Of a stretch of DNA of 64,000 bases, positions 1-64,000 are shown in pieces. How positions within the stretch are numbered: position 1 is the first letter of the stretch; each line of letters begins with the position of its first letter. The stretch is taken from assembly GCF_006345805.1 (NCBI RefSeq), contig NC_043010.1:32426001-32490000 (forward strand). Reading direction: 5' to 3'. Both the position numbers and the translations under genes were made by a program. The notes under the pieces were generated by a model that saw only the letters and a list, made by a program, of their open reading frames with translations, had not been told where the DNA came from and searched no databases. Origin of the DNA: Octopus sinensis. Taxonomy: Eukaryota.

Positions 1-290
1 TCTCTCTTTCTCTCCCCCGTCTCTCTCTCAGGAGAACTGCTAAATATCTTGAAAATGATTGTTTGTATGATTATGATAGTCAATAGTGACCCATGTGAGT
101 GAGCATATGAGAGATTATTCTCAGGTGGGGCATTTGTTTATGTGTGGGAACTGTGTGTATATGCGTATTTGTGTATGTATATATAAAGCAAAAAGTACAA
201 AAAGAAACGATGGGAGGGACAAGTTTTAACAAATGTATTAGTTTAACACGTGTATGTATGCAAGCAATGCATAAGTTGTGTGTGCATGTA

Positions 291-1567
291 TTGGGTTGTC
301 TGGAAAATTTGTGTCAATTTTTAAAGGAAAGAAAAAGGTCAATAAATACTTGCCATTACATTTTTAACCAACCAAATATGAACCATTTTGTTGCACAATG
401 TGTCTCCATCTTTCCTTTAACTTGAAAATACCATCTTTCCAGAATTGAGATGGTTTCATGGCAAAGAATTCATCAAGGTATCTTTTCAAGTCATCCAAGG
501 TATTGAAATTTTTACCTTTAAGATTATTCTGCAGAGACCTGAATAAGTGAAAATCCAAAGGAGCAATATCTGGTGAATATGGCGGGTGGGGTAACACATC
601 CCAGCTGAGCTGCAGCAATTTTTGTCTGGTTCCCAAAGAAACATGCAGTCTTGCATTATCATGTTGGAAAACAACATCCTTCCTGTTGGCCAATTCTGGA
701 CATTTCTCTTGAATTGCTGCTTTTAACTCATCCAGTTGTGTGCAGTATTTCTCAGAATTAATTGTCTGGTTACTGAGAAGCTCATAGTACAGAATTCCTT
801 TCCAATCCCACCAGACACAAATGAAGACTTTTTTAGGGTGAAGACCCACTTTTGGGGTGGCTAAGGGTGGTTCATGTCACTTACTCTAGGATCCCTGTCT
901 CTGAACATTTCGGTAGATAATCCATTTCTCATAACCTGTCACAATTTGCTTTAAAAAGGGCACGTTTTCATTCTATTTAAAAAGCGAATCACAGATGGAA
1001 ATGCGGCCCAAAAGGTTCTTCTCACTCAACTCATGTGGTACTCAAACATCGTAGTGATTTGTGTACCCAAGCTTTACCAGGTGCTCATGACAGATTTTGA
1101 TAGATTGAGGCTTTCTGCCAATTTTTGGGTTGTGCAATGTGGATTATTCTCAATGAATGACTTGATTTGGTCATCATCTGTAGTGGATGGTCTGCCTGAT
1201 CGCTCTTTATCAATAACGCTACAATCTCCAGCTCGGAACCTTACGAACCACTTCTGAACAGTTCTTTTAGGTAAAGAAACATCACCGTAAACTGCGCATA
1301 TTTCTTTGGTTACTTGTGAGGCATTTTTCCCTTTACGGGAAAAGGAAAGCATTAAGTGCCGAAAATGAACTTTCTTATCTTCCATTTTAAAGGGTTACAG
1401 AATTAACACAGATTATAGGAACATAAACCTTCTTCCACGAAAAGATAGCTTAAACTGTGCTCTAAATGGAGGTGTAGTCAAATCCTATTTTATGGACTCA
1501 ACCATGTTCTAAAATAAGTCAAAAGTTAACCTACTATAAATCAGCACAGACTTTCCGGACAACCTAA
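291..1567 (-). mobile_element. Full-length decayed mariner (DD34D, mellifera-like)
   Basis: Imperfect TIRs TTGGGTTGTCTGGAAAATTTGTG (291) and the reverse complement of TTAGGTTGTCCGGAAAGTCTGTG (ends 1567), TA on both sides. Transposase is split: 1074-1385 (MEDKKVHFRHLML...RSGRP) and 364-849 (HDNAR...YSPDIAPLDF). Confidence 0.95.
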
Positions 1568-1577
1568 TATATAGGTA

Positions 1578-1932
1578 CAGGGTGCAGTAAATAAATTGTC
1601 GTCAGAATTACACAAAAATGAAAATAACACTGACATCTCATTTTAACAGATGTATTTACCAAAATTACATAAAAATATCTTGAAATACTAAAGAGTTAAA
1701 TTTATTCAATAAAATCACCATTGCCTTTGACCATGGTCTCTAGACAACTTCAGAATCTCCTGCAACTCTTCTGAACGATCTCCTTGTTTAAGTTGATGAA
1801 TGCTGCCATGATCCTTGCCTTCAGTTCACCTTGGTGTTACAAGAAGTTTTATTGGTCTCTTGCTCAGCTGTGCCCCACACATGATAATCAGGGGCTTTGG
1901 AATCTGGGTGACTATTTACCCATCGCACCCTG
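1578..1932 (-). mobile_element. Internally deleted maT/DD37D-like Tc1/mariner element with both termini
   Basis: TA-CAGGGTG...CACCCTG-TA ends. The interior is the reverse complement of the transposase 3' end and 3' terminus seen at ~2240-2568. Confidence 0.8.
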
Positions 1933-1934
1933 TA

Positions 1935-2568
1935 TATCTGCATATTTCTGAAAATGATAAAAATTAAGCATCCAGTCAACATCATGGTGTTTGGAGCGAC
2001 CACTAGTGATGGCTACGTTATGCCTCCATTCATCTTCCTAACACAGCCTCAGACTCAACACAGAGACCTACATCAAGTGCCTGGAGGAGGGAGTGCAGCC
2101 CTGGGTTAAGAGGGTAGTTGCTGGAAGACACTATGTTTGTCAACAGGACTCTGCACCATGCTACACAAGCAGGTGAACCCAATCATGGCCATCAGACAAA
2201 TTCTGCAATCACATCACCTCTAACATCTAACCACCTAACTCCCCAGACTGCTACTCCCTTGATTATTATGAGTGAGGCACAGTTGAGTGAGAGACCAACA
2301 AAACTCCTTGCAACACCAAAGATGAACTGAAGTCAAGGATTATGGCAGCATTCACCAACCTAAACAAAGAGACTGTCCAGAAGACCTGCAGGAGATTCCA
2401 AGGTCATCTGGAGGCCATGGTTAAAGCCAATGGCGATTTTATTGAATAAATTTACTCTTTGTTACAAGATATTTTTATGTAATTTTGGTAAATATATTGT
2501 TAAAATGAGATATCAGTGTTATTTTCATTTTTGCATAATTTAGATGACAGTTTATTCAATGCACCCTG
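1935..2568 (+). mobile_element. 5'-truncated maT (DD37D-like) transposon copy
   Basis: Decayed frame KHPVNIMVFG...QQDSAPC...PPNSPD..DYY...ETNKTPCNTKDELKSRIMAAF...NGDFIE*. About 37 residues between the two catalytic D after frameshift repair. Ends GCACCCTG-TA. Confidence 0.85.
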
Positions 2569-2597
2569 TATATATATATATATATATATATATATGT

Positions 2598-3209
2598 AGG
2601 CAGACTCAGAAAAACCTGGGACGAGGTGGTGAAGCACGACCTTCGAACTTTAGGTCTCACCGAGGAAATGACTAGAGACCAAGACCGTTGGAAGTATGTG
2701 GTGCGTGAGAAGACCCAGCATGACAAGTGAGGCCATAACCCGTGGCCTCTACCTGGGATGTAGCCAGTCCACGTATGCATACCTTTCCTTCTTGGGACAC
2801 AAAACTCTACTTGTGAAGACCTGTTGAGGCAAGTGAAAATCGAAATCAAAATCGATCAACATCAATGGAATTTGTAGCTGTGATACCAGTGCCGGTGGCA
2901 TGTAAGAGAACCATCCAAATGTGGCCGTAGCCAGCACCTTCCTGATTGGCCTCCGTGCCGGTGGCACGTAAAAAGCACCATCCAATCGTGGCCACTTGCC
3001 ACCCTCGTCTGGCACCTGTGCCGGTGGCACGTAAAAAAGCACCCACTACATTCATGGAGTGGTTGGCTTTAGGAAGCGCATCCAGCTGTAGAGACACTGC
3101 CAGATCAGACTGGGCCTGGTGCAGCCTTCTGTCTTCCCAGACCCCAGTTGAACCGTCCAACCCATGCTAGCATGGAAAGCGGACGTTAAACGATGATGAT
3201 GATGATGAT
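2598..3209 (+). mobile_element. RTE-clade LINE 3' end (ORF C-terminus, 3' UTR, (GAT)n tail)
   Basis: GRLRKTWDEVVKHDLRTLGLTEEMTRDQDRWKYVVREKT, then a UTR with repeated GTGCCGGTGGCACGTAAAAAGCACC, ending GGACGTTAAAC(GAT)n. Confidence 0.9.
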
Positions 3210-4013
3210 ATATATATATATAGTTATTTTGAGTATAGGGATACCTCTAGAAGAGATGTAATCATCCAAGCTTCACTGGTTCAATCTTGTATATCAATGT
3301 AAAAGTTCAAGAGTCCAGTATAACTTAATAGTATTGGTGTTTATTGTTTAAATAAGCACCAATTAAGTATATTATGGAGTTTAATGATTAATATATTTTG
3401 ATATATGGGTATATTTCAATATAATATATTATAAGGAGAAAATGGAGAGTTTTAACAAATAAAATTCAATTTATTTACATTTTGTCAAAAATTCTCTGTA
3501 ACCTACAATTGTTTCCTTAGTTAACTTAATTAATTACAAATCAATGAATTAAAAATTAAAAACTTGTATCTTGAAATAGCGAGTTAGATATTTCGTCAGG
3601 CTGAGAATTCAACATATATAAGAACCACATCATAAATGAACAGGTGATGGTCAACAGACCCAACATGACAATAGTGCTTGTATGTGCTTGTGCGTGTTAA
3701 TATTAAAAAAAAAAACCATTATACATTTACGCCTTTTGTTTCTATTTATTCATGTGTGTGTGTGTGTGTGTGTGTGTGCATTAAAATTATTTGCACATGT
3801 GCATGTTAATAATTTAAAAAAAATACTATTGTGTACCCTTATCAGACAAGTAGTCATGTTGAGTATATTGAGTTTTGTATAATCATATCCCCATATCACT
3901 TTGATGGTATGTGCTGCTCTCTCACTCAATAATAATAATGATGATAATAATAATAGCAACAACAACAACAACAATAACAACATGAAGCTGGCTAATATCC
4001 TTCCATTTATGAA

Positions 4014-4409
4014 GGAAGACTGGCCTCTCTAAGTTTCTTTAAGCAAAATGGTAGTGCCAAATATACACTTCTTGTCAGTAAGATTAAAATGGAAAAGACA
4101 CAAAGAAAATGCAACCAGATCTAAATCATTCCACATTGGTTGTCAAACAGGTTACCAAGAACCACGTCTCTCAGTGGACATCTAAGATAAGGTTGAAAAA
4201 TTGGCATCTGGAAGACTGGCCTCTCTAAGTTTCTTTAAGAAAAATGGTAGTGCCAAATATACACTTCTTGTCAGTAAGATTAAAATGGAAAAGACACAAA
4301 GAAAATGCAACCAGATCTAAATCATTCCACATTGGTTGTCAAACAGGTTACCAAGAACCAAGTCTCTCAGTGGACATCTAAGATAAGGTTGAAAAATTGG
4401 CATCTGGAA
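4014..4409. repeat. Direct tandem duplication, 2 x 196 bp
   Basis: GGAAGACTGGCC starts at 4014 and 4210. I saw only two substitutions between the copies. Confidence 0.95.
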
Positions 4410-4536
4410 GGAACTCCTCTAAAGATTGACCTGGGGGAATTCAAAACCCAGATCTCAATTCTGACACCTCCAATCAAATCCAAACTAACAGTATCAAAAG
4501 AATTAGAAATATATGGACATATATATTTCTAATACA

Positions 4537-4950
4537 GGCGTAGGAGTGGCTGTGTGGTAAGTAGCTTGCTTACCAACCACATGGATCCGGGTTCAGTCCC
4601 ACTGTATAGTAACTTGAGCAAGTGTCTTCTACTGTAGCCTCGGGCCAACCAAAGCCTTGTGAGACGGAAACTGAAAGAAGCCCATCGTATATATGTATAT
4701 GCATATATTTATATGTATGTATGTTTATGTGTGCACGTATATGTTTGTATGTCTGTGTTTGTACCCCAACATCGCTTGACAACTATTGCTGGTGTGTTTG
4801 CATCCCTGTAACTTAGTGGTTCGGCAAAAGTGACCGATAGAATAAGTACTAGGATTACAAAGAAAAAGTCCTGGAGTCAATTTGCTTGACTAAAGGCGGT
4901 GCTCCAGCATGGCCACAGTCAAATGACTGAAACAAGTAAAAGAGGAAAGA
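4537..4950 (+). mobile_element. tRNA-derived SINE (dominant family in the window)
   Basis: Head GGCGTAGGAGTGGCTGTGTGGTAAG...GGGTTCAGTCCC, core GGCAAGTGTCTTCTACT, internal TA/TG tract, tail ACTGAAACAAGTAAAAGA. Recurs many times. Confidence 0.85.
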
Positions 4951-6009
4951 GTATATGAGGAGTATAGACAGGTTGTGACAGCATTGAATAAACTAGAAAG
5001 AAACATTACTGGACAATGCTATAACATCTGGAGAGATAACATCAGGGAAAACTTTCAGGAATATATAAACTCAAACAAATTAGCAAACGCACATAGACAT
5101 CATGCGTAACCATAGACTTACTCCAACTGGAATAAAGTGTATCAAAATTACAGTTAACTCTAATTTAAATAATGACAACAGAAAGAGAAGAGTATGTAGT
5201 AAAAATTAATAACAGGAATTTGGAAAGGAATACTACAGAAAACAAACCACAACATAAAGTTGATTAAATGCCAGAGTATGAGGCTCACCAAGAGCAAAAT
5301 AATACACCAGAACATGTGACCCTTCATGAATTTGAAACCCCAGCACAAGCTACATTTATAGAAGACAGCATCAACTGAAATCAAGATGCTAAAAGTGACA
5401 TCATACACAAATACAATATCTCACAACATACAGAAATGAATGACAAAACAGCTGCCCAAATTCTAAACAAATAAATCTAACCTGCTTAACAAAACTTTTT
5501 GATTACATCCGAAAAGAAATCTTTGCAGTCTAAATGTTACTTAACTGCATTAAATCATTCACAGCTACTAAATAAATAGGCATCAAGCTGAATAAAAATG
5601 ATCCCCAAAAACGAACACACAAAAACAATCAAAATGAAAAGAATGAATAAACAAAGAAATTGAACTGCTTAGGAGTGAAACTTTGGCCGAGGGGACTAGT
5701 CAGTTACTTTGACCCACCTGTACAACTGGTACTATTTCATTGACAATGCTTCCTTTATTTTCTGCAAGAATAACTGTTGAAGGACATTAGATGGACAATA
5801 TGTACATCAGTAGTGAGGTTAATAATAAATTTTAAGCCATGATTTATGGGTGAGATTGGGTGCATAAATGTGGAAGTAAATTGCATTCCATTTCATTAAA
5901 TAGTCTGGAATATTGAGAACATGAAGACCAACAGTAGCACAATTAAAATAATAACAACAATAATAAAAATTAACAGATAAATAAATAAATAATACTAGTA
6001 GTAGTAGCA

Positions 6010-6010
<1 letters not shown>

Positions 6011-6066
<56 letters not shown>
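6011..6066. repeat. (AAT)n microsatellite
   Basis: Direct reading. Confidence 0.95.
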
Positions 6067-6829
6067 GTCACTTTATTATTATTGTTAATATTATTTTATT
6101 GTTCTTTTTGTTATTGTTATTATTATTATCAATATTATATTTTTAAGTGGTGATTTGAGTTATTAAAGTTATTCCATCTCACTAATTCAACCAACGACAT
6201 TCACCAAAAACCTGTCTGTAAACAGAATTTTTGCAATTACGATTTTACTTCTTGGAAGTTTGAAGGAATTGTTTTTATTAATTGCCATTTATTTATGTTT
6301 TTTTAATCTTATTTTTGCAGTTTGTTTAACTTAATTTAAACTGAAAATGTTTTAATATTTTAATTTTCAAATTTTGTTTGATTTGTTTGGTTCCATGAAG
6401 AATTTAATTTTCATGAACTTTGTGAAAAGCTGGTATTTTTTTTTGTATCGTTCTGCGAATACTTCAGTTTAGTTCCTGTTACATAACTGCTGAGTTGGTT
6501 AAAGTAATAATTGATATATTGTGGTTGTTGCTGTTGTTGTTAAGCCATATCATTGACATTGTTGTTGAGGTTACATCAAAACTATTGCTACCAACTCAAG
6601 AAATGCAGTGAATTGGCAGAATTATTACAAGTAGAACAAAGTGATTTGTAGTATTTGATTTCAAACTCTACCCAAGCCAACTGTACATTTATTCTTCCAG
6701 AAGTCAATAGAATAAAAAGTATTTATTGACAGCCACTTCCTCAAAAATGTATCAGCACCTGCTATTATTATTATTGTATCAGGAAAAATCTCAGCTTTAT
6801 TTTGGTCAGTATGATGAAGAGTGTCAGCT

Positions 6830-7085
6830 GTCTACAGCCAGGAGACTAAGGTGATACTTGTTTGCTGATCTTGCTTCAAGAGCCCTGCGGAGGACGCTTG
6901 CAGTTCCAAGCATTGATAATTTTTTTAGGCATTCCATCTTGATATTCATTCCAATCTTTTTAAGCCATGTTGCTAGTTGAGTGCTGATACTTCCAAGTGC
7001 ACCAATCACTATTGGTATCATGTCCATTCTCTTCATTGCCCACAACCTGCATATTTCCCACTTCAATTTGTCATATTTACTCTTA
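6830..7085 (-). mobile_element. R4/Dong-clade LINE C-terminal endonuclease fragment (distal part)
   Basis: KYDKLKWEICRLWAMKRMDMIPIVIGALG...LGTASVLRRAL in ORF 6824-7138. Confidence 0.85.
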
Positions 7086-7304
7086 CTCTTTATTCTTTTA
7101 CTTGTTTCAGTCATTTGACTGCAGCCATGCTGGAGCACTGCCTTTAGTCAAGCAAATCGACCCCAGGACTTATTCTTTGTAAGCCTAGTACTTATTCTAT
7201 CGGTCTCTTTTGCCGAACCGCTAAGTTATGGGGACGTAAACACACTAGCATCAGTTGTCAAGTGATGTTAGGGGGACAAACACAGACACACAAACATATA
7301 CCCC

Positions 7305-7370
<66 letters not shown>

Positions 7371-7470
7371 TACGACAGGCTTCTTTCAGTTTCTGTCTAC
7401 CAAATCCACTCACAAGGCTTTGGTTGGCCCGAGGCTATAGTAGAAGACACTTGCCCAAGGTGCCACGCAG
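7086..7470 (-). mobile_element. 5'-truncated SINE (dominant family) inserted in the R4/Dong relic
   Basis: Reverse-complement match to the body and tail of 4537-4950, with an internal (TA)n tract. Confidence 0.85.
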
Positions 7471-7750
7471 TTTACTGTTTACTTTTTCTTCTTCTTTCTC
7501 TTCAATCTTGTTGTCACCAGGGCATGCTATGTCAATTATCAGACATTTTTTCTTTTTTGTTCACTACAACAATGTCAGGTTTTCAATGGCTAATATAATG
7601 GTCACACTGAATCATTGCATCCCTCAGGATTTTGCAATTCTCATTCTCATGAATTCCTTCTGGGATTTGGTCATACTATGTTTTTGATCTTTCTTGGCCA
7701 TAATTTCCATAGAGCTTCCAATAGACCGTTCTTGCCTCGAGCATTCACTT
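7471..7750 (-). mobile_element. R4/Dong LINE endonuclease fragment (proximal part)
   Basis: Minus strand reads YDQIPEGIHENENCKILRDAMIQCDHII..KPDIVVVNKK..IIDIACPGDNKIEEKEEEK (frameshifted) and continues into 6830-7085. Confidence 0.8.
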
Positions 7751-8198
7751 ACAATATGCTACACTGTTATTTCATGTTTTTCCATGGTTTGTTTTGACTC
7801 TCTCTTTTTTATTTAGTGCTTTACCAGTGTTTGGGGACACTGGAAGCATTGATATATAAATGTCAAACAGTGAGATTGAGTGCTCAACACTGTGCTGGTG
7901 CATAGAGTATATATAAATCTCTGTTGATTCACTAGAAGGGATAAATTACAGAACTCAATATGTAAATGCAGTCTTTAATATATTATAACTGGAAGCCTTC
8001 TAATTCTTGTACTTGTTATACATTTCTGACCATTCAGCTGGTAATCTGAGACTGCTTTCCCTTTGAAATATATATTGTTTGAATATATTTTTGAAATATA
8101 TAAAAGTTATGAAGAAAAATATTATATATATGTTCTCTTTACAAAATAAAAAAGATTACAAATGACATGTACAAAACAATTGATCCAAGCTCACAGGG

Positions 8199-8244
<46 letters not shown>

Positions 8245-8246
<2 letters not shown>

Positions 8247-8935
8247 CCTACTCCTCGCCATGGCTATGCATACTTAAGCTAGTAACCTGCCTCATTCTTG
8301 ATTCCGAATTCCTTTTGCCAAGTCTGTCCGTAAACGAAGTGATCCCAAGATAAGAAATATTTGAACTTTAATTCATCCGTATCTCTATTTATTATTATTA
8401 TTTATTAATTATTATTATTCTGATCCCCCTAGTCGCCACTCTGTTTACTATTTCAGCCTCGCCTCGTTTTTGCATATTCTGTATAATTCACTAGTTATCG
8501 TTATAGATATTTAAGATCTATCTCTCTTACAGGGCTGATTAGAAATTGGCTGCCGATTCTTCGCGGGGTTTCTCTCCCCCTTCTTTTTACATTGTCTGTC
8601 TGGACTCCTTCTCTTCCTACTCCTCGCCATGGCTATGCATACTTAAGCTAGTAACCTGCCTCATTCTTGATTCCGAATTCCTTTTGCCAAGTCTGTCCGT
8701 AAACGAAGTGATCCCAAGATAAGAAATCTTTGAACTTTAATTCATCCGTATCTCTATTTATTATTATTATTTATTAATTATTATTATTCTGATCCCCCTA
8801 GTCGCCACTCTGTTTACTATTTCAGCCTCGCCTCGTTTTTGCATATTCTGTATAATTCACTAGTTATCGTTATAGATATTTAAGATCTATCTCCCTTACA
8901 GGGCTGATTAGAAATTGGCTGCCGATTCTTCGCGG
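8245..8935. repeat. Direct repeat, period 369 bp (~322-bp core twice), unclassified
   Basis: TTCCTACTCCTCGCC at 8245 and 8614; TTCTTCGCGG ends at 8566 and 8935. Only a few differences between copies. Confidence 0.95.
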
Positions 8936-9016
8936 CGCGCCCGCCCTACCCACCCCCACCACCACCAATACCGGATATCTCTATTTTGCTCCAACTATAC
9001 CGGATGTCGTTTCTCC

Positions 9017-10428
9017 CACCACCATTATAGGTGTCTACTCTTTGAACCCCCCTCTTCAATACGCTATTCACCATGCATTACCCCTCTCTCGATATCCTAC
9101 GTTCTACTTGCCTAGAACCTGTCCTCTGAACCACCCCTCCCACTGGTGCTCCCCTATATTTCTGCACCCCCCTACCACCATTATAGGTGTCTACTCTTTG
9201 AACCCCCCTCTTCAATACGCTATTTCACCATGCATTACCCCTCTCTCGATATCCTACGTTCTACTTGCCTAGAACCTGTCCTCTGAACCACCCCTCCCAC
9301 TGGTGCTCCCCTATATTTCTGCACCCCCCACCACCATTATAGGTGTCTACTCTTTGAACCCCCCTCTTCAATACGCTATTTCACCATGCATTACCCCTCT
9401 CTCGATATCCTACGTTCTACTTGCCTAGAACCTGTCCTCTGAACCACCCCTCCCACTGGTGCTCCCCTATATTTCTGCACCCCCCACCACCACCATTATA
9501 GGTGTCTACTCTTTGAACCCCCCTCTTCAATACGCTATTTCACCATGCATTACCCCCTCTCGATATCCTACGTTCTACTTGCCTAGAACCTGTCCTCTGA
9601 ACCACCCCTCCCACTGGTGCTCCCCTATATTTCTGCACCCCCCACCACCACCATTATAGGTGTCTACTCTTTGAACCCCCCTCTTCAATACGCTATTTCA
9701 CCATGCATTACCCCTCTCTCGATATCCTACGTTCTACTTGCCTAGAACCTGTCCTCTGAACCACTCCTCCCACTGGTGCTCCCCTATATTTCTGCACCCC
9801 CCACCACCATTATAGGTGTCTACTCTTTGAACCCCCCTCTTCAATACGCTATTTCACCATGCATTACCGTCTCTCGATATCCTACGTTCTACTTGCCTAG
9901 AACCTGTCCTCTGAACCACCCCTCCCACTGGTGCTCCCCTATATTTCTGCACCCCCCACCACCATTATAGGTGTCTACTCTTTGAACCCCCCTCTTCAAT
10001 ACGCTATTTCACCATGCATTACCCCTCTCTCGATATCCTACGTTCTACTTGCCTAGAACCTGTCCTCTGAACCACCCCTCCCACTGGTGCTCCCCTATAT
10101 TTCTGCACCCCCCACCACCATTATAGGTGTCTACTCTTTGAACCCCCCTCTTCAATACGCTATTTCACCATGCATTACCCCTCTCTCGATATCCTACGTT
10201 CTACTTGCCTAGAACCTGTCCTCTGAACCACCCCTCCCACTGGTGCTCCCCTATATTTCTGCAACCCCCCACCACCATTATAGGTGTCTACTCTTTGAAC
10301 CCCCCTCTTCAATACGCTATTTCACCATGCATTACCCCTCTCTCGATATCCTACGTTCTACTTGCCTAGTACCTGTCCTCTGAACCACCCCTCCCACTGG
10401 TGCTCCCCTATATTTCTGCACCCCCCCC
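9017..10428. repeat. Tandem satellite, ~9 units of 155-159 bp
   Basis: ATTATAGGTGTC at 9024, 9180, 9336, 9495, 9653, 9809, 9964, 10120 and 10277. Units are nearly identical. Confidence 0.98.
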
Positions 10429-10429
10429 A

Positions 10430-10681
10430 TAAAAAAAGCACCATCCGAACGTGGCCGATGCCAGACCCCTCTGGCACCTGTGCAGGTGGCACGTAAAAAG
10501 CACCCACTACACTCGCGGAGTGGTTGGCGTTAGGAAGGGCATCCAGCTGTAGAAACACTGCCAGACTAGACTGGAGCCTGGGGCAGCCCGAGCTCCCCAG
10601 ACCCCGGTCGAAACCGTCCAACCCGTGCTAGCGCGGAAAACGGACGTTAAACGATGATGATGATGATGATGATGATGATGA
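10430..10681 (+). mobile_element. RTE-family 3' UTR fragment with (GAT)n tail
   Basis: Same sequence family as 2900-3209, with CpGs retained. Confidence 0.9.
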
Positions 10682-10940
10682 TATATATATAGGTTCCCCT
10701 GTGAGCTGGGATCAATTGTTTTTGTGTTCAGGCCAACTATACCTTTCATGCTTTTGGGGTCAATTAAATAAGTACCAGTTATGCACTGGGGTCAATATGA
10801 TCAATGTTGAAGACATGAAGCAACAAAATCGGTGGTATATTAAAACTGTAAAAAATTTCTTTATAAAAAGATATTAAACTATGTGAAACAAAGGCATTTC
10901 TCTTCCACTTTTTATATATGTTTTCCACATATTTTCACCC

Positions 10941-10992
<52 letters not shown>

Positions 10993-11103
10993 AAGTATGA
11001 GGGTTTAGTTCACATGTCATCTAAATAATTAGGTACACTAGGAAAATGGTGTAACAGATTACTGGGGCTCCAAGGTTATAACTAAAACAGTAGTTATGAA
11101 GCC

Positions 11104-11157
<54 letters not shown>

Positions 11158-11249
11158 ATACCTACATACATATATACACATACATATATACATATATACA
11201 TATATATACACAGATATATATATATATACATACATATATATATACATAT

Positions 11250-11420
11250 TTAGTTGTAATTTACAAAAAAAACAAAAGACGAAGACAAACATATGTATTA
11301 ATTTAATACTTGGAAGGTGAAAAGTCTTTTTCGTTTTGAGCCTATGCTCTTCAACAGAAAGGAACACGAGAAAATAAACAGAGAGAGAATAAAAAAAGTT
11401 TTAGTGGCTAGCAGTCAATC
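11250..11420. mobile_element. Interspersed repeat next to (TA)n, possibly a Penelope-like terminal repeat
   Basis: Shares AAAACAAAAGACGAAGA...GAGCCTATGCTCTTCAACAG with an inverted copy at 46540-46725. The family assignment is inference. Confidence 0.6.
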
Positions 11421-12194
11421 ATAGTGGTAGCTGGACAGAGGCGGTTGGACAGGAGAGCTATGAAGAAGGGGAGATAATAAAGTAGTGGTGATCCAAAAAT
11501 GAAGGTGCGCATGCATGTGTATGTGAGAGTGTGTAAGTGTGTGCATGTAGATAGGGGCTGGTGACTTTGACATGTGGATGTATTGGGATGGAGGGGATAA
11601 CGATGAAGGGAGAAGGTGGGCAGAAGTGAAGAGAGGAAGTAGGTGTGAGAGGAAAGAGGAGGGGAGGGGAGTTGAGCCGATGTGGCACAAAGCAGCGAAG
11701 AGAGAAGATCAATTCCTGTTCACTGCGAAGGCAGGTGTCTGGATGGCCCCTCTGCAAAGACAATCCAAACATGCACATATATATATATTTATATATATAT
11801 ATATTTATTTATATATATTTATATATATATATACACACACATAAATGTATATACAAATATATACATATATTTGTATGTATACACATATATATATATGCAT
11901 GAATATCTCCACACACCCTATTATCTCTCTCTCTCTGCATATAGATATATATACGCCCATATATATATTCTTGCACAACATCCATTTTTCTTATGTTTAA
12001 AATTCAAAATGTTGAAACATTTTTAGATATTTGTATATTACTGAAATAATCATTTTCATGTTTTAAAAAATGATTGACGAATTCTTTTGTTTGAAAAAAT
12101 ATATTTTAAATTCTATGTAATGCATGTTTTTGTTTTCAAATTTAATGGTCATAGAAAACAATATTCACTTTATTTTTCACTGTTCTTTTTTAAG

Positions 12195-12313
12195 GGGAGA
12201 CCCGTTATTTGGCTTGCTTAGCTCCATACTGTGGTGAAATTTCCATGGATACCTCCATCAATCCTATTTTACCATCTTCTTTAATTGTTCAAGATGAATA
12301 TATATTTGTACAG
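12195..12313 (+). CDS. SORCS: Internal coding exon of a SorCS-like VPS10P-domain receptor (counterpart of vertebrate SORCS1 exon 7)
   Basis: Acceptor tgttcttttttaAG, donor CAG|GTGAGT. 119 nt, phase 1 to 0, no stops: (G)ETRYLACLAPYCGEISMDTSINPILPSSLIVQDEYIFVQ. Resembles recalled SorCS1 SHYLTC...IDPDSLIVQDHYVFVQ and SorCS2 DFRYVTC...SLTVQDDYIFFK. Confidence 0.9.
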
Positions 12314-13181
12314 GTGAGTCAGCTTTTTCATTTCTTTCAATTTTCTATGTGTTTATGCACACAAGTGTAGTTGTGTGTACAAATATGTATGTATGTGTCT
12401 ATGTGTGTATGTATACAAATGTGTGCATATATATGTGTATTTGTGTTGTGTGTATGTATGTATATAGATGTGCATGGATGTGTGTGCATATATATATACA
12501 TAGAGAGAGAGGGGAGAGGGAGAGAGGGGGACAGACAACAGAGGTGTGTTTCTATATGTGTATGTATATCAATGCATGAGTGCATATATACACAGGTGTC
12601 AGTACTTGTATATAACTGTGTGTGGTTTTCTTGTATAATTCACACACCTATCTGTGTGTGTATGTGTATTTAAATATGTATGTGCATAAGCATATGTGTG
12701 TGTGTGCGTTTTCTAGATGTTAAAGGCTCATTCATCATCAAGGACACTATTTCATAAGAAATCCAGAACTTTGGACGGAATTACTGTGTTTTGAAATTTG
12801 TTCCCCACCACCCTTTATTATGAGCCTATGTGTCTTTTTACTTTACTTTCCTCTCACTTTCATACAAATCAACCACAATAAGAACAACATTGAGGAAAGA
12901 GAATGCTTCAACACAGTGTTTGATCAGTTAGAAAAAGCAGCCAAATCTGCCTTGACTTGCACCTTGCTGTCTTAAAAAGGAAAAATACATTAGATATTAT
13001 AAAACTATATTGTATAACAGTCCTTCATACAACATGGTCTTATGTCTGAAATTTAGAACAACTTTGATCATGTGCTTCTTTATGAAACAACAACAAAACA
13101 TATTGGAACAATAATCAAATAAATCTGGTATTAAAAATTTTCTGCTTTGTGACTTTTACTCGGTCTATTTTTTATTTTTAA

Positions 13182-13402
13182 TCCTTTAGCATTTAAACCG
13201 ACCATATCCAGTCAAAATATACTACGTATTTTATGTTCCAACCAGCTAGATCTTGCTTCTCACACCTACCCTACAATGTCATTCTAAAACTAAGCAATCA
13301 CATTACTGAAATTTCAAAGCTAAAAGACTATGCATTGTTAATTCAAAACAATGTGAATAAATAAGCATTACATTTGATTAGAGTAATCTGAATGCTAAAG
13401 GG
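13182..13402. mobile_element. piggyBac-like MITE, 221 bp
   Basis: TTAA|TCCTTTAGCATTTA...TGAATGCTAAAGGG|TTAA. Confidence 0.85.
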
Positions 13403-14114
13403 TTAATGTTCACTTGGCAAATATTCCATATTTTACAATAAAATCTTTTATTTACTGCACCTTGCAACCATTTTTTCCATGAGTGCAGCACTGGAATGGT
13501 TTAATAAGAAACGGTTGATTTCTTTTAGCTGAATGGGCTTTCTATCACAAACCTCCTGACTGAAGTAAGATTGGAAGTTGTTGTTTTATCACTCAAGCAA
13601 ACTAGAGCAAACAAATTTGAAACACAACACATGCCAATAAAGATACAGTTCCACTGCAACTTAACTGAGAAAAAGGCTGTTTGTCTGTAGATTCTGGCCT
13701 CAAGGTTTTAAATGTAATTTTTTTCTCTCGCCTATATAGATCAATCATTCTGGCTGTCATTACCAGATGCTCATTGTTCAATTGGTTTTTGGTTGAACTT
13801 AGTGGTTGTGGTGCATACTCTCTCTTCCTTTCTTCTCTCTGGAGATACTTATAGAAAAATCAGAATTTAATGAATTCAAAGAAAAGAATCCATCAGCCCA
13901 TGAGAGCAGAACAGAGAAGACTTGACAGGAACTGGTCAAGGGGTGAGAGTGGCAGTAGCATCAGCAACAATAGAAGAATTAGCAGCAGAAATAGGAACAA
14001 ACAGAGTAAATCTTTTAAATGTGACTAAAGAACAAAAATTATTAATCAAATAAGAGTAAAAATAGACAAGAGACAGTAAATGCTTAAAAGAGTAAAAAGT
14101 ACTAAAATATAACA

Positions 14115-14470
14115 ATAATAATCCTTTCTACTGTAGGCACAAAGCTTAAAATTTGTGGGAGGGGACTATCAATTACATTGATTCCAATATTCAACTAGTA
14201 CTTAATTTATCGACCCTGAAAGGCTAAGTTGACCTTGGCAGAATTTGAACTCAGAACATAGTGACAGGCAAAATACCATTAAGCATTTTGTCGAATGAGC
14301 TAACAATTCTGCCAGCTCACCACCTTGATGATGATGATGCTAGTCCTTTCCTTATAGGCACGAAGCCTGACATTTTGAGGAAGGGGGCTAGTTGATTACA
14401 TCAACTCCAATGTTTGACTGGTACTTATATCATTGACCCCAAAAAAGATGAAAGGCAAAGTTGACCTCAG
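14115..14470 (-). mobile_element. Two adjacent partial copies of a second SINE family
   Basis: Reverse complement of the GACTTTGCCTTTCATCCTTTCGGGGTCGATAAATTAAGTACCAG core seen in several other copies. Confidence 0.75.
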
Positions 14471-15058
14471 CATCTCCCTTAGAGGCTGACAATATATGCA
14501 TCCCTGATCGAGAGCATCATAGCCATGTGTTGAGAGGGCATCTTTAAGGGTTTGAATAATTCACCTCTGGAAACATAGGCGTTTTGTTCATCATACTTAA
14601 ACAGCCCTTATTCAGGGAACTTTTGAGCAGGATGGGCTACTAGACCTCAAAAAAATCTTAACTGGGCCCCCACCTATTAGGTCATACACTGTTTATCTTG
14701 ATATGAGATCATCATGTCATGCACATGGTTGTGATGTGTATGCCTAATGTACACTTATCAAACAAGTAGTCATGGTGGGCATGCTGGGCTTCATATATTT
14801 ATACCACAGAGTCATTTTGATGATTTGCACTGCTCTCTCACTCAGTAATAATAACAGTCAAAAGCTTTCTTGCTAACCCCTGGTACTGGTCCCTTCCCTT
14901 TCTTCTGTTCTTTCAATACTCACACTCCAATAAGTGGTTACTCTGTGACTCTCTCCATTTCTTAAGCCTGTTTCTCTCATACTTCATTCTCTCTCATCAC
15001 CTTATCTAAAATCATTACTCTCTCTCTCTCTCTCTCATCACCTTATCTAAAATCATTA

Positions 15059-15096
<38 letters not shown>

Positions 15097-15119
15097 CCCA
15101 TTTTCTTCCAGTTATAGCT

Positions 15120-15346
15120 TGAGGTTCTTTAGTCTTGCAAGTTGTAGGGTGCAACAAAAAAAAAACAAGTCACCCAGTATACTGTAAAGAGGTTGATGTA
15201 GAAAGGGCATCCAATCACAGAAGCCATGCCAAAACGGATATTGGAACATGACATAGGCCTCTGTCTCATTGAATCCTGTCAAATCATTCAATCCATGCCT
15301 GCATGGAAAGCAACACATTTGGAATGGTGGTGATGATGATGATGTT
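15120..15346 (+). mobile_element. Decayed RTE-related 3' UTR fragment
   Basis: AAGGGCATCCA...GCATGGAAA...(GAT)n. Confidence 0.7.
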
Positions 15347-16499
15347 AGTGTGTCCATGAAAGGAAACAATTATTCAAATTATTGAACTTGAAGATTCCAT
15401 TAATGCATCATTTGATACTTAAATGTAGACTCAGTTGGAAATAGGTAATATAATTCCATTTAGTGTCAACACATACACACACACACACAGATATACTCAG
15501 ATGCATGCACACACATACGCACACATAAACACATTCACAAACATACATAGACACACAGTAGCACTTACTTACACCCCGACCATTTCCATTACATTCCAAA
15601 ACCTAAAAACTGGACTGACAAATGTGTTCATCTTAATGTAAACTGGTGAATGTCACCTTTCTGTTATGGAATCACACTTTCAAAGAGTACACTTAATACG
15701 GTTTAACATTCAACCAACTACTTTAGTTAGAAGTTGCCAGAACAAGACAAATGTGCCACGAAACGGTTGCTGTAATATATTACATGATAGCTTCTCAGCC
15801 TTGCATCACAGTTTCAGCTATAAACATCACTTTTCAACATCTAATTTCCTTCAAAACAAACAAAAATGAAAGAAAGAAAAAGCACACACATATCCTGCTG
15901 TTCTGCATAATAATAAAAAAAATGTGCTCCAAGACCAGAACACATCATAACTACAAAACAGATTAAAAGTCTGTCAGAAATATCCTAAAAGCAAAGACAT
16001 CATGCATTAATGCTAATGATTAACTTGGTCATTATATATTATCGCAACATTGAACTAGAACAAACTAAAGGTATACACTAACACAAATGAGGAATAAAGC
16101 ACCAAACAGTGACAGAAAATTGCAAAGGCAATCTCCATAAATCTATAAATCATCTTTTAACTTGAATCTGGTTTTCAATGTGTAAAATCTGTAGGTTATT
16201 GGTTTTGGCTTGTGTTTGTTTCCTTTTTGTGCTTGTGTTTTATTACATTTTTTTTATCACAATTCAAAAACATTAAAAATTTGATGTGTCAACCCTCTCA
16301 ATCGACCAATATATGTATGCATGTGTATTTGTGGGTGTGTGCACACCCACCAACCCTATATATATATATACACATACATAGACACACACACATACATATG
16401 TGTATATGTATGTGTGTTTATAATCTCTTATGAAATGCACAGAGTTTCTTTTCCAGATCTTTTGTGAGATACACTCACACTGCACTTAGTCTTTTCCTT

Positions 16500-17950
16500 C
16501 TTTTTTTTCTTCTGGTAGAATTTTTCAGTGTCACTGTTTCTGTGGAAGTTTGTAGTTGATGTCAGGATCTTATGGGTTTCAATATCTATGGATTGAGAAT
16601 CTTCTTTAGACCAGGAAAGTATTCCAAATGTTAATGCAGGTTCTGCAGATGTATTGTGAAATATTGTCTTGTAAGAGCAAAGGTCTGCTTGTCATATTGT
16701 TTTAAGTCTGCTATTATATTCTTTGATTAGTCTATTCTTGTTCACAGTGTCTTTTGTATAACACATTTCCATTAAGACCTAGGTATACATAGCATACATT
16801 GTGTAGAAGAGGAGAGATAGAGAGATAATTGATGCAGAGATTTTAGGTTTGGGCAAACTCCATCCCTATATCAACAGAAAATGTTATGATTGAATCAAGC
16901 TGTTTTTCAGTATCGTAAATATTTCTGGCATAGATTGTTAGATTGTCCACAAAGAAACTATGGGCAATCTTGTTTTCCCTTGTTGTTGTAGACCCTAAAA
17001 TATTGCCAGTGCATTTTTTAAATAAGAAATTTTAGTGGATTAAGGACGAAACTAACCAGAAGCATAGCAGTCTATTAAATATTCATGACATCTGAGACAG
17101 ATTGTGGATCAGGTTTCCATGAGCCTTTCAATAGAAGCAGCAAAGTCAGCAGATATTTTTGCCAGCTGTAGTGATCTCAGTTGCCATGAATGAGGGATGG
17201 AATCAAGTGAATGCCTTTCTGTAATCAAGCCATAATATCACAAGGTTTCTGTATTGTTTTCTTACTTCAGACATCGTAATTTTATTTACCAAAAGTTCAG
17301 CACAACCCTGTACTGCTTTCTTTCCACTTACCTACTTGTCAGTGACTATGTAGTTAGACTCACAATGGTCTTGGAGAAATTTGTTCAAGTGGATTGAGTC
17401 CAGTTTGTACATTATGTAAAAGCCAGCAATGGGCCTATATTCCTCTGACAAAACAGTGTTTTTGTTCTTGATCTCAAGGTTTGATTGTGATATAGCAAGC
17501 CCGTTCCTTATGTCAATCTGACCTCCCATAGACTTTTGAAGTATTTGTATAAGTGATTTTCTATAAAAAGTCAATGTGTTGTGTTTGTAGCCAACTATCA
17601 GGTCTCTTTATATAGCTTTCCCATTGCATTTATGAAAGTTTCAGTGTCAATCATTATAAGTTTTACTGTTATTGTTGGTACAGTATTCTCAATATATTAT
17701 TTAGTCATATTGTATTCCAATTAAAACCCTTAATTCTATTCTGGATCTAAGACTAGAGCTTCCTGTGAAGCTCTTTTTACTGAAATATCTTCCCTTTTAT
17801 CCTCCTGTATATAGTTTGTTGATCAAAAGAAAACTTGTGAGTTATCCTGGCTTATTCATTAAACTGGTAGTGGAGTTTTTCACTAAGTCTTGAGTTTGTG
17901 TTTCTGGGTATAATTTTCCTTTCAGATTAAGAGAAGGATCTCTATTTGAT
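16500..17950 (-). mobile_element. Decayed R4/Dong LINE reverse transcriptase region
   Basis: EEYRPIAGFYIMYK...GCAELLVNK...NLVILWLDYRKAF.DSIPHSW on the minus strand, with stops and frameshifts. Confidence 0.8.
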
Positions 17951-18027
17951 TTTACTTTTCTTAGTTGGTGTTGTTGGAGTGTTGTTAAATCTATCATTCA
18001 CTTTACATTTTACAAAGGCATTTGAGA

Positions 18028-18390
18028 TAGGTGCAGACGTGGCTTTATGGAAGAGAGATTTGCTTTTATGGGTTCAGTCCCACTGCATGGCACCTTGGGC
18101 AAGTGTTCTGCTAGTATAGCCTTCAACAGTTAAAGCCTTGTGAAAGAATCGCATTGTGTGTGTGTGTGTGTGTTTGTTGACAGTGCATCTTAATTGTAAA
18201 TGAGTGTCACTGTTATAGAAGCAGTGTCATTCATTTCCAGTATTCTACAAAAAATATCTAGCCATTGAGAAATATTACCTTGCTTGGAAACAGGTAAGAA
18301 TTGGCTTCAGGAAGGGCAATCAGACGTAGAAAATTTAATTCAATACATTTTGTCCAACTCATGTAAAAATGGAAAAGTGGGCATTAAAAC
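18028..18390 (+). mobile_element. SINE head with RTE-like 3' portion
   Basis: GGTGCAGACGTGGCT...GGGTTCAGTCCCACTGCATGGCACCTTGGGCAAGTG, then AGGAAGGGCAATCAG...TAAAAC. Confidence 0.7.
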
Positions 18391-19503
18391 GATTTAACTG
18401 CTGTATTTGGTGATGTAAATTTTTTATGCTTCCTTCTAGAGTTGTTATTTACCTGAGTTGCTTATAATGGTTTGTTTTATTGCTGTGTACTTTGCAAATA
18501 TCTCCCAAGTATTCTTTTGGAGCAGCCATATAGAGACAGTTATTGATATTCCAGTACAAGTTGCCACATTTTTATATCATTTACAGTGATATCATCAATA
18601 ACTTTTATTATGGGTTGGGTTGGCCTTCTCCCCACTCTCATTCCCTAAAACATCTGTTAATTAATGATAGCTTAGGGAAGGTGAAAACATTGTTTCCATA
18701 TTGTGCTTCTAAAATATTTTTCAGCTGTGTTCATTCTATAGTTACCTTTGTTGGGTCAGTATGTAGAGATCTGATCTAGCAGAGTTATGTGATGGTGATG
18801 CAAATAGTGTCAGTTTGTTTGCATCCTTGTTAGTTTCTATGCCAGTTTTTGACTAGTTTTCAGTATAGAAAGCAAGATGACTAGCATCACAGGAATTAGA
18901 ATATCAATCGATATCTCTCACAGATATTGTTTTGATGTAGAAAGATGCCTGTTGACACAACGGTTAAGGTATGATGTGACTTAAGTTTGAGTGAGATTGT
19001 TCCCAGTATTTTTTAACTACTTCAAGTAGCTGATTGTGAGATCTTCTTGGGCTTTTTCATAGCATCAGAGAACCTCCTGATTTTATTACAAAGACCAAAG
19101 TGAAATGAGAAAGGTGCTTGCATTTTTTGAAGATTGTTCACAGATGTGGTAGTAATGTTGCTGTCCACACATCAATGCACATACTCCAAAGCACACACAC
19201 CTACACATACACACACATCCACATATACACCAACACACTAACAATCATACACACACCAACACACTAACAATCACACACACACTAACATACACCAGCACCC
19301 ATCAACACATACAAACACACACACACTCACACATACACCGAGACACTCATACACATACACATCAGTGTGTACACATTAACTTTTACAAACAGATTTTGTA
19401 TTCACTGATAAGAAAATAAAATGTAAACAACTCAGTATTATTTCTCACATCACCCTCTCCTTCTCCATCTCTTCCTTTACTTCATCTCTTTCTCATTCCA
19501 GCA

Positions 19504-19534
<31 letters not shown>

Positions 19535-19652
19535 CCTTACCTCTACTACTATCTCTACTACTCTCTCACATTTTTCTCTTTTTGTCTTTCTCCCTCTCTC
19601 TCCTTCCTTCAGTTTATATTTAAAAAAAACATTCATTTCAGTAAAGCTAATG

Positions 19653-19728
<76 letters not shown>

Positions 19729-20559
19729 AACACACAAACAAACACACATGTATAAAAGAATGCTATGAAAGTTAGCTACAGTTGTACTAAAAGTATTGAG
19801 AATTTGATTTCTGGCTTCAGCAAAAGTAGCAACAGAAACTATAACATAATAGTTTTGTATCAGTTAACCAGCACTAGTGTAACTGTGACAACATTTGCTC
19901 ATGTCTTTATACTGATAAATGTCTCAGCTTGAAATTCATATACTTGTCCAAAGTGAAGCTTTAAAGCAAAAGAGCATACTTATTTAGCTGAACAGAACAT
20001 ACCTTCAAGAGCAGACATACACAGCATGTATATTCTTTTAGTCACAGTGACAAGAAACACCATTTCCCTCCTACAAAACAATATGGTGACTAAAAGACAA
20101 ATAAATGTACTACAAATTTAAAATAACAATTGTAGAATCTACCCAATTATATTCTGGAGGATCTGGATAGTGCTGCCTATGTAACAGGCAAATAATCTTC
20201 ATCTTGATGTTTCCTATCAATTTTTTTTTGTTTTTTATTTTCTCTTAGTGTCTAATACTACAGCAACAATGGCAATTTCTTCTTGCAACCAACTGCTGCC
20301 ATATGTGCCACACAACCTCAATATTAATATATTTCATATTTATTCCTCTTATTTTGTCCTTACTGTACCTCCTTCCTTTACTTTATGTATGGGAACAAAG
20401 ATATAAGACAAATCTTTTTAAGAGGTGCTACTTGAAAATAATTTACAGATGAAAAATATATAAACCAATGAAGAGCACTGAAGCCACATGCAATACAGTA
20501 ATACAAATACATACCTACTGAATAAATCTTATAATGCAGAAGTCAAAATTTCTAAGGCA

Positions 20560-20770
20560 GAGGTCATCTCAACAGAATCTGAACTACAATAAAGGACACA
20601 CACATAACATAGACATGACAGAAGAAAAATATAAGCAAATATTTTATTGTTGAATATCTTCCATTATACAGATAAAAAATTTAAGCCCTACAAGAAAGGA
20701 AACAAAATGTGTTATCTGTGCACAGCAGAGAAGAGGAAAATCCTCAGAATCCTACATAATCAAAACCTCT
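20560..20770 (+). mobile_element. Penelope-like element GIY-YIG C-terminal relic
   Basis: KPYKKGNKMCYLCTAEKRKIL fits the Y..G...C.LC..EK..IL motif of Penelope-like endonucleases. Confidence 0.6.
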
Positions 20771-20771
20771 A

Positions 20772-20977
20772 CCTTATTTTTTGGTATACAAGTTGATGTA
20801 CTAGATAGTGTAAACATACAGCATAAACATTCAAATGCCATCACTGTCTTTCCAAATCCCACTACATTTCACGTGAAATTTTTAGGCCTCCAAAGTTGTC
20901 TTGGTGTAAAAGTTGACCTACCTTTTAGGCTGTATAATTTGATCTGAAAAATTTGACTAATATGCTAGAAAATGCAG
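20772..20977. mobile_element. Decayed pogo/Tc2-type MITE
   Basis: TA-CCTTATTTTTTGGTATACAAG ... CTAATATGCTAGAAAATGCAG-TA: imperfect TIRs resembling TACCGTATTTT termini. Confidence 0.55.
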
Positions 20978-23361
20978 TATTGATACATAAAATCAAGAGA
21001 ATTTCAGTAAAGTGAGATGCTTTAAAATGCCTTTGTTATTAAACTAGGAAAAACTACCATCACTGAACAGAAATCACAAAAATACACTGGGATTTGAAAT
21101 TACATCAATTTAGGATTTCTTTATTTTTCTGTTGTTATCTCGTCCTCTTCTATCTTTTCTCTTTCTCATATTTCTTTACATCGTTTTTTTCTTCCTGCAC
21201 TTACCTCCCCCTTTCCTTATGACTATTATGTTCATTCACATTGATGATGTATACTCCTGAATTTTATGTAACACACTTGCACACTTGTCTTTCCTCAATT
21301 TTCAGCATGAATGTATGTAATTTTCCAGCATTTCCAAAGTGGTCAAAGAGAATAACTCACATCTACTATCTAAAAGTTGTTCATCTTAAAAGAAGTATAA
21401 GTGTTTATACACATTTTTTCCACATCTCTAAATACATGAAAATGTACGATCTGAATGAATGCTTAGTTTGAAATTTTAACAGCTTTTCTATTTTACTCAC
21501 ATTGCTTTAATAGTTACATTATTCTAAATGTTTGTATCAAGTGGTACATGTGTGTATACATACAAACACATGCACATGTGTATTGAAAAGGAGTGGATAG
21601 GTATCCCATATGGTGTACTTAGTGGAAGCTATGGACACAAGCACTTAAGGTGGAAATACAGATGGATTGAGACAGATAAGACTGATTTTATGTGGTTGAT
21701 GTACAAGAAAAGTTAGCTGTTACAGCACATGTAAAACAAATTCCTTCAAATGCTTAGAGAATTTTGTAGAAGTACTGAATAGCTTTTGTTGTCTAGGTGA
21801 CCTTAATTAGCAGTGGCACTAGATTAACCAAAAGCATGGTTACCAAAGGGGAAAAATCTAAGGGGTTACCACCTCTGCTGGTAACAAATGTTTTCTTCTG
21901 GGATACAAGTTCATCCCCTATAACTGCAATGAAGATGCTGTGAACATCCCCCAGAAAAACTTTGTTGCCAAAATGAATAAGTGTAGAAGCATTTTTGGAC
22001 TGATTTGAAACATTACTTTTTCATTATTGGATTTATCCAATTTAATTGATATTCAAATATAATAATAATAATAATAATTTTGGACTTGGGTTTGCACCCC
22101 CTAAGCAAATTTCTTTCCTACACAGGATTGTTTTGTGACAGCAAAACATGGGTGTTGATTATGGAACATGCATGAAGACTGGACAGAAATGAGGTATACA
22201 TGCTAAGATGGATGTGTTATGATAGCAAAGTACAAATGAGCCAAGAGAAAAACTGCATATAAGAGAAATCAAATGCTGTGTTTAAGGGAGAAGTTTGGGC
22301 AGATGATGTGCATGGCAGATGTCACTTGAGTGAGGATGATCTAGTAATGTCTCTCATTCTTTCTCTTTTACATTACCTTTTCTTCTCTCACACACTCTCT
22401 TTTTGAATGATTTCTTATATCACCCTTGTCCTAATAATGTTGAATTTGTTTTTGTTATCTACATTCCAATGATTGAGCTTTGTATCTTTGTTAGAAACTA
22501 TCTCCTTCCTCAGAGAAAGAATTTAAATAATTAAAAAATAGAAGAGAACATAGATAGACAGAGAAACACACAATCACACAAGCATGTGCATGCACACGTG
22601 TGTGTGTGTGTGTGTCTGTGTGTGTGTGTGTATGGTGAGGGAACTTCATCAATAATGTCTAGCTCTTTTGTGAGATTTGTAAATCAAAGCTACTTGCTTG
22701 GGTCTGATTGACTATAGGTGTTATACAATGCTGAGGAAACTGATGATAGTTCTGGTGTTGTGAATTTAATTCTAACCTTTTCTCTTTTTCTTCTTGTTGT
22801 ATCATCTAATTTGACTTAGCCATATTTAATCCTTTCTTAATGATTCTCCAGCATTATTTGCAACCAGTTTTCATCTTCTTCTATACAGACACAATCAGGC
22901 CACTTACTTCACTGAAATTTTTTTTGATAATATATTTATAATGGAGTTTCTGGCAGCCTTCTTCAGTGGTTTCTGCATTTCAGCCCACTGTAGAGTACAA
23001 CCTTTTGGGATCATACTGTTCTCCATATGGACCACACATCCCACTCAGTGCCAGTATCATTCCGTTAGGATAGACTTAATATTAGGCATATTTGCACACT
23101 ACACGATTTCCTTGTGGGAGATTTGATTTCACCAAGAAATGTTCATTATAGATCATAGCCAGTGCCACTGTCAGATAAGTAGCATTCTTAAATGCTAACA
23201 ATGTATTATGTAGATCTCTGGACACTGGATAGAAGTACTGCTCAGTAAACTTTGTATTTTGTTGAAAGTTTTAAGCCACATTTTGCCCACAACGAAACAT
23301 TGAACATCTCAAACATGATCACAGATGACTGCATGTAATGCATCTTGGTTATTATTGTCAG

Positions 23362-23575
23362 AGGCGAGCTGGCAGAAATGTTAGCACGCCGGATGAAATG
23401 CTTAGCGGTATTTTGTCTGCGTTATGTTCTGAGTTCAAATTCCACCAAGGTCAACTTTACCATTCATCCTTTCGAGGTCAATAAATTAAGTACCAGTTAC
23501 ACACTGGAGTCGATATAATCGACTTAATCCGTTTGTCTGTGTTTAGCCCCTTGTGGGTAGTAAAGAAATAGGTTA
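23362..23575 (+). mobile_element. SINE (second family)
   Basis: AGGCGAGCTGGCAGAA head, GAGTTCAAATTCC B-box-like motif, TTTAGCCCCTTGTGGG tail. Confidence 0.85.
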
Positions 23576-23579
23576 TTAT

Positions 23580-24200
23580 TGTCAGAAATTATGCTATCTA
23601 AATACTTAGACATTTTTACCTTACTTAGAGGCTGGTTTACTATCCTAATACTCAGAGGTTCATGTTCCAACATGCCAGGTTTAGGTTGATACAAGATTTC
23701 AGTCTTTTTAATATTTATTGACAAACCAAAAATTGATGTTGTACATTCAAAATAGTGTGTAATTTTATGGATATCATCTAGAAAATAAGCCACTAGGGTC
23801 GAGTCATCGGTGAAAAGACGTTTACAAATACACATATCACAGCACTTCCTGGTGATGCTTAGTCTATAATGTGCAACACTTTACAGTCCATTCTTATGCA
23901 GATATACACATCACCTATTTTCAAGTACAGCACCCAGAAGTAGTGCAGATGGTGGTGTGATTGAAAAAGGTACCAATCTATGACTCCAAAGAAAGAGATC
24001 ATGACAGATATGTCATGAAATTGCTTGGCAGTCTCCCAATATTTTGCAAGCAGGGTCCATAAGTTCACTCTACCCACATTCTCAAAAGCATTCATAAAGT
24101 CAATGAATATGATAAATGAAATACATTGTGTTATAGAATTCTCTTGGAATTGATGTAAGAGTAAAAATCATATCTTGAATGCATCTTCACATATAAACTC
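23580..24200 (-). mobile_element. Decayed RTE reverse transcriptase fragment
   Basis: FIDFMNAFENVGRVNLWTLLAKY and LFTDDSTLVA...FGLSINIKKTEILYQPKPG (ORFs 23859-24095 and 23524-23835). Confidence 0.8.
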
Positions 24201-24356
24201 CACACTGACTTTCAGAGTGAATTCATTCAATTATTATTATTTTTTTTTATCAAACTAGTCTGTATGCATGTGTTTCAGAAAGCTGAGTGAGGCAGTGACT
24301 GTTTTGTAGGTTGTCTAAAGCAAGTGTGCTTGATATGTGTGTGTGTATTATATGTA

Positions 24357-25606
24357 TTGGGTCATCCTATAAATAATGCAATTCTTTTATATTTCTTTTA
24401 TTTTTCAAAATTAAGATAAACAAAGTTCTTTTTTAATATTAAAATATACTCTCCCTCATTTTCTACAATGCTCTTCCATCTATCTGGTAGACTTTCAAGG
24501 CCCCTCTTCCAAAATTCCCTTGGCCATGATGAAAAATACTCCTCCAGTACTATTCTGACCCTGTCTACAGAATTCATATTTTTTCCATCCAAATGGAGAC
24601 TGCAGAGTAAATGATTACCAGATGGGGCAATGTCCAGCAAATATGATGGGTGGGGCATCGTCTCCTATTCAAACTGCTCCAGCCTTTGGAATGTCAACCT
24701 CACTGTATGTAGCCGAACATTATCCTGATAGAAGAACACCTTTTGTCTTGAAACAAAGATGGTCATTTTCCTTCTAAACTTAAACTATTCAAGCTGCTCA
24801 CAGTTGATCTTTGTTATCGTTTGATTTAGGTTTAAAAGTTCAAAGTCGACTAAACCTTTCTTATCCCATCAAATAGATAACAAAATCTTACATGTGTGAA
24901 GACTGTCTTTAGCCTGGGGTGCCGGTGTTTCTCCTTTCCCTACCCACTGTCTTTAGTGCTTGATATTTCTATAAAGGACCCATTTCCCGACACCAGTCAC
25001 TATTCGGTCCAAGGTTCATCTGTGAGATGTAACAGCAAAGAAGAACACACATTCACTCTCTGCATGCAATTAGGCTTGGTAAGTTTGGGAAGAACCAATT
25101 GACTCAATTTGCTGACTTTTCCAATGGCATGCAGGTGTCGATGAATGACCAAATCCAAGCTTCTCTGCTAGTTCCTCAATAGTTATGATGGGATTTTGTT
25201 CACCAGGGTTTGCAGGACATCCTCATCAAGCTCTATAGATCATCCAGGACAAGGCTTGTCTTCTAGGCTGTTGTTTCTGGCTCAGAACCGTTTACACTGG
25301 CTTACGCTTATTGTCCGATCCCCATATACTGCATTAATATTCCTTGCACTTTCCATTGCATTGTTGCCTTTATTGAAACTCATAAAGCAAAATATGCCAA
25401 ACATGCTCTTTTGTCACTTCCATTATAGCTTTGAAAAAATAACTGTTAAAATTGAACTGCATTCTTCAAAACTTTCACTAAGAGTAAGGACAAGGTAAGA
25501 TTACTACCTGCTCTTATAGCAAGTTGATGCAAGTAGTTTATCCTGTCTCCTTCCAACTTTTAGTTCATGCAATTGAAAAAACTGCATTATTTATGGGATG
25601 ATCCAA
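24357..25606 (-). mobile_element. Full-length decayed mariner, second family
   Basis: TIRs TA-TTGGGTCATCCTATAAATAATGC and GCATTATTTATGGGATGATCCAA-TA. C-terminus PHPSYLLDIAPS...FWKRGLESLPDRWKSIVENEGEYI. Confidence 0.92.
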
Positions 25607-25759
25607 TATATAAATGTATGTGCATTTATGTGTGTATATATACATACTTACATACATACATACATATATATATGTATATATATATATATATATATGTACG
25701 TGTATGTATATATATATATATACATACATACACACACACACACATATATATATATACAT

Positions 25760-25828
<69 letters not shown>

Positions 25829-27479
25829 TTCATATATATATATATATATATATATGGAAATACACATACATAGACATACATATAAATAAATACGTGTCTG
25901 TGTGTGTATATGCACACACTCAAAATTTACTAGTCTTAAGTGAACAATAATAGAGATAATAGTGTCACACTGGAGGATTGTCCACAACATTCTCTTGAAT
26001 CTGTTGATCGCTACTGTCTGGTTTCTTTCTGAAGATAAATCATCATAGTTCCCACAAGAGGTATCTTTTACTTCACTGCCATTAGCAGAATATATGATCA
26101 ACAAGAATTGCAAGTTCTAATACCAGCTCACAACCTAGAGGTATACATCAATAATGAACATTTCAAAGTTCTTTTCATCTTCTGCATCAATAAAGAAAAA
26201 CCCAAATGTATTTGGAGCCGACATAAAAAAAAAAATCACAGTATAAATAACAACAAGCTAACAGGGAATGGGGGAAGATGTTGACATTCGTTGTAAAATC
26301 TGCTATATTTTATGATTGCTATTTTATGAAGTGAGTTGGCAAATGTTAAAGTTTATATCACTTGATGGAGCATTGCTGAGAAACTGTTTTGGTTGCAGCT
26401 GCTCCTGGTCTGTTGGTGAATACAGAAAATTATAAAACAGACATGATTAAGTGCATAAACTGTGTTATGAGATAACTTTCTCGATACTACCTACCTTAAA
26501 AGCCATGACAGTGTTGTTTGAATGTCTGGTGTATAAAAAGGGAAAAGCTGAAACTGTGACACTTCAAATCAGGATGATATATATTACATGTAAAGCTGAG
26601 AAATTCCCAGTTGATCCAAAATAACATTGCAATCTTTTCCATCAATATGAGTAACAATAGTATAAAAAAGAATGTTACTTTCTCCAAAGTAAGGAAAACT
26701 ATTGAAAATTTTTGACACTTTCCATGATTAAAGCTGTGATCAGTTTTCCTATTCAACAATCAGTTTTTCTACTTGCATTTGACAAAATTGGTTGTTGGAA
26801 TACACTTAACTGCGAAGAGACAATAAATACTTATGCGTTATATTGGGTAAACACAAACTTTCCCCCTACATGATGACCAAAAGGAACCTTTCCATAGTTA
26901 CTTGACCTTCTAGAAATAATAACCAACTCTTTCACAAATTATTATCTACAATTTTAAAAAATGAAGTTTATATTTAATATTGTAGTCATACTTGCATTAG
27001 TGGTTATCACTGAAATGTCTTTGAGCATAGATTTGTTCAATCAGGGTTACCTGGGATTAAACAATAACATCAACCAAATAGTCTTGAAACAATGAAGGAG
27101 ACTGTATTTGGTCTCTTGGCCTGCAAGAAAAAGCAGCCACATAACACCTTGGTTTATATCAGTCTTGACACAATCAAGGAGATTTTATGCAACTGAAACC
27201 TGAGTGTCTTTTGTTAGCTGAAAGTTGTTTTGGCACAAACTAGGCAGATGCGTGTCTCATACCCAAATCTTCAGTGATAATGGACTGAACTGAACCATAA
27301 CTAATCTGCACATCTTGGCAGGTATCACCATGAATTTATTGATCAGACCTCATATATATATACACACACACACACACATATATGTATATATGTATGTATA
27401 TACACACACGTACACATGCATACAAATATACACTCATCATGACTATACATATATAAATATATACTTAGAAGACTTGAGA

Positions 27480-27810
27480 AGAATAAAGCTAATACGCTCT
27501 GATGGATATGCAACATCAGTGTGCATATATGACAAAGTGTAATGTGCTGAGAGAAAAGAAGAGCTGAAGAAGAGTCAGATGTAGCATGCAAAATAGAAGA
27601 CTTCATTGGTTTGGAATTGTGATGCATATGAATGTAGAAAGCTATATAAAGAAGTGCTGCTTGCTTAAAGTGGATGGCACCTGTGGAAGAAGGAAATGCA
27701 GAAAGATATGGGATGAAATAGTGAGGACTGATCCCAGGATGTTGGGCTTTATGGATAAGATGACAATGGACTGAGATATCTGGTAATATGAGGTTCTTGA
27801 GAAGACCAAC
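27480..27810 (+). mobile_element. Decayed RTE ORF C-terminal fragment
   Basis: MQNRRLHWFGIVMHM...GTCGRRKCRKIWDEIVRTD. Confidence 0.8.
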
Positions 27811-28299
27811 CCACCTCAGCAAAACAGTTCTGGAAGCAGTGTTCTACCTGCATGTAACATTAAAACAATTTTTTGCACACCCAATCTCATTAAACATTGC
27901 TCTTCTTCCTCACATTTTCTCTTATTTTCATGCACTATACTTATCTCTCCTCCCCCACTCCTGCAACCCAATCCTGACCTCACTGCCCTGCCCCCTGTAT
28001 CTTTACTGTCCTGTTGTCTCCCCACCCTGTATATTCCTAGGTTTCACCAGTCACTGCATTCTTCCACTTCTTTTGGTGGCACTCCGTCAGTTATGACAAC
28101 AAGGTTTCCAGTTGATCCAAACAACAGAACAGCCTGCTCGTGAAATTAACATGCAAGTGGCTGAGCACTACACAGACACTTGTACCTTTAATTTAATGTA
28201 GCTCTCAGAGAGATTCAGTGTGACAAGGCTAGCACATTTTCATGAACTCTCTATTCATGCACCCTTAGAGAATATAAATTGAATGATAGAACTATCCAA

Positions 28300-28742
28300 T
28301 GTATATTCTCATCCTTGGATGAGTTTGCCCTGGCCACCATATCTCCCACTTTTGTTCTCTTCCACACTCGCTCTCTCCCTTCAGTTGTAGTAAACATGCA
28401 TCTCCTTAATAGCAAGACACCTGCTTCTGTCCCTCTGTCGTAATCTAATCTTTCATCACCTGGCACAAACCCACCCCCAGTACTTCTCCCTATCAAAGGA
28501 TCTTTGTCTTGCAAGTTATTTGGTGACCTCTCCATTGTTAGTGCCATGTGAAAAGCACCCAGTGCACTCTGTAAACTGATTGGCATTAGAAAGGGCATCC
28601 AGCTGTAAAATAACAATACCAAAACAGGCAGTGGAACATGGTGCAGCCCTCTGGCTTGCCAGCTCTTGTCAAGCCATCCAGTCCTTGCCAGGGTGGAAAA
28701 AAAATGGATGTTAAATGATGATGATGATGATGATGATGATGA
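28300..28742 (+). mobile_element. RTE-related 3' region with (GAT)n tail
   Basis: AAAGCACCCAGT...AAGGGCATCCAGCTGTA...GGATGTTAAAT(GAT)n. An inverted relative lies at 36350-36740. Confidence 0.75.
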
Positions 28743-28761
28743 TATATATATATATATAACA

Positions 28762-28952
28762 CATCTGTGACCAAAAGTTTGGAACATTTTTTAAAGATTA
28801 AAATTGTTATACCCAAGTACAATTCAATTCAAATATATACAACATAGAGATATACTTACCTAATAGCTGATCCAATATTTCAATATCTAGAAGAAACATA
28901 TTCAGACCTATGTTCCAAACTTTTGGCCATGACTGATACATACATACATACA

Positions 28953-28987
<35 letters not shown>

Positions 28988-29183
28988 GTATATATATATA
29001 TATATAACACATCTGTGACCAAAAGTTTGGAACATTTTTTAAAGATTAAAATTGTTATACCCAAGTACAATTCAATTCAAATATATACAACATAGAGATA
29101 TACTTACCTAATAGCTGATCCAATATTTCAATATCTAGAAGAAACATATTCAGACCTATGTTCCAAACTTTTGGCCATGACTG
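28762..29183. mobile_element. Tc1-type MITE (174 bp) present twice in tandem, period 248 bp
   Basis: TIRs CATCTGTGACCAAAAGTTTGGAACA and TGTTCCAAACTTTTGGCCATGACTG. Copies at 28762-28935 and 29010-29183 look identical, each followed by (TACA)n(TA)n. Confidence 0.9.
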
Positions 29184-29200
29184 ATACATACATACATACA

Positions 29201-29268
<68 letters not shown>

Positions 29269-29739
29269 AATAAATTTAGAGACTTTGATATGAAGTAAAT
29301 TATTTTTAATGGTCAACCTTCAAAGGAGATAATAGTTATAAGTAATAGTGTGTAGAATATTACATTAAAAAATCCTTGAATGATAAATGTCAAAATTTCT
29401 TTATTGGACACAAACCCACATCTTCTGTAAAAATGGTAGACCTGTAAATCATTCAAGCTTTGTTCTTACTAGTGAGATAGTTTGATGTTTACATTATGAG
29501 AATTTAGAGACTTTAATAGATATGAAGTAAGTTATTTTTAACAGTGGAACTCCAAGTATTATCTACTTTGTTATAAATAATTGCTGTGCAATATTGGGTT
29601 AAGAAAAAAACCTGGATGCCAAAAATAAGTTCCACTAGCAAAAGTAATTGATGTATGTATGTATATAGACAAACCTGGATATGTTTATGTGTGTGTAGCA
29701 TTTAATTGAAGTTGAGCTCAACCATAAACCTATCAGAGA

Positions 29740-30045
29740 ATGACTAATAATTAGATTGCTTTTCTCAGCCTGATGAGCAATGGAGCCTGGACTGGTAGCT
29801 GACTGCACCAAGTTGCTGCTGGAGAAAGTATCACAACATGTGACATCCCAGATGAGGGGCACGCCACCATGGAAAGGAAAAATTGTCATGCTGCCCAGCC
29901 TTTTATTGTTCCCCTGGTCTAGCCCCACTGGCTCAAGCTTGGAAGAGAAGCCTGCAGCATCTAGGCCATTCTTTATGATCCTGTTACAGGTAACATGGTG
30001 TGGAAGGCAGCAAGCACTATACTGCATGACAGAGTAGTTGTCATT
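29740..30045 (-). mobile_element. CRE-clade non-LTR retrotransposon endonuclease fragment
   Basis: HHVTCNRIIKNGLDAAGFSSKLEPVGLDQGNNKRLGSMTIFPFHGGVPLIWDVTCCDT...SATSPGSIAHQAEK fits LEP.GL..RPDG...WD.TC.DT. Confidence 0.8.
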
Positions 30046-31271
30046 GTCAAATGTCAATACAAGACTGAAAGTAAACCAACACCCAGTGTGAAGGGTAACA
30101 GCTTATTAAATATAATTGTTAACCTCCAAAAATTGAAAGGCAAAATTAAATTTGCCCTTGGCAGAACTTGAATTCAAAGTGCAAAGTATCAGAACAAATG
30201 TGATGAAGCTTTCTATCCTACACTCTAACAACTGTACCACTCTCCCCACTGTATACATTCTTATTGTAGATGCACATTCAATATCAGTATTGTATATAAA
30301 TTCAAGAGGATACAGGCAATGAGATAAAATCTTTTTCCACTCTAATATACTAAACAGAAACTATTACTAACACATGATAAAAACATTTTCAGTTTATTTT
30401 TTGCATGCATGTATTAGTTTTAGCTTCGTGATTTTTATGATGGTTATTTCTGTTCTGACATTTTTGCCCCACAACCGTCTTTGACAATTGACATTTTATT
30501 TACATTGAAATAGAAACCAAACTTTAAAACCAAAATGTAAAGTAAAGCATTACATACACACAATTTCATAAACTCACACACATACACACACTTTCATATA
30601 CAAACATAAACACTAACACACACCTGCATATAGCTATACAAACACACACACACCTGCATACACACCAGCACATACATATGTAAACACACATCAAAACAAA
30701 ATGTAGAAACAGTAAACTCTTGAACACAGATTGAGAAAGAAAATATGTTGAATCAAAATCCAGACCCACAACATTCACAACAACTGCAACTTCAACAACT
30801 ACAAGAAGAAAAATCATTTTCTCTGTTATCTTGGTCAGTTTCTGTTATCCATAATAGAAATATTTCTAGGGACATAAACAATGACATTAAGCTTATGAAC
30901 CCCTTGTTTTCTTAGATATTCTGTTTACCAGACCAACTGTAATATACAATCATTATTTATCGATTCATGAGTGTGTGTATGTGTGTGCGTGTAAAATCAT
31001 TATCATTTAATAACTACTTTTGCATGTTTGCATGTATCAGATGGAATTTGTTGAGGCAGGTTTATTACAACCAGATTCCCTTCTTGATGTTAACACTCAC
31101 TTGTTTCCAAGCAAGGGAATATTTGTCATGCCCACACACAGAAGACTGGAAATTAACAACACCACATGTGTGACAGAGATGCTCATTTGCAACCATCAAG
31201 TGTCATCAAAACTAGTACACAAATACACACACATGCATACATTCACATAAGTATATACAATATATATATCT

Positions 31272-31622
31272 CAGTCCGTTGCCAGCCTCGCCTGGCCCCC
31301 ATGCCGGTGGCACGTAAAAGCACCATCCGTTCATGTCCGTTGCCAGCCTCGCCTGGCCCCTGTGCTGGTGACACGTAAAAGCACCATCCGTTCATGGCCG
31401 TTTGCCAGCTCTGTCTGGCACCTGTGCGGGTGGCACGTAAAAAGCACCCACTACACTCATGGAGTTGTTGGCGTTAGGAAGGGCATCCAGCCGTAGAAAC
31501 ACTGCCAGATCTGACTGGGCCTGATGAAGCCTTCCGGCTTCACACACCCCAGTTGAACTGTCCAACCCATGCTAGCATGGAAAACGGACGCTAAATGATG
31601 ATGATGATGATGATGATGATGA
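31272..31622 (+). mobile_element. RTE 3' UTR fragment with internal tandem subunits
   Basis: Three copies of the GGTGGCACGTAAAAGCACC unit and a (GAT)n tail. Confidence 0.9.
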
Positions 31623-31759
31623 TATATATATACATACAGCTGTGGCCAAAAGGCTTCTTTCAGTTTCTCTCTATAAAATCCACTCAGAGGGCTTTGGCTG
31701 ACCCAGGGCTACAGTAGAAGACACTTACTGAAGCTTTCACACCGGAGAACTAAATTTTT

Positions 31760-32160
31760 ATAGTGGGACTGTAATTTTTACAAAAAAATGGATATGAGAG
31801 GAATGGTTTTAGTATGAGGTTTTATTTAAAATTCACTATGGGCTCCAGATGTCGCCACCAGCATCTTGAGTCACCAAGGAATTGCATCAACTGATTTCAC
31901 CAGGAACTCTTGTGAGATGGAAGAAGACATAACTTCTCATATTCGCCCTTCAAGTTCTTCTAGTCTTTGGTTTAGTACAGTAGATGTGTTCCTTTAACCA
32001 ACCCCCAAAAAAGAAGTCACAGGATGTTAAGTTGGGATTCCTGGCTGGCCACTCATGCAGACCATGATGACTCATCCATTTCCTGAAGAAGTGGGCACTC
32101 AGCCATTCACAAACAATAAGAGTAATGCAATTACAGATAAAATTCTCATGCTTCAAAAAA
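31760..32160 (-). mobile_element. Tc1/mariner-superfamily fragment (rosa/DD41D-like motif)
   Basis: EWPARNPNLTSCDFFFGGWLKEHIYCTKPKT resembles WPARSPDLTPCDFFLWG. Confidence 0.7.
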
Positions 32161-32695
32161 CAAACTCAAAACATTTGAGAAAAAAATTACAATTGATAAA
32201 TAATTTATAAGCATTGTACATGTATGTTTGTATGTGTGTAAGAATGTATGTGTGTGTAATTTTAAAATTTCCAATACAACCAGATTTTGAATATATATTC
32301 ACAATTTACTACCACTTTCATGTTTTGTAGAAAACAGTCTTCAGGAAAAGCTAGTAAATTGTGAATACATATTAAAATCCTGTTGTGTTGGAATTCTTAA
32401 TGATAAATATATAATATATGTTTATGTGTATATGTAAGTATATATGTACACACACACACATATAGTGATTGTCTACTCATTATGCAGAGTTTGACCACCT
32501 CCTGTACCAACACTTTAGAACCATCATGGCATCTGGTGTGGCTTTTTAAACCAGACAATGTTTTAAAAAAATTTTCCCACATAAATTGCATATCCAATTT
32601 GGGCCACCAAGAGCTGCAGTTAAGTTCTGATCTTTGTGAATCTTAAAATGTCTTTTGAGGCCTCCGTTAGATTTGCAGACCTTCTGTTTGCAATA

Positions 32696-33968
32696 TTGGG
32701 TTAGCAAGAAAGTAATTTCGTTTTTTGCAAAGAGACAGAGTTATGATGTTTTTGAATGCCTTTTGTCAATGTTATGATTTTTCCCTTTTGACATTTGATA
32801 GCTGTTACTTTTAGCTTACTTTAGAAACAAATTGCATGTAATCTTGTTTAAATGTCAGTTCAGTGTCAATTTTAACATGGGGTGCAAAAACTAACGTTTT
32901 CACCATGTTTTAGTTTTTTATTTCCATAAAGGCAAGAAAGTTATTGAGGCTCACAAAGAGATATGTTAAGTTGATTACTTAACAGAACGCACATGTTAGA
33001 AATGTTTTTAAAAATTCTGTTCTAGAAATTTTTCACTCGAAGATGACCGACATTCTGGTCAATTTACTGATGTTGATGATGATCGAATCAAAGCCATAGT
33101 TGAATCTGATTGTGATATAATTGTGCGAGAGATTGCAGAGAGGTTAAATGTATCACACACAATAGTTGAAAATCACTTAAAATATCTTGAGCTCGTTAAG
33201 AAGTTTGATATTTGGGATCCACATAAATTGAAAGAGATTCACTTAACCCAACAAATCAATATTTGTGATATGCATCTCAAGCGCAATGAAATCAACATTT
33301 TTTTAAAACAAATCATCACTGGTGATGAAAAATGTATTATCTACAATAACACCAATCAAAAACGATCATGGTCCAAGCGTAATAAACCAGCACAAACTAC
33401 ATCAAAAGCTGAACTGCATCAAAAAAAGGTCATGCTGTCAAGTGAGATTACAAAGGTGTTGTGTAGTTTGAGCTGCTTCCAAGGAACCAGATGATCAATT
33501 CAGATGTTTACTGTTAACAACTGATGATACTGAAGGGAGCAAAAGAAGAAAAACAGCCAAAATTGGCAAATCATAAAGGAATCATGTTCCACCATGACAA
33601 CACTAGGCCACAGCACGTTTTATCTAACTTGTGAAATATATTAGAGCTTGGTTGGAAGTGATGTCACATCCACCATATAGCCCTGACCTTGCACCATCAG
33701 ATTACCATTTATTTCAAAGTTTGCAAAATTCTTTGAATGGTAAAACTTTCAATAATGATGATGACTTGAAATCAGTCTTGCTTCAGCTTTTGGCTGATAA
33801 AGACCAGCAGTTCTATGAGCGAGAAATCATGAAGTTGTCAGAAAGATGACAAAAGGTCGTCGAACAAAATGGAAAATATATAATTGATTAAAGTTTATTC
33901 TTTGTATTAAGAAAAAACTGACTTTTACTTCATGCTAAAAAGCCAAAATTACTTTCTTGCTAACCCAA
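32696..33968 (+). mobile_element. Full-length decayed mariner, third family (mellifera-like TIR)
   Basis: TIRs TA-TTGGGTTAGCAAGAAAGTAATTT and AAATTACTTTCTTGCTAACCCAA. Fragments WDPHKL...IITGDEKCIIYNN and HPPYSPDLAPSDYHLF. Confidence 0.93.
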
Positions 33969-33984
33969 TCAATATATATGCATA

Positions 33985-34200
33985 TCTTCTATTTGCTTCA
34001 GTCAGCAGGCTGGGGTATTGCCTTGAAGAAATTTTCATCAAAAGAATTGACCCCTGTACTTATTTTTTTAAAGCCTGTTACTTATTCTATTGATCTTTTT
34101 TGCCAAAGCGCTAAGTTATAGGGATGTAAACACACTAACACTGGTTATCAAGTGGTGGTGGAACACAAACACAGGCACAAAGTAACACACATACACACAC
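33985..34200 (-). mobile_element. SINE 3' half (dominant family)
   Basis: Reverse complement of the tail seen at 4770-4950. Confidence 0.7.
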
Positions 34201-34250
<50 letters not shown>

Positions 34251-34386
34251 TATATAAATATATATATATAATATATATATATATATATAAATATATATAT
34301 AAATATATATATATACATATATATAAATATATATATATATAAATATAAATATATATATATAATATATATTATATATATATATATAA

Positions 34387-34424
<38 letters not shown>

Positions 34425-34448
34425 ATATATATATATATATATACATAC

Positions 34449-34500
<52 letters not shown>

Positions 34501-34545
34501 TTGTATATATATACATACATATATATAATATATATATATATTTAA
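34201..34545. repeat. Long imperfect (TA)n tract
   Basis: Direct reading. Confidence 0.95.
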
Positions 34546-34628
34546 TAATAATAATATAGAGTAAGATTATTAATAATAAGGATTTTACCAAGTAGTCAGT
34601 ATGTTAAAAAAAGACATTTTAGGTAAAT

Positions 34629-35260
34629 TATACAAAATATTCTATAATCATATGCATAATTGTAATGAGGAGTTGGCTAATTGCCTTGCCACATACTGAA
34701 TTAGAAATAGATGCTAATGTCTTTTCAACTACCATAAAAATTCAGAGAAAATAACACACTTTTTTTAATGTAGGCAAAAGGGAAAATGATGAATCAATTC
34801 GACAGCAGTCAGTTACAGACGTGTTTCAAACTTAAAGTAACGCATAATTACCTTTCGTTCTCGTCAGTGTAATATCCAAATAAAAATTTGCAAGTGTTGG
34901 AATAAATATGCACGTGATCAAGCGTCATCACACGACTAATATTTAACCACACTTCCAAAGACATACAGTCGATGACATTTGATCACATGCATATTTATTC
35001 CAACACTTGCAAATTTATATTTGGATATTACACTGATGAGAGTGAAAGGTAATAATGCTTTACTTTAAGTTTGAAACACGTCTGTAACTGACTGCTGTAG
35101 AATTGATTCATCATTTTCACCTTTTGCCGACATTCAAATAAGTGTGGTATTTTCTCTGAATTTTTATGGTAGTTGAAAAGACATTAGCATCTATTTCTAA
35201 TTCACTATGTGGCAAGGCAATTGGCCAGCCTCTCATTATAATTATGTATATGACTATAGA

Positions 35261-35270
<10 letters not shown>
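34629..35270. mobile_element. Foldback/palindromic element with ~300-bp arms and ~41-bp loop, flanked by (TA)n
   Basis: 34629-34929 is the reverse complement of 34971-35270 at roughly 90% identity by eye. No ORF. Confidence 0.9.
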
Positions 35271-35357
<87 letters not shown>

Positions 35358-35566
35358 ATATACACACATATGAAGGTATGTACATATGTGTGTGCATTCA
35401 TGCATGCATACATACATGCATACATACATGCATGCATACATACATACATAACATACATACATATGCACACACACACATACATACAAACAAACAAAAATAC
35501 TTTGTTGTTGATGTTGAAATTCCAATGAAGGAGTCTTGGATCTAAGTTAGAAACCAGCTCTTTGTC

Positions 35567-35760
35567 TCATCATCATCGTTTAACATCTGCCTTCCATGCT
35601 AGCATGGGTTAGACAATTTGAATGAAGTCTGGCGAACCAGATGGCTGCACCAGGCTCGAATCTAATCTGGCAGAGTTTCTACAGCTGGATGCCCTTCCTA
35701 ACAACAACCACTCTCAGAGTGTAGTGGTTGCTTTTACTTGCCACCAGCACGATTGGCAAG
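35567..35760 (-). mobile_element. RTE 3' UTR fragment
   Basis: (ATC)n GTTTAACATCTGCCTTCCATGCTAGCATGGGTT...GGATGCCCTTCCTAAC. Confidence 0.85.
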
Positions 35761-36169
35761 AAATCTTGAAATAAAACTGAACAACGACATACATATATGT
35801 ATACATACATAAATACATACATATGTGTGTGTGTGATCTTATCATTGTTTTAACGTCTACTTTTCTATGCTTGTATGGATCAAACAAGAGTATGCTGAGG
35901 TGGGATTTTTTTATAGCTAAATACTGTTTCTGCTGCTAGCTTCCACCTGTTTCCAATGGCAGTAATAATCTCACACACCTGCACACTGGAGAATGATACT
36001 GAAATGAATATTTTGTTTACAATTATCTCATCAGAACATGTCAAGAAATTTAGATATGGTTTTGTTGTGACCTGAAAACAACTGATGTCATTTGCAAAGT
36101 TATTGTTTATGGTCAATGAGTAAAACATGTGTAGACACAAGGGAAATATAAAATCATTTAGACAAACAC

Positions 36170-36740
36170 TAACAGACAAAAATATATATGACGACTCTCT
36201 TTCAATTTCTCTCTACCAAATCTACTCACAATGCTTTTTTGGCATGATGCTATCATAGAAGACACTTGCCCAAGGTGCCATACAATGGGATTGAAACAAA
36301 AACCACACGGAAACAAACTTCTTAACCACATAGTTAGACCTGTGTCTATGTCATCATTATCAGCATCATTGTTCAACATCTGTCTTCCATGCTAGCATGG
36401 GTTGGATGGTTTGACAGGAACTGACAAACCAGAGGACAGCAACAAGTCCAATGTGGTCTCTACAGCTGCATGCCCTTCCCAAATGTAACAATTTTACAGA
36501 GTGTACTTGGTGCTTTTTACATGGCACCAGCTCAAGTCAGGTCACCAAATAACTCACAAGACACAATCTTTCTACTGGGGAAGGGGTTACTATTGAGGGA
36601 GGTGGCTTTATGCTTGGTGATGAAAGGTTAAAGTATAATTGAGAGATAGAAAAAGATATTTTGCAGTAGAGGAGACACGTGGTTACCCCCTCATTCACAG
36701 ATAAAATAATATCAACAAGGAAGTAAATTAAAGTCAATCT
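36170..36740 (-). mobile_element. SINE 5' part (36170-36345) next to an RTE-related 3' region (36350-36740)
   Basis: Reverse-complement similarity to 4537-4700 and to 28300-28742. Confidence 0.7.
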
Positions 36741-37106
36741 TTATCAGATATTAACATGTTAATACAGTTACTCAAAAATGTCAGACAATATTCTGTTCCA
36801 TAGTTAATGTAAATATTAATTCCTAAAAATTAATTGATAGATGTCTGAACTGAAAAAGTAGATTTTTCCTATAATCGAAGACGCAATGCAAAAAAAGTAA
36901 TAAACACTATTGTATCAATATGGATTAGCAAGACTATAAAATATAAATTGAATTGCAGTAGTGGGACTATTAAAAAAATACAGAGATTAAATTTTAAATA
37001 GATAATGTTTATTTTAACTTAGGTAAACATGGTTTTCACCAAATAAAAGAAAAATATCAAAATTTTTCTTCATTGTGAAAATAAATGGATAAATAACAAC
37101 AACAGC

Positions 37107-37139
<33 letters not shown>

Positions 37140-37518
37140 TGCTTATAATTTAATTTAAGCACATGGTCAGCAATGGAAGGTGAAGTATATTAGATGATAC
37201 TATCAACCCAGTGGTAGACAAACACTGCGTTCTTTTCTAGTTCTTAAGAGTAATAAACTCTCATGTGACTCTTATTCCTACAGTGTATTTCCTACTCCAC
37301 ACTACCCATCTAATCACTTTTCTTCCAACATCCACAAATAGGTACAGCTCTAGAGATTTTGAAGATCATTGGGCTTTAAGTTTGTCCGGACCTATCCTCA
37401 TCACACATCATTTCTCCTAATTTCTGCACTTGCAACATATCCATATTGTGCAACAAAGGTTACAATGAGCCAAAGTTCAATGTTACTGCCAGTTACCTCT
37501 GATTTTCACCTTTGCAAG

Positions 37519-37875
37519 TGCAGGTATGTCTGTGTGATTAAGAAGTTTAATTTCCAGCCACATAATTTTAGGTTCAGTCTCTGCATGCCAGCTTGGGCAA
37601 GTGTCTTCCATTATAGCCTTGGACCAACCAACGCCTTATGGGCACATTCAGTTGATGGAAATTGAAAGAAGCCTGTCTTGTGTATGTGTGTTTGTGTTTC
37701 CTTGTTTTGACATCACATCATGTTGTAAATGATAGTTATTCATTTCCAGCATGTTGCAAAAAAGATGCCTGACCATGGAGAAATATTAGCTTGCTTGGAA
37801 ACAGATAAGGGTTGGTGACAGGAAAGGCATCCAACTGTAAAAAAAGTGGACATTAAAGTGATGGTGCTGATCATC
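37519..37875 (+). mobile_element. Decayed SINE with RTE-like tail
   Basis: GTGCAGGTATGTCTGTGTGATTAAGAAG head, GGGCAAGTGTCTTC core, AGGAAAGGCATCC...GATCATCATCATC. Confidence 0.75.
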
Positions 37876-38439
37876 ATCATCATGTATTGTGGTGGCTTAA
37901 ATTACATTATCATTGTCACTTCACCTGGTCCTCAGTCCTGACTACTAGGCACTTATATCAATATGAGTTTGCCCACTTGAGGGTAGAACACTGGTCCACA
38001 CACTGGCCAAGGCCTTCGCCATCTGCTCTATTAATGGGACAATGAATCCCCTTCACAGTCTTTGTGAGGCAGAAGTATGTCACTTTTATAATACATCTTT
38101 ACTATTTTTTTTTTGCTAAATGTTATTTATGTCCTCAAAATGTGGTCTTTGCTTCCAAAAATGTTAATATTTATGTTTTTGTGTGAGTACAGTTGAGCAT
38201 AATTACTGTTGTTGTCTCCCTTTGTGCTCCAAATATTTACATCAATATTATCTCTTATTTGTTTAAAGGTCATTTTTCTCTATGTGTGTCTCTTTGATTT
38301 GTATTATTAACCTTCTTTTTTACTTGTTTACACCTTTTTTTTTTAAATTTACACTCAAATTTTGTTTTTGACAAATATTTCATTGGAGTTTATGTTGGTG
38401 CTGCCACCATCCTAATACTCCATTACAAATGGCTAAGCA

Positions 38440-40600
38440 AGGAAAATTAAACCAAATGGATAAGGCATTCTTCAATGATCAAAAGGGCTGTAAACATTAC
38501 TCATATAGGTGTAAAGACCAGCTTTTAATCAATAAAACGATTCTGGAGGGCTGTTACAAACGATACAAAAATCTTTCCATTGCATGGATTGATTACAAAT
38601 AAGACTTGACAGCCCTCCTCATAGCTGGATTGTGAAATGTTTGGAAATATATAAACATCTCTCCAATTATTGGTATTTTTCTGTCAAATTGTAATGAGGC
38701 TTCGAAATTCGGAGGCAGTCACTGTGAACGATAGTGACATTGACATGAAATGCAGCATTTTTCAAGATGATATTCTATCACCATTACTCTTTAGCAGAGA
38801 TTTCATTCCCCCCTAAATAAGTCGTTTGAATGACACAAGATATGGATATAGATTATATGACAGAAAATTAATAATCTCCTCTACATGGATGAAGTAAAGT
38901 TTTTCACAAAAGATGATCAACAACTGGAATGTCTTTTACTTAAAAACAGTTCAGTGATGATAGTGAAATGGTGTTTTGGCCTTTATAAATGTGCTAAATC
39001 CACCTTTTTTAAAGGAAAACTCTTGAAAATATACAACATACAGCTAGACAAGTCTATCATAATCAAGGAATTAGATCATGAAGAAAACTACAAATATTTA
39101 AGTGCATGTTAGAGGGTTGGTATCCAGCACATAGAGATGCATGAGAAAATAAGAAAAGAATGTATTGTACAGTTAGAACTATCCTAAAAAGTGATTTTCA
39201 TGTGGGGAAACAGGATGAATGCTATCAATATCCTATACACAACAGGTATAGCTTCCAGCTTTAACATCATTAAATGGTCTATCTGTAAGATCAGTAAAAC
39301 GAATACAAAAATATGCTAGTTTCACCCAAGGCACCTCATGCATCACCCAAAGGCAGATGTAGACATACTGTACATTCAATTAAAATGATGGAGGACATGT
39401 ACTGATGCAGCTGCAATCAGCCATAAGGTTAGACACCTATCTAAAAAAGACAAATGACTGGATGCTTGAACATGTCTGCAAGTATGAAAGTACTAAGAAA
39501 CTACACTCAGCATCAGAAGCTAAGAAAGATATATAAAGGAATCCAAGATCACCAACACAGAAGTGCAATTAGATGAAATGGATCCTTCTGTGAAAGCAAA
39601 GTAAACAAAAGAAGCACAAGCCAAATAAGTTGGAATTTCAGAGCTGCATAATAGATAGAAAAGTAGCATGGTAAATTCCCTTCCAGGACCCACCAGTGGC
39701 TGGCTTCATCTGAAGTTAAATCAGTCACAGAAGACTTCATTATAGCAGCTCAAGATTAGTGTCTGTCCACAAGGAATTATCAAACCAACATTCTTAAAAA
39801 TAGTACTGGTCCTACTTATCATTTTTGTGTTACAACTAGAGAAAATAACTGACTACCTCATCTCTGGCAGTTCTGAAAGCCTGAAATCTCTGTTAACCTC
39901 AAATGTGTATAATAATCACCATGATAGACTAGATCCATGTTTGCACGAGATCATATGATGTCAATGTAGGCTCTCATTTAAGAAGATCTAGTGGAAACAG
40001 TTTTGCTAAAGTAGTAGAAATTAAAGGCATCATATACTTTAGAACTTCAGTATTCAAACTGGCTGAGTTATTAGGCCAATAGACCAGATATTAAGGTGAA
40101 AAATCATGCTAATAAAACATGTTTGCTCATAGATATGTCAATCTCATCAGATTGCAACACTTCTGTAAAAAATTTGGTTAGTTAAGTAAATACAAGTACC
40201 TTGAAAAAATATGATATCTAACAACAACAACAACTGTACCTACGATCATCAGAGCTTTGGGGATTATATCAAATGGTGTTCTTCAGTACTATGAACAAAT
40301 ATCAGGAAACCCAAAAGTATCAAAACTTTAAAATTTGTTGTCTTGGATACTACTCACATCCTAAGTCAAACACTGTCAACCTGAGAATGTCTGAATCGCT
40401 TAAACGCTTTTAAAATTATATATAGCACAAGAAATTTTTTAATGAAATCCTAATTCTCAGCATTTGTTCTTTCCTTGCAATTTATCAATTGTTATACATA
40501 AATAACAGCCTCAATAGAATTTCTAACTTACTGTTAGTTGAGGTCTTTGGTTGAGTCTTGCTTGTACAAAACAAAGTAACAACAACAAAAATTAATAATA
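38440..40600 (+). mobile_element. Decayed R4/Dong LINE (RT through endonuclease and 3' end)
   Basis: DQKGCK...CKDQLLINKTILE...NLSIAWIDYK...PHSWIVKCLEIYK; ISHLLYMDEVKFF; ending LDTTHILSQTL and an A/AAC-rich tail. Confidence 0.85.
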
Positions 40601-40822
40601 AGGAAATAAAGCAATTCTTAAATTCTAATAAGTACATTTAGAAATGGAGATTGTATAATCTCTATAAATAATAATGAATTTCAAGAACACTTATTCTGCA
40701 GAGTTTGAATTTAACAAAAGGAAATAACAGCAGTAATTTCATCATATTTTTCATGTCATTGTTAGAAGATTCACAAATATATGTAATAAGAACAGTGATA
40801 TCATGTTTTCCATAAATGCGAA

Positions 40823-41110
40823 GGCATGACTGTATGGTTAAGAGGCTCAATTTGCAACCACATGGTATTTGATTCAATCCCACTGCACAGGACCTTGGGC
40901 AAGTATCTTTTATCCAAGCCCTGGGCCAACGAATGCATTTGTTAGATTGAAACAATGTGGAAGCTTGTTGTGGGTATGTGTGTCCTTGTGTTTTAGCCAG
41001 CCAGTGTTGGTTTGTTTACATTCCTGTAACTTAGCAATGCAGCAAAAGAAACCAATAGAATAAGTTAAAATAAGTACTGGAGTTGATTTGTTCAATTAAA
41101 CCCTTTAAGT
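40823..41110 (+). mobile_element. SINE (dominant family)
   Basis: GGCATGACTGTATGGTTAAGAGG head; ACCTTGGGCAAGT core. Confidence 0.8.
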
Positions 41111-41111
41111 T

Positions 41112-41418
41112 GGTTGTTTGTTCCTTCTCGAGCCATGCCTAGCTCATAAGGGCCAGTTTCCCGGTTTCTTGGCGTATAGGTTCCCCACCTGGATGGGACA
41201 CCAGTTCATCGCAGGTGAGCTGCAAGATGCAGGAGGAAAGAGTGAGACAAAGTTGTGGTGAAAGAATCAGCAGAAGATTCGCCATTACCTTCTGCCGGAG
41301 CTGCGTGGAGCTTAAGTGTTCCGCTCATAAACACACACATCGCCCGGTCTGAGATTCGAACCCACAATCCCTCGACCGTGAGTCCGCTGCTCTAACCACT
41401 AGACCATGTGTCTCCACA
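41112..41418 (-). mobile_element. tRNA-derived SINE
   Basis: Minus strand TGGTCTAGTGGTTAGAGC (A box) and GGTTCGAATCTC (B box); tail GCGATGAACTGGTGTCCCATCCAGGTGGGGAAC. Confidence 0.85.
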
Positions 41419-41434
41419 AAATAAATACACCCTT

Positions 41435-41665
41435 TTTTAAAGCCTATCCAGGCTCATGGGCCTGATTTCCATGGCGTATGTGTTCCCCAGCTGGACGGGA
41501 CGCCAATCCATCGTAGCATTACTCATTTTTGCCAGCTGAGTGGACTGGAGCAATGTGAAATGAAGTGTTTTGCTCAAGAACACATGTATCACCCGGCCCA
41601 GGAATCGAAACCACAATCTTACGATCATGATACTGACACCCTAACCACTAAGCCATGCGCCTCCA
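41435..41665 (-). mobile_element. tRNA-derived SINE with CORE-like centre
   Basis: TGGCTTAGTGGTTAGGG A box, GTTTCGATTCC B box, TTGAGCAAAACACTTCATTTCACATTGCTCCAG core. Confidence 0.85.
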
Positions 41666-42390
41666 GTGTAACTGGTGCCCCAGTGTAACTGAAGTCCAAT
41701 GACTGAAATAAGTAAAGGATAAAAGGTAAAAGATAAGTTAGATAGATGATCAGAGATGTGGTGAGAGCTTAGGTGATTAAATTGACTCAGTACTCAGGAC
41801 TTGCACTTTTCTTATCAAATCCAGAAAGAAGAGAGATACAGTTGACCTCAGCAGGACTTGAACAAGGTCATTTATTTGACATCCACCCAAGTCTGCTAAT
41901 CCACTTTACATATAGAGTATAATAAGAGAAATATCAAGGAATACAACAAAAGAAACTTAACCAGCAAGAAAGAGAAGCTAGATCCCCACTTCAGATCAAG
42001 CCCTGTCATTTGAAAGTAGATATAGAGGATAGAGTTGTTCTTAACACATTATATCAGAATAAATGACCACATGGGCATAGCTACAGGCATTTTGATGACA
42101 GGTTTACCCCATCAGGGGTAGCCTGGGTTAAACACAAGAATATATATTATCTCCAGAATTACTATGACTACAGATATCATAGGATATATTTTTCTATCTC
42201 TTCCTCCCTCCCACTCTCTCTTCCACAGACACACACTCTCTCTCTCTCTATCTATCTGTCTGTCTATCTATTCTTCTTTCTCTTCTTTTGTTATTGATAT
42301 AATGTTAAACCAAATTGAAGGATATCTTTTATTTCATATTCATATTCATCTTATATTCTTACAAATTCTTTTTCCCAATGTATATGTATG

Positions 42391-42429
<39 letters not shown>

Positions 42430-42433
42430 ATGT

Positions 42434-42770
42434 CAGTAAAGCTGGACTCGAGTCATCTTCGTACTCATAAAGCGAGACAGATGAGTGACAACCTGGCCAC
42501 TGGTGGTAGTGTAACACATCATACTAATCATATCTGTCGGGCATGTGGAAGAGAGTGTAATTCGGCAGGAGGACTTAAACGACATGCAAAGGTACATGAA
42601 GCCCAGTTACAACTACAGCCGGCTATTACCGGTAAAGGTATTAGTTGCCAATTCTGTACAAGACATTGTAGATCTTTAGCTGGGCTAAAAAGTCACATTC
42701 GATCACAGCATCAGTAACAGTTAAGCTTCGTGCAATAGCCATACTCGATAATGAGGGGGCAGCCATAATG
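42434..42770 (+). mobile_element. 5'-truncated RTE-type LINE 3' end encoding two C2H2 zinc fingers
   Basis: CRACGRECNSAGGLKRHAKVH (42535-42597) and CQFCTRHCRSLAGLKSHIRSQH (42646-42711). Stop at 42715-42717, short UTR GCCATACTCGATAATGAGGGGGCAGCCAT, embedded in (TATG)n on both sides. Confidence 0.7.
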
Positions 42771-42829
42771 TATGTATATATGTATGTATATACATGTATG
42801 CATATACATGTGTGTGTATATATATACAT

Positions 42830-43075
42830 TCTTTTATTCTTTGACTATTTTACTTGTTTCAGTCATTTGACTGGAGCCATGCTGGAGCACCACCTTACAG
42901 GGTTTTTTAGTCAAAGAAATTGACCCCTAGACCTATTCTTTGTAGGCCTAGTACTTATTCTATCAGTTCTCTTTTGCCAAACCACTAAGATATGAGGACA
43001 TAAGCACACCAACATTGGTTGTCAAGCAATGATGGGGGACAACACAGACACACATACATAAATGTGTGTGTGTAC
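42830..43075 (-). mobile_element. SINE 3' half (dominant family)
   Basis: TTTTACTTGTTTCAGTCATTTGACTGGAGCCATGCTGGAGCACC. Confidence 0.8.
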
Positions 43076-43077
43076 AT

Positions 43078-44170
43078 ATCATCATCATCGTCGTTTAACG
43101 TCCACTTTCCATGCTGGCATGGGTTAGACGGTTTGACTGATGGCTGGTGAGCCAGATTCTGCACCAGGCTCCAATCTGATCTGGTAAAGTTTCTACAGCT
43201 GGATGCCCTTCCTAATACCAACCACTCTGAGAGTGTAGTGGGTGCTTTAAGATATCACCAGCACGAGGGACAGTCAGGTGGTACTGGCATCGACCATGCT
43301 CAAATGGTGCTTTTTATGTACCACCTGCACAGGAGCCAGACAGGTGATGCTGGCAACAACCACACTTAAATGGTGGTTTTTATAAGCTACCAGCACAGGA
43401 GCCAGTCAGGTGGCGCTGGCAATGATCATGCTCGAATGGTGCTTTTAATATTCCACTGGTATGGATACCAGTCAGGCGGTACTGTCATCAGCCATGACAA
43501 TGATGTCACTTGCCTCAACAGGTCTTTACAAGCGGAGATTATTGCCCAATGTTTGAAGGGTACTTTTAAATGGGCTGGTTATGCAGCACTGGCATAGGCC
43601 ACGGTTATGGTCTCACTTGGCTTGCTGGGTTTTCTCAAGTACAGCATATCTCCAAAGGTCTCAGTCACTTGTCATCACCTCGGAGAGGCCCAATGTTCGA
43701 AGTTCATGTTTCACAACCTTGTTTCAGGTTTTCCTGGGTCTACCTCTTCCAAAGGTTCCCTCAACTGCTAGGGTGTGGCACTTTTTCACACAGCTGTCCT
43801 CATCCATTCACAACACATGACTGTACCACTGCAGTCGCCTCCCTTGCACTCCACATCTGATGCTTCTTATGTCCAACTTTTCTTTCAGGGCGCTTACACT
43901 GCCATGTATGCACACTTACATTACACATCCAGCGGAACATACTCGCTTCATTCCTTGCAAGCTTACACATGTCCTCAGCAGTTACACTGCATGTTTCACT
44001 GCCATGTAGCATGGCTGTTTGCACACATGCAACATACAGTCTACCTTTTACACTGAGCGAGAGGTCCTTTTTCACCACCAGAGGTAGGAGCTCTCTGGAC
44101 TTTGCCCTGGCTATTCTTATTCGAGCAGCTACACTTTCAGAGCATCCACCCCCCCACTACTGACTTGGTC
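43078..44170 (-). mobile_element. RTE LINE 3' ~1.1 kb
   Basis: ORF 43800-44078 KGRLYVACVQTAMLHGSETC...RNEASMFRWMC, then GRPRKTW-like sequence, a subunit-rich UTR and a (GAT)n tail at 43078-43093. Confidence 0.9.
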
Positions 44171-44184
44171 ACCTAGGTAATGGA

Positions 44185-45190
44185 AGCTATCAATTATTTG
44201 TAGTTTCCACAAGTGTTATGCATGGAGCTGTATTGAATGCAGCAAGGCCTCTCGGGAAAGAGATCTTTGTTTTGTAGTTGAGGTGCAACAGACCTCTGAT
44301 ATTTAAAAGAAGTATTGTTGTGACACTTGTGTTAGTATTAATGGTAACCATCCTCTATTTGTTGACTATGATGGCCTAGTGTGGAGGTGGATGTGGCGCA
44401 AGTTCATGCTTGATGTAGCCTAGGACAGCTGTTTTACAATCTTTTGTGCCATACATAAAAACGATTTTTATTTAGCTGCTGCTCTTTTCACATCTGGGTG
44501 AGCATGTGTGCAATATTTTTCTTTTATTTGTCGTCCTCCTAGAGAAGGGTTCTTTTCTAGGTCCATGCCATTTGGCATCGCTTCTGATGTGCAAAATGGC
44601 AGTTTGCTCCATCAACAACATGCCAGCAGTTTCCTTGCACGTAAAATCTACACCTGCCTATTTCTTTTGCTCTCATTGTGGGATGTTTTTTGTTATACTC
44701 CAAAGTTTCATTTTATCTTACTCCTTGCTCTTCATTGTTTCTGGGAGCTTTTGATTTGTCATTAATAAGTTTTTGTTTTCTTCGTTTTTCAGCCCTCTCA
44801 TCTCTTTGGCTGTCTACAGTGGTGGGGGCAGGGCTAGGGTCAGTGTTTCTTTCATTAGCAGACCACTTAGTCATGGCTTTGGCTTTGTTTTTTAGAGGGC
44901 TCACTGGGCCTGGTTGTCTTTACTTTTCTTTTCACTTTCTCCATCCTTCTTGTCATTCTTGTTGCAATCATTTCCCAGAATGGCATCCAGGATGTCAGTG
45001 TGTGGTCTAATACGAGCACAGGAACAGAGGAATCTGAGTTTCTTCTGCTCTGTCTGGGCTATGGCTCTGGTGAAATCATTACGCTTTAGTGCTGCCACAA
45101 CGATGTTGTTTGGGGGATCTCCATCTGCAGTTTACCAGGTTCACAGAAAAACTTGCAGTTTCTTGATTCTCCAGTTTCACATCTTTGCTG
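44185..45190 (-). mobile_element. Decayed 5' part of an APE-type LINE (ORF1 with CCCH finger and start of ORF2)
   Basis: Minus strand CRFYVQGNCWHVVDGANCHFAHQKRC (~44560-44640), then LLLNIRGLL...ITLVET (~44200-44310), an APE N-terminal motif. Confidence 0.7.
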
Positions 45191-45853
45191 TATATATATA
45201 TTTAGAAAGAGAGAGAGTGGGATTCTATAAGTGAGTATGTACAGATATTCATACTTATGTATATCAACACAAATTTAAAATTTATAGGAAGAGAGAGATA
45301 AAGAAAGGAGGAAAGAGACAAAGAGAAGAGAAACTCATAAATGTGTGTGTGTGTGTGTGTGTAAGTATGTATTTATATACAAGCATGTGTATGCATTCAC
45401 ATTAATATATATACACTTATATCGTTTTTATAGAGGTATCCTTATGTGTGTGAATACACACATATATATATGCTGACTCACACACATATATATAGTGGGA
45501 GAGTGAGGGACAGAGAAATAGACAAATATATCAGTATAATGTATATAAATAGAGATAAAGGCATAATGATGAAAATTAATCTAACATCAGATATGTGATA
45601 ATAAAAATAAAATTATTGGCAGAAAAAGAGATGATAATAAACTCTGTTTCTCTTACCTTGTGACTGGCTAGATTAAAACAAAATAAAATGAAATTCTCCA
45701 CCTTTGAATACTTACCTAGCACAGGTGGTGTTTATGTGAGTGATTTCTAATCAAAAATGTAAACAAGCTTCAGATTCCAGAAATTCCTATATTTGCTATT
45801 TGAGCAATCTAAAAAGTTACATTGGAATCTTGTATGTATGCATGTATATATAG

Positions 45854-45885
<32 letters not shown>

Positions 45886-45902
45886 TGTATGTATGTATGT
45901 AT

Positions 45903-46220
45903 ATGGCTCAGTGGTTAGAGCGTCGAGCTTACGATCGTGAGGTTGTGAGCTCGAATCCCGGACCGGGCTGCGTGTTGTGTTCTCGAGCAAGGCACTTTAT
46001 TTCACGTTGCTCCAGTTCACTCAGCTGTAGAAATGAGTTGCGACGTCACTGGTGCCAAGCTGTATCGACCTTTGTCTTTCCCTTGGATAACACTGGTGGC
46101 GTGGAGAGGGGAGGCTGGTATGCATGGGCGACTGTTGGCCTTCCATAAACTTGTGTCTAGGAGGGTAACATTCTAGGTGCAATCCCATGGTCATTCATGA
46201 CCGAAGGGGGTCTTTACCCT
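45903..46220 (+). mobile_element. Well-preserved tRNA-derived SINE with CORE-like centre
   Basis: TGGCTCAGTGGTTAGAGC A box, GCTCGAATCCC B box, CGAGCAAGGCACTTTATTTCACGTTGCTCCAG core; CpGs retained. Confidence 0.9.
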
Positions 46221-46255
46221 GTATGTATGTATGTATGCATGCATGCATGTATGTC

Positions 46256-46287
<32 letters not shown>

Positions 46288-46344
46288 CATGAACGAATGA
46301 ATGAATGAATGATTGTTTGTTGGTTGTACTTTAGAAAACTGTGG

Positions 46345-46520
46345 CTCAGAAATGTGTGGTAAGAAGCTTGCATCCCAACCACAAGGTTCTGGGTTCAGTT
46401 GCATACACAGTGCCTTGGACAAGTGTCTTCGACTATAGCTTCAAGCTGACCAAAGCTTTGTGAGTGGATTTGGTAGACAGAAATTGAAAGAAGCCTATTG
46501 TTTATATATATATATATATA
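46345..46520 (+). mobile_element. SINE 5' half (dominant family)
   Basis: GTGTGGTAAGAAGCTTGC...GGACAAGTGTCTTC. Confidence 0.8.
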
Positions 46521-46539
46521 TGCTTGACTGCTAAATCCA

Positions 46540-46725
46540 CAAGTTATTATTTTATTCTTTCCCTGTTTATTTTCTCTTATTCCTCTCTGTTGAAGAGCAT
46601 AGGCTCAAAACATAAAAGACTTTCTCATTTCCCAAGCATCAAACTAATACACCTGCTTGTTGCTCATAGACCTATCTTCGTCTTTTGTTTTTTTATAAAT
46701 TTCAACTATATATATATATATATAT
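46540..46725. mobile_element. Second, inverted copy of the repeat at 11250-11420
   Basis: CTGTTGAAGAGCATAGGCTC...TCTTCGTCTTTTGTTTTT, ending at (TA)n. Confidence 0.65.
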
Positions 46726-46788
46726 ATTGTTATATTTCGGAATGGTCATATTGCCAGTTTAGCCAATAAAGGTTATATTTAAACGTAC

Positions 46789-46849
<61 letters not shown>

Positions 46850-46850
<1 letters not shown>

Positions 46851-47085
46851 ATGTCTTTGTGTTTGTGCCCTGCCATAACTTGACAACTGGTGTTAATGTG
46901 TTTATGTTCCTATAACTTAGTGGTTCAGCAGAAGAGACTGATAGAATAAGTATCAGACTAAACACAAAAAAAATAAAATAATAATAAGTACTGGGGTCAA
47001 TTCATTCAACTAAAAATTCTTCAAGGTGGTGCTCCAGTATGGCTGCAGTCTAATGACTGAAACATGTAAAAAGTAAAAGGTAAAA
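46850..47085 (+). mobile_element. SINE 3' half (dominant family)
   Basis: CTTGACAACTGGTGTT...AAGGTGGTGCTCCAGTATGGCTGCAGTC. Confidence 0.8.
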
Positions 47086-48224
47086 TATCTAACAATTAAA
47101 AGATATCTTTGATTACACCTCTAGTAGTGTCTAAAGAAGGAAACTATTCACTCATTGTATTGTCATGTAAGTGGTTGAATATTCCACAGAGACATGTAGC
47201 TTTAACTCAATCCTGATCTGCAGTCTGCATAACCATGTGTGATAGAGCTAGCTCTTTGAATTACAGTTCATTTGATAGACTTCCACACAGTTTTTGTCAC
47301 CACAATTTTACCCATAGATTTCTGTTGATCCAAGGTTATGTTGAAGTTACTTATCCAAGGTGTCAGAGAGCAAGATTGAAGTGATTCTGAATTGAATAAC
47401 TGAACCATTCAGCAATGTTTACCACATATTATGTATACTCACTCATTCTCTCCCTCTCTCTCACTCACCTACTCACTCACTCACTCACTCACTCACTCTC
47501 TCTCTCTCTCTTTCACACACACACACATACAAAAGAATATATGTGTGTGTGTATGTTCTCATACATTTATATAAGGATATACACACATAGATCCCCCCCC
47601 CACACACACACACACTCTCTCGCTCTCTTTCTCATAAAGTTTATAAACACATGCAGATCATACAAATATAATATCCTGTAAATATTATGCAAGTGATAAT
47701 TTATTTATTAATTCAAGCATGTATAAATAGTTATTAAATTTGATAATTAAAAACATACTTTAAATTAAGGAAAATAATTTAACCAATTTTATTATAAATA
47801 AATATTTTTGTAACTTGTTTATAAACTTTAACAAACATGCACAAACACACACACACACACACACACACACTCATACAAGGTTATACATACACACTCTTGC
47901 ATACACATTCATATCATATACACATATTCATGTAAGTATATACACACATAAACTTATATGCACTCTTTAAACACACACACAAATATAAGTAGACAGATAC
48001 ATATAAATGTATACCCATAACCAGAACTTGGCAAAACTAAAAACATTTTTTGTTGGACAACAACAAAATATTTTCAATGATTTTAATGACAGAAAGGAAA
48101 AAAGGCCATTTAATATTATGGAAATGTGAGATAGTGGAATGGCTGGTCAGAAGCTGATAACAGAAACAGCCTCAAATTGCTATTAGTTCCAATGTCCCTT
48201 ATTTTCATCTCTGTAGGCCTACAT

Positions 48225-48665
48225 GCAATTGTCTTCCCAATAGCAACATATGGATGCGAGACCTGGACACTAAAGAAAGCTGACCAGAAGAGAATTAATG
48301 CATTCGAGCTTTGGTGTTGGAGAAGACTTTTACGGATTCCATGGACAGTGTGGCTCACCAATGGAGAAGTTCTTAAGTAGATCAGGCCGAAAACGTCACT
48401 AGAAGCTAGGATCACCAAGCATAGATTGGCATATTTTGGTCATATTATGCATAGAAAATCCCTGGAGAAGGACATCATGCTCAGAATGGTCAGTGGCAAG
48501 AGGGGAAGAGGCCAACCAAGAACCCGCTGGCTTGACACCATCAAGAGTGATACTGGAATGGACATAGCCAATCTGAAAGAAGCAGCCCAGGATAGAACTG
48601 ACTGGAGGACACTGATCCATTGAGTAACCGAGAGTCAACTTCGACTGAGCGGATAGATAGATAGA
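48225..48665 (+). mobile_element. 5'-truncated BovB-like RTE insertion with 11-bp target-site duplication
   Basis: IVFPIATYGCETWTLKKADQKRINAFELWCWRRLLRIPWT...YFGHIM...GKRGRG.PRTRWLD, (ATAG)n tail. TAGGCCTACAT at 48214-48224 and 48666-48676. Confidence 0.92.
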
Positions 48666-48734
48666 TAGGCCTACATTGCATCCATCATAAGATACTGCCT
48701 GACTATTGCACCCTGTCCCAGTCCCAGTTTGGCT

Positions 48735-49115
48735 AGATTGGAGCTAGCAGACAAAATGCTCAGCAGCATTTCATTTGTCTTTACATTCTGAGTTTAAATT
48801 TCACTGAGATCAACAATGCCGTTCATCCTTTCAGGGTCAATGAAATAAGTACCAGTTGAATACTGGGGTCAATTTAATCAATTAGCCCCATTCCCTCAAA
48901 TTTCAAACTTTGTGCCTATTATTTGCACATTGCACAAAATGCCTTGTGGTATTTCATCCAACTCTATGTTTTGAGTACAAATCCTTCTGGGATCAACTTT
49001 GTCTTTAATCTCACTGGTGTTGATAAAATAAAGTACCAGTCAAGTACTGTGGTTGATGGTACTGACTAATTCCCTCCCTTTAAATTGCTGACATTGCACC
49101 TAAATTAGAAACCAT
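48735..49115 (+). mobile_element. Two tandem decayed SINE copies (second family)
   Basis: Repeated TTCTGAGTTTAAATT...TAAGTACCAGT...GGGGTCAAT. Confidence 0.7.
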
Positions 49116-49357
49116 TGTAATTATTGACTCACATAACATGAACAAGTATTTTTCTTCTCTTTCCTAGATATGACTTTATTTGAAGCCTTACCAAATAAAT
49201 ATTTTTTTCTAGAATATTTGCCAAAAGTTTTTAGTTTTTGTAGAACATTCAGCCTCTGATATCTGGAGTGTAAACAAAAGGAAAGTTTGCAATTTGTTTT
49301 TGCACATTTTATTTGCTTACCCATTTGACCACATTTTAATTCCAAAGTTTAATTCAA

Positions 49358-49410
49358 AGTTGTAATATTTTGCTATATTTTAATTCCAAATATAGCAAAA
49401 TATTACAACT
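49358..49410. repeat. Perfect 23-bp inverted repeat with 7-nt loop
   Basis: AGTTGTAATATTTTGCTATATTT-TAATTCC-AAATATAGCAAAATATTACAACT. Confidence 0.95.
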
Positions 49411-50357
49411 GCAAACAGGATTTTAAAAAACCCAGCATAATAAACAAATTGCACCACAGAAAGAAAAAAGGAAGAAAATAATGGGTGCCCTAGCTGGCTG
49501 CAGCTAAATTACTGAAACAGGTAAATGGTAAATTAATAAAAGAAAGCTATTTGAAACAGTCTAACAAATTATTTTGAAGATAGTGGATAATAGCAACAAC
49601 ACAAGCACAGAGGCAAACATTTTAAACCATTCATATAACAATTGTGCTTTAGCTAGCTTTGCCTCTGAAACCAGTTGTGGTAGATTCTTGCAAAGATCAC
49701 CAAATGAGTTTGGCATATAACCATAAAATTCAAACCAGGTGTTTTGTTTGTTGTGCAATCACTCATTACCTCCCATAACTCAGTTTCTATTATTGATCTT
49801 TCACAGTACCTAACAGCTTCAGCTGATCATTATGGCATACTGACAAAGTAGGCGCAAAATTCTCTGGCCTATCACTTGCTGTAAACTGTTGATCAAAGTG
49901 CTACTTGGAACACAATACATACTTGCTTGGAATTATCTGCTTGGACAGGTATAGTAGCATACACCTTCCCTGATCTATCAAAGACTTAAATGTGGCTTTC
50001 TTATTTCATTGCACCACTGCCACTTATGTCTATCAAGTGGCTTTCATTCCCTATTATTTTAGCACACAATCTGAAATTCTGACAATGCAGCTGAAGAAAT
50101 GGTTTTGGGCCATTCTTACTGCTAGCATGTTGGTTGGATTTCCTTTTCTAATTGCCTCTAGTTTACAGAGGTATAGTATAGTAAATAAAAGAATATAGTA
50201 AATAAAAGAGCACCATGAATAGTGGAGTATGCAGTAAAGAATGAGTTGGAGGGCAAAAATGGGAAAGGTAAGGAAAACAGCAGGTTGTTATAGTAAATGA
50301 TGAGGGATGAGGAACAACACATAGAGGAGTGGAATTGTGAAGAAAATATATTTATGA

Positions 50358-50740
50358 CACAACAATAGCAGCAACAGCACCAGCAACAGCATTGGCAGTT
50401 CTCCTGAAGGCAACAACACTAACAACAACATCAGCACCAGCATTACCAACAGCTTCCTTAACTTCCACAGTAGCAGACCTGACAATCCCTATAGCAGCAG
50501 CAATAGCTCTAGTGCCACCACCAGCTATAACAGCAGTGGCAGTGGCCCTATCAGAAACACCAGTGGAACCACAGCTAATGAAACCTCTGGCAGCAATGGC
50601 AACTTTCTCACTAATAACAAGGACCACAATAATAACAACAGCGCCTTCATCATAACTGGCAGTGGTGATACCATTACCAACGCTTCCAGCAGTCCCAGCT
50701 CCAACAACAACACCTTATATAGAACCAACAACACACCCAT
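50358..50740. repeat. Degenerate triplet (AAC/AGC/AAT-like) low-complexity tract
   Basis: Strong 3-periodic purine-N-pyrimidine pattern. Confidence 0.75.
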
Positions 50741-50759
50741 GAAGACACATTGGATGTTT

Positions 50760-51070
50760 CGGGAACCCTTTCAAGCAACGTCTCTCCAACCACAGGTCCT
50801 CCTTCAGTATTCTGGAAAGGAGATACATAACATCACTGGAAATCCATGTCTGGCAACTTAGAGATGATGGTATTCCATACTCGATCTCATGGAAAATCCC
50901 TGAGAACTCAGGCCCCTACAGCAACGGGATAATGTGTTGCAGGTTATGCATAGCTGAATGCATGAGAATCTTAAAGGACTCACTTGAACCAGGGAACATC
51001 CATAACCCCAGAATGGAGATTTTCAGGACATGTTTATATTTCAGGAGGTTCCTGCTAGCTTTTTGGAGCC
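50760..51070 (+). mobile_element. Penelope-like element GIY-YIG C-terminal relic
   Basis: IHVWQLRDDGIPYSISWKIPENSGPYSNGIMCCRLCIAECMRIL...NPRMEIFRTCLYFRRFLL fits IW.LKD....Y.I.W...C.LC..E..IL..LN.R.EI...C. Confidence 0.75.
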
Positions 51071-52193
51071 CACAAGATGGTGGAAGAGCCAGAAGTTAGT
51101 AGTCAATAGCAAAGGGAGATAATCCCCAATTGTTGCCTTTGGGTCATGTGGCTTTTCCGCTTCCATATTTTTAAGAAATCATGAGCCAACAGGTTTTGGG
51201 ATCTGATGATATGCCATAAAGCTAAGCCTCTTGTGAATAGGAAACCTAGCCTTCCCCATTTTTAACATATATACATATATGTATATATATGATGTAAAAA
51301 TGCTTGACTCAATGGCAGGATAAATAATATATTTTTCTTTTGGCAATTCAAATTGATTCCAGTACATCGTTGATAATGTTTTCTTTTAACTCCTATGGGG
51401 AATAAATCATAAAATCAATATTAATGAGATTCAAACTCAGAAAAATGAAGGTATGTGCTTGTGTACCACAAAGTATTTCATCCAATTTACATAAGTTTAC
51501 ACATGCATGCGTGTACATATGCATACACACAAACACACACATCTTTGGGGCCAACAAACAGAAAGAAGAGAATTCAATAAACGTGTTTTTACTTAACTCA
51601 TTTGCTATATATGGAGTACCTGACATCAACAATTTTTCTTCAATGTTATCATTTCTGAGCTGTCTTCAGAACCACTCCCTCAATATGGGGTGCACCTTGT
51701 GTGTCCCTGAGGGAAGGTCATCCTTTCCCTGATCTTGTTGGTTTTGAGGTGTCCTCAATGCTTCTGTAATGTTGCTTTTTTTTTCTAAGTAGGGGTGATA
51801 GGCCCTACCTATGCAAACCCATTTTTACCTCTGGCAAGAAATGGTCCATATTTGCTGGCCGCTATCTTTTGACTTGCCCATCATAGGAGCTCTACCAAGA
51901 GCTAATGCTCCACTGCCATCAATTTCAGGGTCACTAAGGCACACAGGGCACTACACTTCAACAAGGGCCAGTAGATACAATAGAGTTCATTTATTTGGAA
52001 ATAGCTGGAGATTCACTCCATTGGTACTCTGGATATAAAAATCTGACTAATGAAGTGGCATGAAGTAATAAATGTTTCAACCAAAGCACTGAGTTCTTTT
52101 CAATTTTGTTTGTAAATAGAAATAAGTAGAAATACTTACAAATACAAACCTAAGACTTCACACACAAGCATACATGCACACACAAATATGCAT

Positions 52194-52225
<32 letters not shown>

Positions 52226-52926
52226 GTACATTTTATATAATGCATTACATTAAAATAAATCCTTTGGTAAGAAAAGTAATTGTATTGAATGTGTACAGTT
52301 TTGTATGTGCTTGTATATGTATGGGTATATGTATGCATATAGATACACATCTACCTGTATGTTAGTGTGTGTATATGCATGTATGTATGTAATTATGTAT
52401 GTATGTATCCAAACATATTGCTATCTAGAAAATAGCAATTATTAAGAAGCTCCTATTATTCTGTGTCGGATTATTTAAACTTTATATTGTAGATATATGT
52501 GTCTTGTATGTGTGTGTGTGTGTTTTTGTGCATGCACACATGTTTTTCTGTGTATGTGTGTAGTATTTTTTAATCTAGATTATTCAATATGGTACAAACT
52601 TTTGAAATATGACTGTGGATAGAAAATAACAACTTTTGAGAAATAAAAATTTCTTATAGAATTATATTGGTATAGGTAGGAACAGGAATCAATAGTGCTT
52701 TGGAGTTTAAAATATTCATATTATTGCATAAAGTATAAACTTAAATAGCAGACTGTAAAGAGAGATATGTTGAGTCAGATCATTAGGATATCAATGTCAA
52801 AAAGTAAGCCTAATATTCATAAAAGTGAATATCTTCAACAGAATTATATTTTGCATAACTGTCAATGAGAATACTGATGCGTGTTGCATTATATGCAAAG
52901 TTTTATATGCACACATATATGTAATA

Positions 52927-52956
<30 letters not shown>

Positions 52957-52957
<1 letters not shown>

Positions 52958-53259
52958 CACGTGATCACGTGACCGACCAGACCATCAGATGTTGTTAGAC
53001 ATCGCTGGTCACAATGCGTTTGCATTGTTTTGGCCTTTGAATGACGCCACCCCGCTGGCTAAGCGAGCAGGCCAACAGAAGAAAGAGTGGGAGAAAACTG
53101 CGGTGAGAGAGTACAGCAGGGATCACCACCCCCTGCCAGAGCCTCGTGGAGCTTTTAGGTATTTTCTCTCAATAAACACTCACAACGCCCGGTCTGGGAA
53201 TCGAAGCCGCGATCCTACGACCGCGAGTCTGCTGCCCTAACCACCGGGCCATTGTGCCT

Positions 53260-53263
<4 letters not shown>
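52957..53263 (-). mobile_element. tRNA(Arg)-like-headed SINE (possibly the octopus OR type)
   Basis: Minus strand TGGCCCGGTGGTTAGGGCAGCAGACTCGCGGTCGTAGGATCGCGGCTTCGATTCCCAGACCGGGC; the tail ends TCACGTGATCACGTGA-(TA)n. Confidence 0.85.
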
Positions 53264-53352
<89 letters not shown>

Positions 53353-53391
53353 ATACACATACATACCTATATGCACACACACACATACATG

Positions 53392-53700
53392 TGGCTGTGT
53401 GGTAAGAAGTTTATTTCCATGGTTCTGGGTTCAGTCTTACTGCATGGCACCTTGAGTAAGTGTCTTCTACTATAGCTCTAGGTTGGCCAAACTGAAAGAA
53501 GCCTGTTGTGTGTGTGTGTGTGTGACCACCACTTGACAACCAGTGTGAGTTTACATATCTGTAACTTAGCAGTTTGGTAAAAAAAAAAAAGCCTGATAGA
53601 ATAAGTACTAGGCTTTGACAACAATAAGTTCTGGGGTTAATTTCTTTGGCTAAACCCTTGAAGGCAGTACCCTGGTATGGCTGCAGTTCAATGAATGAAA
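53392..53700 (+). mobile_element. SINE (dominant family)
   Basis: GTGGCTGTGTGGTAAGAAG...GGGTTCAGTC...GAGTAAGTGTCTTCTACT. Confidence 0.85.
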
Positions 53701-54329
53701 TGCAGAAACAATAAAACATAATGTTATATACACACACATACATACAGTAGTTGGTTTATGTTTCACAAATAAGAGAGGAGTGCTCAATGCATGTTTAGAG
53801 GATATAGTTCTTTTATTAAAACTGAAACTGAGAGTTTGTCTCATGTCATTAGTTTCATGCCATAGTGATCTTCAAGCAAGAACTGTCACAACTCGATAAC
53901 AGTGACATGTTTATATCATTTGGTCTAGTGCTTGTTCATTGGCTGACTTTTTGTATTTATTGATTGAAATGTGTTTTCTGGCTTCTTCTTTCATTGTTTA
54001 TATTACTTTTGTTATGTGGTTTTTGTATCTCTTGCAATTGTAGGTGGGAGGGTGTGTTATTAATTTGTTTAGGATTTGTTGGCAAGATGTTGATGGGGCA
54101 TTATTTCTTATGTGTGCAATTGCATAAGCTTGGTGTCAATGAATCTACCATTCATTCCATTTAGAAAGTGTGGATATGGTTAATTTCTCACTGATTTATT
54201 TATCACAGTTTTTTTTTTAAACCAAACCCCATGATAAACAAGGATTGAAGTACTTAGCACTATTATATGACTAAAAATAAATATTTATAGTGTGGTGGTG
54301 GATCACTTCATTGAAAAGGCAATTTACAC

Positions 54330-57300
54330 TATGGGAATAAAATAACTTCAGTAATTTAATAATACTACATTCAAGAAGTTGAAAGCATCTGTGCAGAAAA
54401 CGGATTTAGCTAAACAGCAAGCCAGATACATGGAAGAAAGCATATCTAACATGTATATGAGAGATAATAGCAGTTTCATAATCTTGAACTGACAGGAATG
54501 AAAACCAGAAAAATGTTGCTATGGATGTGGTTCAAAATCTCATAATTTTTATCATCCCAAAATTCCAATAAAGAAAAAAATTGCTATTCATGTAAACAGT
54601 CAAAACAAAAATGTAAAGAGATGAAAAGAAAAATAAGTCCAACATTTTGCAAGTGTATGCAAGTCAAGAAACTGCACTTTCACTACTTTGATAGCACTCT
54701 CTTCCATCTCCATGCTAATGTGAAGAGTTACAGAATAAATTCAATGGTAAAGTACTGTTAGTCAGTGACAATGAATATAATTGATTGCAACAGAAAATAA
54801 AAATTGATGGAATAATCATGTCATTCATCATTGGTCTGGGAGCAACATGCAAATTAGTCCGGATAGCAATAATCAAGCTGAGTGATTAAACTATGAAGCG
54901 TTTATCCAACGATGCAAAACCAAAATATTCACCTTTGGCTTGATTGCACCTCTGGTTTTGCTTGGTTATTTTACATCTCACTTAATATTGGTTTAATTCC
55001 CCAAATTCATAGGATATTCGTCACCGAATCTATGTCTGGCAACTGTTTGTCTGGGTTATGAAACAGTGTCTTGACTTGGTTTGACTCAGAAAAGTTACAT
55101 CAACTCTCTGTCAACAGTAGAAGATTATTTAGTTACTGATTAATTCCCTGAGTTAAAATTTTTGTTAAAACAATCAGCCATAGGATGAAACTGGTAACAC
55201 AACCTGTGAGACAAATATGATTTCATATAAAGAAGCAAATGAAAAAACCTGAACATTTTTTTAATTGGACATCATTGAGAAAACTGATGGTTCCCCAACT
55301 CCCATAATGTAAGTTTTTACCTTTATTATACCAAAGAAAGATAGTTCCATTTATTTGTGTGCAGATCAACACAGAACAAATACAGCTATCAAAAGGATAT
55401 AATAATACATACATAATATTGATGAGATATTGAAAAAATTAGATGGATCATGCTTCTTTGCAAAACTGGATTTTAAGATAGGCTACCATCCGGCTGAATT
55501 AGATCTCTCAAAATGTTATTTAACGTTTGCCTCTTCTAACAGGTTAACAACAGTATAAGCAGTTGGTTCTTTGCATTTCCTCAGCATTTGAAGAATTTGA
55601 TGAATTCGTTAGTAGTCTTTTTAAAATCTGAGCTTAACATAATTAGCCTTCCAGATGATGATCTAGTTTTGTGGTACATCATAAACAGACCATGATGCAA
55701 CACTGAATTAATGCTTAATGATACTAGGTAACAATAGGCTCACATTAAAAATCATATGAAATGCTGGGACTCACTTTGAATGCCAACTAAATTAAGAAGT
55801 TTTTTAGTTTACCTTTTTGGTAACTTCATATTGCATTTAGTGACCATGCGACACTTTGGGAGAAGAAAGAAAGGGCAGAGAGGTTTCAGTCAAATATAAG
55901 TGGGAAATTTTCAAGAATTAAATTAACTCATAACATTTTGTACAATGTTATCATACTTTGACACAAGCTAGGAAACTTCGTCTATGTTGATGTCAATTCT
56001 GTCAAACTGGATGCCATAACACCAAGGAAGAATGCCATGTTATTTCCAACACATCCAAGACACTTTAAAAAACTGAACAAGCACCGCAAAACTGAAAAGG
56101 CAAACGTTGCTGTGGTATTGAATGTAAAATAATTTCCACGTATCTTTATGGAAGACCATTCAACATCTTCAGTAGCAAAACAGATTTTGTTGATGAGAAG
56201 GATCTTTGTGTGTCATATATCAAGTTTGTAATTGAAAATGTAATTCTTAAAACTATGATTTCATCTAATTTGTTAAAACCCACAGAGAATAATTCTTAAA
56301 GCTATGACTTCATCTAATTTATTAAAACACACAAAGAAACAACAACACAAGCAACAGTAGAAACATTGCAAACAGGTAATCTAGCAATCAAAACTTGTCT
56401 ATAATGCAAGAACTTAACCCTTTTATTACCATATGTATTTTGAGATGCTCTGTGTTTCTTTCAATTATTTTAAATATAACAAAAAATTTAGTAAAATAAC
56501 TTAGTTACCATTAAGCTAGTGTTATGAACATAAATTGTGACTATGGTTTGGTGGAAGATTTTAATTCAAAACTTAAGAAAACAAGACATTTGTACTACAG
56601 AGCTAGAGGTGGTTTTGGCCAGGTTGGCAATGAAAGGGTTAAACAGCACTCTATGCAGAGCTCAAATTAGGATTCATTTTGTGCTAAAAACTCAGTTGCT
56701 CAGTTGATGACATTTTTTTTTACATCTGAGGGAATTCTAAAGAAAATTAGTATTGACAAAGGCCAGCATGATACTCTGCCAACTTTAAGTAAATGCTCCA
56801 GTAGATAGAGTCCATAGAAACATTGACAAAGTAATCAATTCCTCAATTCAAAAAGGTAATCAATGACAGAGAAGACTTTGAAAGTGTTTATTGCTCTACT
56901 GGACTATTCCTTATTCATAAAGATAACACTGTCTATTCTACTCTTAAATTGCTTGTTACCTTATAAACATTATGAAATCCTTGCAAGAGACAGTAATGAT
57001 AACAAATCTAATTCTAACTTGAAATTAGCTTGATTGGAAAATGGACAACTCTGATATAAAAGTAGTTGATCATGTCTTCATGAAAAATCAACAACCAGGG
57101 AGGCACCAACAAAACTTTAATTTAATTCAGTATATTGTTATCAAAGGAAAACAACAGACCAATTTGAGTTACATCAAGATAGATTAAAAGCATTCATGTA
57201 AACCACTCCATAAGTCAAGTTTATACCTCAAAGAAGTTCAAGAAGCCCAAATGATATGGAGGCTACCAATGAAAATGTCAATGAGGTTGACAAGATGTCA

Positions 57301-57470
57301 CAAGATAATAAACCTTCGAAAGAATCTCCTGAACCATATCCACATAGGTCAGCAAGAACAAACAAGGGTGTATAACCATACAGATACAACCTTTGACATG
57401 AATGCAATATAAAACACAAGTGAAAAAAGCCACATATAACTTTCCAGATGATAGGGTCACAAGTTTTACA
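54330..57470 (+). mobile_element. Heavily decayed Ty3/Gypsy internal region (gag knuckle, protease, RT, RNase H, integrase)
   Basis: CYGCGSKSH...HFASVCKS; FIIGLGAT; IDEILKKLDGSCFFAKLDFKIGYH; PDDDLV; YVDVNSVKLDAI; IFFTSEGILKKISIDKG. Many stops. No LTRs recognised. Confidence 0.8.
56418..56638. mobile_element. piggyBac-like MITE, 221 bp, nested in the Gypsy relic
   Basis: TTAA|CCCTTTTATTACCA...TGGCAATGAAAGGG|TTAA. Confidence 0.85.
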
Positions 57471-57473
57471 CTA

Positions 57474-57612
57474 TTTATTGCCCACAAGGGGCTAAACATA
57501 GAGAGGACAAACAAGGGCAGACAAAGGGGTTAAGTCGATTACATCGACCCCAGTGCAAAACTGGTACTTTATTTATTGACCCCGGAAGGATGAAAGGCAA
57601 AGTCAACCTCGG
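57474..57612 (-). mobile_element. SINE 3' part (second family), inverted exact copy of 57973-58111
   Basis: 139/139 reverse-complement identity, checked base by base. Confidence 0.95.
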
Positions 57613-57885
57613 TGGGCTTTCTATATCACATGACTCAGCTAAATGGTCAGGTGACCATTGCTATTTCAGATGATTACAAGTTTGATGAAAGAAGTTTTGT
57701 TATGAATTGAAGACAGCTTCTAGAGGTAAAGAAACCATTGCAATCGTTACTTTACAGTGGGACTACATTAATAAACATCAAATAAGAACATTAGCAAACA
57801 TTATTAATGAATAACAAGGGATTAACTGTATAAATTTGTTACAGCAGTAGATTAACTTTGTATGTGTATATATATTTATATATTA

Positions 57886-58112
57886 AGGCGGTGAGCTGGC
57901 AGACACGTTAGTGTGCCGGGCGAAATGCTTAGCGGTATTTCGTCTGTCGTTACATTCTAAATTCAAATTCCGCCGAGGTTGACTTTGCCTTTCATCCTTC
58001 CGGGGTCAATAAATAAAGTACCAGTTTTGCACTGGGGTCGATGTAATCGACTTAACCCCTTTGTCTGCCCTTGTTTGTCCTCTCTATGTTTAGCCCCTTG
58101 TGGGCAATAAAG

Positions 58113-58115
<3 letters not shown>
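57886..58115 (+). mobile_element. Full-length SINE (second family)
   Basis: AGGCGGTGAGCTGGCAGA head, GACTTTGCCTTTCATCCTTCCGGGGTC core, TTTAGCCCCTTGTGGGCAATAAAGAAA tail. Confidence 0.9.
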
Positions 58116-58145
<30 letters not shown>

Positions 58146-58169
58146 AAACAATGAATTAATTATATAAAT

Positions 58170-58362
58170 GTGTCAGTAACACATAAATGGCACTCGCTAC
58201 ACTCTGTGGAGTGGTTGGCATTAGGAAGGGTATCTACATGTAGGAACCAAGCCAAAACAGACTGGAACTTGGGGCTGCTTTCCAGCTTACCAGTTCTGGT
58301 CAAACTGTCTAACCCATGCCAGCATGGAAAACACATGCTAAATGATGAAGATGATGATGATA
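58170..58362 (+). mobile_element. RTE 3' UTR fragment
   Basis: GGAGTGGTTGGCATTAGGAAGGG...AACCCATGCCAGCATGGAAA...(GAT)n. Confidence 0.85.
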
Positions 58363-58864
58363 ATAGTTCTAGCCCTAAGCCCTACAGTGGGTTAACCATG
58401 TGAATATATAACAATAAATCAGTCAAATAAAACTATAACAACGGATTAACTGTATAAACGAATAATGGATTAACTGAATATAGATCTATAACAATAATGG
58501 ATTGATTAAGGAACTCAAGTTCAACAATGGCCTGAATAATAGAAGTGAGAAAAATTAATTTCAGAGATAAAGTAACGTATGGTAATTAACTACTTTGTGT
58601 TTGTTTCTTTGAAATTATGCTTCAGATCTTCTTGAAATTTATGGTATTCTTTGGTGGATGGAAGATAGATGGAAGATAAAAAGATAGTGAGAGATAATTA
58701 GAAAGAGGAAGACAGAGGGATAGAGAGAGTGAGTGAGTGAACGAGCAAGTAAGTTATGAAAGAATGAAGGAAGTAAAAGAGTCACAGAAGCGAGAAGAAA
58801 ATAGAGTGAAGTATGATGACAACAACACTAACAAGCACAAAAATGGAGTAAAACAATAATGGAC

Positions 58865-59025
58865 CCTAATAATCCTTTCTATTATAAGCACAAGGCTTGA
58901 AATTAGGTGCGGGAGTGGGGGGACAAGTTAATTGCATCGACCCCAGTGTTTCACTGGTACTTAATTTATCGACCCTGAAAGGATGAAAGGCAAAGTCGAC
59001 CTGGGCGGAATGTGAATTCAGAATG
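58865..59025 (-). mobile_element. SINE (second family), partial
   Basis: TCGACCCCAGTG...GGTACTTAATTTATCGACCCTGAAAGGATGAAAGGCAAAGTCGACC. Confidence 0.8.
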
Positions 59026-59204
59026 TGAATAATGGACCCTAATAATAAAAGTCCACACAGTTCTTCTGTACAGTTAAAAGCAACAATGACAACAACACCA
59101 CCAGTAGCAACAAAACTCTGGTAGGAGCACAGAAGGAATCATTTAGTAGCATGAATTTACATTCATATTTAATAATGTTGCTGAATTTTTGCTGGTGTAA
59201 ATAA

Positions 59205-59243
59205 GAATCATCGCCGTCGTCATCATCGTCCTCGTCATCGTCG

Positions 59244-59314
<71 letters not shown>

Positions 59315-59396
59315 TCATCATCATCATCATCATCATCTTCTTCTTCTTCTTCTTCTTCTTCTTCTTCTTCTTCTTCTTCTTCTTCTTCTTCTTCTC
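59205..59396. repeat. Compound (TCA)n-(TCT)n microsatellite
   Basis: Direct reading. Confidence 0.95.
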
Positions 59397-59785
59397 TTCC
59401 TTAGAAACAATTATTATTTATGTTAAAAACAATTCTCGTCTTGTCTTATCCTTTTCAACAGCTTCCTATGACTTTTTCCTGTAATGCCAGGTGTTTTCTT
59501 GACATAAGTGCACAGTATTGTGTTTTTTGGCATCAATGTTATGTTTATGTACCACATCATTATTGCTTTGTCGTAGTATTTGTTTTGGTGTTTTTCTGGT
59601 TTTACTTTAGAGTTTCAATACACGTTGGTGTGAGCTGTGTTATGTGTTTTAATGTTGGATAGTGATTGTGTACAGTAAATAATATTTATTGAATAGTTGC
59701 ATTGCACTATGTAACTTGATGGCTATTGTGTAGAATATATATTGTGTAGGTTGTGTTATATATACAGGGTGATGATGGTGTAGAG

Positions 59786-60004
59786 CAGTGGTTCTCAACC
59801 AGGGTTCATATGACCCTTAGGGATCCATATAAGTTTTTGTTGTTAAAAATTTTGTGCAATAAATTGCTTATACTTCTACAGTACACTAAATATTTTAATA
59901 ATTTGTTTTCATACATTTAATACATCAAGTGGCAAAAGGAGTCCACCCAAGTAAAATAGGAATCAAAGAGGTCCACAGACAAAAAAAATGATTGAGAACC
60001 ACTA
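59786..60004. mobile_element. hAT (Charlie-like) MITE, 219 bp
   Basis: TIRs CAGTGGTTCTCAAC and ATTGAGAACCACTA; 8-bp TSD GTGTAGAG / GTATAGAG (7 of 8 match). Confidence 0.88.
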
Positions 60005-60589
60005 GTATAGAGGATGTGTTGAGTTGTTAGTGACAGGAGATGGTTGTGTGTTGAACTATTTTAATTTTGGGTAGATGTTTTGTAGAGCAAAGCTAGACAC
60101 CTCTCATATTATAGACAGATTGCAATAATATAGAATTGGAGGTGCAGTTTATGTCTGCTGATACGCCATATGTTTATATGAGAAGACCTCTCAAATCTAG
60201 TACCACAGTATTCAGCATTCTACATTAAGCAGAATATAAAGATTGGCTCTTGATTCTAATACTGTTTCAGTTACTAATAATTATTTTTTAATAAATCTTT
60301 AGTTTTACCAATTCATTATTGTACATACATTAACTTATGGCTTTGGTCTTTGGACTTAAATCAATTTTTACCACATGAGATTTAAGAGACTCGTCAATTT
60401 GAATGTGAACTAAATTTCATCTGCAGATGAGGTCTTTCTACCACTAATGTAGACAATATGTTGTATGGGCTATATTGCCAGGTCGTTGTTATGTATTACA
60501 AGTGGGAGGGTCCAGACCTGCTATCCCATTCACCCAAGTAGATGCATGTACAAGATATTGACTTTCCTTTCCCAGTAGAGGGAATGATG

Positions 60590-61200
60590 CATGACCAGTG
60601 TCTTACTTGCTAAAAGGAAGTTCTCTAGTAATGACCTCTCCTACAATACTGCATTCAGAACAACACTTTTTTCTTCCATAGAACTTGCTACATCTTGGCA
60701 GGAAATCAGTTTAAAGAGGACACTACTCCAATTCTCCACACGTCAGGATTTCAGGAATATCACCTCACCTTCTTGTATCACCACTGACAACACAGAGATG
60801 AAGATAGTCCTCATCCTTCAGCTACATGGGGTAGAGACCTCATGTCACCTGAAACTAAGATTACCTAAGATCACCAACTGATTGGCAAAAGCAAACAGCA
60901 CATTTTCCAGACAAAGGTGTTTGAAATAGCACTGATCGGAAGAAAGATGTAAAGATTAGTGTGTGTTGAATCATTGTACAGACTACAATCATTCCCTGAA
61001 CTACTCCAAAGTCACGAAACAGACAGATGTCACCAACATTAACACCATGCTGATAAATTCACAATTGCTCTGGGCAGTAATGTTTCCAGAGTAGTGGATC
61101 ATGGCCTACCCAAAGATTGAATTGTATACAAACATTCCACAGATCACTATGAGATTGGTACTATAGAAAAGGTACAAGGATACCCCAAAGAAATTTTGGT
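60590..61200 (+). mobile_element. Heavily decayed RTE ORF fragment
   Basis: Residual KANSTF.R and I.TML..SQL.W....R..D..LPK..LY motifs. Confidence 0.55.
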
Positions 61201-62561
61201 AGTTGTCTCGTTGAATATTGGCAATGGTCTACTACAGCCTCAAATTAAGGTTTAAAATACAGTAGCTGAAGTTGAAACTGAAATTTAAAAAAGAGAGATG
61301 TTTTTAAGTTTCATTCAAATCTAAAAGTTTCCTCCTTCTTTAAATTCTAACACCTATTATGAAAATTATAAATTGAGCTTCTTACATTTACTCTCAAAGT
61401 AAAATATCAAGTGTGAAGAGGGGATGTTGAAGCATTCATGTATGATGGGTATGTAGCCAGTGTTTCAATATTTGAAAAAGCTCAGCTGCCTTTCTCTCAT
61501 GTTTTATCAACTATAGCTGAGCTGACAGTTAGGCCTTCAGGGAAGAATGACTAAGATGCACTTTAATTTGCCTAGTAACAGTGTGACAGTTAAATAGGCA
61601 GTAGTATCCCATCAGCTCAGAAACAATGTGAGCTGAATGATGAGGTAATTTTATTGAGATCTACTTCCCTCACTAAAAAGCAAAAATTTATCCTCACTAG
61701 AGACAAAGGATTCAATATCTACACTCATGAATCTCTGGATATTCACGATTCTTTGGCTCTTGATACCCTGAAACTTGCTTGTCCCCACCAACATTCATGT
61801 GTTCTATAAAGCTTTACCAACGAACCTCTCTTTCCCAAAGTGCACACCACTTAACTTATCTTCCTCAGATTTGGCATAAACTGTTATGATCTTACTTAGA
61901 CATATACAGAAAGAAGAGACCGTGGGCAAAAGAAAATGGCCCTTTGTATTGAATGACATTACCAACATGCTACCCAAAACATCATAGTTTTCTTTTTAAC
62001 TTTTTTCATCCAAACCCACTCAAAAGGCATATTATCTAATTTCAAATTCCAACTGCAGTTGCAATATTTTTAAGCATTCACTTCTTGTCTTATACTTTTC
62101 AGGTTTAATTAATAAAGAATATTATCACACTTTGTCTCTTTGCTCCTCACTTTGCCTTCTATAACATATTCCTACTTCAAAACCACTTTAAGAATCTAAT
62201 CACTGACAATCAGAGAGGAAGTACTTATTCTTTAGTCCATTATTCATAAATGTGTTTGAATAAAATTCTTTTCTTCTCTCAGCTATATTTAAATCATTTG
62301 AACTTTGTCTCTTAAGTTCCAGCAATTAAAATAATACAGCAACTTAACTTACATAAGCAAACCCATACAAGCACACACACAAACTTTTTCTTTCCAACAC
62401 AATACAACATAGCATTGATCTACTCCATCAAACAAGCTAAATACTCAAAAGCCATACTAATTCACAGGTAAAGGTTGGTTCTTTTTGTTTTTTGTATCTA
62501 TATGCATTAATGAGATGAACATAGGTCAGATAATAAGATGTAATGTTACACAGTCATTTAA

Positions 62562-62770
62562 GGTAGTGAGCTGGCAGAATTGTTAGCACACTAGGCAAAA
62601 TGCATGGTAGCATTTTGTCTGCCTTTATGTTCTGAGTTCAAGTTCCACTGAGGTTGACTTTGCCTTTGGTCCTTTCAAGATCAATAAAATAAGTACTAGT
62701 TGAGCACTGGGATCAATGTAAGTGACTCAATCTCTCCCTCGAAATTGCTGGCCTTGTGCCAAAATATGAA
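62562..62770 (+). mobile_element. SINE (second family), ~180 bp upstream of the second SorCS exon
   Basis: AGGTAGTGAGCTGGCAGAA...GAGGTTGACTTTGCCTTT...GAAATTGCTGGCCTTGTGCC. Confidence 0.85.
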
Positions 62771-62950
62771 ACCCGTATTACAGTGATTTATATTCATGAT
62801 ATATCTGAACCATGTATTATTGAAACAATCATAATGGAGAAATATGTAATACTAAATATATTCTTTTATTGATTCCAGTCATGCTGGAGCACCACCTTGA
62901 ATGTATAATGCATGAAATTTGTAATAGTGTAGTCAATCCATTCTTTCCAG

Positions 62951-63040
62951 AAACAACACTTTGACCGGAATGAACTGTATGTATCATACAAAAGAGAGGG
63001 TTTCAAGAAGGCACATTTCCCAGATGACTTACATCCTCAG
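62951..63040 (+). CDS. SORCS: Next internal coding exon of the same SorCS-like receptor (counterpart of SORCS1 exon 8)
   Basis: Acceptor ttctttccAG, donor CAG|GTAAGA. 90 nt, phase 0-0: KQHFDRNELYVSYKREGFKKAHFPDDLHPQ. Aligns without gaps to recalled SorCS1 LTSGGRPHYYVSYRRNAFAQMKLPKYALPK and joins in frame to 12195-12313. Confidence 0.88.
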
Positions 63041-63133
63041 GTAAGAACCTAGACCTACATTTGCATTTGAAACCATGTATATATAGTTATACACTTCACA
63101 TCTAACTGGGTATAATTCTCTATATGCACTTGA

Positions 63134-63177
<44 letters not shown>

Positions 63178-63181
<4 letters not shown>

Positions 63182-63790
63182 TCATCATCATCATTTTCGT
63201 TTAACATCCACTTTCCATGCTGGCATGGGTTGGACGGTTTGACTGAGGGCTGGCAAGCCAGAAGGCTGCACCAGGCTCCAATCCAATTTGGCAAAGTTTC
63301 TATGGCTGGATGCCCTTCCGAACGCCAACCACTCCAAGAGTGAAGTGGGTGTTTTTTACATGCCACCAACACGAGGGCCAGTCAGGCAGTACAGGCATTG
63401 ACTACGCTTGAATGGTGCTTTTTACATGCTACCAGCATGGGACCAGTTAGGCAGCACTGGCATTGATCACACTTGAATGGTGCTTTTTACATGCCACCGG
63501 CATGGGTGCCAATCAGATAGTACTGTCAGTGGACCACAACTTCACTTGCCTCAACAGGTCTTCGCAAGTACAATTTATTACCCAATGATTGAAGGGTACT
63601 TTTAAATGGGATGATTATGCTGCACTGGCATAGGCCACTGTTACAGTCTCACTTGGCTTGCTGGGTTTTCTCAGGCACAGCATATCTCCAAAGGTCTCAG
63701 TCACTTGTCATCGCCCCAGTGAGGCCTAACGTTTGAAGGTTGTGCTTCACCACCTCATCTCAGGTCTTCCTGGGTCTAGCTCTTCCACAG
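63178..63790 (-). mobile_element. RTE LINE 3' end
   Basis: (ATC)n tail, UTR subunits and a GRPRKTW-like ORF end; same family as 43078-44170. Confidence 0.88.
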
Positions 63791-63802
63791 CTTTCCTATA
63801 TA

Positions 63803-64000
63803 TGAAGGCAGTGAACTGGCAGAATCATGAGCATACCAGGCAGAATGCTCAGTGGCATTTTATCCAGTTCTGAGTTCAAATTTCACTTAGGTTAACTTAG
63901 CCTTTCATCCTTTCAGGATCAATGAAATAAGTTGCAATTAAACACTGGGGCTGATGTAATTGACTTGCCCTCTCCCCTGAAATTGCTGGCCTTGTACCAA
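63803..64000 (+). mobile_element. SINE (second family)
   Basis: AAGGCAGTGAACTGGCAGAA...TTCTGAGTTCAAAT...GAAATTGCTGGCCTTGTACC. Confidence 0.8.

What the first reader, a model, noticed from the sequence alone, without database searches (positions are those of the whole stretch)
12195..63040. Hidden SorCS-like receptor gene: two small exons with vertebrate-like sizes and phases across a 50.6-kb intron
Seen: two short exons with strong splice sites, both absent from the ORF track, join in frame to ...SLIVQDEYIFVQ|KQHFDRNELYVSYKREGF... Established: SorCS proteins are VPS10P-family neuronal sorting receptors; from memory, the matching human SORCS1 exons are also 119 and 90 nt with phases 1/0/0. Inference: the exon architecture is ancient, and the intron has grown by accumulating repeats.
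Basis: partly seen in the sequence, partly recalled or inferred. Interest (0 to 1): 0.7.

Follow-up and report, generated by a model that had tools for sequence, protein, structure and literature searches.

The report
Two exons of octopus SorCS gene
The two short exons are real and splice together across a 50.6-kb intron, but they belong to an octopus SorCS-type sorting-receptor gene that public annotation already contains with exactly this junction, so the finding is correct but ordinary.

Summary
Exon A is 12195-12313 (119 nt, ttaag|G...CAG|gtgagt). Exon B is 62951-63040 (90 nt, tccag|A...CAG|gtaaga). They join in frame to a 69-residue peptide.

That peptide is an exact substring (residues 78-146) of XP_029645009.1, 'VPS10 domain-containing receptor SorCS3-like [Octopus sinensis]'. 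It is 97% identical to the O. bimaculoides SorCS3 model. The gene is therefore 'hidden' only from a prokaryote-style ORF track.

The full protein has the SorCS layout: Vps10 propeller, 10CC, two PKD matches, one transmembrane helix and a tail. It matches the SorCS2 structure better than SorLA or sortilin.

No other exon of this gene lies in the window, and relatives are contiguous across the junction.

- The same three intron positions (phases 1/0/0) occur in three gastropods and an annelid.
- In vertebrates I measured exon A at 119 nt. Exon B at 90 nt is inferred.
- The orthologous intron is 180-766 nt in the other invertebrates, against 50,637 nt here.
- At least 22% of the octopus intron is recognisable repeat.

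Novelty: already known. Interest: low.

The parts
12195..12313 (+). Coding exon A of the SorCS3-like gene (119 nt, phase 1 in, phase 0 out). It encodes (G)ETRYLACLAPYCGEISMDTSINPILPSSLIVQDEYIFVQ, residues 77/78-116 of XP_029645009.1, which is part of the Vps10 beta-propeller.
   Evidence: Sequence and splice sites. tblastn E = 1e-19 to the O. bimaculoides SorCS3 model. Exact match to the O. sinensis protein. The orthologous exon has the same phases in five other taxa.
12314..62950 (+). Intron between exons A and B (50,637 nt, GT...AG, phase 0). It is filled with microsatellites, SINE-like copies, a mariner remnant and probable LINE tails. No coding exon of this gene was detected in it.
   Evidence: No homology of 20+ SorCS relatives or of the near-identical O. 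bimaculoides protein inside it. 8.4% tandem repeats plus 13.5% within-window interspersed repeats. Six copies of a ~340-nt SINE-like family. No Rfam family or tRNA.
62951..63040 (+). Coding exon B of the SorCS3-like gene (90 nt, phase 0 in, phase 0 out). It encodes KQHFDRNELYVSYKREGFKKAHFPDDLHPQ, residues 117-146 of XP_029645009.1.
   Evidence: Sequence and splice sites. tblastn E = 1.6e-13. Exact match. The orthologous exon is 90 nt in Lottia and Owenia and 96 nt in Physella and Elysia.
33012..33846 (+). Degenerate mariner-type transposase remnant inside the intron.
   Evidence: Pfam Transposase_1 29.8 bits. Weak DDE_3 match on the adjacent frame, 33628-33846.
1..12194 (+). 3' part of the upstream intron of the same gene (more than 12.2 kb). 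It holds a mariner remnant (364-1394, minus strand) and long tandem arrays.
   Evidence: No match to residues 1-77 of the octopus protein or to N-terminal parts of relatives. HTH_48 66 bits and Transposase_1 68 bits. Tandem arrays.
63041..64000 (+). Start of the downstream intron (donor gtaaga). It contains a SINE-like copy at 63165-63505 on the minus strand.
   Evidence: The next exon (NFNILNTNEGQVF...) is not found in the window. SINE copy.

Best explanation
The window is a piece of the octopus orthologue of the SorCS subfamily of VPS10P-domain sorting receptors. The source is Octopus sinensis or a near-identical relative, and the RefSeq model is XP_029645009.1, 'SorCS3-like'. Exons A and B are two consecutive constitutive coding exons. 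The spliceosome joins them across a 50.6-kb GT-AG phase-0 intron. Together they encode 69 residues of the ligand-binding Vps10 beta-propeller, including a conserved Cys-x4-Cys loop and the EYIF.Q and YVSY.R motifs.

Shown: the exon coordinates, the frame, the identity to the annotated protein, the SorCS domain architecture of that protein, and the conservation of the intron positions across molluscs, an annelid and vertebrates.

Inferred: that the protein acts, like vertebrate SorCS1-3, as a type-I membrane receptor sorting cargo in neurons. Also inferred: that the intron reached its size by insertion of transposons and microsatellites in the cephalopod lineage.
For: - Exact 69/69 match to residues 78-146 of XP_029645009.1 and 67/69 to XP_052828745.1, with the same junction in both models.
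- The full protein carries Sortilin-Vps10 at 263 bits, Sortilin_C at 128 bits and PKD at 77 bits in two stretches. It has one hydrophobic helix at about 841-865 and an 82-aa tail.
- Bit scores against solved structures are SorCS2 392, SorLA 270 and sortilin 222.
- The fragment alone hits only SorCS2 among solved structures.
- All 13 columns that are invariant across eight SorCS proteins in this stretch are kept.
- The gene spans 362 kb in O. sinensis and 684 kb in O. bimaculoides, so giant introns are normal for it.
- Sizes in nt, as exon A / intron / exon B: Lottia 122/180/90, Physella 131/296/96, Elysia 134/766/96, Owenia 125/402/90. All have phases 1/0/0.
- Vertebrate exon A is 119 nt.
Against: - I could inspect no transcript evidence. 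The RefSeq models are computational predictions.
- The 69-aa fragment alone is below Pfam's gathering score (24 vs 33 bits).
- The annotated protein starts at position 61 of the Vps10 profile and has no signal peptide. The model is therefore incomplete at its 5' end, or the gene is unusual there.
- The species assignment rests on 69 residues only.
Confidence: 0.95

Rival explanations
1. The two segments are relics of a pseudogene or a decayed duplicate of the SorCS gene. They would be sequences that look like exons but are no longer spliced into a functional mRNA.
For: No expression data could be examined. The annotated model lacks its N-terminal part.
Against: - Both frames are open.
- All four splice sites are canonical and strong.
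- All 13 family-invariant residues are intact.
- The peptide is identical to the annotated O. sinensis protein. It differs at only two conservative positions (K/R, G/S) from O. bimaculoides, which indicates purifying selection.
- Only one such locus was reported for each protein.
Confidence: 0.03
2. The exons belong to another VPS10P family member, a sortilin or SorLA orthologue, and not to SorCS.
For: The only Pfam match of the fragment is the generic Sortilin-Vps10 domain shared by all family members.
Against: - The fragment hits only SorCS2 in the PDB, not sortilin or SorLA, even at E up to 10.
- All full-length top hits have PKD domains after the 10CC module, which is the SorCS layout.
- The identical octopus protein scores SorCS2 392 bits against 270 and 222 and has PKD domains.
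Confidence: 0.01
3. The two exons are both real but are normally separated in the mature mRNA by one or more further exons hidden in the 50.6-kb intron. These could be alternative cassette exons.
For: The intron is very long. Short or lineage-specific exons would escape homology searches, and no RNA-seq was available.
Against: - Relatives from molluscs, annelids, brachiopods and vertebrates align across the junction without any inserted residues.
- Both octopus RefSeq models join them directly.
- In four other species the orthologous intron is 180-766 nt and has no exon.
- In two bivalve-like contigs the two exons are fused.
- A constitutive extra exon is therefore effectively excluded. A rare alternative one is not.
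Confidence: 0.05

Closest known systems
XP_029645009.1, VPS10 domain-containing receptor SorCS3-like [Octopus sinensis] (947 aa), and XP_052828745.1, SorCS3 [Octopus bimaculoides]
   Same: Residues 78-146 equal the spliced product of the two exons: 69/69 for O. sinensis and 67/69 for O. bimaculoides. The exon-exon junction is the same.
   Different: Nothing for O. sinensis, so this is the same gene. Both models appear truncated at the N-terminus. They have no signal peptide, and the Vps10 match starts at profile position 61.
Vertebrate SorCS1/2/3 (mouse SorCS2 structure 6FFY; human SORCS genes described by Hampe et al. 2001, Hum Genet 108:529, cited in PMC9673319)
   Same: - Same domain order: Vps10, 10CC, PKD, membrane-proximal region, TM, tail.
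- Very large genes with many small exons.
- The orthologous exon A is 119 nt with phases 1 to 0 in vertebrate SorCS3-like contigs.
- Exon B is inferred to be 90 nt.
   Different: - Only about 41% identity in this stretch.
- Two compensating one-codon indels within exon A.
- Invertebrates probably have a single pre-duplication SorCS, so the label 'SorCS3' comes from best-hit naming, not from tested orthology.
- I could not read the Hampe table, so human SORCS1 itself was not checked.
Lophotrochozoan SorCS genes (Lottia gigantea, Physella acuta, Elysia chlorotica, Owenia fusiformis)
   Same: Same three intron positions and phases around the two exons. Exon B is 90 nt in Lottia and Owenia.
   Different: Their A|B intron is 180-766 nt against 50,637 nt in octopus. 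Their exon A is 122-134 nt against 119 nt.
Sortilin and SorLA (the other VPS10P receptors)
   Same: They share the Vps10 beta-propeller and 10CC modules.
   Different: They have no PKD domains. Similarity is lower (270 and 222 bits against 392), and the 69-aa fragment does not detect them.

Membership tests
VPS10P-domain receptor family | Vps10 ten-bladed beta-propeller domain (Pfam PF15902) | tested here: met
   The fragment alone scores 24.1 bits, E = 2e-5, below the 33-bit cut-off. The annotated protein that contains the fragment exactly scores 263 bits.
VPS10P-domain receptor family | 10CC module (Sortilin_C, PF15901) after the propeller | tested here: met
   128 bits in P0081, residues 375-534. 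It is encoded outside this window.
SorCS subfamily | PKD domain(s) between 10CC and the membrane | tested here: met
   PKD at 77 bits in two stretches, plus PKD_4 at 56 bits, in P0081. It is encoded outside this window.
SorCS subfamily | Closer to SorCS than to sortilin or SorLA | tested here: met
   PDB bit scores are SorCS2 392, SorLA 270 and sortilin 222. The fragment hits only SorCS2. The top full-length relatives are all named or built as SorCS. No formal tree was built.
SorCS subfamily | Single transmembrane helix and short cytoplasmic tail | tested here: met
   There is one hydrophobic window (Kyte-Doolittle 2.85) at about 841-865, followed by 82 residues. This is a hydropathy calculation only, not a dedicated predictor.
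SorCS subfamily | N-terminal signal peptide and furin-cleaved propeptide | tested here: not met
   The model starts at Vps10 profile position 61 with no hydrophobic N-terminus. The most likely cause is a 5'-incomplete gene model. The missing exons are not in this window.
SorCS subfamily | Orthology to SorCS3 specifically and not to SorCS1 or SorCS2 | not tested
   No set of vertebrate SorCS1-3 sequences was retrieved. The name is NCBI's best-hit label.
Conserved SorCS exon architecture | Introns at the same positions and phases (1/0/0) around these two exons | tested here: met
   Lottia, Physella and Elysia. Owenia. Vertebrate exon A and the start of exon C. Exception: the introns are lost in two bivalve-like contigs.
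Expressed, spliced gene | Transcript reads across the junction 12313 to 62951 | not testable with these tools
   No RNA-seq access. The only support is the identical junction in two RefSeq predictions.

The most novel reading that the evidence does not exclude
The annotated octopus SorCS model may truly lack a signal peptide and the first part of the propeller, instead of being an incomplete prediction. Octopus would then make an N-terminally truncated SorCS with an incomplete beta-propeller, which would be functionally unusual. A milder version is that the 50.6-kb intron carries cephalopod-specific alternative exons or neural enhancers.
Probability: 0.05. Interest if true: 0.4.

Novelty: already known. 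Interest (0 to 1): 0.15.

Why it matters
It matters little beyond quality control. The result shows that a tool-free reader can recognise short eukaryotic exons and assign the right family. It also shows that SorCS intron positions and phases predate the protostome-deuterostome split, while intron length varies more than 200-fold (180 nt in Lottia, 50.6 kb in octopus). Both points fit what is already known: bilaterian intron positions are widely conserved, and octopus genomes have enlarged, repeat-rich introns (PMC6279123). The gene is already in RefSeq.

Tried and rejected
- The word-indexed protein search with the 69-aa peptide found nothing. The exhaustive representative search found only relatives at 53% identity or less, because the octopus protein is folded into a 50% cluster. 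The octopus proteins appeared only after a profile search with full-length relatives.
- The Hampe et al. 2001 exon table is not in the paper library. I therefore measured vertebrate exon sizes on metagenome and Logan contigs that carry vertebrate SorCS3-like exons.
- I found no vertebrate contig carrying exon B itself. Its 90 nt is therefore inferred.
- Genomic DNA of the octopus loci could not be fetched because the genes are longer than 100 kb. The intron could not be compared between octopus species.
- Look-ups for the Argopecten and Owenia isoforms P0002 and P0004 failed because they are not the longest products.
- Pfam scans of 20 intronic open frames confirmed only mariner pieces, a weak reverse-transcriptase fragment and weak zinc fingers. 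Several frames that look like LINE C-terminal tails by eye have no Pfam match, so I do not claim them.
- Rfam and tRNA scans of the window were empty.
Full report
**Observation.** Exon A runs from 12195 to 12313 (119 nt). It follows a pyrimidine tract and AG, and ends CAG|gtgagt. Exon B runs from 62951 to 63040 (90 nt). It follows ...ttctttccag and ends CAG|gtaaga. Only one frame of the joined 209 nt is open. It reads (G)ETRYLACLAPYCGEISMDTSINPILPSSLIVQDEYIFVQ|KQHFDRNELYVSYKREGFKKAHFPDDLHPQ. The phases are 1, 0 and 0, and the intron is 50,637 nt. The stop-free genomic frames around the exons are only 58 and 39 codons long. This is why a prokaryote-style ORF list does not show them.

**Identity of the peptide.**
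- It hits Pfam Sortilin-Vps10 with E = 2e-5. The score is 24 bits, below the 33-bit cut-off, as expected for 69 residues.
- Among all solved structures it hits only mouse SorCS2, 6FFY, with E = 7.8e-5.
- An exhaustive HMMER search of 1.84 billion representatives gave 20 hits. The full-length ones carry Vps10 + Sortilin_C + PKD. Their sources name them SorCS1-like or SorCS3 of scallop, brachiopod, sea hare and others.
- A profile search with these proteins brought in 'SorCS3 [Octopus bimaculoides]'. This protein is 97% identical to the peptide.
- A member of the same cluster is XP_029645009.1, 'SorCS3-like [Octopus sinensis]'. It contains the peptide exactly at residues 78-146, preceded by Gly77. 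That glycine fits the split codon x+GG.

The window is therefore from O. sinensis or a near-identical relative.

**The whole protein.**
- XP_029645009.1 has Vps10 (263 bits), Sortilin_C (128 bits) and PKD (two stretches).
- It has one hydrophobic helix at about 841-865 and an 82-residue tail.
- It scores 392 bits against SorCS2, 270 against SorLA and 222 against sortilin.
- All 13 columns that are invariant among eight SorCS proteins in this stretch are retained.
- The Vps10 match begins at profile position 61 and there is no signal peptide. The model is probably incomplete at its 5' end.

**Other exons in the window.** I ran tblastn of 20 relatives and of the near-identical O. bimaculoides protein against the window. 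It finds only these two exons, with nothing else below E = 0.7. Relatives are contiguous across the junction. No constitutive coding exon is therefore missing between the two. The neighbouring exons lie more than 12.2 kb upstream and more than 0.96 kb downstream. The annotated gene spans 362 kb in O. sinensis and 684 kb in O. bimaculoides, and no other gene is recorded within the O. sinensis range.

**Exon architecture in other animals.** I mapped each protein onto its own genomic locus with exact-match splice reconstruction. The phases are 1/0/0 wherever the boundaries could be measured.

| Species | Exon A (nt) | Intron A\|B (nt) | Exon B (nt) |
|---|---|---|---|
| Octopus (this window) | 119 | 50,637 | 90 |
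| Lottia gigantea | 122 | 180 | 90 |
| Physella acuta | 131 | 296 | 96 |
| Elysia chlorotica | 134 | 766 | 96 |
| Owenia fusiformis (annelid) | 125 | 402 | 90 |
| Vertebrate SorCS3-like contigs | 119 | not measured | 90 (inferred) |

Vertebrate evidence:
- Vertebrate SorCS3-like exons appear on short metagenome and Logan contigs as read-through ORFs.
- At the DNA level exon A is cag|AY + 39 codons + CAG|gt, which is 119 nt, in L003, L004, L014 and L015.
- The following exon C starts in phase 0 at DMHIIS in L011-L013.
- The spliced seal protein has exactly 30 residues between these boundaries, so exon B is inferred to be 90 nt.

I did not check human SORCS1 itself, because the Hampe 2001 table is not in the library.

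Intron positions are conserved from the protostome-deuterostome ancestor. Equal size is less meaningful. Exon A varies from 119 to 134 nt, and the octopus-vertebrate alignment needs two compensating one-codon indels.

**The intron.** It is 66 to 280 times longer than its orthologues in the four other invertebrates. Its recognisable repeat content is:
- Tandem and microsatellite repeats make up 8.4% of it.
- Another 13.5% has other copies inside this same window. The total is at least 22%, which is a lower bound because no genome-wide repeat library was available.
- Six copies of a ~340-nt SINE-like family (74-85% identical) lie inside it, and three more lie in the flanks.
- A mariner remnant sits at 33012-33846, and there is a weak reverse-transcriptase fragment at 16846-17031.
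- No Rfam family or tRNA is present.

Published work reports a mean intron length of 5.4 kb in O. minor and TE-driven intron enlargement in octopus (PMC6279123). A 50-kb intron is large, but it is in character for the genome and for this gene family. That repeats caused the growth is a reasonable inference. It is not demonstrated here.

**Verdict.** The observation and the interpretation are essentially right. The feature is a known, annotated gene and the evolutionary pattern is expected. Novelty is 'already known' and interest is low.

Noticed in passing
L001:10001-10363 and L002:10001-10336 (ENA metagenome contigs of 831 kb and 799 kb): In two contigs, four ancestral SorCS exons are fused into one open exon. 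These are the two exons upstream of A, plus A and B. Three adjacent introns have therefore been lost, while the donor after ...HPL is kept. The closest named relative of these contigs is the bivalve Mactra antiquata protein (55-59% identity). Several short Logan and ENA fragments (P0003, P0005, P0007, P0008, P0020, P0022, P0023) also lack the A|B intron.
   Followed up: partly
Protein P0081 / XP_029645009.1 (outside the window): Both octopus RefSeq SorCS3 models (947 aa) start at position 61 of the Vps10 profile and have no signal peptide or propeptide. About 130-190 N-terminal residues seen in other molluscs are missing. The models are probably 5'-incomplete. The missing exons are not in this window.
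   Followed up: partly
window 8245-10426: Two long, nearly perfect tandem arrays lie in the upstream intron: 369 nt x 1.9 at 99%, and 156/313 nt x 9 at 97-98%. The region has a strong C-over-G strand bias (GC skew -0.45).
   Followed up: no
window 28742-29254 and 4014-4410: Two tandem duplications of exactly two copies: 248 nt x 2.1 at 100% identity and 196 nt x 2.0 at 99%. They are either very recent duplications or assembly artefacts.
   Followed up: no
window 2886-3222, 10433-10687, 28551-28750, 31299-31630, 35567-35750, 36353-36483, 43078-43248, 58190-58365, 63165-63505: Nine copies, on both strands, of a ~340-nt SINE-like element with internal 61-66-nt subrepeats. The copies are 74-85% identical to one another. 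ARAGORN and Rfam do not recognise a tRNA-like head in them.
   Followed up: partly
window 364-1394 (minus strand): A fairly well preserved mariner/Mos1-type transposase remnant lies upstream of exon A (HTH_48 66 bits, Transposase_1 68 bits). Its frame is broken between the two parts.
   Followed up: partly
L017:28139-29170 (Owenia fusiformis): A separately called 343-aa MAM-domain gene lies inside an intron of the Owenia SorCS gene, on the same strand.
   Followed up: no
(search behaviour, not the window): The word-indexed protein search did not return the 97-100% identical octopus proteins for the 69-aa query or for the 69-column profile. A negative result from that tool with a short query is not evidence of absence.
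   Followed up: yes
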